A stretch of DNA of 64,000 nucleotides from Candidatus Bathyarchaeia archaeon (GCA_050015395.1 JBEKBM010000002.1:76719-140718); one strand, 5' to 3'. Counted from the first letter of the stretch, positions 1-64,000 are shown. The notes: generated by a model from the sequence alone, not told the origin. A program made the numbers and translations.

Positions 1-894
1 CATGGACAAAGCGGAGTCGCCTACCCCGCGCTTGTTAAACTTAAAGATTTAGCTCCAACTGTAGTCAGCTACCATACGAACCCTAAATTGGAGTTAACGC
101 TTAGTCTTTATTCATTGACCAGAGGCGGAAGCTTAAGCGATATCCGCACATACGCTGTGGGCTATCCAGTGTGGGCATATAGCTTCAAAAAAGAATTCGA
201 AATATCCAACGCTTCCGTCGCGGTCTCTGAAACCCTAATGAATGACCTCCTGCTAAACATGCAAAACGGAAACAGGAAAAAAATGCGTTACATTCACAAC
301 GGAGTCAACGTAGAAGAGTTAGAAAAAGAATATTCAAGCGTTCAATCTGAAAAAGAAAAAGATAAGCCAATAATCTTTTCGGCAGGTCGCCTTTACTGGC
401 GCAAAGGAGTTCTCAACCTAATCAAATTAGCACAACTTCTAGAAAAAAAGCATCATCTCAACTACAAAATTGTCGTCCATGGATCAGGACCGCTTGCCGG
501 AAAAATGGAGAAGCTAATTCATAAATACGATTTAACCAACATAATCCTCAAAGGCTTCACTACAAGAACTGAATTCTTAAAAGACATGAAACGAGCGGCT
601 TATGTAGTAATACCCAGCACGTTTGAAGCGTGCCCTATGCTTCTGTTGGAAAGCATGTGTCTAGGAAAAATACCTATTATGTTTGACCTACCTTACTCGG
701 AAGAGTTGACAAAGCAGGGTGAGTATGGTTTGTTGGCTCGAAACGTTGAGGAAATGTCTGAGAAAATCAAATCTTTCCCGACACAAATCGATGTAGAACA
801 CTTCGAAAATAAAATAAAAAAGTTTGCAATAAGACAGTATGATGTGGCGAAAACTGCAACACAGTACTGTGACCTTTACAAATCAATTAGTTAG
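1..894 (+). CDS. Glycosyltransferase family 4 (GT-B), 5'-truncated by window edge
   Basis: Frame is open from base 1 (HGQSG...); IHNGV, FSAGRL..RKG and PSTFEACPMLLLESM motifs typical of GT4. Confidence 0.85.
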   Translation, partial: HGQSGVAYPALVKLKDLAPTVVSYHTNPKLELTLSLYSLTRGGSLSDIRTYAVGYPVWAYSFKKEFEISNASVAVSETLMNDLLLNMQNGNRKKMRYIHNGVNVEELEKEYSSVQSEKEKDKPIIFSAGRLYWRKGVLNLIKLAQLLEKKHHLNYKIVVHGSGPLAGKMEKLIHKYDLTNIILKGFTTRTEFLKDMKRAAYVVIPSTFEACPMLLLESMCLGKIPIMFDLPYSEELTKQGEYGLLARNVEEMSEKIKSFPTQIDVEHFENKIKKFAIRQYDVAKTATQYCDLYKSIS

Positions 895-969
895 AAATTT
901 TCAATTTACCCGAGTCCGATTTGGAGACTATGAGTAGTGCAATAAAGAATTTTCAAATTCAAGCTTTTT

Positions 970-1227
970 ATGAAAAAGGTAGTCATTGCCACTGATCTCC
1001 TTGCTCACAGAAATGTTGTGCATAATCAGGAATGCTGCATTTATCTGTGATCAGTGAACCCTGAGGCAATCGCCAAGGGAGAAGAATTTGCAGTAGCTAA
1101 CAAGGATAAACTCGAGGGACTGGGGAAGCTGTGGCCGAAGAAAAGTTCTTAGCAGTTACACCTAGGGGAAGGTTGCCGAAGACATAGAGCATTATCTTCT
1201 TTGGGTTTGATTCGAGATATTCTTTGA
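970..1227 (+). pseudogene. Degenerate copy of the 3' end of the GT4 gene at 2810-4009
   Basis: Translates MKKVVIATDL...CCIYL*SVNP...NKDKLEGLGK, matching MEKVVLATDI...CCIYFQSVDP...NKDKLEGLGK at 3755-4009; has stop codons and frameshifts. Confidence 0.8.
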
Positions 1228-1367
1228 AGGATCAACAATTTTGAGTCTATTCAAAACTTTTTCCATCGATACATCATTGGATGTTTATCATTCAGCTATA
1301 TTTCTTAAGGATGTTAAGAAAGATTCCAGATGAGTCTGCACGATATAAGGCAATGATGGCGAGTTAA

Positions 1368-2522
1368 TTGAATGTACTTTGCATTTATCCTGGAATGACC
1401 AAAGCGAGAAATGATAACGCTTTCATGCTTACAAAACTTCAAGAAAAAGGCGTGAAACTCGCTGTTATTGCAGGTAAGTCCTTGGAGCTGAAGGGCGTTG
1501 GACAGCTTCCTTCCTATGAGGACATGGACGGTATTCCCGTATTTAGGCTATTCAGAAGCCCTCGCAATATGTTTCTTTTTCCTCATGAAAAATTAGAAGA
1601 TATTTTGCAGATAATCAAAAACCTCAAGCCAGATCTTATTTTTTGTTCTCAAGAGCTAAACATGCGGCTAGCCTTGATCATTAAGAAGTACGTTGACATA
1701 CCTATAGTGTTGTTGGTTGAAGACGGCGGACGGATTTTTTCAGGTGAGGCTGAATTAGGTATTTTTAATAGAACATTAATGCCCATTTTTGGGATTCAAA
1801 AGGGACCAATGTTCTGGCAATGGTTGTGCAGAAAGGCTTCGGCTCTTATAACTTGTCACCCTCGAGACAAACGATTTTTAGATAGATTATCACAATACGG
1901 AAAGCCGGTCTATTTTCTTCCATGGCCAACGTATGTACCAGATGATTTTAGGTTTCCATCTATGAGGAAAAGAGAGAGGGGGGTTTATGTGGGTTCTCTT
2001 TATCCCTTCAAAAACACTCAGGAATTTGAGAAAACTTTGCCACGAATTTTAAAAGAGACAAATACAAGGGAATTCTTCGTTGTGGGACCTGGACCACATG
2101 CGAAAATAATAAAAAGGCTTCAGAAGGAGAACCGGAACGCTATAGAGTATGTTAGGGAGCTTTCAAGGACAGATGCCTTATCTTTAATCGCAAGCAGTTA
2201 CTATGCGTATACACCTGTAGTGAAAGGCGGTTGGGGGTTCATTGGTGATTGTTGGAGCATGAGAACGCCTATTGTGATGACAAGTAATGATGGTTATGTT
2301 GTCAATAATGAAAACGCGCTAGTAGCTGTAAATGAAAATAGGCTAATTGAGAACATTAACCGCTTATACAATGAAGCAGAACTTTTTGAAAAACTGCAGA
2401 GGAATGGCTTCAATGAAAGTGAAAGCAGGAAAGCAGAAGTAGTAAGTAATAGCTTATATGGTATACTGGCAAAAACTATTGAAAATTCTTTTTCACATAA
2501 CTCTTACGAACACGTGCCTTAA
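1368..2522 (+). CDS. Glycosyltransferase (GT-B fold)
   Basis: KPDLIF, YVGSLYPFKN and terminal GT-B helix pattern; located in a GT cluster. Confidence 0.75.
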   Translation: MNVLCIYPGMTKARNDNAFMLTKLQEKGVKLAVIAGKSLELKGVGQLPSYEDMDGIPVFRLFRSPRNMFLFPHEKLEDILQIIKNLKPDLIFCSQELNMRLALIIKKYVDIPIVLLVEDGGRIFSGEAELGIFNRTLMPIFGIQKGPMFWQWLCRKASALITCHPRDKRFLDRLSQYGKPVYFLPWPTYVPDDFRFPSMRKRERGVYVGSLYPFKNTQEFEKTLPRILKETNTREFFVVGPGPHAKIIKRLQKENRNAIEYVRELSRTDALSLIASSYYAYTPVVKGGWGFIGDCWSMRTPIVMTSNDGYVVNNENALVAVNENRLIENINRLYNEAELFEKLQRNGFNESESRKAEVVSNSLYGILAKTIENSFSHNSYEHVP

Positions 2523-2558
2523 CGTTCATGTATATGGCTTTTTCGGCACAATGAATTC

Positions 2559-2777
2559 ATGTCTGAAGAAGAAAGAAGGAAAACTTGGCAAACTATAGCA
2601 AGTTTAGCCAAAAAAATTATACTTTTTGACAGTGATAATGATCGGTATCAGTATGTTTCTGAAATAGACACTGTCCCTGATTGCAAAGGATTTCATAATT
2701 TCATATTTTCATTGAATAGAGAAACTCCGTTGATACTAAAAGATAGTCCACTTATGAAAGGTGCGTTAACAATCTAA
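2559..2777 (+). CDS. Short hypothetical protein or gene fragment
   Basis: 72-aa ORF between co-oriented GT genes; no clear motif. Confidence 0.3.
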   Translation: MSEEERRKTWQTIASLAKKIILFDSDNDRYQYVSEIDTVPDCKGFHNFIFSLNRETPLILKDSPLMKGALTI

Positions 2778-2809
2778 ATTAGCTTCACAAACATCGAGAG
2801 GGTAAAACA

Positions 2810-4009
2810 TTGTCCCATAAGAAAATGAGAATAAGCTTTGTCAGTGCGCTAACGCTGGACACCGACATGCACAAGACAAGGGAATTGGAAATAATAAAGG
2901 CGCTTGCGGAGCGAGGGCATACTACTACCCTGATAGCGATAACTTCTAAGAGTAACTTTAAAATGTCGGACCAGCGCATAAAACTTATTCCTATACCGAT
3001 AAGATCTGTGCCAATAATTTCACCCCTTATTTGGGCTGGTGTTTTACTCTTTTTCTTACCAATTCACATATTGGTCAGTAAGCCCGATTTCGTAATAATG
3101 GATCCAGAAATATCAGTGCTAAGTTCAATTCCAACTCGTCTCGCCTTAAGATTTTCCAAGGCAAAATTCGTTTTAGATGTTAGAAGCACACCTGTTGAAG
3201 TAATTGGTTTTCGTGGGCATTTGTTAGAGTTTTTATTTAATGTCTCTGTTTTGGTGGCAAAGAGGTTTTTTAAAGGAATGGCCTTTGTCACTTCTTCAAT
3301 GAAACAAGAAGTATGCCGAAAATTTGGTTTGGATCAAAACAAAGTTTGCGTGTGGACAAATGGTGTGTCCCTTAATCTTTTTGAGCCTCAAAATTTCCCT
3401 GAAGAAAGTGCGAAGCTAAAAAAACAGCTTGATCTAACCAAGAAGTTCATTGTATTCTACCACGGAGCTTTTTCACCTACCAGAGGGCTAACCCAAACTA
3501 TTGAGGCTATACAAATTGTTAGTCAGCAAAATCCTCAAATTGTTTTGCTTCTTCTCGGAACAGGACCTATAGTTTCCGACTTAGAAAAGTTAATTCGGTT
3601 AAAGAGTCTTCAAAATAATGTAGTTCTTCATGATCCTGTTCTCTATGAGGAAGTTCCAAAATTTATTGGTTTAAGCGATGTGTGTATTGTCCCGTTGCCA
3701 AACAATTCTTACTGGAGATTCCAAAACGCTTTGAACCTTCTGGAATACTTGGCGATGGAAAAAGTTGTGTTGGCAACCGATATTTATGCAAACAGAGTGG
3801 TAGCAGGAGACGAAAAGTGCTGTATTTATTTTCAGTCTGTTGACCCTGTTGAAATTGCTAATTCAATCGAATATGCATATGTTAACAAAGATAAACTTGA
3901 AGGTTTGGGAAAAGTTGGCCGAAAAATAATTCAAAGCAGTTACACATGGGAAAAGGTTGCTGAAGAAGTTGAACATTATCTTCTTTCGGTTGATTCGAGA
4001 TATTCTTAG
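2810..4009 (+). CDS. Glycosyltransferase family 4
   Basis: WTNGV, FYHGAFSPTRGL and LLEYLAMEKVVLATD motifs. Confidence 0.88.
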   Translation: MSHKKMRISFVSALTLDTDMHKTRELEIIKALAERGHTTTLIAITSKSNFKMSDQRIKLIPIPIRSVPIISPLIWAGVLLFFLPIHILVSKPDFVIMDPEISVLSSIPTRLALRFSKAKFVLDVRSTPVEVIGFRGHLLEFLFNVSVLVAKRFFKGMAFVTSSMKQEVCRKFGLDQNKVCVWTNGVSLNLFEPQNFPEESAKLKKQLDLTKKFIVFYHGAFSPTRGLTQTIEAIQIVSQQNPQIVLLLLGTGPIVSDLEKLIRLKSLQNNVVLHDPVLYEEVPKFIGLSDVCIVPLPNNSYWRFQNALNLLEYLAMEKVVLATDIYANRVVAGDEKCCIYFQSVDPVEIANSIEYAYVNKDKLEGLGKVGRKIIQSSYTWEKVAEEVEHYLLSVDSRYS

Positions 4010-4319
4010 AGCGCCAGCGCCGGCGCGCCTATGTTAAGTCTGCTATTTCGGCTTTCCTTTTTCCAGTTTTACCGCGCCCTCACATTGAAGTAGTAAGTTA
4101 CATAAACGAGCCCTTTACACAGCTTCAAGAAAAACATGTTTACAATGAAGTCATTCGCCAGAACCACCGTACATAACTCTAATACCTGAACCCAGACTTT
4201 TTTTTCACTACTTCTTTCTATCTAACAACTGCTCTGTAGGTGTATCACATGTACCATGCATATTACAACGTTAATAGACGAGTCGCACCTTTTTGGAATG
4301 AGTTATTAAAGGAGGCGCA

Positions 4320-5057
4320 TTGATAATGAGTTTGAAAACCATGATCGGTGATGGTGATTCGCAACATTTTGATGCTGAAGGCTTAGATAGGTTAATCCCT
4401 CAACTTTTTGGGCTTCTTTCACCTAACATGGCTGAATGCGCTGTTTTGGACGTTGGATGTGGTCCTGGCATTATTGCCAGTGCTATTAAGCGTCAATTTG
4501 GCGCTGAAGTTTATGGCGTAGATTGCGATTCAACTTTTGTAGAACAAACAAAGGCAAAGGGGGTTAACGCGTACAGTTGCAACATAGAGACCGATAGCCT
4601 TCCTTTTTCTGATGCGACCTTTGACTATGTACTGTGTATTGAAGTGATTGAACACCTTGCGAAACCTGAGAGTTGCCTTAAGGAAATTGCCAGAGTGATT
4701 AAGCCGAAAGGAGTGCTGATACTTTCTACACCTAATCTAGTCGCACTCCCAAATAGATTAGCAATTATCAATGGTAAAGACCCACTGAAGGGGGATCCGT
4801 TTGACCGTCCTTATGACCGTCACATAAGACTTTATGCATTAAACTCACTAACACAACTTGTATCCACTTGGTTCAAAATTACAAGAATTGTTTATGTAAA
4901 TCAACAACCAAGAAGAACATGGAAAGGAATAGGCAGAGGCTTGCTTTGTTTTCTGAAAAAAGATTTGGCTAGTACAATGATAGTGACATGCCAACTGAAC
5001 CAACATGAAATCCCAACAATTTTAGCCCAAGGCAAAGAATTAAGAGAATCCTATTAG
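4320..5057 (+). CDS. Class I SAM-dependent methyltransferase
   Basis: VLDVGCGPG motif I, LPFSDATFD, EVIEHL, STPN. Confidence 0.88.
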   Translation: MIMSLKTMIGDGDSQHFDAEGLDRLIPQLFGLLSPNMAECAVLDVGCGPGIIASAIKRQFGAEVYGVDCDSTFVEQTKAKGVNAYSCNIETDSLPFSDATFDYVLCIEVIEHLAKPESCLKEIARVIKPKGVLILSTPNLVALPNRLAIINGKDPLKGDPFDRPYDRHIRLYALNSLTQLVSTWFKITRIVYVNQQPRRTWKGIGRGLLCFLKKDLASTMIVTCQLNQHEIPTILAQGKELRESY

Positions 5058-5388
5058 CATATTCTGTTCTTTCTGACAAGCTGTGGCACTTCAAGAAGCT
5101 CCTAATTTCGTTACCGTGCTTTCCAACATGAAAGATGATTCTTGGAGAGCTATGCCTTTTCGAAGACGCTCAGCGTTGAAGACTCTTGTATGCACTGCGT
5201 AACCAAATACTTCGTTGTTTCGCATTTTTGGATTCCAGAACAACCAAAGCATGTGAAATAGAGAGAAAAGAGTAATGAGGGTTTTGGTTTGGGGTACAGC
5301 AAGGGTACAACTCTAAATATATAACTAAGCCTTACATAAAACGTTTAAGCGAACAACAGCAGAATAATAACTAAACTGATTTTATAAA

Positions 5389-6105
5389 GTGAGTTTCTTA
5401 ATGGTCAAATACAGTATCTGCATCACTCACTATAATATGAAAGATACTTTACGTGAATTTATGGAAAGTGTTTTCGTCCAAATCGATTCAAGTTTTGAAG
5501 TAGTTGTATGCGATAATTGCAGCGACGATGGTTCCCGCGAAATACTTGAAGATTACGCACGAGCTGGAAAAATCAGACTATTAGTACAAAAATCAAGCAG
5601 AGGCAAAGGTCGGCAGATAGCATTTGAGAATTCAACGGGTGACTATATTATTTCAGGCTTAGATTCCGATGACGTGTTGAAACCTACTTTGAAAGATGTT
5701 TTGAAAATTTATCATTCAGAACATGAAGGTTATGCGTTGTCTTTCGGGACTATTCATTTTATTCCTAGACCGCTTGTTGAGTCGGTTGGTGGATGGAGAG
5801 ATTTACAATCTCTTGAAGACGTCGATTTTTGTAAGCGAGTTGAAATTTTGGGTAAGATGCATTATTTTGAGGACGATTCATTTGTGATGCAGCGAAGAGG
5901 AAGAGTTAAGCGGAGTATATTCTACAGGACTAAAGAAAGATACAGTTACTACAAATGTGCCTATCAAATCGGTCGCTGCGTTTGGAGTGAAATCATAAAA
6001 AAACAATCTGTAATTTGGTATCGTCGTCCAATCGAATTTGTTTTAGCACTCACTGCTGTGGCCAATTTGAAAATTAAAAAAGTTAAAAAATTCAAGTATG
6101 CTTAG
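5389..6105 (+). CDS. Glycosyltransferase family 2
   Basis: SICITHYN, EVVVCDNCSDDGS and DSDD motifs. Confidence 0.88.
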   Translation: MSFLMVKYSICITHYNMKDTLREFMESVFVQIDSSFEVVVCDNCSDDGSREILEDYARAGKIRLLVQKSSRGKGRQIAFENSTGDYIISGLDSDDVLKPTLKDVLKIYHSEHEGYALSFGTIHFIPRPLVESVGGWRDLQSLEDVDFCKRVEILGKMHYFEDDSFVMQRRGRVKRSIFYRTKERYSYYKCAYQIGRCVWSEIIKKQSVIWYRRPIEFVLALTAVANLKIKKVKKFKYA

Positions 6106-6315
6106 ACACGAATAACAGCTGTACTTGAATTTAATTTACTTATCAAAGGAGATAAATCAATTCTCATATTAATTTTTAATCCAACCAACCATGCATCTAT
6201 GGAGTGCGTACAGTAAACTGATTATAATTCATGGACAAGGTTTATTTCACTTATAATATCGTCCTGTCGGTGAATCTTTCTAATTGTTTTGAAAATCAAT
6301 AACATCAAATTTTTC

Positions 6316-7032
6316 TCAGGGAGACCAAACAAAGACAGCATTGCAAAATCTCAATCGAAGTTCGCCAGTCCATTCTAAAGTCTGCTCATAAACTCCGAAA
6401 AGAACATACGCTCTATCCTCAAGATACTGCCTAAGCACCTGAAACGGAACATGTTCTTTGTTGGCAAAGTTTAGTCCCGCTTCAACTTGAACAAAAGCGA
6501 CTCTACCAGAAGAAAACAATTTGTCTCCACCCTTCAGAACCTCAAGGTCAAATCCTTCTGTGTCGATCTTCAAATAATCAATGCAGTTAACATTGTGCTC
6601 ATCGCAAAACCTGTTAAGAGTATCGACATGAACCGTTTCAAAATTCAAGTTCTTTCCAGAATTTGCCTCAGTTTTTCTAGCAAGAGAGTTTATTAATGAG
6701 CAATTCTGCAACTCTACTTGTATTGTTCCGATAGTAGATCCGAACGCTATTTGAAAACAATGCACCCGATTCATTTTTTTCGTCTTATTTGTTAACTGAT
6801 TAAATGTACTTCGAATCGGCTCAAAGCAGTATATGTCTGCTCGTGGAAATGCATGCGAAATTCGATATAATGATTGACCTTCATTTGCCCCAACATCAAA
6901 TATCACATTGAATTTTTGAAAAGACATATGTCTTCTTATATCGAAAAAAACATCGAAACCATGGGGAAGAGAATAATACAAATGACTCTTGAGCAGGAAA
7001 CGCCAAATATATCGCATGTAAGAAGAATTCAT
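6316..7032 (-). CDS. FkbM-family methyltransferase
   Basis: IFDVGANEG, FEP and LKIDTEGFDLEVLKG motifs. Confidence 0.9.
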   Translation of the reverse strand: MNSSYMRYIWRFLLKSHLYYSLPHGFDVFFDIRRHMSFQKFNVIFDVGANEGQSLYRISHAFPRADIYCFEPIRSTFNQLTNKTKKMNRVHCFQIAFGSTIGTIQVELQNCSLINSLARKTEANSGKNLNFETVHVDTLNRFCDEHNVNCIDYLKIDTEGFDLEVLKGGDKLFSSGRVAFVQVEAGLNFANKEHVPFQVLRQYLEDRAYVLFGVYEQTLEWTGELRLRFCNAVFVWSP

Positions 7033-7713
7033 GCTCTCACTCGGGTAACACAGCCTAGTGGTGTCAAAGTAGGAATTGTAGATTTATATAAGTTGCTTAC
7101 TTTCTAGAAAACCAAGATTTCCAAATGCCGGACTCAATGTTACGCACTTCAAATCTGGCTTTCAAACGCCAGAGGGGTTTACCAATACGCGCAAACGCAT
7201 TCGACCACGCAAATAATCAGCGGAGACAAAAGAGCGAATATCGCCAGTTTGCCGGAGGTCAAGCCAATCCAACAAAGCAATTGTCACTATTAGTATAGCC
7301 CTCTCAAGTGGGCGCTAACGACAATTTCTTCCGATTTAACCTCGGCTAAAAGTTTAGAAATTTCTTCTGTCAGAATCGAGTTCACCTTCGACCCAGAACA
7401 AACAAATCTCAAAGACAAGCTCTGCGCGCTTCCCACTGAAAGGACATCTTTAACAAAAGAACTCTCACAATGAAGGCTGGAAAAGAGCACAGGCAATGGC
7501 TAAAACAAAAGTCTTCTGGGTTACGAAGCAGCATTTCCCAGCATTTAACTTTTGAAGTTTAAGATGCTTATGAGTCCTACCATCGCAAACTTTTCTACTG
7601 TAAAAAAGCGTAATTTTTAGTAAGAAAGAAGTATCGAATCGCTCGCAAAAAGTTGTTTCTTTAACTGAAAAAGAGCACTGCAAAGAAAAAGAAAGAAAAT
7701 AGGGGTAGTTTTT

Positions 7714-9282
7714 TTACGGATAGCCCACGTTGTTTTGTATGACTGTGCCGCTTCCTTGGTCAAGTATTTTCGGGTTGGGGCATTGAATGAAGTTGTTGCC
7801 TGTGATGCTTGTGCCTGTGACTCCAGAGTTGACGAGGACGCCAGCGTATATTGACTGCGCGTTAGTTATTATAAACGTGTTGCCCGTGACAGCATTGTTT
7901 GCAGAAGCACACATAACCGCTGCTCCCCATCCTCCCGCTGCGTCCCAGTTAGTTATCGTATTGTTTGAAATTGTATTGTTTGGAGCATTGGGGTCTGTTG
8001 CTATTCCAAATTGACAACCAGTAATAATATTATTTGTTGCTGTGTTATATCCTGGACTAGTGGTAGCACCTCCTGAACTATCGTAAGATAAAGCAATTGC
8101 ACAGTACGTGTTTGTAATTGTGTTATATCTAATCGTAGCATGTCCACCACATTCATTAGCGATACCCCAATGTGACTGAAGATGCGCTGCCAAGTCCATA
8201 TCATGTACATAATTATATTCAATCGTGCAATTATTACGATATGATGTTATGCCAACATCGCCACAATGTGATACTTCGTTGTGCCCAGCATAATCGCCAT
8301 TAGCGTCCTCTAATGTTATTCCGTTCCATTGACAGTTATATATAACACTGTTTATAACGCTGTTGTTGCCGTACCCTGTATCACCATAAAAGTCAACTCC
8401 ATCCATAAGGCTATTGTAAATCGTGGCTCCGTCCACAACAAAACCAGTGCAGTCCCATGTTAAAAGTATGCCAGTGACTGTAGTTTGTCCTGAAGAATTA
8501 CCGTTTATTTCAACATTAATGATTTGGCAGTTGTTGTCATAGTTGAAGCGGAACACTGGATTGTTCAAGCCGTTGTTAGCGTAAAAGACTGCTCCATTCT
8601 GGACGTAGATTTGCACGTTGTTTCCATTGCTTAACAGTATTGTCGATGCTACGTTGTAAGTAGCTGCTTCAACGTAAATTACTCCCCCACTTGAGGCGAG
8701 GCGGTTCCAAGCATTTTGTAAGACTGATGTTATGTCTGTGCTTGAGTAGAGGATTGATCCGCTTGTGCCTTGTATTACATGATTGGCTCCGCTGCTATCT
8801 TGATAGATTGTGTAATCTGTGTTTGGCGGAGGAGATGTTACCGAAATAGGCGTGGGACCTGCCGTTGGACTTGGTGTGGGCGTTGGAGTAGGTGTTGGAG
8901 TCGCCGTTGGTGCGGGAGTGGGCGTTGGAGTAGGTGTTGGAGTTGGTGTAGGCGTGGGACTTCGAGTCGGACTAGGCGTTGGGATAGAAGTAGGTGTTGG
9001 ACTTGTTGTTGGCGTTGGAGTCGGATCAAGCGTTATGGTTGGAGTTGGTGTTGGAGTCACTGTTAGTGCGGGATTGGGCGTAGCTATTGGGCTATGAGTT
9101 AGCGGAGGCGATGGCGACGGTAATGGCCTTGGGATCGGTTTCGCGGTATGCGTAGGAGTTGACCAATGATAATGCTGAGCATAGACCACATCAGACTGCA
9201 AAGGAAAGCTTATGAATGCAGAGGACAGCAGAATCAGAAAAACCAATAAAGCTACTGCTATTATTATATTTTTTTGTTTCAC
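7714..9282 (-). CDS. Secreted right-handed beta-helix (pectin-lyase-like) protein with Pro/Thr linker
   Basis: Signal peptide, long PT-repeat linker, GGVIYV..ATY motif and Asn-ladder beta-helix repeats. Confidence 0.8.
   Translation of the reverse strand: MKQKNIIIAVALLVFLILLSSAFISFPLQSDVVYAQHYHWSTPTHTAKPIPRPLPSPSPPLTHSPIATPNPALTVTPTPTPTITLDPTPTPTTSPTPTSIPTPSPTRSPTPTPTPTPTPTPTPAPTATPTPTPTPTPSPTAGPTPISVTSPPPNTDYTIYQDSSGANHVIQGTSGSILYSSTDITSVLQNAWNRLASSGGVIYVEAATYNVASTILLSNGNNVQIYVQNGAVFYANNGLNNPVFRFNYDNNCQIINVEINGNSSGQTTVTGILLTWDCTGFVVDGATIYNSLMDGVDFYGDTGYGNNSVINSVIYNCQWNGITLEDANGDYAGHNEVSHCGDVGITSYRNNCTIEYNYVHDMDLAAHLQSHWGIANECGGHATIRYNTITNTYCAIALSYDSSGGATTSPGYNTATNNIITGCQFGIATDPNAPNNTISNNTITNWDAAGGWGAAVMCASANNAVTGNTFIITNAQSIYAGVLVNSGVTGTSITGNNFIQCPNPKILDQGSGTVIQNNVGYP
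8820..9130 (-). repeat. Low-complexity Pro-Thr coding repeat (linker)
   Basis: Repeated gttggagtaggt/gttggt units encoding (PT)n. Confidence 0.85.
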
Positions 9283-9509
9283 TATTTATCCCTCTCTCTT
9301 CAATTTGTTACTTTCATTTCCTGAGTTTGTAATTTAAGTTTTGTTGAAAAATAAAATTTGCAAAGTTGCAAAGTCCGCTTCTCATCTCATTAATCATGTT
9401 TGCGCTTTCTTCAGAACATCAATTTCTATAGTAAGAGCGGTCGCCAATTATATCCATAACCACTATCTCTGCAGCTGAAAAGATTCCCAAGAAAAATATA
9501 ACCACCAAT

Positions 9510-10124
9510 AATGTTGCTGGCCATCAACCAAACTATATGCCGTGGCTTGGTTTCTTCGATAAACTTGCGAGATGTGATACTTTTGTTATCTATGATGATG
9601 CACAATTTCAACACGGCGGATTCCATAACAGAAACAAAATTAGAACCCTGAAAGGATGGGAATGGCTAACTGTACCCATTATCCATGGGCACCCACAAAC
9701 TATTAAGGACGTAAAAATATCTGGAACCCAATGGAAAAATAAACATTTAAGTGCAATAATGCACAATTACGAAAAGGCGCCTTATTTCAAAAAATATTTT
9801 CCTTTAATTAAAGAAGCCATAGATTTCGATCATGAACTACTAATAGGCTTGAATGTGCACCTCATTAGAATGTTTGCTGAAATCTTGTCTATAAATGTAA
9901 ATATTGTTCGTTCATCTGAATTTCCTTATTGCGGAAAGGAAAAGAACGAGAAATTAATATCCATGTGCAAATTTATTGGGGCTGACACGTATCTGTCAGG
10001 TTCTGGAGGAAAAGCCTATATTAACGAAAGCTTGTTCTCACAAGCCAACATTAAGATTAAATGGCACAACTACGAGCACCCAATTTACAAGCAGAGATAT
10101 GAAGGAAGTTGCCGGTTGATCTAG
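9510..10124 (+). CDS. WbqC-like protein (possibly damaged at both ends)
   Basis: NVAGHQPNYMPWLGFFDK and NRNKI motifs; the HQPNY motif lies upstream of the first ATG (9537); the usual C-terminal LSI.D segment is not in frame. Confidence 0.75.
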   Translation, partial: NVAGHQPNYMPWLGFFDKLARCDTFVIYDDAQFQHGGFHNRNKIRTLKGWEWLTVPIIHGHPQTIKDVKISGTQWKNKHLSAIMHNYEKAPYFKKYFPLIKEAIDFDHELLIGLNVHLIRMFAEILSINVNIVRSSEFPYCGKEKNEKLISMCKFIGADTYLSGSGGKAYINESLFSQANIKIKWHNYEHPIYKQRYEGSCRLI

Positions 10125-10212
10125 AATTTTAATGAAAGGTTATAGAACACTTGTCAATTGTTCGGGATGTTTATTCCTTACGACTTTAAAAGTTTGTTTC
10201 TCTGCATAAATC

Positions 10213-10941
10213 ATGAGCTATTTTACGGTTTTTTGGAAGATTTTTATGACTGAAATTCGCACAAGTGTATCAGTCGTTATCGCAACGCTAAACGAAGAAG
10301 AAGGAATAGGGCCAACTTTAGGCGAGCTGCAGAAAGTTCTAAACAACCCGTATTTGGTAGTTGTTGATGGCAACAGCGTTGACAAAACCATTGAAATAGC
10401 GAAAAACATGGGTGCAGACGTTTTACTGCAAGAGGGAAAAGGCAAAGGAAACGCCATGTTCCAAGGTTACCGCACTATAAGCTCAAAAGTGCCGTTTATC
10501 GTTTTCACAGATGCCGACTATACTTACCCTGCCGAATACGTCCCTAAAATGATTGAGATTTTAGAGCAAAACCAAGAAGTCGGCATGGTTATCGGAAACA
10601 GGTTTAAAGGCCAATTCAACAACAGCAAGTCACTTACAAACCCTTTCTATTTAGGTAACCGGTTGCTGGCGCTTGCCCAATCAGTGATGAATGGCGTTAA
10701 GCTTGATGATCCATTGTCTGGTTTACGCGTCGTTAGGAGCGAAATTATAGAGGGTTGGAAACCTAAAAGTAAAGGGTTTGATGTAGAGGCTGAAATGAAC
10801 TCCATTGTCGAGCGTAGAGGTTACCGCATTGTTGAGATTCCAATTCACTACCGAATTAGACTGGGGGAGAAAAAGCTTAAGCTTAGACATGGCCTACGTA
10901 TAATGATAAGGATTATAGCTGAAAGCTTAAAAGTCAAATAA
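10213..10941 (+). CDS. GT2 polyprenyl-phosphate glycosyltransferase (Dpm1/AglJ-like)
   Basis: VIATLNEE, VDGNSVD, GKGNA, DADYTY and GFDVEAE motifs. Confidence 0.88.
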   Translation: MSYFTVFWKIFMTEIRTSVSVVIATLNEEEGIGPTLGELQKVLNNPYLVVVDGNSVDKTIEIAKNMGADVLLQEGKGKGNAMFQGYRTISSKVPFIVFTDADYTYPAEYVPKMIEILEQNQEVGMVIGNRFKGQFNNSKSLTNPFYLGNRLLALAQSVMNGVKLDDPLSGLRVVRSEIIEGWKPKSKGFDVEAEMNSIVERRGYRIVEIPIHYRIRLGEKKLKLRHGLRIMIRIIAESLKVK

Positions 10942-11005
10942 ACTAAAAAAATAATTCTCAATTTTGTTTTGTTATTATACATTTTATTTCTTGGATGTGA
11001 GATTT

Positions 11006-11979
11006 TTGAAAGTTGCAATTATCGGTTTAGTCACATGGGTCAACTTCACATGCTTAATGCCATGCGCGTTGATGGTGTTAAAGTTGTAGCTGGGGCAGAT
11101 AAAAGCGAAAAAAAACCGCAAGTATGCAGAAAGATACCATATTAAAACTTACGATGATTATACCAAGTTAATACATGCCGAAAAATTAGATGCAGTTATT
11201 ATTTCATTGCCCAATTTCTTAAAGAAAGAAGCATTTTTTATGCTGCTGAAAAGGGTTTAGATATTTTTTTGGGCATGCCTATTTCCCGTAATCTTGCTGA
11301 AGCACAGGAAAACCGTTTCCAATCAATTTGAACGTAATTCTGTTAAGCTTATGCTTGGTTACCCCATGCGTTTTAACAACAAATTCATCAAGCTTAAAGA
11401 AGACATGGAGAACGGGTTAATTGGCGATGTGGAGAATGCTCATGCAACTTGCATAAGTTCTGGTCCTTCTTCCATAGGGCTGTAGAGAATTCGCCTGTTC
11501 CAGTTCCAGACTGGTGGTTTAACACTGAGTATACAGGCGGTGGAGTCCTTGTGGATTTGGGGTCTCATATAATTAACCTTCTCAGATGGTTCTTTGGCGA
11601 GATAGTTGATGTTAAAGGTCAATTTGGGCATAGGTTTAGCATGGATTTTGAGGATTCAGCCATGTGCCTAGCAAGGTTTGATTCTGGTTCTGTTGCCGTT
11701 ATCAACGTTGGCTGGTTTTAGCAGGAATACACCCTCAGGGTTGACCTTTTAGGAAGCGTTAGGAACATTTCTGTTGAGCATATGCCTTCTAGTACAATGT
11801 CTAATGCCTTTCGAATGTTAACGAAGGGTATTTCCTCATTTAATCAACCGCATTTCGATGAACTACAATATTTTGTCGATTGTTTGGTTAAAGATGAGGC
11901 TCCGTCTCCAACTGGTCTGGATGGACTTAGAGATTTGGAGGCAATATCCAAAGCTTATAAAAATCAGATTCTTCTTTAA
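11006..11979 (+). pseudogene. Gfo/Idh/MocA oxidoreductase pseudogene
   Basis: Fragments KVAIIGL, DAVIISLPN, GYPMRF and GGGVLVDLGSH are spread over several frames; in-frame TAG at 11719. Confidence 0.85.
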
Positions 11980-12006
11980 CGGGAAAAAACCGGTATTGGT
12001 GCCTAC

Positions 12007-13683
12007 ATGGATAAAGCTTTAGAGATGGGTAAATCTTCGGCAACTGGAAGCTTCCACCTATTAATCGGTGTGGCTGGGTCTACAGTAATAATGGCTGTTG
12101 GCACCCTCATTTTAGCTGGACTCTTACCGGTTAATGAAGTTGGGCTATATGGTATGGCTCTGATTCCATCAACCATAATTAACTTCTTTAGAGATTGGGG
12201 CGTAAACTCTGCATTAACCCAGAAGATAGCCAGCTTAAGAGCGGCTGGAAGAGACTCGGAAATTCATGATGTCATGCTTTCAGGAATAATTTTCGAGATT
12301 ATAACCGGTATTGTTTTGTCTCTGATTTGTTTCGCTGTTGCTGAACCATTAGCTTACATTCTTAGCCCCAGTAACTCAGCCAACCTCACTGTTTACATAT
12401 CGATAATGTCGCTTTCTATTTTTGCGGGCGCCATTCTTGCTGCAGCTGGCGGCATCTTCGTTGGTTTTGAAAGAATGAAGCTTAACAGTTTCACTCAAAT
12501 TTTTCAAGCTGTCGTTAAGACTTCTCTTGGTCCATTTTTAATTATTCTTGGTTTCGGCGTGTTGGGTGCAGTATATGCTGCAATGGGTTCAATTCTTGCA
12601 GGCGGTGCTATTGCCGCACTTATTGTTTATTTTTATTTGTTTAGGCCGTTGCGTAAGTGTAAAGTTGGCAAATGTGATGTAAAGCTAACTTTGAAGCCAA
12701 TGTTAAGTTATGGGCTGCCCCTTACGGTTTCAAACATTGTGTTTGGTGTGCTACCGCAGGTTTTCATTTTTACAATGGCAGTTTACGCTGGAGACTGGCT
12801 GATGGGTAACTATTATGCTGCCGCTTACTTCTCTGTTCTTCTGACGTTCATTTCTTTTCCGATTTCAACGGCGTTGTTTCCTGTTTTCTCCAAGTTAAAT
12901 CCTCAAAAAGAGCCTGAACTGGTGAAAACGGTTTTTGCTTCTTCAGTCAAGTACACTGCAATGCTTCTGGTGCCTGCAACAATGCTTTTAGTAACCCTTT
13001 CTACACCATTAATTAACACTTTATTCCCAAAAAATGGAATAATGCAATCCCTATTTGTAGTGAACGCAGCACCCAAGTATCCTTATGCACCGTTATTCTT
13101 GACGCTTTCATGCTTAGTCAACTTGCTTGTTTTAGTAGGTAACATTAGCTTGGGAACTTTCCAAACAGGCATTGGAAAAACAAAGCAAATTATGAAACAA
13201 AGCATTCTATCTCTTGTCGTCGGTTTGCCGCTTGCATACCTTTCAGTAGCATATTTCTATTCAATTGGCGGTCCATCTTATGCAGTGATCGGCGGCATAA
13301 TCGGAACTTTCATTGCAACCACACCCAATGTTGCTTGGGGACTTTACTGGTGTTGGAAAAACTACAAAGTTAAAGCGGACTTTCGTATTTCCGCCAAGAT
13401 TTTTGCTTCATCAGCGGCTGCTTCAGTGGTAACTTATTTGTTTATCAGCTTTTTCAGTTTACCCTATTGGATTATGCTCGTAATGGGCTTCGCAGTTTTC
13501 ATGGTGGTTTACTTGGCAAGTGCTCCGCTTATTGGCGCAGTCAATCAAGCCGATATCGATAATTTCAAAGCAATGTTTTCAGGTTCAGGCGTTGTTTCAA
13601 AAATTTTAAATTTTCCCTTACTTTTCATGAGTAAAATGTGTAGGAAAAACAATGTAAAGAAAATTTTGCTCGAGATCAATTGA
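12007..13683 (+). CDS. Oligosaccharide flippase (Wzx/AglR-like, MOP superfamily)
   Basis: Many transmembrane segments, DWGVNSA and ALFPVFSK motifs; paralog of 41775-43367. Confidence 0.85.
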   Translation: MDKALEMGKSSATGSFHLLIGVAGSTVIMAVGTLILAGLLPVNEVGLYGMALIPSTIINFFRDWGVNSALTQKIASLRAAGRDSEIHDVMLSGIIFEIITGIVLSLICFAVAEPLAYILSPSNSANLTVYISIMSLSIFAGAILAAAGGIFVGFERMKLNSFTQIFQAVVKTSLGPFLIILGFGVLGAVYAAMGSILAGGAIAALIVYFYLFRPLRKCKVGKCDVKLTLKPMLSYGLPLTVSNIVFGVLPQVFIFTMAVYAGDWLMGNYYAAAYFSVLLTFISFPISTALFPVFSKLNPQKEPELVKTVFASSVKYTAMLLVPATMLLVTLSTPLINTLFPKNGIMQSLFVVNAAPKYPYAPLFLTLSCLVNLLVLVGNISLGTFQTGIGKTKQIMKQSILSLVVGLPLAYLSVAYFYSIGGPSYAVIGGIIGTFIATTPNVAWGLYWCWKNYKVKADFRISAKIFASSAAASVVTYLFISFFSLPYWIMLVMGFAVFMVVYLASAPLIGAVNQADIDNFKAMFSGSGVVSKILNFPLLFMSKMCRKNNVKKILLEIN

Positions 13684-13776
13684 GATTTTTAATAAACCTT
13701 AAACACAGCGTAATCATATATTATTTTTAAAATAAAACGTGTTTTTGAGTTATCATTAAAAAGGAAGGTTTGTCAG

Positions 13777-14472
13777 TTGAAACCTGTACATAAAAACAGT
13801 AGTACCTCGTCAACGATTGCAGGATTATTTTTAGCCGTAGGAATTATCCTGCTGGCTTAATCTTTGCTTTTTGGATTGCAGATTGCAGCCTTTATTGGGC
13901 TAGGGTTAACTTTTTGGGGCGCCATTTTTGCTCTCGCAAGAAGCGGAAAGTACGTTGAAAGTAGCCTTCTGGATGCCACTGCAAAATTCGCTTATTCTAC
14001 AATTGACCGGATGATTAACGACTTAAAATTTAACGGGCAAGGATACTATATTCCTGCTTTCCCTAAAGACGTTTACCTTCCTGAATATCTCAAAAACCTA
14101 AAAGAACCAGTTGTTTTTATTTCTGAAAACTTCGATGGATAGCCATCGGTTGATGATTTAGTCGCAGGCAGATTTCTGTCTGAAAAAACGCATGGTGTAT
14201 TTGTCGCTTCGCCTGGCTCTGAGATTATGGCTCAAATAGAAAAACGGTTACAACTAGATTTCAGTAAAATCCCAATTGAAGAATTGACGGGAATTTTACC
14301 CCACTGCTTAACGGAGACATTTAATCTGGCTAAATCGGTTGACTTGTCTGTCGTGGAAAACGGCGTTAGTTTTAAGGCAACTGGTATTTTGTATCAGAGT
14401 TTATACCGTGCCGAGCCTCCTTTGAAGAGCGTCAGCATCTTAGGCTGTCCAGTTGTAAGCGCACGGCTATAA
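13777..14472 (+). pseudogene. Membrane-anchored hypothetical protein interrupted by two in-frame stops
   Basis: Single frame from TTG 13777 with TAA at 13858 and TAG at 14140 joining ORFs 13864-14142 and 14227-14472. Confidence 0.7.
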
Positions 14473-14825
14473 TACTTCTTACTACCTCTGAATTGCTGTA
14501 TTCGTCGCCTGATTATTCTGCAAGAATTGCCGTTAACAGGCAACTTTTACGGATGACTGCTATTGGGTGCGGTTTAGGTTTTTCGTTACAGTCGTCATGC
14601 GCATTATGGGTATTCTTTGATTGCTCCTTGCTTCAATAAAAGTCACGTATTGTGACAAGAAAGCATCAAAGCTAAGCTTAACTGTATTTTTAGCGCAAAT
14701 TGTGTTCGCCAGTTATTCTGTCAACTATTTAAGTTGCGGCTGACGTTCACTCTAAACTTGACTATAACCGTACAGTTAATAGCTAAGTAAACCGAAATGT
14801 TTTGGTCTAAAGGAGGAGAAACGCT

Positions 14826-15518
14826 TCGTTTGCTGTCGGGCACATATCACTGGGTTACCTCTTAGGTAAGGGCTCCTCAAAGAAGTTGCGTGTTAAAATT
14901 AATATTCCGTTGTTGATGGTTCTTTCTATAATTCCTGATGCCGACATAATCTTCGATTGGTTGACTGGAGCCCAACTGCACAGAGGTCCATCACATTCAG
15001 TGGTTGTGGCAATTATAGCTTTTATTCCATTCTTCATTTTTTACCGCAAAAAAGCAGTACCGTATTTTCTAGCTTTAATTTCACATTCCCTTATAGGCGA
15101 CTTCTTTATAGGTGGGAATGTGCAGTTGCTGTGGCCTTTTTCAACAACCAAGTTTGGGTTTACTTACCTTAGTGTTTTTAGCCCGATAAACATCGTTCTT
15201 GAATTAATCTTATTCTTGATGGCAATGCTTGTCCTATACAAAACGGGTGACTACAAGGTTTTCTTTACAGACAACAAGTCAAACTTATTGCTGATTATCC
15301 CTATATGCACAGTTTTACTGCCGACATTAATAGGCTTCCCCTTCAGTGTACCGTTGCTTGTAAGTGAGCCTACTCTCGCAATAGCACACCTGGTTTACCT
15401 GGCGCTCTTCAGCATAGCCGTTCTTAAAACACTTCATTCCATATACGAACATAGATTCCATTCTTCAAAAAATCTAGAGGAAGAGATACGAGGGGAAACC
15501 AAGGAATCTATCCCATAA
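14826..15518 (+). CDS. Membrane-bound metal-dependent hydrolase (YdjM-like)
   Basis: FAVGH..LGY N-terminus, IIPDAD, HRGPSHS and SHSLIGD motifs; start codon uncertain. Confidence 0.8.
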   Translation, partial: SFAVGHISLGYLLGKGSSKKLRVKINIPLLMVLSIIPDADIIFDWLTGAQLHRGPSHSVVVAIIAFIPFFIFYRKKAVPYFLALISHSLIGDFFIGGNVQLLWPFSTTKFGFTYLSVFSPINIVLELILFLMAMLVLYKTGDYKVFFTDNKSNLLLIIPICTVLLPTLIGFPFSVPLLVSEPTLAIAHLVYLALFSIAVLKTLHSIYEHRFHSSKNLEEEIRGETKESIP

Positions 15519-15742
15519 AAAGTGACTATAAAATCGAGGTATAGACCGCTCCAACCATTCGTTTATCGTATTTTTTTGTTTATCTTTCGGGTTCTTGATT
15601 TGTTGTTTTGTCATGTTGTAACTATGGATTTTTTCAAGCAATATTTATATCAAAAGTGATGCACTCCAATCAGTCTAACTAACCTGTCAGGCGTTGAACC
15701 AATTTGAACCACGCATGTAGAGAACTCTTGGTGGTAAAATAA

Positions 15743-16678
15743 ATGCCGTTAAAAAACTTGAAGAAAGATGAAGCAGACGCTTTAACGTTAGAATGGGTCT
15801 TGCACGTTAAGAACTACAAGTTAACCCTTGACAAAAAACGCTGTGTTGGCTGCCAAATATGCAGTTTAGCCTGCCCTAAAGAAGCCATAAAAACACAAAA
15901 GCAACCTAAAATTCAAGGGGAAAAAGCCAAAAAAGCCAAAGTGGACATTGACTTGGCAAAATGCAATTTCTGCGGTATCTGCGATGTCACCTGCCCCTAT
16001 GGCGCAATCAAAGTTACCTTGAACGGTGCACATGACCTTTCTATCTTGGCGAAAGAAAGTTACCCACAGCTGGTTCGCGACATAAAAGTGGATACAAGCC
16101 AGTGCCAGAAAGAATGCGCAGAATGCGAAACAGCATGCCCACTGTCACTCATAAAAATTTCTAAAATTGGTTATGATGGCAAAGCAATCGAAAACCTTGA
16201 GGCTTTATCGCCGAGCCAGAAAAAACGCGTCCAAGTCAACCTTGATATTCAAAAGGATTACTGTCCAACTTGCAGAGTATGCGAGTTCAAATGTAGTCCA
16301 GGCGCATTAAAAGTCAAAAAAGCCTTCGAAGGAGTAATCGCTATTAATCGGGAGAAATGCCCTGAAGGTTGCACAGACTGCCTTGATGTTTGCCCCATTA
16401 CTGGCGCATTAACGCTTGGGGAAGACAAGAAAGTTCATGTTAACGAGTTATTCTGCACTTACTGTGGAGCATGCAAAAACGTTTGCCCTGTCGATGAAGC
16501 GTTAACAGTCAAACGCACAACAATACACCACACGCCCATACATTCAGGCGCATGGAACAAAGCCTTAGAAAGACTAACATCACCGGTCGATGCCGCTAAA
16601 GAATACAGAACCGTAGCTGGTGAGAACAGGCGCAAAGTAGTTGCCAAAAGATTCGTTTTGGAGGAGACAGTGAAATGA
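15743..16678 (+). CDS. Polyferredoxin (FwdF/MvhB-like)
   Basis: Six CxxCxxCxxxC(P)-type 4Fe-4S motifs. Confidence 0.85.
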   Translation: MPLKNLKKDEADALTLEWVLHVKNYKLTLDKKRCVGCQICSLACPKEAIKTQKQPKIQGEKAKKAKVDIDLAKCNFCGICDVTCPYGAIKVTLNGAHDLSILAKESYPQLVRDIKVDTSQCQKECAECETACPLSLIKISKIGYDGKAIENLEALSPSQKKRVQVNLDIQKDYCPTCRVCEFKCSPGALKVKKAFEGVIAINREKCPEGCTDCLDVCPITGALTLGEDKKVHVNELFCTYCGACKNVCPVDEALTVKRTTIHHTPIHSGAWNKALERLTSPVDAAKEYRTVAGENRRKVVAKRFVLEETVK

Positions 16679-19131
16679 GCACACCGCAAGCACCTAAACA
16701 ACCAGAAACCGCAAAACCTGAAGAGCTACGAGTCGGCGTTTTCGTCTGCGACTGCGGCTTAAACATCGCAGGCACAGTAGACGTTAAACAAGTTGTCGAA
16801 TACGCCAAAACCATACCCGACGTAGTATTCGTCAAAGAAAACCGCTACACATGCGCAGACCCGGGACAAGAAGAAATCCGAAAAGCCATCCGAGAGCAGA
16901 AACTCAACCGCGTCGTCGTTGCCGCTTGCTCACCAAGAATGCACGAACCCACATTTAGACGCACAGTTTCAGAAGCAGGTTTAAACCCGTTCCTTTTCGA
17001 GATGGCTAACATCCGAGAGTTCGCTTCATGGTGCCACCAGAGCACTCCGCAAGAAGCCACAGAACGTGCAAAAGACGCCGTTCGCATGGCAGTAGCAAAA
17101 GTGCGGTTAATGATGCCTCTGCAAACCATCGAGGTGCCAGTCACCAACAAGGCACTCATTATCGGCGGAGGAATCGCGGGGATGAACGCTGCCTTAGACT
17201 TGGCTGAAATGGGCTTTAAGGTTTACATGCTGGAAAACACGCAGAGCATCGGCGGACACATGGCAGCACTGGACAAAACCTTCCCAACACTTGACTGCAG
17301 CATCTGTATTGAAGGACCAAAAATGGTGGATTGCAGTCGCCACCCCAACATCACAATCTTCGCCAACTCTGAACTTGTTAAAGTTGATGGTTACATTGGC
17401 AACTTCAAAGTAAAAATCCGCAAGAACCCACGCTACGTCATATCTGAAGATTGCACAGGTTGCGGTGAATGCAAAGATGCTTGCCCAATAGAGTACCCCA
17501 ACGAGTGGGACATGAACTTGGGCACACGCAAAGCAATTTCAGTCCCGTTTGACCAGACGGTGCCGCTGATTTACGCTGTTAACATGGATTATTGTATTGA
17601 ATGCTTCAAATGTGTTGATGCTTGCGGTGACAGACGAGCTATAGATTTCAACCAGAAACCTGAAGAAGTCGAAATAGACGTTGGCGCAATAATCGTCTCG
17701 ACAGGCTTTGACGTTTACTTACCATACGATATGCCGCTTTTGGGTTACGGGAAATACCCCAACGTCATCACCAGCATGGAATTCGAAAGGCTCATCTTAG
17801 CAGCTGGTCCAACAGGCGGCAAAGTTATCAGGCAATCAGACGGTCAGAAACCACACAGAATCGCATTTATCCTATGCGTCGGTAGCCGAGACAAGAACAA
17901 GTACCCGTACTGTAGCAACTTCTGCTGCATGTACACGCTCAAGCATGTTGTTCAGATTAAAGAGAAATACAAGGAAGACGTGGAAGTCTACGTTTTCTAC
18001 ATGGATATACGCAGTCCAGGCAAAGGCTACGAGGAATTCTATGACCGCGCAAGAGAAAGAGGTGTAAACTTCATCCGTGGACGGGTAAGTCGCATTGACG
18101 AAGACCCGACAACTCACAATTTAACTATTCACTCGGAAGATTCACTGCTTGGTCAACCAATAGAAGTCGAAGCAGACATGGTTGTACTCGCAACGGCAGC
18201 CATAGCTAAAAAAGGCTCAGCCGACATTGCACGCATACTAAACTTGTCACGTGGATCAGATGGCTTCTTCATGGAGTCTCACCCCAAGCTTAAACCGATG
18301 GAGGCGCCGACGGACGGTGTCTTCTACGCAGGCGCCTGCCAAGGCTTAAAAGACATTCCTTACAGTGTTTCGCAAGGTAGCGGTGCAGCCTCAAAAGCAG
18401 CAACAGTCATCTCAAAGCAAAAGTGGAAGATTGAACCCATCATCTCAATGGTTGACGAAACCAAATGTAGAAACAAAATAGCCAAATGCGGTGTCTGCGT
18501 TGACAAGTGCCCCTACGGCGCTATCAAAGCAGAACCGGGCAAAGCAGCATACATTAACACTGCCAACTGCCACGGCTGCGGAACATGCGTTGCTGAATGC
18601 CCACAACACGCTATTACCCAGATGCACTTCACTGACGCCCAAATTATGGCTCAAATCAGAGCTGCGCTTGAAGACAAACCGGAAGAGAAAATCCTAGCTA
18701 TCCTATGCAACTGGTGCAGTTACGCTGGAGCAGACCTAGCAGGAACCAGCCGCTTTGAGTACCCGCCAAGCGTACGAGCAATCCGCGTCATGTGCAGCGG
18801 CAGAGTAGCCAGAGAATTCGTCCTCGAAGCACTGCGACTTGGGGCAGGAATGGTCATGATTGGCGCATGCCACTTACCCTACGACTGTCACTACATCAGC
18901 GGAAACTACAAGATGAAAGCACGCACAGACGCCCTAAAAGGCATGCTGACAAAACTGGGCATGAGTCCAGAGCGGTTCAGAGTAGAATACGTTTCAGCCG
19001 CTGAAGGCATCCACTACGCTGAAGTCATCAAAGAAATAGACGCCCAAATGAAAGCGCTAGGCAAAGAAAAAATCCAAGCAGAAAACGCAAAGCTCAAACC
19101 CATTCTAGAAAACATGCTGAAACGAAAGTAG
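16675..19131 (+). CDS. hdrA: Heterodisulfide reductase subunit A fused to MvhD
   Basis: GVFVCDCGLNI, AACSPR, GGGIAG, DKTFPTLDC and CVGSRD motifs; C-terminal CNWCSYAGAD/RVMCSGRV/DCHY MvhD domain. Confidence 0.95.
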   Translation: MSTPQAPKQPETAKPEELRVGVFVCDCGLNIAGTVDVKQVVEYAKTIPDVVFVKENRYTCADPGQEEIRKAIREQKLNRVVVAACSPRMHEPTFRRTVSEAGLNPFLFEMANIREFASWCHQSTPQEATERAKDAVRMAVAKVRLMMPLQTIEVPVTNKALIIGGGIAGMNAALDLAEMGFKVYMLENTQSIGGHMAALDKTFPTLDCSICIEGPKMVDCSRHPNITIFANSELVKVDGYIGNFKVKIRKNPRYVISEDCTGCGECKDACPIEYPNEWDMNLGTRKAISVPFDQTVPLIYAVNMDYCIECFKCVDACGDRRAIDFNQKPEEVEIDVGAIIVSTGFDVYLPYDMPLLGYGKYPNVITSMEFERLILAAGPTGGKVIRQSDGQKPHRIAFILCVGSRDKNKYPYCSNFCCMYTLKHVVQIKEKYKEDVEVYVFYMDIRSPGKGYEEFYDRARERGVNFIRGRVSRIDEDPTTHNLTIHSEDSLLGQPIEVEADMVVLATAAIAKKGSADIARILNLSRGSDGFFMESHPKLKPMEAPTDGVFYAGACQGLKDIPYSVSQGSGAASKAATVISKQKWKIEPIISMVDETKCRNKIAKCGVCVDKCPYGAIKAEPGKAAYINTANCHGCGTCVAECPQHAITQMHFTDAQIMAQIRAALEDKPEEKILAILCNWCSYAGADLAGTSRFEYPPSVRAIRVMCSGRVAREFVLEALRLGAGMVMIGACHLPYDCHYISGNYKMKARTDALKGMLTKLGMSPERFRVEYVSAAEGIHYAEVIKEIDAQMKALGKEKIQAENAKLKPILENMLKRK

Positions 19132-19980
19132 CCGCACTGCAAGTTTTAATTTTTTTCTTTTTATTTTAGATACCCTGCTGCTCTTTTTGTTGCCTAAACC
19201 GCTGAACAAATAGCCTACCTCCTCCCCCTCTGCTTTCAATTTTGCTAGAGAAACTCGATTGCTAAATTGATACCCTATCCCGCCTTACTTAATTTTTGAT
19301 AATAATTCATTAACAAACTGTCTTGAATAGTTTTTTAGGTCCAAGTTTCACCAGCTAAAAACTAGCCTACCCTCCTTCCTCTCCTCTTTTTAGACGTAAT
19401 TCTAGAAAAAAGAGCCTATTTTCATTGTCAAGAAACTGGAAAAAGAGACTTGTTAGTAGCTATATTTTCAGTATTGAGATTTATTCACTAGATTAAGGCT
19501 GTACTGCTTTTACTTAGACCACAATAGGAAAAGAACCTAGACCTCTACAGAGACCTTAGAGCTAATGAAGAAAGGAGACTTAGTGATTTTAGTGAGACCA
19601 TGCTTTAAGTTTAATTACGTCATTAAAATTTTTCCCATGTTTATTTATATACTCAAAATTTTAGATCTAAAAAAGTTGGTATATAAAGCCTTTCGGTTAC
19701 ATCATTCAACAAAAACAACTTAAATTATTTTACCGAGACCATCCTTTAAGATAAATGTTCTTTTCGAGACACATTCGGAAATAAGGGTTAGTTTACAGTT
19801 TACCAAAAATAGCCTTAATCGTTGCGAACTTTTCATTATTTTGTTTTCAATAGAGATGTTAAGCCTTTAGAAATGTCACTCCAAAAATAATAAGGAATTT
19901 GCTTATTTTGCTAAGTTTCTAACTGCTTAAAACATTTAGTAAAATTTCGTTGGTAGGTATTCCGCTAGGTTTCTATTTAT

Positions 19981-20033
19981 TGTATGGTCGTAGAAACTGC
20001 TTAATGTACTTTGCAGAATAGAAAGAAACTTAG
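19981..20033 (-). repeat. 53-bp downstream element, copy 1
   Basis: 47/53 identical to 34300-34352; starts at the stop codon of the ORF at 20030-20848. Confidence 0.8.
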
Positions 20034-20848
20034 CTATTTGAAGAGTCTTCTGTTGGTGGTCGTGGTCGGATATTCCTCAAAACAAGTTTTTGATAATACC
20101 AAGAAAAATGTTTAAAATCACTTTGGATTTGTTTTATTATGGCATGTTGAATTATAGCTGTGTTAGGAGCTTTATTGAAATAAGCTAATTTCTTTTCTTT
20201 GTTGTTCTCTTCTTTGTTGTAATTGTTGAAATAATCAATCGCATTATCAATTGAGATAGCATTGGCAACATTTGCATAAGTTGTCCAATAAGATATTCTT
20301 AGAAAATCATACATTGTTGCTGTTCCAAATATGAGAACCCCAAGAAATATGAAAATATAATTGCCATAAGGAATCTTGAAAAAATTTACAATCTTGATAA
20401 AATATTCATAGCTTGAAACCAAACCAAGGATTCCTACCACAATCGCAATCAGATAGCCTACATGGTTTTGGATATATGAGTGGTAGGAGTTCAATAAGCA
20501 TCTTCTTGATTCTTCAAAATCTGTTTCATCAATTACTTCTTTAATCGGTTTTTCTCTCTTTGCCTTCCAAATCTTCTTTTCTTCTGAGTCTTTTCCCTCT
20601 TGTTCTTTTTTATCATTTGGGGAATCATTGTTCTTTATCACTCCAAATTTCACTAAAGCCACAAGTATTAGGTATGCAGCAACACCAAAAAGAAGAACAA
20701 CACCAATCGAAGCAAAAGATATGATAGCGTCTTTAGGGTCACCTTTCATGCCATAGAAAAATACTTCATATGCTCCTTGAAATATTACGGTGAGAAGGAC
20801 AACAATTAGGTAAACATTTCTATATTCTTTTAGAGTTATTTTTGCCAT
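20030..20848 (-). CDS. Hypothetical membrane protein (4 predicted TM segments)
   Basis: 272-aa ORF with hydrophobic segments; preceded by the conserved leader. Confidence 0.7.
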   Translation of the reverse strand: MAKITLKEYRNVYLIVVLLTVIFQGAYEVFFYGMKGDPKDAIISFASIGVVLLFGVAAYLILVALVKFGVIKNNDSPNDKKEQEGKDSEEKKIWKAKREKPIKEVIDETDFEESRRCLLNSYHSYIQNHVGYLIAIVVGILGLVSSYEYFIKIVNFFKIPYGNYIFIFLGVLIFGTATMYDFLRISYWTTYANVANAISIDNAIDYFNNYNKEENNKEKKLAYFNKAPNTAIIQHAIIKQIQSDFKHFSWYYQKLVLRNIRPRPPTEDSSNS

Positions 20849-20887
20849 GTTTAGGTTATTTCTACGCTGTGCATTTTAAGGTTTGTC
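20846..20887 (-). promoter_or_regulatory. Conserved cassette leader (BRE/TATA plus conserved spacer to ATG)
   Basis: Reverse complement GACAAACCTTAAAATGCACAGCGTAGAAATAACCTAAAC-ATG. Confidence 0.75.
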
Positions 20888-21343
20888 AAATTTTTCAGAA
20901 ACAGCTTTTACTTTACATGGATTATGAGTATGATAAATAGTGAAAACGCAGTTTAATCGGTCTTTTTCATCACTATTATATTCAATAAGAAATTGTGACC
21001 CAATGTCGGCGTTGTCATGAGCATCAATCCATTTGCTTTCACCTATCACATTCCAGAACATCTCTTGCTTCCCATGATATTCTTTTTCACCAACTTTAAA
21101 CGATAGCCCTATGTCATTTATTCTGGTGCCTCTATCACCAACATTATTTATGTGAAATTTAGCAAAAAAGAAAATCGTCTTAATCTGAGATGTTGAGACC
21201 GTAAATCTATGGTGACAGTCTGTTACACTTACTTTTAGGTTTGGTTTTTCTTTTCTGTATGTATAAACAGAAATGATAATAGCCGAGATTCCTGTAAATG
21301 CCCCGATTAAGCCTATCCAATTGGCACTAAGGAATTCACTCAT
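20876..21343 (-). CDS. Hypothetical protein with N-terminal TM anchor and beta-rich domain
   Basis: 155-aa ORF; TM segment followed by EKPNLKVS...INNVGDR. Confidence 0.7.
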   Translation of the reverse strand: MSEFLSANWIGLIGAFTGISAIIISVYTYRKEKPNLKVSVTDCHHRFTVSTSQIKTIFFFAKFHINNVGDRGTRINDIGLSFKVGEKEYHGKQEMFWNVIGESKWIDAHDNADIGSQFLIEYNSDEKDRLNCVFTIYHTHNPCKVKAVSEKFDKP

Positions 21344-21355
21344 TTAGATACGTTC

Positions 21356-21409
21356 CATGTTTAGGCTATTTCTACGCTATTCAGATTTAAGACTTATCTT
21401 TATGAAAAA
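21356..21409 (-). promoter_or_regulatory. Conserved cassette leader
   Basis: Reverse complement TTTTTCATAAAGATAAGTCTTAAATCTGAATAGCGTAGAAATAGCCTAAAC-ATG; 3 mismatches and 1 indel versus 33901-33953. Confidence 0.8.
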
Positions 21410-21421
21410 AGAGAAAAGAAA

Positions 21422-22159
21422 TTAGCTATTAATGTTTGATCTCTCGACTTTTCTCGACAAACCATACTTTTTGGTTATGGATTGAGTAGATGCTATCAAT
21501 GATAAACTACTTGAGGGAGAAACAAATACTCTTTCCACAAGAAGTTCAATATCCACAGAAACATATATTCCCTCATCTAAAGGTGTTTTGAAAACTTTAC
21601 CATTTTCTACCCAGTTGGTAACAATTGCTCTAAGTTCGTTTTCGTTTTCAAACTTCTTATCTTTGCGAACAAGTCTACGAAAAAAATTATCCATAGAATT
21701 AACGTCATTATTCATGTCTCTGTACACCACTTTTCCAATAAAAATATCTCGAGAATCTTTAATGCTATCTCGTAATTTCAGATATGTTGATTGGATAGCA
21801 ATATCTTTTTTGAATACATCCCACATAACTCTAGAATCCTGATCACACATATACCAACAATTTACAAACGTATGCTGGAGTAGATCTTTATCAGTCACAG
21901 AATCTAATTTATTGATATGTTCTAAAAATTGCTGGTTTAAGTGAATGCTTTCTCCCCACTCTTTTCTGTACTTATCAGTCAGTATAATCTCAGGGTTTGT
22001 TTTTTGCCCTTCTAACTTATCACCTAATCGATCAGATCGAGCAAAATATAAAGCATGGCGATTCAATAAGTCGGCATATTTTTTATCATCAATTAATCGC
22101 CATATTTTTTGATCAATTTTATTTGGTTTCTCAAAAATATTGAATTCTTTATATGGCAA
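21422..22159 (-). CDS. DUF2971-like protein
   Basis: LYFARSDRLGDKLEG, FVNCW...MW, GKVVY and RKDKKFENENELR pattern. Confidence 0.7.
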   Translation of the reverse strand: MPYKEFNIFEKPNKIDQKIWRLIDDKKYADLLNRHALYFARSDRLGDKLEGQKTNPEIILTDKYRKEWGESIHLNQQFLEHINKLDSVTDKDLLQHTFVNCWYMCDQDSRVMWDVFKKDIAIQSTYLKLRDSIKDSRDIFIGKVVYRDMNNDVNSMDNFFRRLVRKDKKFENENELRAIVTNWVENGKVFKTPLDEGIYVSVDIELLVERVFVSPSSSLSLIASTQSITKKYGLSRKVERSNINS

Positions 22160-22350
22160 TTATCTCCCCAATAAAAAATGAAGCATGCAAATTTAAAACT
22201 TATCATCAATGAAAACTTAGCTAATAACTAAAAAAATAATGATAAAGAGGAAGGGAATGTGAAACATATTTTCTAGTCATAATTAATACCAATGCCATTT
22301 TGGAAGGGAAAAATAAAGAATTAACTAAAGTTCAAGGAAAAAGAGACTTG

Positions 22351-22644
22351 TTAATCTTCTTCTTCAAGTTTTCTCTCTTTAATTTTGAGTGTGTTCTCTT
22401 CTGGGCTTATTACTCTGAAAAGCTCTGAGAGCTCGTGTTTGTGCAGGAACTTTTTCAAAGTCACGCGTACGTATTTTTTGCTTAGCCCTTCGCCTTCCCC
22501 TTTCACCGTTAAGATTTTTGCGTCTGTCGCTACTTCTCCGCCTGTTTTCTCCTTAAGGAAATCCGCTAGCTTCTCGATTAATTTAGCTTCGTCACCTTTA
22601 AGATCTGAAGTATCAACTTTCATTTCAACCATTTTCATGTTCAC
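22351..22644 (-). CDS. rpl22e: Ribosomal protein eL22 (L22e)-like
   Basis: LADFLKEK and SKKYVRVTLKKFLHKHELSELFRVIS resemble the eukaryotic eL22 SKRYLKYLTKKYLKK..LRDWLRVV motif; acidic tail. Confidence 0.7.
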   Translation of the reverse strand: MNMKMVEMKVDTSDLKGDEAKLIEKLADFLKEKTGGEVATDAKILTVKGEGEGLSKKYVRVTLKKFLHKHELSELFRVISPEENTLKIKERKLEEED

Positions 22645-22897
22645 CTCGATTCATGTCACGCAATTTCTTATGTTTTAGCTTAGTTTTTCACAGCTACATT
22701 ATTGATTAAGTTTTCCGCTTAAACGTGTCAGTTCGCCCGTCGAGTCATTATCACTGCGTAAGCTCTGTGACTCTATTGCTCATCATCCAAAACATTAATC
22801 GACAACAAAACTTAAGACTCTTACGCTAAAGCGCATTTATCCAAAGAAACTGTTTTTATTATTCAAGCCAATACTTAGTTGTGGAGTTGTCTAAGGT

Positions 22898-23419
22898 ATG
22901 GATCTTTTGGAAATTATCAAGAATAGAAGAAGCATACGAGTATTCAAAAAACAAGACGTGCCCCAAGACATTATTGAAAAGCTTCTTGAAGCCGCACGGT
23001 GGGCGCCTTCTGCTGGAAACGTTCAACCGTGGGCTTTTGTAGTTGCAATCTCGCAGAAAATGAAGCAGAACCTTTCCATGGCGGCTTTTGGGCAAAAAGA
23101 CCTTGAAGAAGCATCAGTCGTTTTTGTGGTTTGCGCTGATGAAAAGCTCGCTGAACAAAGCTATGGTGTACGTGGTAAATCACTGTATTGCCTTCAGGAC
23201 ACTGCGGCTGCAATTCAAAATATCTTGTTAACCGCTCACTCGCTTGGTTTAGGTTCATGCTGGATTGGAGCATTCAAAGAGGATGAAATAAGGCAAGTCA
23301 TTAAGGCCCCTAAAGAAATGCGGCCAGTAGCTTTGATTCCAGTAGGATATCCAAACGAGGCACCAGCAGCCAGAAGTCGAAGACCAGTAGGCGAAATAAT
23401 GCATAAAGAAACCTTTTGA
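22898..23419 (+). CDS. Nitroreductase family protein
   Basis: RRSIR, APSAGNVQPW and LGLGSCWIG motifs. Confidence 0.92.
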   Translation: MDLLEIIKNRRSIRVFKKQDVPQDIIEKLLEAARWAPSAGNVQPWAFVVAISQKMKQNLSMAAFGQKDLEEASVVFVVCADEKLAEQSYGVRGKSLYCLQDTAAAIQNILLTAHSLGLGSCWIGAFKEDEIRQVIKAPKEMRPVALIPVGYPNEAPAARSRRPVGEIMHKETF

Positions 23420-24125
23420 CGTTTACCAAAGTATTTTTTAGGCTCAAAGCGGTTTCTTTCGTAAAGAAATGCGCTCTACACTTAGTCGCCCTAAACGGGA
23501 TTAAACCTGCGTTCTACGGCGTTAATCCCATTGCTACAGTGACGTATAACCATGAACTTGAGTGACTAGTAACAATGAACATGCGTGACGTAAAAGAACA
23601 GCTAAAAACAAGCCCTATTCAACAAAATAACCATGAAACAGACGCTGAACAGATCAAAAAATAATGTCGCAAGCCTACCCTACCTTAATTTGCTAAACGA
23701 TGAGTTAATAGTTTTAGGTTCTTTAGATTAGACTTAGAAAATCAGCCTTAAGAAATAGTCTATGCTCACCAATCATCCAGGAATTCAAACTGCCAAGTTA
23801 CAGGCATCATTTCTATGCTTTCTCTTTAAGATTAAAGAAGCCTGCTTCAACCTTGGGGTTAGCCCTCAACTTCTTGTAAACATTTTCATTGACCAATGGT
23901 ATTGTACAAACCCGATTTATCCGCGAACCAAATTTTGGCTTCTCCTCAGGCTTGAATAATAAAAGTTGCTTTAACAAACACAATAACGTTTAAAAGAGAC
24001 TTTATCATGTCTAATCGGTTTTATTAGAGGCAAGAGACACATGTGCAAACAGGTGGGTACCAGTTCAGCGAACATGCGCTCAACTTGCCCTGTTAAAAAT
24101 CATAATAACGAAAGGAGGAAAAGAA

Positions 24126-24251
24126 ATGTTATCAAGAGATTGTGACGGATGCTCCCAAATGAAATCGTGCAGTAGACGTTACTTCATCGTCGAAAAAGGC
24201 AATTGTGTCTTCTGCCCCGACGGAACAGCCCATTTAGTAGATGGACTATAA
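24126..24251 (+). CDS. 41-aa Cys-rich microprotein (absent from ORF track)
   Basis: MLSRDCDGCSQMKSCSRRYFIVEKGNCVFCPDGTAHLVDGL*; AGGAGG ribosome-binding site upstream. Confidence 0.6.
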   Translation: MLSRDCDGCSQMKSCSRRYFIVEKGNCVFCPDGTAHLVDGL

Positions 24252-24508
24252 AATCAAGCGAAAAAATCATTTTAAAGTTTTTTCATTTGCTCCATTTTTT
24301 ATTTTCTTACTGATTTTTCACGGTAAATAACCAAAAAATGAATTACAAAATGAATTCAACAATAAAAAAGATTAATCATTTCATAAAATTTTAATTCGCA
24401 TAATATTATAATTTTTTGTTTGAGAAAGTGCGTTAACGCTGTTCTTGAGAGACACATGTTAGCGACGAAAGAATTAGGTAGCTCGGTGGTCATTTAACGC
24501 GTAGGAGC

Positions 24509-24745
24509 TTAACAGAGGGTGCAAATCATCAAATAATCCTTGCCGTGATCTATTCTTAATTTATGAGTTTTAACGTAATCTTCCAGTTGCTTGAGCAATG
24601 ATTCATTGGCTAAGGTTGCATCCGTTAGAACTACATAGCCTTCAGTTTCAGTATCATATATCCCCCACTCAGTAAACCCTTTGAATACTTTAGGGTGACA
24701 GGCGGGAAATTTCTTTGAAAATTCTATTGCTTCAGCAAAATCCAT
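24509..24745 (-). CDS. Hypothetical protein
   Basis: 78-aa ORF with globular composition. Confidence 0.55.
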   Translation of the reverse strand: MDFAEAIEFSKKFPACHPKVFKGFTEWGIYDTETEGYVVLTDATLANESLLKQLEDYVKTHKLRIDHGKDYLMICTLC

Positions 24746-24996
24746 GCAAACAAACCCGATTCACATAACAATTTGCTGCATGAAATTATTAAAAACTTGT
24801 GCGTAAAACAGGCTACAACTTTGTTTAAAATTGTCAGATCGCACCGTTGTGAATGGCAAAACTTCAGCGGATCAGGGCATCCCCCGCATATATCACGCCA
24901 TACATAACCCGTATTATCAGCTCCAGAAGCAATCCAGCTCGAAACAGAAACGTTTAGATCTCTAAGGAATTTGAACCCAACGGTTTCAAGCCGCAT
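24724..24996 (-). CDS. Cys-rich hypothetical protein
   Basis: 90-aa ORF overlapping the start of the downstream ORF; CGGC...C...C. Confidence 0.4.
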   Translation of the reverse strand: MRLETVGFKFLRDLNVSVSSWIASGADNTGYVWRDICGGCPDPLKFCHSQRCDLTILNKVVACFTHKFLIISCSKLLCESGLFAWILLKQ

Positions 24997-25075
24997 TTAT
25001 TGCAATTGGAATTTGACCTTGAGCGCTTTTGAACGGAATCGTAATCAACCATAGCTCACTTCTGTAAGTGAGTTA

Positions 25076-25330
25076 TCATGTTCCCTGTTTGCTTTTGCGT
25101 CTTCTATCAATCAAACGGAAGGCTGCGTTAGCGCCGACAAAAATTACCAATAAAACCAAGAGAAATCCAAGGAAACTGAAGATTCTATCCAGCAAGAGAA
25201 ACAAGTTCAACAATAGCACAACAGTGGCGATAATGAAGATTGCAACCTTCTCTTTAACGATAATCCTAGGAGACATAGATTGTTGGTCACGATTAAACGC
25301 ATCACGTGCTCTTACTAATCTCTTTCCCAT
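25076..25330 (-). CDS. Small two-TM membrane protein
   Basis: Two hydrophobic helices and a basic C-terminus. Confidence 0.5.
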   Translation of the reverse strand: MGKRLVRARDAFNRDQQSMSPRIIVKEKVAIFIIATVVLLLNLFLLLDRIFSFLGFLLVLLVIFVGANAAFRLIDRRRKSKQGT

Positions 25331-25698
25331 CCTTTTTGAAATTCTTCCTCTCCCCTATTCCAAAACAAGCCTGAAGCGCCTGATTAAGGCAAAATTAAGC
25401 TTACGCCTCTAAGTTGGAAGAAGTCGAATGAATTATTCTCGCTAATCTTTGAATCGAGCATAGGCAAGGCGTCCTGTCAGCGCTTTCACTTGGTTTGGTT
25501 CTTCGTTTGGCCGCTTCAATATAGACCTTCTAAAGCTTGGCAGCATGACTTCTTTATTAGGCTCTAGGCATTCTCAGATTGAAAATGTTTAACATTAACA
25601 GTATCTGAGTCGATACCAGAACTATGTCGAGGCCGCTCATTCCTTTTTCAGAAATTCTAAAAACGAGTTTTGTCAAAGTTTTGAAAAAAGAAAAGAGG

Positions 25699-27204
25699 TT
25701 ATGTAGTTGTGTGTTCTGCGGCATAAAGGATTTCGGGTTTTTCTATTTCTAATCCTAACCCTTCTGCGACGCGGCGTCCATATTCTGCATCAGCTTTGGC
25801 GAAGAGTTTTGTTTGTCGAATTTGGATTTCTTTGTTAGCGTTTTGGAGGTGGGAAACAATGTTGCTGATGAGGTGGTTTCGATCCTGCTCTGTCAAAGCC
25901 TTTCGGTACAGTTCTCCGGGTTGAATGAAGTCATCGTTTGGATAGGTATATCGGTGTCTCCCTGCGACCCCAGCGACTTCAAACGTTGGTTCAGCAGCTT
26001 GCATGTCTGGTTCGGGACCATTAAAACTGTTAGGGTAATAGTTGGCTGCGCCCTTACCGTTTGAGTCAAACCGCATAAAGCCGTCCCGCTGGTAATTCTT
26101 CATTTCTACGCCTTTTGGCCTGTTAACTGGAAGCAGATGGTAGTTGGGTCCGAGGCGGTAGCGGTGAGCGTCGTAATATGCGAATAAGCGTCCCTGCAGC
26201 ATTTTGTCTGGAGAAGCAGCGATACCTGGTACAAAGTTTGCTGGGGAAAACGCGGCTTGTTCTACTTCCGCGAAATAGTTCTCAGGGTTGCGGTTCAGTA
26301 CCATTCGACCAACTTCCATTGGTGGATAGTCACTGTGGGGCCACACTTTCGTGACGTCGAAAATGTCGAAACGATATGTTTCTGCATCTTCCGGAGGCAT
26401 TACCTGCACCTGAAGCGTCCAAGACGGGTACTCGCCTTTTTGGATTGCGTTGTGAAGATCGCGAGTCGCGTGGTCGGGGTCAACTCCTTTCATGTGCTCA
26501 GCCTCTTCTCGAGTTAAGTTCTGGATGCCTTGGTCTGTTTTGAAGTGGTATTTAACCCAGAAATAATCGCCTGCTTCGTTGTACCATTTGAATGTGTGGC
26601 TGCCGTAGCCGTTCATGTTGCGGAAAGACTTTGGTGTTCCCCTGTCAGAAAAAAGGATAGTTACCTGATGCAGCGATTCAGGTGTCAAAGAGAGGAAATC
26701 CCAAAACATGTTGGCGTCTTTGAGGTTAGTTTCTGGATTGCGTTTCTGCGTGTGAATGAAGTCTGGAAATTTTAGGGGATCACGGATGAAGAAGACAGGC
26801 GTGTTGTTACCTACGAGATCGTAATTGCCTTCTTTGGTATAAAACTTGATTGCGAACCCGCGAGGATCACGTTCAGCATCTGCTGACCCCTTCTCGCCTC
26901 CCACCGTGGAGAATCTGGCAAAAACCTCGGTGCGCATACCTACTTCAGAAAGGAAATTTGCCTTCGTATACCTTGTTACATCATTTGTAACTTCAAAGTA
27001 TCCGCCTGCGCCAGCACCTTTGGCGTGAACAATACGTTCCGGTATCCGCTCTCGGTTAAAATGCGCCAACTTTTCGATTAGATGAACATCCTGCAGCAAA
27101 ACTGGACCACGTGCACCGACTGTAACAGAATTCTGGTCGTCGTCTACTTTTCTTCCAAAATCCGTTGTGAAATTGTTCTTTTTTTCGGTCATAAAAAGCC
27201 TCAC
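25699..27204 (-). CDS. katA: Monofunctional heme catalase
   Basis: [13 protein letters not shown] active-site motif, VGNNTPVFF, and RLFAYYDAH heme-ligand motif. Confidence 0.97.
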
Positions 27205-27390
27205 TACATTGAATGGACGCGAATTTATTTAAGGATTAGCTTATCACCCTGCTGGTTAGGAAACCAGTGTCTTTGACCAGAATTCTTTTTCGATTAAGGG
27301 TGCAAGACAAAAAAGGGGTATGAGTAATAAAAATTTGAACGAGAACTGAAAGATGAAGCTAAATTTGTTTAGAGCGTATTATAATATTAA

Positions 27391-27431
27391 TGGCGGGCCC
27401 GCTGGGATTTGAACCCACGATCTCCGGCTAT
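27391..27431 (-). repeat. Duplicated 3' end of tRNA-Arg (att site), with CCA
   Basis: 27393-27431 matches 30290-30328 at 38/39 positions. Confidence 0.9.
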
Positions 27432-27628
27432 GGCGGAACCATCAGCCAGAAAATTGTCCCATTAAAGAAACTACTAGAAAACAGGTTGGGTAAGGGCTCC
27501 CAGTGTCCAAAGTGAGTCGGAACCGGATTTGGACCTGCGCCTTTCATCCTTCATTTCGTCAAGATTCTATGCGTTCAACAGCCAAGCCATGCCTGTGTTT
27601 CTAACTCGGTTTTTGACCAGCAAGTTTA

Positions 27629-27662
27629 TATGAATAATAATTCATATGAAATATAATTCATA
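27629..27662. promoter_or_regulatory. Two overlapping palindromes, putative ArsR/SmtB operator
   Basis: TATGAA-N6-TTCATA at 27629-27646 and 27645-27662, overlapping a TTTATA box upstream of the ArsR gene. Confidence 0.7.
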
Positions 27663-27681
27663 CGATTGTTAAGGGCAAGAT

Positions 27682-28011
27682 GTGAACGAAATGAAAAAAG
27701 GGCTAACAAAAATCTGCTATCGATTCTTCACCAACCTAGCAAACCCCACAAGACTCGCCGCCCTCGAACAGCTAATGGAGAAACCCATGAGTGTAAACGA
27801 ACTTGCAACCGCGCTCGGACAAGAACAAAGCATGATTTCACACAACCTTAAACCATTACTCCAATGCAACCTCATCGCCATCAAACGGCAAGGCAAAAAA
27901 CACATCTACACCATCAACGAAGAAACCATGCTCCCCATCTTTGGAGCCATCGAAAACCACGCTCAAAAATTCTGTCCCACAGGCGGAAAATGCCTAAAAG
28001 GAGAAAACTAA
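27682..28011 (+). CDS. ArsR/SmtB family transcriptional regulator
   Basis: LANPTRL, SVNELA and QSMISHNLK winged-helix motif; C-terminal H...C...C. Confidence 0.9.
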   Translation: MNEMKKGLTKICYRFFTNLANPTRLAALEQLMEKPMSVNELATALGQEQSMISHNLKPLLQCNLIAIKRQGKKHIYTINEETMLPIFGAIENHAQKFCPTGGKCLKGEN

Positions 28012-28012
28012 C

Positions 28013-28666
28013 ATGATAAAAAGAAAAATCGTAAACATAAATGAAAACCTCTGCAACGGATGCGGCAACTGCATCCCCAAATGTGCAGAAGGCGCCCTCC
28101 AAATAGTAAACGGCAAGGCAAAAATAATCAAAGAGGTCTACTGCGACGGTTTAGGCGCCTGTTTGGGACAATGCCCTCAAGGAGCAATAACCATAATAGA
28201 ACGTGCAGCTGAACCCTTCGATGAAAACGAAGTGCACGAACACCTCAAGAACAAAACAAACTCAATGTTGCCCACAAGCATCCAAGCCAACTCGACATCG
28301 CAAAAGCCCCAGTGGCCTGTAAAACTAAACCTTGTCCCAACGAAGGCTCCGTTCTTCGAAAATGCCAACCTGCTACTTGCCGCTGACTGCGCCCCTATTG
28401 CACTCAAAAACTTCCACGACACACTGATGTCTGGGAAACGAGTCGTCATAGGTTGCCCAAAATTCGACGATGCCCGAGCATACGCCCAAAAACTAACCGA
28501 AATCCTCAAACAAAATAACATCGCAACCGTGACCGTTGCCCATATGGAAGTGCCCTGCTGTACTGGCTTAAAATGGGCAGTAAACAAGGCGCTTGAATTA
28601 TCAGGCAAGCAAATTCCAGTTAAAGAGTATGAGATAAAAATTGGAGGCGAAATAGTTGAGCTCTAA
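28013..28666 (+). CDS. 4Fe-4S binding protein (type often found near hcp)
   Basis: CNGCGNCIPKC, CDGLGACLGQCP, QWPVKL, GCPKFD and MEVPCC motifs. Confidence 0.85.
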   Translation: MIKRKIVNINENLCNGCGNCIPKCAEGALQIVNGKAKIIKEVYCDGLGACLGQCPQGAITIIERAAEPFDENEVHEHLKNKTNSMLPTSIQANSTSQKPQWPVKLNLVPTKAPFFENANLLLAADCAPIALKNFHDTLMSGKRVVIGCPKFDDARAYAQKLTEILKQNNIATVTVAHMEVPCCTGLKWAVNKALELSGKQIPVKEYEIKIGGEIVEL

Positions 28667-28910
28667 AGATAAACCCGTGGAAAAGAACCCTCAGACATGC
28701 CCTGGACTGCGGGACCTGCTGCAGCCTAAACCAGCCTACATTAAATGTCATGTTTGCGGCGGCGACCTAGAAATTTGGAGTGATGAAGACAAAACAGTTT
28801 GTCCAGAATGCGGAGCCGAATGGAAACGCCCCGACAAGACAGCCGCATGCCTAGAATACTGCCAGTACGCCGACAAATGCCGAGGCATCATCGAATCCCG
28901 AAAAACCTAA
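28656..28910 (+). CDS. Small zinc-ribbon/Cys-rich protein
   Basis: CPG, CHVC, CPEC and CLEYCQYADKC. Confidence 0.75.
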   Translation: MSSKDKPVEKNPQTCPGLRDLLQPKPAYIKCHVCGGDLEIWSDEDKTVCPECGAEWKRPDKTAACLEYCQYADKCRGIIESRKT

Positions 28911-28913
28911 AAT

Positions 28914-29405
28914 GTGGAGATGAGTCTTTTGGTAAAAGTTTTCGTCGTTTATGACACGAAGTATGGCAACACAAAACTTGCTGGGGAGAACATCGTGGAG
29001 GGAATAAGAGAAGTTGAGGGTATTGAAATCTCCATTGGCTACGTCAAGGAAATCGACATTGGAAAAGTGGCTGATTATGACGCAATAGTGTTAGGCGCGC
29101 CAAATCACATGGGTAGATCTTCCAGAACTATGAAGAAGTTTGTTGATAGGTTGGCTGAACTTGATCTGAAAGCAAAGAACGTGGCTGTTTTCGGCACTTA
29201 TTCGGGAAGGGTAAGAACTGTGGACAGAGCAGTGAAAAAACTAGAAAAAATGGCGGAAAAGAAGTTGCCTAACCTAAAACTAATTTCACCAAGTCTATCA
29301 ATAAGAGTGAATGGGATACCTGGTCCTTTGGTAGAAGGAGAACTGCCTAAATGCAAAGACTTCGGCAGAAGAATAGCAAATCATCTAAAGCAGCATATTC
29401 TTTAG
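28914..29405 (+). CDS. Flavodoxin-domain protein
   Basis: YDTKYGNT FMN-binding loop, DYDAIVLGAP. Confidence 0.85.
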   Translation: MEMSLLVKVFVVYDTKYGNTKLAGENIVEGIREVEGIEISIGYVKEIDIGKVADYDAIVLGAPNHMGRSSRTMKKFVDRLAELDLKAKNVAVFGTYSGRVRTVDRAVKKLEKMAEKKLPNLKLISPSLSIRVNGIPGPLVEGELPKCKDFGRRIANHLKQHIL

Positions 29406-29423
29406 AAAAAGGGATAGTTACAA

Positions 29424-29792
29424 TTGAGCAAGCAGCATCCGCGCATAACGAGAGAGAAAAAAACTATTGACAAGATGGTTCACATATACTGCAGGGGTCA
29501 CCATGAGACCAAAGGGAATGAGCTGTGTCCTGAATGCACCGAGTTTTTGTCGTACGCTTTCATGCGATTGGACAAGTGTCCTTTTCAAGAAGAGAAATCT
29601 ACCTGCGGCAAATGTTTGGTGCACTGTTATCAGCCTCAAATGAAGGAGAAAGTGAAGAAGGTCATGCGGTATTCGGGTCCGCGGATGCTTTTGCGCAGTC
29701 CTGGTTTGGCGCTGCATCACGCGTTTGATGGACGAAAGAAGCCTCAAACACTTGAAGAATTCAGGAAAAAAAAGGCTCAAGTTCCAACCTAA
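29424..29792 (+). CDS. YgbA-like (nitrous oxide-stimulated promoter family) protein
   Basis: REKKTI..M..IYC, LCPEC, RLDKCP, TCGKC..HCY and MRYSGPRM motifs. Confidence 0.88.
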   Translation: MSKQHPRITREKKTIDKMVHIYCRGHHETKGNELCPECTEFLSYAFMRLDKCPFQEEKSTCGKCLVHCYQPQMKEKVKKVMRYSGPRMLLRSPGLALHHAFDGRKKPQTLEEFRKKKAQVPT

Positions 29793-29933
29793 AGGCGCCC
29801 GCCTCGCCCCGATATTATCTGTTGAAGGATGTAATTAAATAAAAGTAAGCGAAAGCGAATATTTCCGCCAAAAGGCAAGTGCACCAAAAATTTTGTGTAT
29901 ATATTTAGCTCTTGGCTTTTGTCTTAGGACATT

Positions 29934-30061
29934 TGTGTGTGCTCAAGCTACCCTCCCGATCTACTAGATGCTTCTAATATGCTTCAAATATGATTCAACA
30001 TAGTTCAACATAGGCTCAATGTCCCGCACTTTCAACATGAATTAATGCTTTTTCAACATAG
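29934..30061 (+). repeat. TGTGTGTGC-CTACC motif followed by ~10-bp TTCAACATAG repeats
   Basis: TTCAACATAG at 29994, 30004 and 30052; TTCAACATGA at 30031; degenerate units at 29968-29993. Confidence 0.65.
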
Positions 30062-30290
30062 AAAAGCTGTTTTTTAATGTAGAAAAAAAGCACTAAAGAA
30101 GAAAAAACAAGAGCTAAATAAACGCCTCAAAAAATAACGCCAGTCCCTTCCACAAAAACCTTAAGTCCCTAGGAATTAACAGAATCTTTTCAAAAATTAA
30201 CTCTAATTCTGTTAAATAAACCTGATCAGATTCGAGTCTGAAGTTGTTTGGGGCTCTATGGGTTCCAGTCCTTCGGTCCAAAAGGGAGAG

Positions 30291-30387
30291 CGGGCCCGGT
30301 GGGATTTGAACCCACGATCTCCGGCTATCTTCCGCTTTAAGAAGCGTCCGAAGGCCGACACCTTAATCCGTGCTAGGCTACGAGCCC
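30291..30387 (-). tRNA. tRNA-Arg(TCG) with ~21-nt canonical intron
   Basis: Reverse complement GGGCTCG...TCGGC CTTCGG [intron] A GCCGG...GGTTCAAATCCCAC CGGGCCC G cloverleaf. Confidence 0.9.
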
Positions 30388-30478
30388 ACCTTTGACAACT
30401 CAATAATGCAGTAGCATTAAAGATTTACGACAATTCTTATAAACCAACATAATATTAAACTTGTGTCACCCTAAGCGC

Positions 30479-30556
30479 GGGCCGGTAGCTCAGCACGGCT
30501 GGAGCGTTCGACTGATAATCGAAAGGTCGCCGGTTCAAATCCGGCTCGGCCCACCA
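30479..30556 (+). tRNA. tRNA-Ile(GAT)
   Basis: GGGCCGG acceptor, TTCGA CTGATAA TCGAA anticodon arm, GGTTCAAAT T-loop, ACCA end. Confidence 0.95.
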
Positions 30557-30600
30557 ATTAATCCGCACAAAAGGGTTATGGAATCTTAGCCTGAAAAAAT

Positions 30601-31611
30601 ATGACTCAGCTCTCTCCCGAAACAATTTGGAACTTAAACGAAAAAGAACTCTTAAGCTTACTGGAATCAGGCTTCTTTACGCCCAAGCCCAAAGAAATCC
30701 GCTTTTACGCTCCAAGCTTCACCTACTACAAAACAAAATATTACTGCTCATCCCCAAATAGTTTCCCAACCATTTCCGTCACTGGTACATCTTGCGCGTT
30801 GAATTGCAAACATTGTGGGGGCAAAGTGCTTGAAACCATGCGTCCAGTGCTCTCGCCTAAGGAACTGTTTGAGTTATGCACCAAGCTGAAACAGGACGGC
30901 GCTCAAGGTTGCCTCGTTAGCGGCGGATGTTTACCCGATGGTTCTGTGCCTCTTAACCAGTTCGTGCCTGCGCTTAGGAGAATTAAGCGGGAGCTCGGCT
31001 TAACAGTTTTTGTTCATACAGGCATAATAAACCTTGAAACTGCCGTCTCGCTCATGGACGCTGAAGTTGATGCAGCATTAATCGATGTTATTGGTTCAAA
31101 AGAAACGATAAAGAAAACCTACAACCTGAACGTAACCCCTGAAGATTATGCGGACTCATTGAAGGCTTTGGACAAATCAGGATTAAATTTTGTGCCTCAC
31201 GTTATCGTTGGGTTAAATGAGGGCAAATTAGACGGTGAACTAGAAGCGCTCCAAATGATAAGCAGAGTTAAGCCTTCTGCCTTAGTAATAATAGCGTTCA
31301 TGCCAATACATGGAACAGCCATGGAGAAAGCGCCGCCGCCCAAACCAGTTGACATAGCCAAAGTCGCATCGGTGGCACGGTTGATGTTTCCAGAAACTCC
31401 GTTGATTTTGGGTTGCATGAGACCCAAAGGTGCAATACGCAGCGAAACAGACGTTTTAGCGTTGAAGGCTGGGGTGGATGCAGTTGCGTTTCCCAGTGAA
31501 GATGCCGTAAAATACGCGGAAAGCAAAGGGTGCACGATTTCTTTTTCTTCTTATTGTTGCGCTCAAATGTACATGGATGCTGCTGGAAAATTAAAAAGTA
31601 ATCGACTTTAG
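30601..31611 (+). CDS. Radical SAM protein (biotin synthase-related)
   Basis: CALNCKHC motif, LVSGG, LGCMRP. Confidence 0.88.
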   Translation: MTQLSPETIWNLNEKELLSLLESGFFTPKPKEIRFYAPSFTYYKTKYYCSSPNSFPTISVTGTSCALNCKHCGGKVLETMRPVLSPKELFELCTKLKQDGAQGCLVSGGCLPDGSVPLNQFVPALRRIKRELGLTVFVHTGIINLETAVSLMDAEVDAALIDVIGSKETIKKTYNLNVTPEDYADSLKALDKSGLNFVPHVIVGLNEGKLDGELEALQMISRVKPSALVIIAFMPIHGTAMEKAPPPKPVDIAKVASVARLMFPETPLILGCMRPKGAIRSETDVLALKAGVDAVAFPSEDAVKYAESKGCTISFSSYCCAQMYMDAAGKLKSNRL

Positions 31612-32225
31612 CTTGATTTTAACATTTTGTAGCCCAGTATAATGGTCCATGCTGAAACAATAAGTCCCGACACGAATTCTGGAATAGCCACATTTGGAAC
31701 ATAGTTAAATGCAAACAATAGTATCCAAGGCAGTGCTGCGGTAATACCAGTTGAAACCGTGAAAATTGCCATTCGCCCCTGATGAGCAAGCAAAAAAGCG
31801 CAGGTTATAATGAACATTGATATGGGCATTAGCGTGAAGAATGCTACTGAAACTGCATAGTGCGTCCCAGAATAATGCTCGTTAAAAACGCCAATAGCGA
31901 TAAGCGCTATCGTTGCTGCTGCAAAGACTGCGGCTCCAATTTTGCCAACCCAAGTTTTTCCAAGGCAGGCAAACAAGCCAAATACTGCAAAGTTTAAGGC
32001 TAAAAGCCCGCTGACGCATAGCCCGAAATTGAAGAGTAATCCAGTTATGCCTGCTATTACGCCTAAATCGCTTAAGGCATTGCTTGTCCAGCTGAAGGAG
32101 GGGTAGGATGCGATGGCTATCAAGATGCAGGGAAACGCAAGTATGGGTGCAAATATTCCTGTGGCGGCTCCGAATCTTTGTTTTCCAGTGTTTCTATATT
32201 CAGGCAACCCTTGATTCCTCAGCAA
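31608..32225 (-). CDS. DUF998-like membrane protein
   Basis: FSWTSNALSDLG, IGVFNE and AIPE motifs; multiple TM segments. Confidence 0.8.
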   Translation of the reverse strand: MLRNQGLPEYRNTGKQRFGAATGIFAPILAFPCILIAIASYPSFSWTSNALSDLGVIAGITGLLFNFGLCVSGLLALNFAVFGLFACLGKTWVGKIGAAVFAAATIALIAIGVFNEHYSGTHYAVSVAFFTLMPISMFIITCAFLLAHQGRMAIFTVSTGITAALPWILLFAFNYVPNVAIPEFVSGLIVSAWTIILGYKMLKSS

Positions 32226-32327
32226 CTTAAATGGCGATAACTTGCTTTAAGAATTTGCGTCCTCAGGAACAAGCCGCCTCAACGTCTGCGGTAAACGAGC
32301 AAAGAAGCAAAGTCTGCTGGCAAAAAT

Positions 32328-32364
32328 TCTTAAATCTGAATAGCGTAGAAATAGATTAGCCATG
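32328..32364 (+). promoter_or_regulatory. Orphan copy of the conserved cassette leader
   Basis: TCTTAAATCTGAATAGCGTAGAAATAGATTAGCC-ATG with no convincing gene downstream. Confidence 0.7.
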
Positions 32365-32415
32365 TTGATTTTTTGCCCATTTCGCGTGGATGCTTACCTG
32401 CTCGTCAGTGTGATT

Positions 32416-32640
32416 CTATCTCTTCAAGTGTGTGGCCTTCCATTTTTCTTGAAGCTTTTCGGCAAGATTACCATTTTCAAGAATGAAGGCTCCACGGTAG
32501 CCGCAGTTTTTGCACTGCCATAACGACCAGAGTTGAGGCATGCCCTGAGCCCAGAACACATCGAGTGAACCGCATTTCGGACAGAACTTAACTGGAAATT
32601 TGCTTTTCTTATTTTGTCTCGTTGATGTATCAGTCAACAA
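32416..32640 (-). CDS. Small zinc-ribbon protein
   Basis: FCPKCGS...WQCKNCGYRG. Confidence 0.75.
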   Translation of the reverse strand: MLTDTSTRQNKKSKFPVKFCPKCGSLDVFWAQGMPQLWSLWQCKNCGYRGAFILENGNLAEKLQEKWKATHLKR

Positions 32641-32980
32641 GCATCACTACATCCATTAATGTTTTAATATCTTTTTATTTGTTAGCTTGAGCGTATTAAT
32701 TAATTTTTTATTCTCTCTCTTACCTAAGGCTCAAGGTTAAATCAGTGGTTCCTCAGAAATCTTATGTAGTAAAATCAGTATAGATTCATTGTTAAATCAT
32801 GTATATTCTTCAAAAAATCCTTCGAGAGTCTGCCTTTCATCTTCCACTTTATCGATTCTTTCAGATCAGTATAGTGAAAGTAGAACATCCAAAGTAGTTA
32901 GTTCTCGTTAGCGTGCGCCACCGAGTAAAGGCTGATAGTTTTTTAATAGCTAAAACGTATAGCTTTCATGAAGTGAAAGA

Positions 32981-33145
32981 TTGCGAAAAAAGTCCGAAGC
33001 ATTTGCGATAATCTGTATAATTTTCTTCTTAGTTTTTGGTATATCCATTCTATGGCTCAATAATAATTTATTGACATGGTCATCAGGAGTTCTAGCATCT
33101 GCTACGGGGCTTCTTTCCACTTACTTTAACAAAAAAGGTTCTTAA
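32981..33145 (+). CDS. 54-aa two-TM protein (absent from ORF track)
   Basis: TTG start; MRKKSEAFAIICIIFFLVFGISILWL...TYFNKKGS*. Confidence 0.45.
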   Translation: MRKKSEAFAIICIIFFLVFGISILWLNNNLLTWSSGVLASATGLLSTYFNKKGS

Positions 33146-33203
33146 GAAGATTTATAATTAAACTCTGGGATAAAGAAGGATGGAAAACTCGGCAAAATCT
33201 TGA

Positions 33204-33440
33204 TTGGAGGAGAATAAAATGGTAGAAGTTGACAACAGTAAATCTTTCATGAAAAAAAATGAAAAAACTATTTCATGGATAGCTATTATTATTGGAGTGG
33301 TTTCATTGTTAGTATATGGTCTAATTGGAATAATAGCTATTATCTTAGGCTATTGGATTTTCAAACAAAAAACTTACAAAACAAACGGTGAAATTGCAAT
33401 AGTTCTTGGAATTGCAGGAATTGTATTATCTCTGATATGA
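33204..33440 (+). CDS. Small membrane protein
   Basis: Hydrophobic 78-aa ORF. Confidence 0.6.
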   Translation: MEENKMVEVDNSKSFMKKNEKTISWIAIIIGVVSLLVYGLIGIIAIILGYWIFKQKTYKTNGEIAIVLGIAGIVLSLI

Positions 33441-33644
33441 GGAATGTTAAATCATAACGTGCCAAACCCAGTTAAAAAATTATTGAACTTTTCCAAACGT
33501 GAGGTAGTTGGAACCTAAACGGATTAAGCGTTTCTTTTTATGCGAATATTTTAGAACCCGTTCTTTCAGAATGGTCGCTTAATAATTAAAATACCGAAAA
33601 ACCTAAAACAAATCCAAGTTAATGCTATGTGAGGAAAAGGGAAA

Positions 33645-33836
33645 ATGGGATACCCTGTATGGACACACACTTCAGACAGATACTATGCACAAATGATGCA
33701 TGAAGGCGAAGAAAACAAGCTGTCGTCAGAGAATAGCGAGCTAAGAAAAGAAAATGAAGCACTCAAAGCAAGAAACAAAGAGCTCGAAGATGAAAACAAA
33801 GACCTGAAAAAATACATAGACTCTTTGAAATGCTGA
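33645..33836 (+). CDS. Small coiled-coil protein
   Basis: Heptad ENxxL repeats; purine-rich RBS. Confidence 0.55.
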   Translation: MGYPVWTHTSDRYYAQMMHEGEENKLSSENSELRKENEALKARNKELEDENKDLKKYIDSLKC

Positions 33837-33900
33837 TGAGAAATACTTGAAAAGACAGCAACGAGCTAGAGAACTCGGAATTTGAATATTAAGATACTAA

Positions 33901-33953
33901 TTTTTCATAAAGATAAATCTTAAATCTGCATAACGTAGAAATAGCCTAACATG
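33901..33953 (+). promoter_or_regulatory. Conserved cassette leader
   Basis: TTTTTCATAAAGATAAATCTTAAATCTGCATAACGTAGAAATAGCCTAAC-ATG. Confidence 0.8.
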
Positions 33954-34238
33954 ACAAAAAGATTTACAGCTATCATCCTCATTGCCAATGTCATAATGGG
34001 TTTGCTTCTTTATCTTTCCAGTCAATTGGTGCTCTCAGAACTCAATGGTGCGACGCTAAGCGGATATAGTATTACCTCAATTGGCATAACGCCAACACAG
34101 GTTGGTCAAGTTATTGTTCCGATTGCGATGTCAATGGCTAACTTCCCGTTCTATGTCTTTGTCCTCTTTTTGATAGTAAATGCTTGCTTCATAATAAAAC
34201 TGCTAATAAGCAAAGAAACAAAACAGAACCCTTCTTAA
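33951..34238 (+). CDS. Hypothetical two-TM membrane protein
   Basis: 95-aa ORF starting exactly at the end of the conserved leader. Confidence 0.7.
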   Translation: MTKRFTAIILIANVIMGLLLYLSSQLVLSELNGATLSGYSITSIGITPTQVGQVIVPIAMSMANFPFYVFVLFLIVNACFIIKLLISKETKQNPS

Positions 34239-34299
34239 ACCCACATAATGACATTTTGAGCTATTACAGCTAAGAGGACATCATTCATTCTTTTATTCC

Positions 34300-34352
34300 C
34301 TAAGTTTCTTTCTATTCTGCAAACTACATTAAACGGTTACTACAACCATTCA
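34300..34352 (+). repeat. 53-bp downstream element, copy 2
   Basis: 47/53 identical to the reverse complement of 19981-20033. Confidence 0.8.
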
Positions 34353-34424
34353 GGGGTTAGAAACTTCGATATTTACAAAGTACATTAAGGCGCTATAATG
34401 GTCTCGGTAAGCTAGAAACTTGGA

Positions 34425-34468
34425 GAGATAAGTCTTAAATCTACATAGCATAGATACAGTTTATTATG
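34425..34468 (+). promoter_or_regulatory. Conserved cassette leader (divergent 3' half)
   Basis: GATAAGTCTTAAATCTACATAGCATAGATACAGTTTATT-ATG. Confidence 0.7.
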
Positions 34469-35158
34469 GGCGAAAAAGAAAAAGGATTCAATCCCACTTT
34501 TGAGAATGGTGGTTATTGGGAGTACTACAAAGATTTAGAACGACAATTTGAAGGCTTCTTAGAGTACGTTCCTTACTTAGAAGGAAATGAAAAAACGTAT
34601 TCTTTTAGATTGGCTAATATTTTGCTCTCTATTGGAAGTCACGTGGATTCTGCTTTTAAGGAAATGTCGGGATATCCTGATTTTTTGGAAAGAGAAAGTT
34701 GTAAAGAGATTTTGAGAAGAGCAAATGACAAAGAAGGAATCATAATAAGTGGTGTTCGTGCCTTCGATGAAATATACGGGTTATCCTCAAAAGAAGTAAC
34801 TTTCAAATGTCTCCCCGAAAGGATGCAGATTACTCCTTTCAAAAGGGTTAAACCTGAATGGTGGGATTGCTATAATGACGTAAAGCATGACATCAGCAAT
34901 AATCTTTCAAAGGCAACTCTGAATGCTGTAAGAGATGCCCTCGCTGGAGCTTTCTTACTGAATGTTGTTCATATACCCTCTGCTTTGAGATTATATAATT
35001 ATGGTGTCCTTCAAACAAGGATGACTTACCAAGGGAGTGTAGGAATATACGGTGATATAGGAACATCAATTTCAGTAATAAGAAACTCCATAATGAAAAA
35101 GGAAAAAATCACTGGGGATGTTGAGACTTCTATTTTCAAATATGATTATTACCAGTGA
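34466..35158 (+). CDS. Hypothetical helical protein, possibly HEPN-like
   Basis: YWEYYKDLE, TYS..LA.IL and PEWW..YNDVKH pattern. Confidence 0.6.
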   Translation: MGEKEKGFNPTFENGGYWEYYKDLERQFEGFLEYVPYLEGNEKTYSFRLANILLSIGSHVDSAFKEMSGYPDFLERESCKEILRRANDKEGIIISGVRAFDEIYGLSSKEVTFKCLPERMQITPFKRVKPEWWDCYNDVKHDISNNLSKATLNAVRDALAGAFLLNVVHIPSALRLYNYGVLQTRMTYQGSVGIYGDIGTSISVIRNSIMKKEKITGDVETSIFKYDYYQ

Positions 35159-35286
35159 AAAATCTCAGTTTAAATGTTCTTGTTCTATCAAGTACCTTGA
35201 AAAGGTTACCATACATTAGAATCTATAGGTTTTCACAAAGACAAGTCTTAAATCTTCATAGCATGAAAGTGGAATTGAGGGAGAAA

Positions 35287-35871
35287 ATGTCTTGGAAAGG
35301 CTGTATTGATAAAGTTAACGAAGCAATGTGCGAATTGATGAGATACGATGTGGAATTCATTGATGATAAAGGCTTTTCGGAATTTCTTGACCACTTAAAA
35401 GGACTTAAGGGGACTCGGTTTAGCGACCGCTACAATTCAGACTTTAGAAACTTGGATATAACTGGCTATTTTTCTGTGGGAATAAGCGACCTTCTATGCG
35501 ACCGTTCAGAAAAATGCCGAGCTAATATCAGGCTAATTTCGCCTACGTTTGGGGATGCAACCAAGAAGCCAGATTATAATAACTTGACAGCGCTCAGAAA
35601 GATGCAAGATGCTGGTATTGAAATCAAAGTAAACGATATGCTTCATGCAAGACTTTTTGTTGGTTACAACCAAGAAGTATCCCTAAGTAATGATATTTTG
35701 TTATTAGGCTCATTTGATTTCAATAGAGAAGGTTTAAGCGGAGAGAAGAGAAACGCAGGAATCATAACTCGGAATCCAGACTTAGTAAAGTCTGCAAGAG
35801 AGTTCTTCGAAGGAATGTGGACAGACAGCCATTACACAAAATCGCTAAATGAAAAGTACCCACTCAAATAA
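35287..35871 (+). CDS. Phospholipase D-like domain protein (variant HxR...GSxD)
   Basis: LHARLFV...LLGSFDF...NAGI..RNP...F..MW; likely start MSWKG after a leader copy at 35239 (track start 35155). Confidence 0.7.
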   Translation: MSWKGCIDKVNEAMCELMRYDVEFIDDKGFSEFLDHLKGLKGTRFSDRYNSDFRNLDITGYFSVGISDLLCDRSEKCRANIRLISPTFGDATKKPDYNNLTALRKMQDAGIEIKVNDMLHARLFVGYNQEVSLSNDILLLGSFDFNREGLSGEKRNAGIITRNPDLVKSAREFFEGMWTDSHYTKSLNEKYPLK

Positions 35872-36108
35872 AACCTAATGGAATCTTCACTTTTTTAGTG
35901 TTAAATCACCAAGTTTCTTAGTTAAATAAAATTTCTATTACTAATTAGAGCATAGACCTTAAGCAAGAAAAAACTATTAAGTTAGCTGTCATAGTAAAGA
36001 CGTTGACCTTAAAATGATTGGGTTAAGAGTAAATTACAATATTGCAAGTATTGGCACTCTTAAATTCCTAATCATTGTTAGGCTATGAAGAGTTAGGCTG
36101 GGAATAAT

Positions 36109-37197
36109 TTGGATTTAGAAAAGAAGATTGAGCTTATCTGCAGACCGCCAACAGAAGAAGTAATAACGCTGGAAGATTTGCGTAGCCTTTTGGAAACAGA
36201 AGAGCACCCTATAGCCTATAACGGTTGGGAGCCTTCTGGTCTGGCGCATTTGGGAACAGGCGTTATTTGCGCTTACAAAATGAAAGACTTCGCAGAAGCA
36301 GGTGTGCACTTTAAAGCGTATTTGTCAACGTGGCACGCATGGTTAAACAACAAGTTAGATGGCGATTTAACTCTTATCCGCAAAGCTGCTGACCTCTTTA
36401 GGCATTCCTGGCTTGCCCTCGGCGTGCCCGGTGACAAAGTTGAGTTCATTTATTCTGATGAGCTCTACAGAGACATTGACTATTGGGCTAAAACAGTCAT
36501 AATCGCAAAAAACTTAACCATTGCCAGAACCACCCGAACCTTAGAGATAGCGGGAAGAAAAGAAGCTGAAGCCCATTACGTTTCAGACTACCTATACACC
36601 CCCATGCAAGTCGCAGACATTTTTCACATGAAAGTAAAAATTTGCCAGTTAGGAATGGATCAGCGAAAAGCAAACGTGGTTGCAAGGGAAATAGGCGAAA
36701 AAATCGGCTGCTGGAAACCCGTCTGCATTCACCACCATCTACTGCAAGGTTTAGAGAAGCCTAAAATTTGGCCGATTCCCGAGGGACAGGAAAAAGAAGC
36801 CGTAGCTTCAGCCAAGATGTCTAAAAGCAAGCCTCAAACATGCATATTCATCTATGACAGCCCAGACGAGATAAAGCAGAAAATGGCGAAAGCTTTCTGC
36901 CCAGAAAAAACCGTCAAATTCAACCCAGTACTAGACATCTGCAAATACATTATCTTTAGAGAAAAATCGGTCTTCAAAATCGAGCGTCCAGCAAAATTCG
37001 GAGGAAACATACAGTTCCAAAGTTTCCAAGAGCTTGAATCAGCCTATGCAGAGGGCAAACTGCATCCTCAAGACCTAAAAAACGGTGTTGCAACCGAACT
37101 TGCAGACATACTGGAGCCTGTTAGACGATACTTTGCAAATAACAAGGAAGCTAAAGACTGCTTGGAAACTGTGCGGCAAGCTAAGATTACAAGGTAA
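36109..37197 (+). CDS. tyrS: Tyrosine-tRNA ligase (archaeal type)
   Basis: YNGWEPSGLAHLG (HIGH), YTPMQVAD, GMDQRK and KMSKS motifs. Confidence 0.95.
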   Translation: MDLEKKIELICRPPTEEVITLEDLRSLLETEEHPIAYNGWEPSGLAHLGTGVICAYKMKDFAEAGVHFKAYLSTWHAWLNNKLDGDLTLIRKAADLFRHSWLALGVPGDKVEFIYSDELYRDIDYWAKTVIIAKNLTIARTTRTLEIAGRKEAEAHYVSDYLYTPMQVADIFHMKVKICQLGMDQRKANVVAREIGEKIGCWKPVCIHHHLLQGLEKPKIWPIPEGQEKEAVASAKMSKSKPQTCIFIYDSPDEIKQKMAKAFCPEKTVKFNPVLDICKYIIFREKSVFKIERPAKFGGNIQFQSFQELESAYAEGKLHPQDLKNGVATELADILEPVRRYFANNKEAKDCLETVRQAKITR

Positions 37198-37202
37198 AAT
37201 GT

Positions 37203-37613
37203 TTGTCAACAAAGCTTAAAGAGAGACAGCAAAAAATCCAGCAAATCATAACCAAATTAACAGAAGAGTCAGCAAAGGGAAACCCCATAATTGTTGAGGG
37301 CAAAAAAGACGCCCAAGCCCTTCGTGAGCTAGGCGTTAACGGCAGCATCTTGGCGGTGAAAACTGGCGGCAAATCCTTCCTTGAAGCAACCGCAGAAATA
37401 GAAAAGCTCGGCGCTCACGAAGTTATTCTTCTCTTAGACTTTGACAGAAGAGGTAAAGAAGGCACCAAACGCCTACGAGAGAGCTTGGAACGGGCAAAAA
37501 TCAAAGCAAATATTAAGTTTTGGCGTGAGCTACAAGCGCTGGTTGGTCGAGAAATCCAATGCATTGAAAGCTTGACAACTTATTTGAACACCCTTCAAGA
37601 AAAAGTCATGTAA
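37203..37613 (+). CDS. Small TOPRIM-domain protein
   Basis: IIVEGKKD and LLDFDRRG motifs. Confidence 0.88.
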   Translation: MSTKLKERQQKIQQIITKLTEESAKGNPIIVEGKKDAQALRELGVNGSILAVKTGGKSFLEATAEIEKLGAHEVILLLDFDRRGKEGTKRLRESLERAKIKANIKFWRELQALVGREIQCIESLTTYLNTLQEKVM

Positions 37614-37882
37614 TTTGGCAGCCAAGATTGGTTGTAGAATTGGTTCTTCTATCTTATGGAAGATTTCAGCAGTTACCAATGAGGAATGATGGATAGACGC
37701 ACTGTTGCTATGAGAATTACTCCTAAATTGTAGTTAGGGGTATGCTTTTTGCTTGGTAATTTAACTACCAAAAAAGAGTACCCCTTTTGGTTAGCCAGCT
37801 TTTCAAACGAGCCTTTTTTACCTTTCAGGCCAGAGAATTGTTTTTATAAATCGCCAATCTCCCTATACTGTGGCGAAGTTTT

Positions 37883-38458
37883 ATGGCTATGAATCCTGTT
37901 ATAGACGCAATAAAATCAAGACGAGCAATTCGCAGTTTTGAAGATAAACCGGTTCCTGACAAGGCACTCAAAGTGTTGCTTGAGGCTGCAACTTATGCGC
38001 CTTCTGCCATCAATATTCAACCCTGGAAATTTACAATAGTCACCAATAAAGAGGAAATGAAGCGCCTCTCGGACATGGCAAAGCCTGCCTTGATTCGGTC
38101 GCTGCCTGATGTGGGTGACGAGGGCTTAGTTGGCCTAAAGCGGCGACTATCTGACCCACAGTACAATATTTTCTATAACGCACCTTTACTGATTTTTGTT
38201 TCTGGCGCTAAATCTCGTTACGCAGTTTACGACTGTTCCATGGCAGCGCAAAACATGATGCTTGCCGCCTACTCGCTGGGCATAGGAAGTTGCTGGATAG
38301 GCACTGCAGTTTCCACTGCGAATAATCCAAAGGTTAAAGCGGACCTCGGTATCCCAGAGGATCATGAAGTACATGCTGCAATCATCTTCGGCTATCCCAA
38401 AGAAATTCCTAAGGCACCTGTGAAGCGTCCGGCTCAGGTTCTCAAACGGATAGACTGA
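37883..38458 (+). CDS. Nitroreductase family protein
   Basis: RRAIR, APSAINIQPW and LGIGSCWIG motifs. Confidence 0.92.
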   Translation: MAMNPVIDAIKSRRAIRSFEDKPVPDKALKVLLEAATYAPSAINIQPWKFTIVTNKEEMKRLSDMAKPALIRSLPDVGDEGLVGLKRRLSDPQYNIFYNAPLLIFVSGAKSRYAVYDCSMAAQNMMLAAYSLGIGSCWIGTAVSTANNPKVKADLGIPEDHEVHAAIIFGYPKEIPKAPVKRPAQVLKRID

Positions 38459-38468
38459 GGGGATCAGA

Positions 38469-39209
38469 ATGGACATCAAAGGTAAAGTTGCCATTGTAAC
38501 TGGAGCATCTTCAGGTATCGGATTAGCTACAGCGAAACTTCTTTCAAGCAAAGGCGCCAAGCTGGCTTTAGTCGCCCGCTCAAAAGACAAAATAGATAAG
38601 CTTGCTAAAGAACTGCCCGATGCGATTGTCATTACTGCAGATATTTCTAAGGTTGAAGATGTTAAGAACATGGTTAAGCAGGCATATGAGCACTTTGGAC
38701 GGATAGATATTCTCGTTAATAATGCTGGTCGAGGATACGATGTGCCAGTCGAGAAGACGGATATTGAAATTTTCCATTACCTTTTTGATTTAGATGTTGT
38801 CGGCCCACTGGTTGCCATGAAAGAAGCTATTCCGCTTATGCGACGGCAAGGTGGAGGAACAATCGTTAACGTAAGTTCAGGAACAGCGTTGATGTACTTG
38901 CCTGATAACGGTCCATATTCAGGATTAAAACGGGCGTTAGCTCACATCAGCTTAACTGCAAGAACAGAACTCGAAAAAGACAAAATAGTTGTCAGCGTTG
39001 TTTACCCGTACATTACGCTCACTGATTTTGATAAGAACACCATCAAAGATGCTTCCCTGCAAGAACATGAAGAAACACCAGAAGCTCAGGAGGCATTTAG
39101 TAAAGCTGACCAGCCTGAGTACACAGCGCAACGGATAGTTGCGGGTATTGAAAGCGGGGAAGCTGAAATTTTCGGGCACGATTGGATGAAGAGGGCTCCA
39201 CCAGCCTAA
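38469..39209 (+). CDS. Short-chain dehydrogenase/reductase
   Basis: TGASSGIG, NNAG and YSGLK motifs. Confidence 0.92.
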   Translation: MDIKGKVAIVTGASSGIGLATAKLLSSKGAKLALVARSKDKIDKLAKELPDAIVITADISKVEDVKNMVKQAYEHFGRIDILVNNAGRGYDVPVEKTDIEIFHYLFDLDVVGPLVAMKEAIPLMRRQGGGTIVNVSSGTALMYLPDNGPYSGLKRALAHISLTARTELEKDKIVVSVVYPYITLTDFDKNTIKDASLQEHEETPEAQEAFSKADQPEYTAQRIVAGIESGEAEIFGHDWMKRAPPA

Positions 39210-39233
39210 AAAGGTTGGACTTTTAAAAAAGAT

Positions 39234-39347
39234 TTAGGGTTTCCTTGTTGCTTGCCAAAGACCCAACATGTTTCCTTCTGTGTCTTGAATATACGCTGTG
39301 CTTCCTATGTTAGGGACTGCCATTTTGCCCATGACGAGATTGCCGCC
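39234..39347 (-). pseudogene. C-terminal remnant of a VOC/glyoxalase family gene
   Basis: Reverse strand reads GGNLVMGKMAVPNIGSTAYIQDTEGNMLGLWQ, with no N-terminal half. Confidence 0.65.
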
Positions 39348-39691
39348 TAAACGGGTTGGCTGCCCATTAATTTGGATAAGGTTGCAACGAGCACTTCAAT
39401 GCGTTCACTTGTCCTGCCATAATCTGCCACTGATGTAATCGTGGTCACAGGAGTTTCTGCTGCAATGGACATCTGTGTGGTCTTTTCATCTACCTTTGAC
39501 AAATTTACTGTGAGCTTTGAGGAGTAGGACAAAAAGGCGCCTTTAGTTTTAATCTTAACGTAATGTGTCTCCTCGTTTGCTTCTTGTATTGTCCATTCAA
39601 GCTTAGCAACTGCTTTTGGAATAGCTTCCCAAACCGCGTTAAGCGGGTATGAAACTTCAAGTTTCTCTTTTGCTTCTCGCAAGTAAGCCAT
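39347..39691 (-). CDS. Hypothetical protein
   Basis: 114-aa ORF with alpha/beta composition. Confidence 0.7.
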   Translation of the reverse strand: MAYLREAKEKLEVSYPLNAVWEAIPKAVAKLEWTIQEANEETHYVKIKTKGAFLSYSSKLTVNLSKVDEKTTQMSIAAETPVTTITSVADYGRTSERIEVLVATLSKLMGSQPV

Positions 39692-39799
39692 TTTTTGTTA
39701 CCTTAATCTTTTAGGTATTATCCTTTATTAAAAGCGCATGGTAACACTTTGAATCCTTTAAAGGGAAAAATCGAACAAATGCAAGTTGATCCGCTAATT

Positions 39800-41077
39800 T
39801 TATTTTTTCATTAGCTCCATAAGTTTTGGCATTAATTCGCAACCACGATTTAAAGTGCCTAAGCTTCCTTTCGCGCATTCTTTCTCCGAGAACTTTACTG
39901 CTTTGCCGCCGTCTAATTTGTCTCCTGAAATTAATACGGGAACTGGCGTATCGCTGTGCACTTTTAATGAGCAAGGCGTCGCATGGTCAGCCGTTATGCA
40001 GATAAGGTTGTCTTTTAGAGAAATCTGCTTCAGCAATGGCCCGAAGAAGTACTTGTCGATGGCTGAGATAATCTGCATTTTTAAGATGCAGTTGCCGTCG
40101 TGTCCTGGTTCGTCTGGGCCTTTAAGGTGAATGTAGAAACAATCATGCTTGGGCAGCACATCCAGCAGGGCTTTGACTCTTAATTCGCAGTCTTTTTGGA
40201 GGTTGCCTGAAGGCGGCGGCAAAAGCGTGGAGTCCATGCCTGCCAACTGTGCGATGCCCCGTTCACCATGCATATCTGCCAAGGCTGCGAAGTTCACGTG
40301 GTAATGCTTGTTTATGTTGTAGAATTTTGGAAGGAGGTGTCCTGCATCTCGGGTTAAGACAAGGTTTGCCTTAAGCTTGCCCTCAGCCGCACGTTTTATG
40401 TTTATGGGGTGATTTTCCCACAGTTTGTGGGTTTTATCGATGAACTCATTTACTAGTGTCGCGGAGACTTTTGCTTCCTGTGTGTTGTCGGTTGGTTCGC
40501 AGGTTTTTAGCACCATTTCAACGTTAGTCTGTGCCACGCCGATGCCGTTAACTATTGTGTAGGCTGGGTCACTGTTTGTTATGTTGCTTGAAAGAGGCTT
40601 CCCATTGCTCTTTATTAATAGGACTGCCCTGTGCCCCATTGTGTTTTTGAACTCAAATGTGGCAGGGTAAGATTCCAGCTTTACTTGTTCGTTAGCTGCC
40701 TTGCTCAGCTCAGTGGCTTCATCGGTGGTTAAAGTTCTTGCCACTCGGCGGTCAATTATGGTTTTTCCTTGGCCTAAAGTTGCAAAGTTGCATCTTAACG
40801 CTAAATCGCCATCCTTCATTTCTAAGCCTGCACCAGCGGCTTCGATAACGCCTCTGCCAGTGCTGTACTTGAAAGGGTCATAACCTAAAAGTGAAATAAC
40901 AGCCACATCGCTCTCGGGTGCAACACCTTTCTTTACCGAGTACATCAGACCAGTTTTTCCGTTTCTGGCGAGAGCATCCATATTTGGAGTTTCAGCTGCT
41001 TCCAGGGGTGTTTTGTTGCCTAAAGCTTTGATTGGTAAATCTCCCATGCCGTCTATTGCAACGTAAATTAACTTCAA
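39800..41077 (-). CDS. apgM: 2,3-bisphosphoglycerate-independent phosphoglycerate mutase (archaeal)
   Basis: IDGMGD, TPLEAA.TPNMD, PESD, KGPDEPGHDG and TADHATP motifs. Confidence 0.92.
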   Translation of the reverse strand: MKLIYVAIDGMGDLPIKALGNKTPLEAAETPNMDALARNGKTGLMYSVKKGVAPESDVAVISLLGYDPFKYSTGRGVIEAAGAGLEMKDGDLALRCNFATLGQGKTIIDRRVARTLTTDEATELSKAANEQVKLESYPATFEFKNTMGHRAVLLIKSNGKPLSSNITNSDPAYTIVNGIGVAQTNVEMVLKTCEPTDNTQEAKVSATLVNEFIDKTHKLWENHPINIKRAAEGKLKANLVLTRDAGHLLPKFYNINKHYHVNFAALADMHGERGIAQLAGMDSTLLPPPSGNLQKDCELRVKALLDVLPKHDCFYIHLKGPDEPGHDGNCILKMQIISAIDKYFFGPLLKQISLKDNLICITADHATPCSLKVHSDTPVPVLISGDKLDGGKAVKFSEKECAKGSLGTLNRGCELMPKLMELMKK

Positions 41078-41774
41078 ACTGGTTTTTCCTCCTTTAAGGG
41101 TGAGATAGCTCGGTTGTTTAAGCTTTATTATTTTTTTGATTGCTAACCTGTTTTTTCAAAGAAAGAAATCGTCTAATCTCGTCTTAAGTAGCTTGCGGGG
41201 TTCCTGCATTTAGCAATGAGAACTGCTTATCTTTAGGAACTCAAGCAGGGCATCTCAAGAAATTGACTTGTAAACTTAATTTAAAACAGACGGATAAGGT
41301 TTTCTAGAAATACAAAGAAAAATGGAAATAACGAAAGTTGATTGGAAATATTTTCGGAAATTTTAATATGTTAGATTAAAGCTATGAGACCCAAACTCAG
41401 AGGACCCCCATCTGAGGAAATCCTGAGGCAGCTGAGGAACAAACGAATTGTTTAAACTCTATCTTGATAAAGTGTAATTCTGAAACGCTACATAACTGAA
41501 CCAGGAACGCCCCGCCAAGTTTTCTTCTTCAAAACCAGTATTATGCAAGCAGTCTAACAGGATTCCAAGAACAACACCAGTTGAAAACAAAGCGCTGTTG
41601 TTCTTCTAACAACTAAAAATACTATTGCTTGTTCCGCTCGGTCCCAACCATAACTGTGCTGTATCCCTTCTCACTTAACCGCTCTAAAGCCAAGAGCAAA
41701 GCACCCGAATCATCATCTACTGAAGACATCACAGTTATCACCGCAGGACGCCGCCTCTCTTCTTCATTTTTTGT

Positions 41775-43367
41775 CTAACTTTTCGGCTGGGTGTTAAAGA
41801 TAGCCATTAGTTTTTCTATCAGAGTTAGGAAGGTGTTTACTAGTTTGCCTAGTGGTCCCAAGCTGCTGGTCATTTCTCGCAGGTTAAATATGTCGCTTCT
41901 GCTGAGGGTTCTTGTCAGAACTGTCATCACTATGAAGGACGTCAGGAAGATTGCTACGCCGATTATTAGCTGGATGAGACTTGCAAGGGGTAATTTAACT
42001 ACGAAGTAGGAGAGGAGGGCGGCTACAGCGGAAGAGAGGATGATTTTTCCTGACGCAACCCAATTGATAGTGGTGTTGTAACGCTTTTTTACAAAGATTA
42101 AACCAATAATGATGCTTGGAACACCATCGAAGATTAAGGTGATGAGCATGCCTAGTACGCCGTATCTTGAAATCGTTATTAGCCCCAACGGTACGCCCAT
42201 GGCTACGGTAACTAAAGCAAGTGTTAGCTTGATGGAGGCTTGCTCTTGGCTGTTGATTAAATTGTTTGTGCTGTACATGCCAAAGGCCAAGAATACGTAG
42301 TTGATGACCAGCAGTGAAAGGTCAAATGGTGCTTGAGAATAACTGTGCCCAAATATAGTTGAAACGCCGGGTCCTGCAAGCGCCATCATCATTGCTATGA
42401 CAGGCATAACCAGCAGAGTCGAATATTTTACTGAGGATTGATAGACATTTTCAAGCGTTGTTTGCTCCGTTTCACCGTTAAGTTTAGAGAACGCTGGAAA
42501 CAGCATAGTATTAATCGGCGTGGCAACAAACGTTATTAAAACAAGAAAGTTTGAGGCCAAATTGTAATTACCGATAAGAGCATTATTAGCAACATAAATA
42601 GCCAACAGAAAAGAGTAAAACTGAGTAAGAAAACCCCCAATAATATCGCCAAACGATAAAGGCAACCCAAATCTAAGAAGCACTTTCACGTTGTTTAAGA
42701 GATCTAGTTTGTTAGAGACTAAACCAGGCAAGCTTCTGTAGATTGTCCACACAAGAAAGATTCCTATTACTGCAGTGATTAGATAGGCAACTGTGTACCC
42801 CATGACAGCGCCATACAGGCTTAAACCAACCAAAACCAGTGCAGGCGCTAGGACCGTTTTGATGATTGATAGGCTTACAACCATAACGCTGTTGAGATGC
42901 ATTTTCTCCACGCCAGTGAAGGCGGCAGTTGCAGTGTTTACAAGAGCTTGCCCCAAAATAATGAAGGAAACCGCTTGAATTAGTGGAGCAATAAAGGGAC
43001 GCTGAAAAACATTTGTAGCCAAATATGGCGAAAGCAAAAGACAGAAAAGCGAAAGCGCCAAGCCTAACAACGTTTTGAAGATAAACCCAGACAGAAAGAC
43101 GCTTCTTATTTGTGCAGCCTTGTTTTCAGTGTTGAGCCGTGCGGAGTAACGAGTAACCGCGTAATTTACTCCTAAATCCTGAAATAACCCGATGAGCGTT
43201 GGCGCCGTTAAAACCACAGCGTAGAGGCCATAATTGTTTTCTCCCAACAACAAAGCAAGGATGATTGAGCCGACTGCGGAAATGATTGTGGAAGCTAACA
43301 GCCCCCACATAACATGAAAACCGCCCCTGACAGAAGCCTTAGCCATATCAGCAGCTTTACTCATCAA
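41775..43367 (-). CDS. Oligosaccharide flippase
   Basis: Multi-TM, DLGVNYA and MLFPAFSKL motifs; paralog of 12007-13683. Confidence 0.85.
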   Translation of the reverse strand: MMSKAADMAKASVRGGFHVMWGLLASTIISAVGSIILALLLGENNYGLYAVVLTAPTLIGLFQDLGVNYAVTRYSARLNTENKAAQIRSVFLSGFIFKTLLGLALSLFCLLLSPYLATNVFQRPFIAPLIQAVSFIILGQALVNTATAAFTGVEKMHLNSVMVVSLSIIKTVLAPALVLVGLSLYGAVMGYTVAYLITAVIGIFLVWTIYRSLPGLVSNKLDLLNNVKVLLRFGLPLSFGDIIGGFLTQFYSFLLAIYVANNALIGNYNLASNFLVLITFVATPINTMLFPAFSKLNGETEQTTLENVYQSSVKYSTLLVMPVIAMMMALAGPGVSTIFGHSYSQAPFDLSLLVINYVFLAFGMYSTNNLINSQEQASIKLTLALVTVAMGVPLGLITISRYGVLGMLITLIFDGVPSIIIGLIFVKKRYNTTINWVASGKIILSSAVAALLSYFVVKLPLASLIQLIIGVAIFLTSFIVMTVLTRTLSRSDIFNLREMTSSLGPLGKLVNTFLTLIEKLMAIFNTQPKS

Positions 43368-43617
43368 ATCATCCTAACGCTAAAATAACTTTAAGACCAC
43401 AAAAACCAGCCACTTATCAGTTTTGGTTAAAATAATCAAAAACAACCATAAGCAGCCCCACCCTTTTCACGCAACTGCTCCAAAGCCAACAATAAAGCGT
43501 CAGAACCACAACCCATTGGAGTGATCTTGTCAAAACCGCAGCTTCTTGAGCTGATACCAGCGCTATACGAAAACTTTACTTCCATAACCACACTAACTAA
43601 CCTGCAGGTGTAACATA

Positions 43618-43830
43618 GTGCCTGAAACAATAATTGAAGCACCGCAGATAACAGTTGAAGAATACGAAAAGTACAGAGGAAAAAACGTAGCAATATACAA
43701 AAACAAAATAATAGGTGACAACAAAACCTCAAGCGAAGCACTAAACAAAGCTTTGAAGAAATGTCCAGAGCTTAAGCCTGAACAAATAGTAATCGACTAC
43801 ATTCAACTAGCGGACGTACTCGTACTTTGA
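43618..43830 (+). CDS. DUF5678-like small protein
   Basis: YEKYRGKNVAI..NKII....EA...A pattern; upstream of an aspartyl protease. Confidence 0.7.
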   Translation: MPETIIEAPQITVEEYEKYRGKNVAIYKNKIIGDNKTSSEALNKALKKCPELKPEQIVIDYIQLADVLVL

Positions 43831-44159
43831 CACGGTACGTATTCAAATACGCACCTGAACCTATCGGGTCAGGAATAATCAACCGACCAAAAGCTACAGT
43901 TCTTCTTTGCTCAACAAGAAAAGAATGGTATGCCTTCCGTGTCTACATAGACAGCGGAGCAGACATGTCATTATTCACAAGAAACGATGCGGAACTCTTA
44001 GGGCTCAACCTCTACCAAGGCGAATACCGACCAATAATCGGAATAGGAAAAACACTCATCCCAGCCTATACACATACAATCAAAATGAAAATAGGCGACA
44101 CAGCCATAGATGTCAAATCAGCAACAATAATCCCACTTGCCAGTCCAGAAACTCCTTAA
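43827..44159 (+). CDS. Retropepsin-like aspartyl protease, probably C-terminally truncated
   Basis: IDSGAD catalytic motif and AELLGL; the closing (I/L)LGR motif is missing. Confidence 0.65.
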   Translation: MTRYVFKYAPEPIGSGIINRPKATVLLCSTRKEWYAFRVYIDSGADMSLFTRNDAELLGLNLYQGEYRPIIGIGKTLIPAYTHTIKMKIGDTAIDVKSATIIPLASPETP

Positions 44160-44467
44160 CAATCAACTGCCCAAGCATGTAGGAGTGTTTCCAATCCAAA
44201 CCCCTCAACCTATCACCAAACTGATAGGGCGGCTACCGTGAAACTCAACTCCGCGCTTAGCCGTTCTTGGCGATGACCATGGAATAGCGACTGCCGTGCC
44301 AGCGCCAGGCGAAGGCTGCTCAAGATCTTGTCATGTTAAAACTTAACCCAAAACACAGTAAATCCGCAAGAGAGCTGCAAGGTGTCTAAAAAAGGTGTCT
44401 AAAAAAAACGGCTTAACGATTCTGGATGAAGCTTTGTGCCCAAGAACCTGCCTACGTATGCTCTTCA

Positions 44468-44545
44468 GTGTATCTGCAAAGTGTATCTACAAAACGTATT
44501 GACATTTACCCTCCCGGTAGGTACCTGTGCGCACACACATTAAAG
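44468..44545 (+). repeat. Dispersed ~80-bp repeat, copy A
   Basis: GTGTATC..CAAA.TGTATC.ACAAAACGTAT...CCCGGTAGGTA..TGTGCGCACACAC; inverted homolog at 54670-54751. Confidence 0.8.
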
Positions 44546-44749
44546 CTAACCCACTTGCGAATCCACTGAAGTTAAGTAAATAAAAACTAAAGTTTGATGC
44601 TAATGACGGAGTTACCATTATGAGTATGTCAAAAGCCCAAAAAAGTTCACGTTAACGAAAAAGAAGCATGATATTTTGGTCAGCTCCCATGATAGCCAAA
44701 AAAACTAACATATACTTATACTCCAAAAAATTAAGAAGCTTTTTTCTTT

Positions 44750-45427
44750 TTAGATTCGAAGCAAAACATTTTCTGTGTACCTGCGTATTATTTCCGCGAA
44801 GTTATTGATTGTTTCTGGCGTGTAAGGCTTGAGAGCTTGGAATCTCTTATCCAGCGTATCCTGCGGGATAAATTGTTGGAGTGCATGGTTTTTTGAGCCT
44901 TTTACCAGTTCGCCAATGCACGTGGCATCTTGGGCAGTGACTATTTCTGGCACCACGGTTGTCCTGAACTCGTAGGGCACCTTGCCTGTCTTTAGGATTT
45001 CCATGGTTCGTATAAGCCCAGATGTGTCTTCAGCGCCGAGCAACTTGTATTTTTCTCTGCAGGTTTTTACGTCCATAGCTACGTAATCTACGCTGCCAAG
45101 GCATTCCTCGAGCACTTCTGGATAGAAACCGTTCGTGTCCAATTTAACCATGAAGCCCCGATCCTTAAGTTTAGCGAGGAATTTCGGCAACTCCTTGTGC
45201 ATGCATGGTTCTCCGCCAGTTACCACAACAGCGTCAATGTATTTTTTGCGGCTTTCCAAGATTTCTAATGCAGCGGCTTCCTGCAGAAACGGCGGCTGCG
45301 GATCTACAGCTATGCGCCAGTTATGGCAGAACGGGCAACGCAGGTTGCAGCCTGGAGTGAACAGCACGCTGGCTACTTTATCGGGGTAGTCGAGAAGGCT
45401 TGTTTTTTGTATTCCACTAAACTTCAT
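44750..45427 (-). CDS. nrdG: Anaerobic ribonucleotide reductase activating radical SAM enzyme
   Basis: MKFSGIQKTSLLDYP start, CNLRCPFCHN, TGGEP; directly downstream of nrdD. Confidence 0.92.
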   Translation of the reverse strand: MKFSGIQKTSLLDYPDKVASVLFTPGCNLRCPFCHNWRIAVDPQPPFLQEAAALEILESRKKYIDAVVVTGGEPCMHKELPKFLAKLKDRGFMVKLDTNGFYPEVLEECLGSVDYVAMDVKTCREKYKLLGAEDTSGLIRTMEILKTGKVPYEFRTTVVPEIVTAQDATCIGELVKGSKNHALQQFIPQDTLDKRFQALKPYTPETINNFAEIIRRYTENVLLRI

Positions 45428-45441
45428 TTTTACATTTCCTC

Positions 45442-47568
45442 TTAAGCTGTTAAGGGTGCTGAAGTCACTATGGTTGATCGGTCGAAGGTTTTGCGTATGG
45501 CGAATTCTGCTTGTTTTCCGTCGTTCCATTGGTCAACTGGCCGTAGGTAGCCGACTACTCGTGAGTAGACTTCGCAGTTTGCTCCGCAGGTTGGGCAAAG
45601 TTTGTGTTCGCCGTTTGTGTAGCCGTGGGTTGGGCAAACACTGAAAGTCGGCGTTAGCGTGAAGTAGGGCAGCTTTGAGTTCCAAGCTACTTTTTTGATT
45701 AATTCGGCAGCAGATTTCCAAGAGTTAAGCCTCTCACCAAGGAAAATGTGAAACACGGTACCTCCAGTGTAGAGCGTCTGCAAAGTTTCCTGATGCTCCA
45801 GCGCTTCGAAGAGGTCGCCTGCAAAGTCAACAGGTAGCTGGGAAGAATTTGTGTAGAATGGTTCTGCATGGTCTGCGATTACTTGTTTTTGGTTAGCGAA
45901 TATAATGTCTTTGTATCGGCGTTTGTCTATGCGGGCAAGCCTGTAAGATGTGCCTTCAGCAGGGGTTGCTTCGAGATTGTAGATGTTGCCTGTTTCCTCT
46001 TGATAATCTGCTAAATGGTTCCGCATGAAAGTTAACATTTTAACGGCGAAAGCTTGTCCATCGCGCGACGCAATATTTTGCCCTAGCAAGTTTATGATTG
46101 CTTCATTCATGCCCACTATGCCTATTGTGGAAAAGTGGTTCTTCCAATACTTGCCATAGCCTTCTTTCACATGATGCAGGTAACGCCTTGAATACGGGTA
46201 TAAACCGTTATCTGTAAACGCTTCAAGCACTTTACGCTTAATTTCCAAACTTGATTTTGCAACTTCCATCAGGTTTTCTAAACGCTTAAAGAATTCGTCC
46301 TCATCCTTGGATAAGTAGCCGATTCTTGGAATGTTCAAGGTAACAACGCCTATGCTGCCTGTTAATGGGTTGGCGCCGAAGAATCCGCCGCCCCGCTTGC
46401 GTAACTCGCGGTTGTCTATTCTTAGGCGGCAGCACATACTGCGCACATCTTCAGGTTTCATGTCACTGTTAACAAAGTTCGAGAAGTACGGCACACCATA
46501 CTTGGCAGTTACCTCGAAGAGGGCTTGGGCTACAGGTGAATCCCAATTGAAATCTTTAGTTATATTGTACGTGGGAATCGGGAAAGTGAAAACTCTGCCT
46601 TTCGAATCGCCTTGCCGCATGACTTCTGCGAAGGCTAAATTGAACATTTCCATTTCCTTAGTCATGTCGCCGTATGTATCTTGGGTTACCTTTCCATTGA
46701 AAAGAACCGCCTCGTTCTTCATGAAGTCGGGCACAGTCAAATCTAGGGTTAAATTGGTAAAGGGTGTCTGGAAACCCACACGGGTCGGCACGTTCATGTT
46801 GAAGAAGAATTCCTGAAGCGCCTGTTCAACATCCCTCTGTGTCAGTTTATCGTATCGTATGAATGGAGCAAGGTAAGTGTCAAAGTTGCTAAACGCCTGT
46901 GCTCCTGCTGCTTCACCCTGCAACGTATAGAAAAAGTTCACAACCTGACCCAACGCTGTGCGAAAATGTTTTGCTGGTTTGCTCTCAATTTTACCTGGTA
47001 CACCGCCGAATCCTGAAAGCAGTAGCTCGCTTACGTCCCAGCCGACACAGTATGCTCCTAGTACGCCTAAATCGTGAATATGCATGTCGCCTGAAAAGTG
47101 TGCGTCAGCAATATTTTGGGGGTAAATCCTTGATATCCAGTACTTAGCTATTACAGTGGATGATAGATAATTGTTCAATCCCTGCAGGGAATAGCTCATG
47201 TTGCTGTTTTCTTTAACCCGCCAGTCCTCAACCTCAAGGTACTGGTCCACCATGTCTGAGGAGCTCAACAATGCTGCTAACTCACGCATGTCAGTATGCT
47301 GTTTTCTATAGAGAATGTACGCTTTCGCCGTCTGTGCATGGCCATTTTCAATCAAGCGTTTTTCAACGACATCTTGGATTTCCTCAACCGTGGGCACTCC
47401 GTCATCGCCGTAAGTTTTTTGCAGTTCAGCCACTACTTCGTCGCTTAAGCGTTTCGCTAGCTCTTTGTCTGTTCCGCCTACTGCTTTAGCGGCTTTCCAA
47501 ATGGCGTTTGTTATACGTTCTTGGTCGAAGGATTCTAATTTACTATCACGTTTTAATACAAACTTCAT
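45442..47568 (-). CDS. nrdD: Class III (anaerobic) ribonucleoside-triphosphate reductase
   Basis: N-terminal ATP-cone, RSMCCRL, EATPAEG, and YSRVVGYLRP glycyl-radical motif. Confidence 0.96.
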   Translation of the reverse strand: MKFVLKRDSKLESFDQERITNAIWKAAKAVGGTDKELAKRLSDEVVAELQKTYGDDGVPTVEEIQDVVEKRLIENGHAQTAKAYILYRKQHTDMRELAALLSSSDMVDQYLEVEDWRVKENSNMSYSLQGLNNYLSSTVIAKYWISRIYPQNIADAHFSGDMHIHDLGVLGAYCVGWDVSELLLSGFGGVPGKIESKPAKHFRTALGQVVNFFYTLQGEAAGAQAFSNFDTYLAPFIRYDKLTQRDVEQALQEFFFNMNVPTRVGFQTPFTNLTLDLTVPDFMKNEAVLFNGKVTQDTYGDMTKEMEMFNLAFAEVMRQGDSKGRVFTFPIPTYNITKDFNWDSPVAQALFEVTAKYGVPYFSNFVNSDMKPEDVRSMCCRLRIDNRELRKRGGGFFGANPLTGSIGVVTLNIPRIGYLSKDEDEFFKRLENLMEVAKSSLEIKRKVLEAFTDNGLYPYSRRYLHHVKEGYGKYWKNHFSTIGIVGMNEAIINLLGQNIASRDGQAFAVKMLTFMRNHLADYQEETGNIYNLEATPAEGTSYRLARIDKRRYKDIIFANQKQVIADHAEPFYTNSSQLPVDFAGDLFEALEHQETLQTLYTGGTVFHIFLGERLNSWKSAAELIKKVAWNSKLPYFTLTPTFSVCPTHGYTNGEHKLCPTCGANCEVYSRVVGYLRPVDQWNDGKQAEFAIRKTFDRSTIVTSAPLTA

Positions 47569-48011
47569 TTTTTCACCTCAAGGAGTAACCGCCTGAAGTC
47601 CTCAGGCTCTTCAAACTTCTTGTAAACTGAAGCAAACCGAATGTACGCTATGCGGTCGACGTTTTTTAGGTGCTTCATGACCAAATCCCCGATTTCTTGG
47701 GATGAGACTTCTTCAGTGCCTTTAAGCATAACGTCCTGCCGCACTTGATCTGCTAACTCGTTGATTTGAGTCATGGTTACAGGCCTTTTCTCGCATGCCT
47801 TCTGCAAACCACGGATTATCTTGTTAACGTCGAAGCGTTCAAGCCTGCCATCCTTTTTTCTCACCATAAGCTCTACGGTTTCCACATACTCGTAGGTCGT
47901 GAAGCGTCTTCCGCAACTGCTGCATTCTCTGCGCCTGCGCGTAGTATTCTCTGGAGAATCGCGCGTTTCCAAGGTTTTGGAATTTTCAGAGTTGCAGTAG
48001 GGACATCTCAT
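47565..48011 (-). CDS. nrdR: Transcriptional repressor NrdR
   Basis: MRCPYC, RRRRECSSCGRRFTTYE zinc ribbon, ATP-cone, AYIRFASVY. Confidence 0.95.
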   Translation of the reverse strand: MRCPYCNSENSKTLETRDSPENTTRRRRECSSCGRRFTTYEYVETVELMVRKKDGRLERFDVNKIIRGLQKACEKRPVTMTQINELADQVRQDVMLKGTEEVSSQEIGDLVMKHLKNVDRIAYIRFASVYKKFEEPEDFRRLLLEVKK

Positions 48012-48032
48012 AGGTTAACATACTCATGCTTT

Positions 48033-48080
48033 GTTATATGTGTAGTGTCAACAAGCCATTCTATACACTACATTTAGCGC
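48033..48080. promoter_or_regulatory. Tandem NrdR boxes
   Basis: GTTATATGTGTAGTGT (48033) and ACACTACATTTAGCGC (48065) resemble acaCwAtATaTwGtgt, 32 bp apart; minus-strand TATA box at about 48081-48089. Confidence 0.7.
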
Positions 48081-48497
48081 ATATATAAGTTGTTTCCACA
48101 TTAAATTGGAAATATAGCCTATAAAGACAACAATAGTTCCATAGAAAATAAACAAAAAAGGCAAAATAAAATAATCCAGAAAAGCCTTTTTTCCCCAAAA
48201 AAACCCATTTTAGCGTAAATACTAGTTTGGATTAAGGCTTGCGCAAAAATATAATTAAAATAAGACGCTCATCCCTGTTTATTTCTAGTCCAGCTTGGCT
48301 AACTCCAAAAAAATAAGGTGCAAAATATGCGGGGGCCAAATGCTACTGTTCCGACGAAGCCGAAATAAAGCCTAAAGCACTTTTTTTCATGGACATATAT
48401 CGATTGTGGAAATAGCGATTTATAAGCAGTAAATTGATACTTAAGGAATTGAGAAAGGAGAGACTTCTTACGCCTCTTTTATGAGACAACTACTTTT

Positions 48498-51378
<2,881 letters not shown>

Positions 51379-51419
51379 TTTTGCTTTACCTTTGAATAAT
51401 TTTATACAGAGTGGACGGT

Positions 51420-51557
51420 TTACCCGCCGCCTGCTGCTTTATCAGTGCCTATACAGCAAGTGCATTTTACGGTTTCTCCGCAGTATGGGCATACGCAATT
51501 ACAATCATCGATAAAATTTCCACAGTTCATGCAACGAGGCTTATTTTTTTCTGTCAC
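51420..51557 (-). CDS. 45-aa Cys-rich microprotein ending in GGG (absent from ORF track)
   Basis: MTEKNKPRCMNCGNFIDDCNCVCPYCGETVKCTCCIGTDKAAGGG*; lies between the co-oriented ferritin and korA genes. Confidence 0.7.
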   Translation of the reverse strand: MTEKNKPRCMNCGNFIDDCNCVCPYCGETVKCTCCIGTDKAAGGG

Positions 51558-51663
51558 TCACTTCGCCTCTGCCATATTTATTGTTGCAGAACCATCGGAA
51601 TTAAGTTTTCGGAAAAATATCCGCCTTGAAATTTCGATTTAAAAGGAAAGAGTGGATTTTGTT

Positions 51664-52644
51664 TTATCTTACGAAGTCGTCGAATGTCCAGAAGTGACCT
51701 TCTTCTTGAATTATTATGTCTTCGAACATGCGTCTTGTTGTTGTGTCGCCGCGTTTGAGTGTTTCAGCGATAATTTGTCGGTACAGGAATATTGCGCTAC
51801 TTTCCAATGCATGATCCAATTTTAGGAAATCCATAGCTGTGTCGCCGACAACTGGTAGTGGATCTGGCTTGTATGTTGCTTCGCCTTCAAGCAAGTAAAT
51901 GCGTTCGCTGATTTTTTCTAGATGATCCATTTCTTGCATGAAGATTTCCTTCAGTATCTTGCTTACTACGCCGGCTTTGTTGGTTTCAGTGATAGTTTCC
52001 AATGGTGTGTTTTTCATTCGGAGTTCAAGAAAAGCTGCTTTCTCATGCTGATTCGTATACTGGATGATCCCGGTGATTTCTGCTGCGACAGCTTTGTTTA
52101 AGAGTGTAAAGTAATCGTCTGTGTATATTTTGCGCCATTCGGGCAGTGGCACTTTGCTTGGTTCTTCTTTTTCGTCTTGGAACTTGGTGTATTCTTGGAG
52201 TTTGAATAAGTGCCCTTCTTCTTCGCCGTAGATTTTCTCGAAGAGTTCACGTGTTTCCCAATCGCCCATTTTTCCAGCGGTCTTGATGATTTGGCGGTAA
52301 AGCGTTAATGCTTCTTCTTCAGCTTTTACGCCTAGTTTAGCAAATTCGCTTATGCTGTCGCCAATGTTAGGTTTGCCTGATTTAGTTGTTGCTTGTCCAC
52401 CAAGATAGTAAATGCGCTCCATTATGCTTGCGGCATGTTTCATTTCTTGGATGGCAATTTCTCTTAGGAACTTTCCAACGGCGTCATAAGTGGTTTTGTC
52501 CAGAAGAATGTTTTCAGGGATGGTTCTACGCACAAGCTTTTCCATTTTTGCATGTTGAAGTATATACTGGATTGCAACAGCAATTTCACGTTCAACTGCT
52601 CTGTTTAATAAGTCTATATAGTCGGGGGTTGTTTTAACAGCCAT
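51664..52644 (-). CDS. Tandem two-domain bacterioferritin-like protein
   Basis: Two repeats: LLN.AV..EI....QY..QH / QEMKHA versus QEMDHL / ERIY.L.G / EEGH. Confidence 0.85.
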   Translation of the reverse strand: MAVKTTPDYIDLLNRAVEREIAVAIQYILQHAKMEKLVRRTIPENILLDKTTYDAVGKFLREIAIQEMKHAASIMERIYYLGGQATTKSGKPNIGDSISEFAKLGVKAEEEALTLYRQIIKTAGKMGDWETRELFEKIYGEEEGHLFKLQEYTKFQDEKEEPSKVPLPEWRKIYTDDYFTLLNKAVAAEITGIIQYTNQHEKAAFLELRMKNTPLETITETNKAGVVSKILKEIFMQEMDHLEKISERIYLLEGEATYKPDPLPVVGDTAMDFLKLDHALESSAIFLYRQIIAETLKRGDTTTRRMFEDIIIQEEGHFWTFDDFVR

Positions 52645-52789
52645 AAATAATCACAACTTCTACTCAGAAAGAAACAATCCACTTAGATATAAGATTTTTT
52701 ATGAAAACAAATTCAGGGAAAAAATATTGGAATCAAAATAGGCTTATCAGCAAAATGATGCCTGCACTTGATTAGGTGACTTATTGCAA

Positions 52790-53584
52790 TTATTGCAGTT
52801 TCTTGCCGCAGGACACGCAGTAAATAGCATCTGCAGTGTTTTCTATTCCACAGTAAGGGCAGTACCTTTTCTGCGTTATACTAGGCGCTGTCGTTTGCGG
52901 GGCGGAGTAGGCAAAGGTTGAGGATGAGGATGGTTTAAGAGAGTAAAACCCGAGTGCGGCAAAGATCCAAGCAATCCACAATAGCAAAACTCCTATTCCC
53001 ACGATCGTTAGTACAGTGCCGATTAAGTATAGCAACCCAGCAGTCCCGAAATTGCCTACTCCTGATTTTTCCGCTAACTTGTTGAAGGCACGCATGTAAA
53101 GCACTGCACTAACTATTCCTAAAACGATAGCCACGCTTAATATGACTAAAAATGTGATTATGAACTGTGATATTAGGGGAGCAGCAGCTAATGAAGTGCT
53201 TACTGAAGGAAACAATCCTATTGATGTTACTGTAAGGACAAGGCTTATTGCGACTAGAACAATCGTTCCTATTATGTTTATGAGGAAACCGTACAATGCG
53301 TTCTTGAAAATGCCAGATTCATTATAATATTGTGCTAGGCGATACATCGCTATAATAAACAGGATAAATCCAATAAAACCTATGATTCCAAGCGCGATAA
53401 GTACGATTATTATAAATCCAAAAGAAAATAGAGAAAAGCCAAGAGTGGTTGGTTGTCCTCCGGTAGGAATGGCGGCAATTATGGACAAAATCAAAAGCAC
53501 GACTGCTATTACCTCAATGACTGGAATGATAATGGCTATTAAGCTGGCTGTTAGGCCTAGTTTTCTGCCTGACTTAAGTGCCAT
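52790..53584 (-). CDS. DUF996-like membrane protein with C-terminal zinc ribbon
   Basis: YYNESGIFKNALYG, F.TAGLLYLIG and YCPYCG...YCVSCG. Confidence 0.8.
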   Translation of the reverse strand: MALKSGRKLGLTASLIAIIIPVIEVIAVVLLILSIIAAIPTGGQPTTLGFSLFSFGFIIIVLIALGIIGFIGFILFIIAMYRLAQYYNESGIFKNALYGFLINIIGTIVLVAISLVLTVTSIGLFPSVSTSLAAAPLISQFIITFLVILSVAIVLGIVSAVLYMRAFNKLAEKSGVGNFGTAGLLYLIGTVLTIVGIGVLLLWIAWIFAALGFYSLKPSSSSTFAYSAPQTTAPSITQKRYCPYCGIENTADAIYCVSCGKKLQ

Positions 53585-53659
53585 AACTACCCCCTCAGCT
53601 TCTATTTTATGGCGGTTTAGGGATAAGCTTTGCGCAGGCTTAGACCCGAGCTTTTCGGC

Positions 53660-54448
53660 TTAAATTTGAGGTGGGGCTGTTTTGTTTTCAGTGGTTTTTC
53701 TGAATTGTTTTGTTGCGTACCAAGCTACCAGTACCGAGAGAACAGATAACGCGAAAAGTACTGCTTCAAAGATTGGGATTCCCCAGCTTTGGGCAAAGGG
53801 AACTAAGAAATCAACAAAGCCCATGGGCAGGGCAATTAGGAATAGCCTTTTTTTGTGGAGGTAAGCAGCCATGAAGCAGAGGTAACCCCAAGCGGAATGA
53901 AATAAAATCGAAGAAATACGTTCAAGGGTACCTGAAGCCACTGATTCCAGTGCTTGTAATGCAGGTGCAAAGAGTCCTGGTGCATTTTTATTTAGTTGGT
54001 CGTAGACTGTTTGGGCAAGCGGTGTGTTTGTTGAGAGAATGCTGTAGTAGGCAACTAAGCTGATTAGCGAAAGAATGCCTAGTAAGGCGGCGTTTTCCCA
54101 GAAAGCTAGTCCTGCGCCGTAAGCTTCAGCGTCTTTTCTTTCAAGCATACTATGTGAAACCACATACCACGCGACAACGTAAGCGAGGCCTACCTCGAAG
54201 AGTACTGTTTGGAGTCCGTAATAGACGCCTAATCCCGCGCTTTGTGAGCCAAAATAGCTAGTTACTATGGTGATTGTTGGAATTTGCACTGCCTCTTTGA
54301 GTGCGATGGCTACGGCATAGGCTACCAGAGAATAAACAAGCACCATCAGGTGAAAGCGGCGCTTAACATACCAATAAACCATGAGCGCTGAGCAGATAAC
54401 GATTACGATGACTGGTTGAAGAATAAACAGGGGGTCGATATTTTGCAT
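53660..54448 (-). CDS. YhfC-like intramembrane metalloprotease family protein
   Basis: LFEVG, GAGLAFWEN and ERISSILFH motifs; multi-TM. Confidence 0.7.
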   Translation of the reverse strand: MQNIDPLFILQPVIVIVICSALMVYWYVKRRFHLMVLVYSLVAYAVAIALKEAVQIPTITIVTSYFGSQSAGLGVYYGLQTVLFEVGLAYVVAWYVVSHSMLERKDAEAYGAGLAFWENAALLGILSLISLVAYYSILSTNTPLAQTVYDQLNKNAPGLFAPALQALESVASGTLERISSILFHSAWGYLCFMAAYLHKKRLFLIALPMGFVDFLVPFAQSWGIPIFEAVLFALSVLSVLVAWYATKQFRKTTENKTAPPQI

Positions 54449-54669
54449 AGCAATCGGTTAACCGTTTTGGGCTAAAAAGCTTTTAAGTATTTAGCAAAAA
54501 CTTTCTGGTCTGACGAGCGAGAGACGGCTTTGGCTTTTGGTATATCTACGACTTTTTTTTGAGTAACTTTTTCTTTTCTTCCTTGAGTGGCAAAAGGTTT
54601 TTGGTGGTTTTGTTTAAAAGTTAAGCTTTGGATTTGGGTCTTCTTTTCAATGGTTTTTCAAAGGGCTTC

Positions 54670-54751
54670 TTTAATGTCCTGTGTGTGTGCGCACACTACC
54701 TACCGGGTAGGTGAAGCATATACGTTTTGTCGATACATTTTGTCGATACAC
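54670..54751 (-). repeat. Dispersed ~80-bp repeat, copy B
   Basis: Inverted homolog of 44468-44545; contains tandem TTTTGTCGATACA x2. Confidence 0.8.
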
Positions 54752-55040
54752 CGGGCATGCGTCTGATGCGTTTAAGGTTTAGTACGTGGTCTTGTCTAGT
54801 TAGTGCTCTTAGCTTTTCGTTCAGCAGGTTTCACGCCCAACTAAAGCTTACTTGCGGAACTCCTCAAAAAAGCTGAACTATCAGCGTCAAAATTTGGTTG
54901 AATCCGCTAGTTGCATTATTCGTTCTACAACTGGTGTAAAAGCCTTGATTGCTTCTTGATGAGGCAGAGATGGATGTTTACTCTTTTGGCATGTTTTATA
55001 AATCTATTCAAGCAAACTATTCGCTGGATAGTAGCAAAAG

Positions 55041-55805
55041 ATGGCTAAGCAGGTAAATAGAGCGCCGGATTATGGTAATTGGGCTTTGAAGCGATTCATC
55101 TACATATTTGGCATATTGGGCATAGTGCTTTTAGCATTAACGTTTCTGGTTTGGGTGTTTGTAATTCCTGCCCTGCTATGCCTTGCAGTAGCCGCTTATT
55201 TTGCTTATGTACGATACCTGTTTTCGCCTAAAGGTGGAAACGTGCAAAACCAAATCCGGGATATGGTAATTTTCCATTTGGACTGGAATGGTGAAGGAAA
55301 AGTCTTGGACATAGGATGTGGAAACGGCGCCTTAACAATCAAGCTTGCCCGCAAGTTTAGCACCGCACAGGTAACTGGAATTGATTATTGGGGAAAGAGA
55401 TGGGAATATTCAAAAAACACTTGTGAAGCAAACGCTAAAATTGAAGGCGTAAGCGACAGGGTGGTTTTCGAGAAAGCTAGCGCCTCAAAACTGCCCTTTG
55501 AGAGCGGATATTTCGATGCTGCAGTAAGCAATCTCGCATTCCACGAAGTCGTCGACGCTAAAGATAAACGCGAAGTGATTCGCGAGGCGTTGCGTGTGGT
55601 TAAGAAGGGTGGAAGTTTCGCTTTCCAAGACCTCTTTCTACGCAAGCAGGTATATGGTGATGTGAACGAATTAGTTGCAACCATAAAAAGTTGGGAAATT
55701 GCCAGAGTAGAATTTGTGGAAACTCGAAATGCTTCTTTTATACCTGCGGCTTTGAAGTTGCCTTTCATAGTGACAGAAATAGGCATTATTAAAGGAGAAA
55801 AATAA
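55041..55805 (+). CDS. Membrane-anchored class I SAM methyltransferase
   Basis: Two N-terminal TM segments; VLDIGCGNG, GIDYW and LPF...FDAAVSN. Confidence 0.9.
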   Translation: MAKQVNRAPDYGNWALKRFIYIFGILGIVLLALTFLVWVFVIPALLCLAVAAYFAYVRYLFSPKGGNVQNQIRDMVIFHLDWNGEGKVLDIGCGNGALTIKLARKFSTAQVTGIDYWGKRWEYSKNTCEANAKIEGVSDRVVFEKASASKLPFESGYFDAAVSNLAFHEVVDAKDKREVIREALRVVKKGGSFAFQDLFLRKQVYGDVNELVATIKSWEIARVEFVETRNASFIPAALKLPFIVTEIGIIKGEK

Positions 55806-55816
55806 CTGGCTGATTG

Positions 55817-56248
55817 CTACTTTTTCCATTCGCCTTGTGCCCATTTCGTGAAAGATGTTGGCGTTATCTTGATTATTGGTATGTCGCCTTCTTTCCAGCC
55901 GCCTTCCTCAGTTTGGTACTCGGGATACTTTTCTTTTAGAAGAGTATGCGCGTAACGGTATTCTTTGCCTTTCCACATGACGGTTGCTTCTCCTTGCACG
56001 CGGATGCCTTTGATGTTCGTCCAGTTGTTTCTGTCATAATCATCAAAGACCAATGATACCTGAGGGTTTGCCTCTAAATGCTCCAACTTGGGAGTTTCAG
56101 GGTCAGACGCTATATAGATATTTACGCCGTCAAAAACGGGCCAAACAGGCCTCACCACAGGCTCACAATCCTCGTTTACTGTAGCGAATCTACACACTGG
56201 CAACTGCTGAATAAACGCAACATCAATTTTGGATAGCTTTCCTACCAT
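55817..56248 (-). CDS. Pyridoxamine 5'-phosphate oxidase-like (split-barrel flavin/F420-binding) protein
   Basis: RFATV, PVW, K...L.ANPQVSLVFDDY and L.EKYP.Y. Confidence 0.85.
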   Translation of the reverse strand: MVGKLSKIDVAFIQQLPVCRFATVNEDCEPVVRPVWPVFDGVNIYIASDPETPKLEHLEANPQVSLVFDDYDRNNWTNIKGIRVQGEATVMWKGKEYRYAHTLLKEKYPEYQTEEGGWKEGDIPIIKITPTSFTKWAQGEWKK

Positions 56249-56273
56249 TCAAAACCTCCAAAAACGTCCATGT

Positions 56274-58178
56274 TTATTGTTGGTGTTGGAGGTATTTCTC
56301 TATTTCTTTTTCGGCGTTGTCTGCTTTTATGAATATTGGCACGTTCTCCATTCCCGTGGCAATGTAGCTTGATAGGAGCCATTCGCCTGGCGCAAACTCC
56401 AGCGTCTTCTCCAGTATGCCCTTGTCAATCATGAACGTTTCACTGACCAGCGCCCGGTCGTATGGTCGTGGTAGAGTGCCTACAAAGTAAGTATGCAGTT
56501 GCTGTAGCGCGTTAGTGTTCAAGTATGCGATGCGTTGTGTAGCTATGCAGACGCCTAAACCGTACTTGCGTCCCTGACGGAGCAGCGTTTCCACATGTGC
56601 GGAGCATTTGCCATCTATGCCGCCTTCCTTGCTGCTGATGAACTCTTGCGCCTCATCAAAGACTAGTAGGATTTGCGGTTTTACCATAAAACGGCGTTTT
56701 CTACGTATAAGCAAGTCCTGTGTCAAAGCTATTGCGAGCTCTTTGATGGTGTATGGGTCGCTGATTGAGATCACTACCAGGTTGGTGGTTGGTTCTTCGA
56801 GTAGTTGCCGTATGCCTTCAACCGTTAATCCCGCCGCGGCTTTGTCAGGGTTCTGCTGACGCTTCTTGAATAAGTCCAGTATTGTGCTTCGGGTTGTTGC
56901 CCAAGCGTATAGCCCTGCTTTGTCGTTAACTTTGAAAGTTTCCATGGCGTTGCGTGCGACCTCGTCAATGTGGCTGATGAAGTCTTCGCTTGCTTCTTGG
57001 TTCTCGCTCAACCCATTCTTCTCAACCCATTCACGGATCGCATCATGAATCGCATCAATGGCATTGATGTAGTGTGGGCGACCAACTGAATCTTTGCGCT
57101 GGTCATCAAGCTCTTCCATCATCTGGCCGTAGGTCGGGATTTTCTGCTTGGGCTTAGTGTAATATGAGAGTTTATCTTGGTCCATGATTGCTTGCAAGCC
57201 AGCTTTCGTTCGCAAATCACTCTCGTACTCCCGTGGCTTAACGATGGAGTTAAAGAATTGCTCTAAAGAATTGATTCTGTGCTCAAGAACCAGTTTAGCT
57301 TTCACAGTTGGGTCTGCAAGCACGTCAAGCAAGAGAAAAGCGTACTCGCAACTGATGTCAAAGATTACCACTTTAGTGCTGTCTTTCTCCGTGTGAAGCA
57401 TTATACGCCTCAGCACGTTGGACATTAAGTTGCTTTTGCCGCCGCCAGTGAAGGCGAAAACTCCGAAGTGGTATCGAATTAATTTTTCGAAGTCAACATA
57501 TATGGGGATTTTCGTTTTGGCTGCTTCGAACATTTTAATTGTGCCAAGCCTTGGGTCAACACGGGCATCTTCAACCGTTTTTGCTGTGTCAATACCCAAT
57601 TGAGCGGCGATTTTCTGGTTGTACATGCGGTTAATCATTTCACTGTTCAAAATAAGAGTGGGACTGCCAACTATGGGGTATGAGAAGCCCTTAACAAACT
57701 CAAACGTGCAATCATCCTTAACGATTAAGTCATAGTTGATGGGTATGGCGTCAATTTGAATCATCATCGTTGACTTGTCATCGGTCTGCCAATCTGCTTC
57801 TGACTGCTCGATTATTTCAAACTGCATCGGGTAATAACCATGGTCACTGAGCCCGCGCAAGCCAAAGTGTTCAGGCCAAACACGGCTAATCTCCATAAGC
57901 GTATACCGCTCGACGCCGCTGATTGCAGGCTTAAAATTCTTAACTGCCAACAGCATGCCCTCTTCCAATAAACCCATCAGGTCTTTTTGGTACTCGATTT
58001 TGACTCGGCACTGGTAGCGTGCGCTTGTACCAGTAACTTTTGAGTCACCGCCGTCGCCGCCAGCGTAACGGGGCATAACAGCGGCTAGACGTGCGTGAAA
58101 TTTGTCTTCAAAATCTGTGAAGCATTCTTTGTTAACGGTTTTCTCTTCTTGCTTGTTCAATACTTGCTCGCCTCTCAC
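56274..58178 (-). CDS. herA: HerA/FtsK-family ATPase
   Basis: Walker A AFTGGGKS, Walker B LVFDEAQEF, RQGRKYG arginine finger, ATQR. Confidence 0.85.
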   Translation of the reverse strand: MRGEQVLNKQEEKTVNKECFTDFEDKFHARLAAVMPRYAGGDGGDSKVTGTSARYQCRVKIEYQKDLMGLLEEGMLLAVKNFKPAISGVERYTLMEISRVWPEHFGLRGLSDHGYYPMQFEIIEQSEADWQTDDKSTMMIQIDAIPINYDLIVKDDCTFEFVKGFSYPIVGSPTLILNSEMINRMYNQKIAAQLGIDTAKTVEDARVDPRLGTIKMFEAAKTKIPIYVDFEKLIRYHFGVFAFTGGGKSNLMSNVLRRIMLHTEKDSTKVVIFDISCEYAFLLLDVLADPTVKAKLVLEHRINSLEQFFNSIVKPREYESDLRTKAGLQAIMDQDKLSYYTKPKQKIPTYGQMMEELDDQRKDSVGRPHYINAIDAIHDAIREWVEKNGLSENQEASEDFISHIDEVARNAMETFKVNDKAGLYAWATTRSTILDLFKKRQQNPDKAAAGLTVEGIRQLLEEPTTNLVVISISDPYTIKELAIALTQDLLIRRKRRFMVKPQILLVFDEAQEFISSKEGGIDGKCSAHVETLLRQGRKYGLGVCIATQRIAYLNTNALQQLHTYFVGTLPRPYDRALVSETFMIDKGILEKTLEFAPGEWLLSSYIATGMENVPIFIKADNAEKEIEKYLQHQQ

Positions 58179-60045
58179 GGAAAGTGCTCATGTAAAATAT
58201 GAACTTTCGCAATTTATGATTATTCAAAATCCAGATAGCTGTGGAATCTGCAACGCATTTGAATTGGCTGTAATTCCACTTCGCAATCTTGTCCGCCGCA
58301 AACAACGCTTTATTGTGGCCAAAAGCCTCTGGGATATTCGACGGCGCCATGGCTACAAGCATGCTCATGACCATGTTCTGCATCTTGTTGGGTACCGACT
58401 TGTCCTTGTAGAGCAAGACTTCCACGGGTTCTCTTGTGCCATCACTCATCTCATTGCACAAAGCCAAACGGCACTCAGGCTTCTGGTCAAACTCTGCGTA
58501 AGCTAAACGGTCAATCAATAACACGTTGCTCCGCAGTAGCGGGTCAGATTTTGCTTGGCTAAGTTGCACATAAGTCTTCAAAAAAGCCTTCTCTAAACCA
58601 ATCTTATTCTTAATAAGACCCGAAACATAGCCCTGTCCCCTGTTCGCATCAGGCTTCATGGTTCTAAAAGCGGAATCATACTCTATCAGGCTCCAGGGCG
58701 GCGACACTTTGTCTGGGTTAAAAATGCTTGCTGATTGAAGGATCATGCGGTCAGTGTTTGGAAGCGCTGCCAACGCCTCGTTTTCCACTGAGGCTTTCAG
58801 CAAGCCTTCATTTTGCATTATTGGAACAAGTTGGCGCTTGAAATCCCTAGCTGACGTGTCCTTAGTGATGCCTACGAGAAGGATGCGTTTTCTCCAGCAT
58901 TCTTCCATTAGCATTTGTAAAGTGAAAAGCGTTAAAAAGGCAATATCCAGGGTGGTTAGCCAGTGCTCTTTGCCGTTTTTGATTATTTTCATGCTGCTGG
59001 GTGTTTCTGCTGTGGGGTTTTTTGTTGAAAAGAGTTGGTCGCCAACTTCGATGGTTAAATTTTTTGTGCGTTCCCAATTATCAATGTACTGCTGGTTTAA
59101 AGCGTAGATGTCCTGTATGTCTGTTAGGATGCGTTTTTTAACTAAGCTTGATAAGGCTTTTTCGACTCTTCTTTTACGTTTATCATCCGTTATCCCTAAG
59201 GCTTCGCAGATTTGCATTTGGGTTAAAGTTTTGTTTTCTTTAGATAGGCAAGTTATAGCATGACGCAGGTAATCTGCCCGTGGAGCAGGCAAACCCAAAG
59301 CCTTATTCCAAACGTGATGCCGCGCTATGGCTAAATCGTTCCTATCAAATTGCCTTCCATCGCTAACATAGCCGACAAGTGCGCTTTTCGCATCCCAAAA
59401 ATCCGTTTTCCTAGTTTCGTACAGGAGACTTGCACGTTCCGTGGATAAGCTTCTATCCATTAAAAGTATCCTAATGTTCTGGGCTGGGTCAACGGCAAGC
59501 TTGTAGGCTAAATAGTACTCTGAAAAAGTCATAATTGCGTTAGCTATCAGCGAGTTATTGGCTATTTCCTCATCTGTAGCCGGCTTTGACGGGTCAACCT
59601 CGCCGGGCTGGTCTTGCGCTGCAAACGAGTGGTCAACATCTGTGATTTCGTTTACGTAGATTGGAACAACGCTGGATATGCCTAAGTTCTGCTGAATAGT
59701 TTTAGCGTCATACTCAACTTCAGGCTGCGCTGTTTCCTGGAATTTTATGGTGCCTGTTGCTGCGTAAGCGCCGCCGAAAAAAATAACCATATCAAACAGC
59801 GGTCTCGAATACATGGTGCCGTCAATACCCGCAAAGCGAACCTTGTCAGAACCGAAGAATTCTTTAGCTGTTTCCCAGGCCTCCTTCGGGTTGAAGCCTG
59901 ACTTTATCAGGTTCACAAGCAAACCATCATAAGCGTCTTTCAGGATTGAGAATCGCTGTTCATAATCGGTGACTTGTTTGGTTGCGCCCTGCCTAAGATT
60001 GTCGCATGTATGTTTCATTGTGTCGCTAAGCGAAGGCGCAGTCAC
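58132..60045 (-). CDS. nurA: Large NurA-like nuclease with winged-helix insertion
   Basis: FAGIDGT, LLMDRSL, GITKD and GHNKALFAADK RNase H-fold motifs; probable GTG start at 60045 after a GGAGG RBS; overlaps herA. Confidence 0.7.
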   Translation of the reverse strand: MTAPSLSDTMKHTCDNLRQGATKQVTDYEQRFSILKDAYDGLLVNLIKSGFNPKEAWETAKEFFGSDKVRFAGIDGTMYSRPLFDMVIFFGGAYAATGTIKFQETAQPEVEYDAKTIQQNLGISSVVPIYVNEITDVDHSFAAQDQPGEVDPSKPATDEEIANNSLIANAIMTFSEYYLAYKLAVDPAQNIRILLMDRSLSTERASLLYETRKTDFWDAKSALVGYVSDGRQFDRNDLAIARHHVWNKALGLPAPRADYLRHAITCLSKENKTLTQMQICEALGITDDKRKRRVEKALSSLVKKRILTDIQDIYALNQQYIDNWERTKNLTIEVGDQLFSTKNPTAETPSSMKIIKNGKEHWLTTLDIAFLTLFTLQMLMEECWRKRILLVGITKDTSARDFKRQLVPIMQNEGLLKASVENEALAALPNTDRMILQSASIFNPDKVSPPWSLIEYDSAFRTMKPDANRGQGYVSGLIKNKIGLEKAFLKTYVQLSQAKSDPLLRSNVLLIDRLAYAEFDQKPECRLALCNEMSDGTREPVEVLLYKDKSVPNKMQNMVMSMLVAMAPSNIPEAFGHNKALFAADKIAKWNYSQFKCVADSTAIWILNNHKLRKFIFYMSTFRERRASIEQARRENR

Positions 60046-60398
60046 TTCTCTTCCTCCTTTAATGCAGATTAATTGTTTGGCGCTAATAAAAAGCGTTATT
60101 GACACTTAAACTTCAAAATCACAGTAAAAAAGAGACTTTGTTATAGGCTGATTGATACTGGTTCTGTTGAAAGGCTCCTGAAAAGAAGGGTAGCCTCTTT
60201 TTGTTTAGTATTTTAACAGTTAAAAAGTATACCCCTCCCCCCGGGTTGAGCGAGCCCAGCATCAGAGAGTGTCATCCTGTTAATGCTTTAAATGGTGTGA
60301 TTTGCAGTTTTCAGGATACAGAAAGCAAAAATATCCGAGCGCCACAATCTACAATATAACATAGACTTTGCAGTTCCAAAATTATAATTGTGGCCTGT

Positions 60399-60485
60399 GC
60401 GGGATTGCCCTAGCCTGGTAGGGGGCAGGCCTGCTAAGTCTGTGGTCGAAAGGCCGCGTGGGTTCAAATCCCACATCCCGCGCCA
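60399..60485 (+). tRNA. tRNA-Ser(GCT)
   Basis: GCGGGAT/ATCCCGC acceptor, CTGCTAA loop, long variable arm, G73 and CCA. Confidence 0.93.
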
Positions 60486-60574
60486 CTACTTTAGTAAATT
60501 ATAACCATGTGCAGGATTTTATTCGGTCTATTGCACCGAAGAACAAATAAAAACAACTGTCCTATTATTGGACT

Positions 60575-61603
60575 GTGAGTAAAATGCAAATCCGTAAGCT
60601 CAGCATTAAAAATTTCAAATCCATAAGGGAAGTTAACGTTGAGTGCAGAAAAATTAACCTATTTATCGGACAGCCTAATAGTGGGAAATCAAATTTGCTT
60701 GAAGCAATAGGCTTGGCTTCCTTCATGGGATATGGAAATTATAATAATCTCGCTGATTTTGTGCGCTTTGAAAATATGAGAGATTTATTCTATGACCATT
60801 TGTTGGATCAGCCAGTAACTGTAGAATTTGGGTTTGGAAATCTTCGGATTGAATTTAAAAACGGTATATTCGCGGGGACTTATTTTCAAGCTGATCCTGC
60901 TAGTGCCAGCCGGAAGGAAGTTTTTTCTGGTGATTATACTAAAGTGACGTCATTTACAAAAGAAAACAGGTTGAAAGATTTCAAATTTTACAGATTTCAA
61001 CACTTGAAACAATTCGCAAATCAACAGTCAGAATTTCTTCAGCCACCTTGTGGAGATAACTTGTTGTCAATAATACTGACGAATAAGCATAGTAGGCAGA
61101 TAGTTAAGGATATTTTTGAAAAGTTTGGGTACAGAATTAACCTGAGACCCGAAGAGGGCAAGATTGACATAGCTAAAGAATTAGAGGATGTGCTAGTTTC
61201 TTTTCCTTATTCAATTTCTTCAGACACCCTCCAGAGGCTGGTTTTTTACATCACAGCAATCCAATCTAACCGAGATTCAGTGATTACATTCGAAGAACCT
61301 GAAGCCCATGCTTTTCCCTACTACACAAAATACCTCGCCGAAAGAATAGCTCTCAGCGAGCAAAATAATCAATATTTCATAGCAACACACAACCCGTACC
61401 TCCTTACCTCAATTTTAGAAAAGGCCAACAAGGATGACATAGCCATATTCGTCACTGAATTGAAGGATTACCAAACGAAAGTGGTTCCATTGAGCGATGA
61501 AAAGAAAAAGGAAATACTTGAAATGGGATCAGACGTGTTCTTGAATCTCGAAAAACTGACTTATCAAAATGAAGCCGTATCGGAAGCCGTTCAGCGGGAT
61601 TGA
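60575..61603 (+). CDS. AAA_15/AAA_21-type ABC ATPase
   Basis: IKNFKSI, GQPNSGKSNLLEA Walker A, FEEPEAH Walker B/D-loop, ATHNPY H-loop. Confidence 0.88.
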   Translation: MSKMQIRKLSIKNFKSIREVNVECRKINLFIGQPNSGKSNLLEAIGLASFMGYGNYNNLADFVRFENMRDLFYDHLLDQPVTVEFGFGNLRIEFKNGIFAGTYFQADPASASRKEVFSGDYTKVTSFTKENRLKDFKFYRFQHLKQFANQQSEFLQPPCGDNLLSIILTNKHSRQIVKDIFEKFGYRINLRPEEGKIDIAKELEDVLVSFPYSISSDTLQRLVFYITAIQSNRDSVITFEEPEAHAFPYYTKYLAERIALSEQNNQYFIATHNPYLLTSILEKANKDDIAIFVTELKDYQTKVVPLSDEKKKEILEMGSDVFLNLEKLTYQNEAVSEAVQRD

Positions 61604-62079
61604 AGAGCATGTATAGGGTTGAATGTGATCCAGACGTTGCATTGGTTAGCTCGCTAACTTCAGTGCCACAAAGAAGGATTATGCATCATCAAGGCAAAAA
61701 TGAACTACTGCGAAAATTATTAAAACAAAAAGATTCTGTGGGGCTTATTGACAAAGATCCTTCAAGCATTCAACCTACCCTTTACTTACAACGCTTTCAA
61801 GTGCTTAGCTACTCTGATAGCGACGGAATTGAAATCCTGCACCATAACCAGGGGCATAACCGGCTTATAGTTCTCTACCCTAGACTTGAGGAATGGATAA
61901 TAGAATCGACAAGAAAAGCAAACGTAAGCCTCAGAAACTACAACCTTCCAACGTCTGGAAACGAACTCCATGAAGTGATAAATTTCAAGATTAATCGTTT
62001 TGAAGAGTTGCTTGATGATTTAAAGCAATCCAGCGAACGAGTGAAAATATTGAAGAGGCACTTAACTGAGCCTTTTTAG
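61600..62079 (+). CDS. Small TOPRIM-like (DUF4435-like) partner of the ATPase
   Basis: VECDPD...GK...GLIDKDP...LEEW acidic motifs; 4-bp overlap with the ATPase. Confidence 0.6.
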   Translation: MKSMYRVECDPDVALVSSLTSVPQRRIMHHQGKNELLRKLLKQKDSVGLIDKDPSSIQPTLYLQRFQVLSYSDSDGIEILHHNQGHNRLIVLYPRLEEWIIESTRKANVSLRNYNLPTSGNELHEVINFKINRFEELLDDLKQSSERVKILKRHLTEPF

Positions 62080-62091
62080 CGCCATTTCTTT

Positions 62092-62142
62092 TGCTAAGTC
62101 TGTGGTCGAAAGGCGCGTGGGTTCAAATCCCACATCCCGCGC
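62092..62142 (+). repeat. Duplicated 3' half of tRNA-Ser (att site)
   Basis: Matches 60432-60483 with a single 1-bp deletion. Confidence 0.93.
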
Positions 62143-62163
62143 TTTGATGATTTTCTTGGATAG

Positions 62164-63456
62164 CTATCCTTGTAGAATTTTCCCGTTTATTCTCTTCTTT
62201 TTTGCGGCGATTACAGCAAATGCAGCACATGCCATAATGGCAACTAATGAAAAAGCGAGCGCTTGGTTAGGAAACTCTGGAATTGTTGGAGAAGGCACGG
62301 GTGGGGATGGTTGAGGAACCGTAATTGCACCAAAAGCGTACATGTCATAGTCGTTTGAGCCTACGTAGACAACTCCGTTGGCAACCGCAGGGGATGAATC
62401 TACAAGATTAAGGGTCCCATAAGTCCATATTGTGGTGCCCGTTGTAGCGTTCAAAGCGTACACGTTGTCGTCGTCTGAGCCAATGTAGACCACGCCGTTG
62501 GCAACCGCGGGAGAAGACTCCACCTGGTTACCTGTGTTGTAGCTCCATATTTTACTGCCTGATGCAGCGTTCAAAGCGTACACGTTGTCGTCCGTTGAAC
62601 CAATGTAAACCACACCATTAGCAACGGCGGGACAAGAATCCACAGAATTGCCTGTGCCGAAGACCCATATTTCGCTGCCTGTTGCAGCGCTCAAAGCGTA
62701 CACGTTGTAGTCGTCTGAGCCAATGTAGACTATGCCGTTGGCAACCGCAGGAGAGGAATCTACTTCGTCACCCGTTTCATAACTCCATATTTTGCTGCCT
62801 GTTGCGGCGTTCAAAGCGTAAACATAGTCATCTTCTGAGCCAACGTAAACCACACCATTAACAACCGCGGGAGACGAAACCACAGAACTGCCTGTGCTGT
62901 AGCTCCATATTTTGATGCCTGTTGTAGCGTTTAAAGCGTATACGTTGTTGTCGTCTGAGCCGATGTAGACTATGCCGTTGGCAACTGCGGGAGAAGACTC
63001 CACCTTGTCGCCGGTTCCATAGCTCCATATTTTGCTGCCTGTTGCGGCGTTCAAAGCGTAAACCTTGTGGTCCTCTGAGCCAATGTAGACCACGCCGTTG
63101 GCGACCGCAGGGGAAGAATCCACAGAACTGCCGGTCTTGTAACTCCAGATGTATGCACTGGTTGCAGCGTTCAAAGCGTAAACATAGTGGTCATCTGAGC
63201 CAACATAAACCACCCCGTTTATAACGGCAGGAGAAGAATAACCTATAGAATTGCCGGTCGTGTAATTCCATAGGAGTTGGTTTGTGAGTGGCGCTGTTGA
63301 AGTGGAGTAGCCTGTGTGCGTTAGGTCATGACGGAATGTGGGCCACCAGTCCACGGTAGACTGCTGCGCCTTCACGTTTGGCGCGAAAACTGAAAACATC
63401 GATAAACACAAAAGCCCTATAATGATCACGCTTAATATTCCCTTCATTTGCGTCAA
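62164..63456 (-). CDS. Surface PQQ-like beta-propeller repeat protein with PEF-CTERM-like sorting signal
   Basis: Signal peptide; eight 40-aa SSPAVANGVVYIGS.D..VYALNA.TG..IW repeats; IPEF + TM + basic tail. Confidence 0.9.
   Translation of the reverse strand: MTQMKGILSVIIIGLLCLSMFSVFAPNVKAQQSTVDWWPTFRHDLTHTGYSTSTAPLTNQLLWNYTTGNSIGYSSPAVINGVVYVGSDDHYVYALNAATSAYIWSYKTGSSVDSSPAVANGVVYIGSEDHKVYALNAATGSKIWSYGTGDKVESSPAVANGIVYIGSDDNNVYALNATTGIKIWSYSTGSSVVSSPAVVNGVVYVGSEDDYVYALNAATGSKIWSYETGDEVDSSPAVANGIVYIGSDDYNVYALSAATGSEIWVFGTGNSVDSCPAVANGVVYIGSTDDNVYALNAASGSKIWSYNTGNQVESSPAVANGVVYIGSDDDNVYALNATTGTTIWTYGTLNLVDSSPAVANGVVYVGSNDYDMYAFGAITVPQPSPPVPSPTIPEFPNQALAFSLVAIMACAAFAVIAAKKKRINGKILQG
62340..63270 (-). 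repeat. 120-bp tandem coding repeats
   Basis: Recurring GCGTTCAAAGCGTA at a 120-bp period. Confidence 0.9.
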
Positions 63457-63668
63457 TCCTCAAGAAATTCACAGTTAACTTACTTACGTAAAAATGAAGC
63501 TTTTAAAATTTTCTATTTAGAAAACGCGAGTTGCCGCCAGGTTCGCCTAGCGCGGCGCGCATGGTGTCCCAAATTTAATAACGAAGATATTGAAGAAATA
63601 GCAGACAGCTTTTTGCTTGATTGCGGGTGCGGTCTAATCGTCTGCTTTGAAGTACCCGAACTGGTAAT

Positions 63669-63830
63669 TTAGGATGAACTTGCTGTTGCCGTTAATCCGC
63701 CGCCTGACGTACTGGTTGTAAGAGAAACTTTACCAGTGAATCCGTCTAACGCTGTTATCGTCGAGGTTCCCTGCGAGTCGCTTCTAATGCTCATGCTATT
63801 CGGCGACGTGGAAATGGAGAAGTCAGGCCC
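63669..63830 (-). pseudogene. Remnant of a Ser/Thr-rich surface (Ig-like) domain
   Basis: Reverse strand reads PDFSISTSPNSMSI...TITALDGFTGKVSL with no start context. Confidence 0.45.
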
Positions 63831-64000
63831 CAACTAATTGGACTATTACACTTAGCCCGACTTCACTTACCGTGCGCGCATAAGTGTTCATTAATTGTTT
63901 TTAGGCTGATTTCTTCTAATGAAGCTTGTTCTTGGTTTAGTTAAGTTTTTAGAGATGAGAATGTCAATGGATAGCTGAAACAAGCCTTAATGGAGGTGAT

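Follow-up and report, generated by a model that had tools for sequence, protein, structure and literature searches.

A conserved block with BRE and TATA box, probably a shared promoter, precedes unrelated accessory genes in one sub-clade of a Bathyarchaeia genus

Motif copies in the window and in the genome

The window, by which we mean the whole stretch of 64,000 nucleotides of Candidatus Bathyarchaeia archaeon DNA that was analysed, contains two arrays of small genes in which copies of one short block recur at or near the start codons. The features of the two arrays are as follows, with coordinates counted from the first letter of the window.

19969..20044, minus strand: second copy of a 3' block, immediately past the stop of gene 20030-20848
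20030..20848, minus strand: 272-aa membrane protein, leaderless-type start 32 nt past the TATA box, no Pfam family above cut-off
20848..20893, minus strand: motif copy 1, variant TATA box CCTTAAAAT, E 7e-4, adjoining the ATG of gene 20030-20848
20876..21343, minus strand: 155-aa protein with an N-terminal membrane segment, no Pfam family
21359..21404, minus strand: motif copy 2, the best in the genome, E 4.4e-11
21422..22159, minus strand: 245-aa ORF, match to PADLOC candidate defence family PDC-S31 (E 5.5e-11, nearly full length)
22165..22210, minus strand: partial copy, BRE/TATA and a few bases retained, spacer diverged, E 27
32316..32361, plus strand: motif copy 4, E 3.6e-8
32362..32523, plus strand: 53-aa ORF behind motif copy 4, doubtful because a 74-aa ORF overlaps it on the other strand
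33906..33951, plus strand: motif copy 5, with 92.6% identity over 54 nt to copy 2, which lies on the opposite strand
33951..34238, plus strand: tm95, a 95-aa two-segment membrane protein with motif-bearing homologues in six other genomes, in differing contexts
34289..34420, plus strand: conserved intergenic spacer, a T-rich 3' block (GTTTCTTTCTATTCTGCAAA...) followed by repeated AGAAACTT words up to the next motif
34421..34466, plus strand: motif copy 6, E 1.4e-7
34466..35158, plus strand: p230, a 230-aa protein without Pfam family, with a motif-bearing paralogue on contig C8
35234..35279, plus strand: motif copy 7, E 1.2e-6, spacer partly diverged
35287..35871, plus strand: 194-aa PLD-like (PLDc_2) protein behind motif copy 7

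All seven sites that an earlier note on this DNA had listed are present, either exactly or within a few bases of where it had placed them. Six of the seven are significant against a profile made from the copies (E 4e-11 to 7e-4), and to this extent its claim of seven related copies stands; the seventh, 22165-22210(-), is partial and without significance (E 27), having only the upstream half TTTTCATTGATGATAAGTTTTAAATTTGCAT in common with the others. The three substitutions and one indel that had been counted between two copies were found again, as the pair 21356-21409 / 33901-33953 has 92.6% identity over 54 positions with four differences including one gap, and most other pairs of copies have only 33-42 nt in common. 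The window ORFs are indeed unrelated to one another, and the sole clustering pair among the motif-led ORFs of the genome is that of window gene 34466-35158 and the gene on contig C8.

Some details of the arrays are worth recording. The TAA stop of the upstream ORF 20876-21343 falls within the TATA box of motif copy 1, and the ATG of motif copy 2 itself (21356-21358) starts a mini-ORF of four codons whose TAA adjoins the real ATG at 21343. At copy 7, a Shine-Dalgarno-like GGGAG stands ahead of the ATG at 35287. The T-rich 3' block of the spacer at 34289..34420 lies directly past the stop codon of the upstream gene, and this spacer is held in common with the left array (19969-20044, minus strand) and with loci in other genomes.

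A profile scan of the 2.59 Mb genome returned 22 copies on 9 contigs and then fell abruptly to noise, so the copies form a discrete class, with the consensus GATAAGTCTTAAATCTGCATAGCGTAGAAATAG, often extended as CCTAAAC-ATG. The motif is thus not limited to the two arrays to which the earlier note had assigned it, and it also occurs across the clade. As a 34-mer had no matches in 100 shuffles, chance is excluded, and a control with the reversed pattern gave 0-1 matches per genome vs up to 37 real ones. The copies are clustered, 17 of the 22 having another copy at most 2.5 kb away (random mean 0.86). The block carries 38.7 bits of information vs the 17.8 bits needed for specifying 22 sites, a genome-only figure from a profile seeded from the window copies; the clade-wide information content is inflated because most loci were fetched by a pattern covering -2..+20.

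Anatomy of the block, its cargo and its distribution

The block, ~33 to 42 bases long and nearly invariant, has the build of a complete archaeal promoter: a BRE-like GATAAG, a TATA box TCTTAAAT and an 18-nt spacer CTGCATAGCGTAGAAATAG that reaches up to the expected transcription start. Among 227 copies anchored on the first T of TTAAAT, conservation is limited to -8..+24 and is near zero in the flanks. The 18-nt spacer contains G and C and is itself nearly invariant; read by eye, its consensus is without the clear dyad or direct-repeat symmetry that is usual in dimeric regulators. A at -5 and -4 is found in the block as in the other promoters of the genome, but tRNA and other genes have only aA..TTTAAAT in common and their spacer is not conserved, which bears out the suggestion that conservation from TATA to ATG is unusual here. 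Copies with a decayed spacer still hold BRE and TATA, namely 22165-22210 and 35234-35279 in the window and one in genome G010.

In 52 of 172 units the start codon lies at the leaderless position, +30 to +32; in another 47 it lies at +37 to +43, after GG-rich words that would give a short Shine-Dalgarno leader. In about one third of the units the block runs on as ...CCTAAAC into the ATG, of the leaderless type, and across 53 leaderless units from 39 families the consensus reaches the ATG, where similarity ends. This spacing agrees with an archaeal core promoter, in which a TATA-like box stands ~26-29 nt before the start together with an A-rich BRE. Since the conserved block ends about the expected transcription start, we conclude from its sequence that the repeat comprises BRE/TATA and the whole stretch from TATA to the predicted start, and is therefore a predicted promoter and not a transcribed leader. 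"Leader", as the block had been called, is a misnomer, and the proposal of a BRE/TATA promoter for leaderless mRNA fits the 52 units with an ATG 30-32 nt past the first T of TTAAAT. Identity of the motif is 0.79 between copies before unrelated genes vs 0.82 before homologous genes, while that of the upstream flank is 0.28 vs 0.31, and the motif-led genes themselves evolve fast, with dS up to 2.9.

By sequence, the 172 downstream ORFs group into 125 clusters, of which 97 are singletons, although some assignments and start codons will be wrong as the ORFs were called by a crude rule. No Pfam family was found for 86 of 102 representatives from relatives, and 4 of the 22 motif-led ORFs of this genome match one at the curated cut-off. 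A membrane or signal segment is predicted in 55-60% of motif-led ORFs vs 24-28% of the background, and median ORF GC is 36.0% vs 43.3%. Defence-related families in PADLOC are matched by 4 of 81 cargo proteins, immunity families by none, and PLD-like and weak HEPN matches also occur. Most islets are small and co-oriented, with 1-4 genes placed directly between core genes, and many copies are solitary or placed between core genes. None of the 22 copies in this genome has a ribosomal or other core gene behind it; one block stands before 125 ORF clusters, and the claim that the motif is limited to accessory genes is supported. One relative's unit may head the core gene NAC, 138 nt downstream.

The motif is restricted to one sub-clade of one peat-dwelling Bathyarchaeia genus. 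Of the other species genomes in the genus, 63 of 119 contain it; a search of 16 genomes belonging to other families in the order gave none. Its distribution tracks host phylogeny: 25 of 30 genomes whose TyrRS is at least 88% identical to that of this genome carry it, as do 3 of 23 at 87% or below. Among the 80 matches listed in a species-wide scan, 78 are titled Bathyarchaeia or Bathyarchaeota and the remaining two come from G009, a member of the genus. A search of the available Bathyarchaeia literature on promoters and TATA boxes, integrons and transcription start sites returned no report of such a block.

It could be argued that the block is nothing but the best core promoter that the basal machinery of the clade can use, copied with or onto accessory genes and kept for high expression. 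BRE and TATA agree with the consensus for promoters across the genome (A at -5 and -4, TTAAAT), and the neighbour-gene and wHTH searches identified no cognate regulator. Furthermore, the sequences shared by archaeal viruses hold the strongest known BRE/TATA, an element that also occurs before highly expressed host genes (PMC11065993). We nevertheless consider this rather unlikely: the spacer is nearly invariant here whereas ordinary and tRNA promoters have no conserved spacer, 0 of 22 copies precede core genes, the information is about twice that needed for the sites, and the copies with decayed spacer keep BRE/TATA as if the two halves had separate functions.

Turnover of units and the search for recombination machinery

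Single units differ between species. A unit of ~785 bp, consisting of the motif and the PLD-like gene, occurs in this genome but is missing from the corresponding place in G080, and the tm95 unit stands in differing contexts in 6 of 8 loci compared. At nine loci in eight genomes, relatives of p230 have the full motif (four), a partial motif (one) or other promoters (four), the full motif being confined to the closest genomes; among 66 metagenome loci of p230, 9 have the motif, and distant relatives have upstream regions of Shine-Dalgarno type. The idea of a portable module gains support from these single-unit differences, from the 125 ORF clusters and from p230 having the motif only in this clade. 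Within the species, 4 other peat or wetland runs and 2 metagenome contigs have arrays identical to those of the window, against the expectation of arrays that vary between strains, and boundaries of the kind expected for leader-to-leader indels could not be located inside the motif. Two further arrangements were seen: one array has two units, of 240 and 242 bp, with paralogous genes, and the stop codon TAA of the upstream ORF falls within the next TATA box in two unrelated families.

Integrons, with IntI, attI and attC, form co-oriented arrays of single-gene cassettes with variable accessory cargo, and the cassettes are mostly promoterless. The arrays described here resemble them in being co-oriented, in having a repeat between single-gene units and in their variable accessory cargo, and the motif could accordingly be pictured as a site of site-specific or homology-driven recombination for single-gene cassettes, with the promoter expressing the captured gene. 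Up to 8 copies in 3.1 kb at one locus (L130), all of them co-oriented motif-plus-ORF units, the presence or absence of single units between species, the same unit in different contexts, the exact joining of the module to the ATG in 39 unrelated families and the low GC of the arrays all agree with this, and the TAA-in-TATA overlaps and the 240/242 bp paralogue units are what unequal crossing-over between motifs would give. However, the machinery is not seen. The six weak matches in the genome to tyrosine recombinase (PF00589) all lie more than 5 kb from every one of the 22 copies, the nearest at ~8.7 kb, and no neighbour gene recurs at more than 6 of ~130 loci. Folding of the motif does not exceed that of shuffled sequences (z 0.09 to 1.27), so the attC-type hairpin is missing, as the earlier note had already said, and the repeat stands 5' of each gene, giving each unit its own BRE/TATA block in place of one Pc for promoterless cassettes. 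The absence of placeable indel boundaries in the motif, the identical arrays in 4 runs and 2 metagenome contigs and the many copies that are solitary or between core genes likewise speak against it, and gain and loss of genes with their own promoter would give the same picture without dedicated machinery. We therefore find integron-like cassettes improbable, and the suggested role of the motif as a recombination or homology handle unsupported. The intergenic spacer gave folding z-scores of -0.25 and -0.38 in the right array and -2.2 and -1.9 in the left. A promoter-bearing repeat of MITE or Correia-like type, with terminal inverted repeats and a target-site duplication bounding a unit of fixed length, does not fit: what recurs is one asymmetric 33-nt block between random flanks, and it does not fold.

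The rAID-1 arrays of Bacteroidales likewise consist of orphan genes, have a skewed G+C and contain repetitive sequence between the genes; they have a conserved XerD-family recombinase at their head and immunity genes as cargo (bioRxiv 10.1101/471110), neither of which was found here.

Archaeal viruses offer a precedent. Their small unrelated early and anti-defence genes are preceded by a conserved regulatory sequence around a strong BRE/TATA, for which a wHTH protein has been proposed as repressor (Nat Commun 2024, PMC11065993). By analogy, the islets could be remnants of integrated viruses or plasmids with a consensus promoter and an element-encoded factor: they too hold small, unrelated, AT-rich single genes under one regulatory sequence, a region of contig C7 bordered by two copies contains a terminase-like and an integrase-like gene as well as a tRNA, and a few cargo genes are defence-related (the 4 of 81 PADLOC matches, PLD-like, weak HEPN). 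Yet the copies lie in scattered islets on host chromosomes of more than 60 species, most islets have 1-4 genes directly between core genes and follow host phylogeny, and the viral collection contains only 3 contigs with the pattern, one copy each. In contrast to the viral sequences, the conserved part here is mainly downstream of TATA up to the start site, and the search identified no cognate regulator; this genome lacks homologues of a small wHTH-like family whose members stand behind the motif in some relatives. An origin from mobile elements thus seems very unlikely to us.

Least probable of all, hardly to be expected, is that a specialised TFB or TBP paralogue reads this promoter class in the manner of a sigma-factor regulon: two genes each for TFB and TBP occur in the genome and the block covers exactly the DNA touched by TBP, TFB and polymerase, but five motif-less congeners have 2-4 TFB and 2-3 TBP, so this genome has no extra paralogue and none is specific to motif presence, and TFB and TBP contacts are not known to account for sequence-specific conservation across the whole spacer.

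A shared control signal as the favored reading

We favor, with a probability of roughly 55%, the option that the block is a core promoter, portable and specific to the clade, whose operator-like spacer serves a trans factor and which was spread by promoter reuse. As a nearly invariant promoter block stands before unrelated accessory genes, these genes probably share one control signal, which moves with units that are gained, lost and shuffled. The spacer would be the putative binding site of a trans-acting factor, most simply a repressor that blocks recruitment of polymerase between TATA and start site, and such a repressor, acting at the common spacer, would make the whole gene set one regulon. 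A dedicated regulon for accessory genes, one of the options in the earlier note, is in this way the reading that we retain, although the search for the factor among neighbours and wHTH proteins gave no candidate. The block may have come to stand before unrelated genes, including genes from outside, by copying and not by independent evolution of sites.

Archaeal promoters are commonly repressed by a factor whose site lies over the stretch from TATA to start, as do the F55 sites on SSV1 promoters, and the putative site described here has the same position. Such operators are short and often symmetric and belong to conserved orthologous genes, whereas the promoter described here is stereotyped over its full length and stands before genes that turn over.

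One may go further and see in the block an integrase-free platform for gene capture and expression, a possibility that we hold only tentatively. Incoming ORFs, or ORFs that have newly arisen, would then acquire a portable unit of promoter and start codon by copying or recombination, with the junction exactly at the ATG, and would come under common on/off control; clade-specific gene arrays would be built and reshuffled in this way.

If the reading as a portable, regulated promoter is true, one short block marks, and probably co-regulates, a fast-turnover pool of small membrane and secreted proteins, with some nuclease or defence-like genes, in abundant uncultivated peat archaea. The block would predict transcription starts and true start codons for genes without family, and it defines a candidate regulon that is testable in metatranscriptomes as well as a bait sequence for the factor. 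It also bears on the expression signals of horizontally acquired archaeal genes, the widely distributed p230 family carrying the promoter of the clade at its start codon only within this clade.

Spread by promoter reuse has a counterpart in the putative mobile promoters, which are highly similar upstream sequences before non-paralogous genes within and across related genomes, and whose mechanism of spread is not established (Mob Genet Elements 2012, PMC3575422). That survey considered positions -150 to -50 and required 50 nt or more with 80% identity, whereas the block described here measures 33-54 nt, abuts the start codon, has an archaeal BRE/TATA and forms a large family instead of pairs. 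The copies at 21356-21409 and 33901-33953, with 92.6% identity over 54 nt in front of unrelated genes, reach the length of at least 50 nt and the identity of at least 80% that were used there.

The block in the host genome

Inspection of the window confirmed that all seven sites at which the earlier note had placed a shared leader in front of unrelated accessory genes exist. The genome (2,594,141 bases in 42 contigs, the window being C2:76719-140718) was searched with a profile built from copies of this block, which gave 22 copies at E <= 0.01, followed by a sharp fall to chance-level matches, as expected of a discrete family. These 22 include six of the seven window sites; the remaining one, 22165-22210 (-), retains the upstream half alone (E 27). 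The copies are spread over nine contigs, and 17 of them have a neighbor copy within 2.5 kb, a number that averaged 0.86 and never exceeded 6 in 1000 random trials. All copies share one orientation in six out of seven clusters, the exception being contig C7, where the copies at 49505 and 50542 diverge.

Pooling the host genome with the loci of relatives gave 266 profile hits, of which 234 were unique and 227 could be anchored on TTAAA. In the anchored copies the conserved block is GATAAG-TCTTAAAT-CTGCATAGCGTAGAAATAG, which is asymmetric and extends from -8 to +24, counted from the first T of TTAAAT, with almost no information beyond these limits, upstream or downstream. The pooled information content of about 44 bits is inflated because most of the relatives' loci were fetched by a pattern spanning -2 to +20. 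The 22 host copies alone, corrected for small sample size, give 38.7 bits, and 17.8 bits are enough to specify 22 genomic sites.

The distance from the first T of the TATA box to the first plausible ORF downstream was measured in 172 units, each consisting of a block and its ORF. The ATG lies 30–32 nt on in 52 units and 37–43 nt on, behind GG-rich words, in 47. In the 30–33 nt class (53 units from 39 unrelated families) the consensus runs on as ...AAATAGCCTAAAC and ends exactly at the ATG. The TATA box of archaeal leaderless mRNAs is centered about 28 nt before the ATG. As the spacing seen here has this leaderless geometry, the block is almost wholly untranscribed promoter DNA, and the label of leader has to be given up. 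A transcribed leader or RNA element is ruled out both by the spacing and by the absence of a fold (z 0.09 to 1.27 against shuffled sequence over the two strands of the block). An Rfam search of 19–37 kb of the window returned two tRNAs and no other RNA family. RNA-guided targeting of the block was also rejected, as the genome holds no extra spacer copy outside the promoter context.

Ordinary promoters of the host look different from the block. Upstream of 49 tRNA genes there is only a loosely A-rich stretch and then TTTAAAT or CTTAAAT, and 144 protein genes with TTAAAT at -50 to -25 show the same loose pattern without a conserved spacer. None of the 22 host copies stands before a recognizable housekeeping gene; in relatives, a possible exception is one unit with a NAC gene 138 nt on. 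The observation of a shared block is real and robust, and its association with accessory genes is confirmed.

Constraint, portability and turnover

The features of the window that enter the comparison are the following:

about 19.1-22.3 kb (-), left islet of block-led genes, a low-GC patch
about 32.3-36.0 kb (+), right islet of block-led genes, a low-GC patch
33951-34238 (+), tm95, a 95-aa membrane protein
34466-35158 (+), p230, a 230-aa protein

Over 33 nt, the median identity of blocks heading unrelated genes is 0.79, compared with 0.82 for blocks heading homologous genes; identity over the 32 nt upstream stays at the random level in either comparison (0.28 and 0.31, respectively), and the synonymous divergence of homologous block-led genes goes up to saturation. 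A block that is alike regardless of the kinship of its genes, between random flanks and before saturated genes, thus points to selection on its own sequence. Conversion could instead have kept the copies alike if it were confined to the exact limits of the block, but these limits are sharp and we consider this explanation less likely. Independent origin of about 39 bits in front of more than 100 gene families is out of the question, and the block must therefore have spread by copying.

Relatives of p230 are found in just 8 of 120 genomes of the genus. Nine such loci comprise four with the full block, one with BRE/TATA alone and four with unrelated promoters, and the homologues of G123, G115, G093 and G086 have unrelated upstream sequences, the latter two genomes being without any block copy. 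Of 66 metagenome loci with p230 relatives, nine bear the block, and these encode the nearest relatives (at least 53% identity); the distant relatives have Shine-Dalgarno-type upstream regions, with the start codon at the homologous place. The block is thus present only before the closest p230 relatives, so that a family widespread beyond the clade has been fitted with the promoter of the clade exactly at the ATG. The tm95 gene occurs with the block in six other genomes. Flanking genes are common to just two of eight compared loci, which are mutually close relatives, and nucleotide similarity between tm95 loci begins at block position -8 or -9 in five and stops at the stop codon in three. Portability of the block, as the earlier note had proposed, is confirmed, and fits both the restriction of block-led p230 to the clade and the varied contexts of the tm95 unit.

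In the congener G080, a conserved stretch lies about 80 nt after the p230 gene; in the host the same stretch lies behind the PLD-like gene, and the host's own p230 paralogue on contig C8 is arranged as in G080. The block and PLD unit of about 785 bp is therefore an insertion in the host or a loss elsewhere; the ends of the unit could not be located within the block. In the 10 kb upstream of the tyrosyl-tRNA synthetase (TyrRS) gene, 12 relatives have none of the window genes and two of the 12 have a block copy, so this region is too rearranged for a test of precise indels.

Within the species the arrays are stable. Logan contigs of four other peat/wetland runs show 0 differences per array segment and break at block copies, and two metagenome contigs (285 kb and 71 kb) have four block copies at unchanged distances from the p230 gene. 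In window 18500-37500, Logan contigs also showed joints between the opposite-strand arrays at 19904/33907 (in four out of four runs, at a depth like that of the main contigs), 21361/33902, 21368/34301 and 22222/33938, and block-to-block skips at 19961-21361 and 21408-22191. The sides of these joints and skips are just 22–37 letters at 90% likeness, and such joints often stem from repeats or other organisms, so that no conclusion is based on them. The joints could reflect inversion between inverted block copies, or merely other block copies.

The best copy, 21359-21404, bears an ATG of its own and a four-codon mini-ORF at 21341-21358 (-), reading ATG GAA CGT ATC TAA ATG, the stop of which abuts the real start codon (TAAATG). 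The arrangement looks like that of a leaderless-ATG module set in front of a gene that already had a start codon. In the window ORF 20876-21343 and in the eight-copy array of L130, a relative's locus, the TAA of the next TATA box ends the preceding ORF, and two units of 240–242 bp in the L130 array encode paralogues. Unequal exchange between block copies would give such paralogous units and such endings; ordinary tandem duplication would equally give them.

Clade and cargo

Of 119 other species genomes in the genus, 63 contain a 23-nt core of the block with up to three mismatches (1 to 37 copies each), as against none of 16 genomes from the order's other families; the reversed pattern, used as control, gave 0–1 hits. 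A scan of bacteria and archaea, with one genome per species, gave at least 113 stretches with the block, and among the matches listed 78 of 80 were titled as Bathyarchaeia/Bathyarchaeota MAGs (peat, bog, fen, palsa, soil), the other two being from G009, of the same genus. This last MAG (loci L072 and L076) is titled Candidatus Acidoferrum and is 56% complete, yet is placed in the genus of the window. The block is present in 25 of 30 genomes with a TyrRS at least 88% identical to that of the host versus 3 of 23 at 87% or less, a tally that omits G070, in which the gene is split, and six genomes without an orthologue. Near relatives that are without the block are G011, G043, G053, G024 and G060. 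The spacer half alone gave two hits versus two control hits in five complete or nearly complete block-less congeners, which is noise level, and a diverged block in distant congeners was rejected on this ground. As presence follows relatedness and the block-less congeners are without the spacer half, the block is an invention of one sub-clade that has been kept since.

The 172 downstream ORFs form 125 BLASTP clusters, 97 of them singletons, with no ORF assigned for 55 of the 227 anchored copies under the ORF-calling rule used. Among the host's block-led ORFs, the p230 gene and its counterpart on C8 are the sole homologous pair. Pfam families above the curated cut-off were obtained for 4 of 22 host cargo proteins (PLDc_2, DUF6915, Metallophos and UPF0489), and among the relatives 16 of 102 cluster representatives had a family at E <= 1e-4, including NYN, GNAT, DNA methylase, EVE, ArsR-RDD and SnoaL. 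A hydrophobic membrane or signal segment is predicted in 55% of all cargo proteins versus 28% of the background, a crude gene set of the host genome, and in 60% versus 24% at 80–300 aa. The cargo ORFs have a median G+C of 36.0% versus 43.3%, and just 3.7% of background genes are so low. In multi-member cargo families dN/dS is mostly 0.2–0.6, and these are therefore real but fast-evolving genes. The cargo suggests envelope remodeling or conflict functions, with known defense families covering just 4 of 81 proteins by PADLOC, including the candidate family PDC-S31 for 21425-22159.

The two window islets sit among core genes, with an HdrA/MvhD-type gene to the left and TyrRS to the right, and between them are a ribosomal-L22e-like ORF, a nitroreductase, a catalase, two tRNAs, a radical-SAM gene and a DUF998 gene. 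The L22e-like ORF (97 aa, 22354-22644 (-), E 6e-7) is conserved beside the left array in three loci. Other host islets adjoin ribosomal protein S15, CCA-adding enzyme, XPD helicase, FEN1, Cdc48 and AspRS.

A putative regulon and its alternatives

The block thus defines a separate class of complete core promoters, confined to one clade and attached to single accessory genes, selected over its whole length and portable between unrelated genes, and the islets of block-led genes have a high turnover between species. We favor a dedicated regulon, one of the two readings offered by the earlier note. The spacer between TATA and start would be a putative operator for a trans factor, and a protein bound there would hinder polymerase recruitment, which is the usual mode of archaeal repressors; in this way, the whole block-led set would be switched together. 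The excess of information over that needed for site specification is in keeping with overlapping recognition of the block by both basal factors and a regulator, and the spacer-less BRE/TATA copies (22165-22210, partly 35234-35279, and the G010 homologue) fit two separable functions. Pfam analysis of 68 neighbors for a regulator revealed scattered ArsR, BlaI, AbiEi, NikR and TrmB-like genes without pattern, and the small wHTH-like proteins that are block-led in relatives have no homologues in the host genome. The host has two TFB and two TBP genes, compared with two to four and two to three, respectively, in five block-less congeners, and no paralogue is special to the block-bearing host.

The alternative, that the block is a recombination handle, is unproven. 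A genome search for tyrosine recombinases (PF00589) gave six weak matches, all lying more than 5 kb from the nearest copy, and about 130 loci share no recurrent neighbor gene, the biggest neighbor cluster having six members. A short inverted repeat, CTAAGTTTCT ... AGAAACTTAG, lies at the ends of the inter-unit spacers at 34300-34425 (+), 19905-20035 (-) and C8 38530-38700, within which the word AGAAACTT occurs two or three times. Compared with shuffles, the fold of the right spacer has z -0.25 and -0.38 and that of the left z -2.2 and -1.9, so that of these two just the left folds better than shuffled sequence; the order and composition of the repeats are presumably at odds with attC core sites. 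A viral origin was considered and rejected; a viral collection gave three single-copy hits.

The nearest described case is in archaeal viruses, where a consensus regulatory sequence around a strong BRE/TATA heads small unrelated early/anti-defense genes and a wHTH protein is the likely repressor (PMC11065993). Promoter reuse before non-paralogous genes was put forward as a general notion for prokaryotes in 2012 (PMC3575422), and rAID-1 of Bacteroidales is described as arrays with repetitive intergenic sequences and skewed GC plus a recombinase (bioRxiv 10.1101/471110). Unlike these cases, the block sits in chromosomes, occurs throughout a clade of cellular archaea and is conserved chiefly between TATA and start, with no recombinase or regulator in sight. 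Our literature search turned up no account of a promoter of this kind in Bathyarchaeia, nor anything closer from archaea at large.

A second repeat family, GTTTCTTTCTATTCTGCAAAGTACATTAA..., at 19969-20044 (-) and 34289-34364 (+), starts within a few bases of the stop codons of different genes and is also found in the host (C31 about 7959, C8 about 19746) and in L041, L093, L130, L137 and other loci. It gave 18 hits with up to six mismatches in 3.6 Mb searched, and in 4 of 16 distinct matches listed a block TATA follows 88–130 nt on; the family may serve as a terminator or 3′ module common to the units. A palindrome, TTAGTCAAGAAACTTTGAC, is present once or twice in long leaders (129–138 nt) before secreted proteins, possibly as a 5′ UTR RNA hairpin, in the following units:

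C21 of the host, about 29300-29356 (-)
L130 array, unit at 2459
L063, unit at 5070

On host contig C7, about 49.5-60.7 kb, a terminase-like gene (PF03237), family-less ORFs, an integrase-like match (C7:59239-59673) and a tRNA-Ser (60575) suggest an integrated virus, with two block copies at its far edge. In the window, a 39-nt sequence at 27393-27431 is 97% identical to 30290-30328, the 3′ part of an intron-bearing tRNA (30290-30387), and lies 2.9 kb off in direct orientation; the pair brackets ferredoxin-like, zinc-ribbon, flavodoxin and YgbA-like genes, with the catalase just outside, and resembles the scar that an element leaves on integrating at a tRNA. Finally, seven tandem copies of a 120-nt unit at 62213-63232 and a GGNGTN-rich run of 12/18-nt repeats at 8823-9078 probably each encode a repeat protein.
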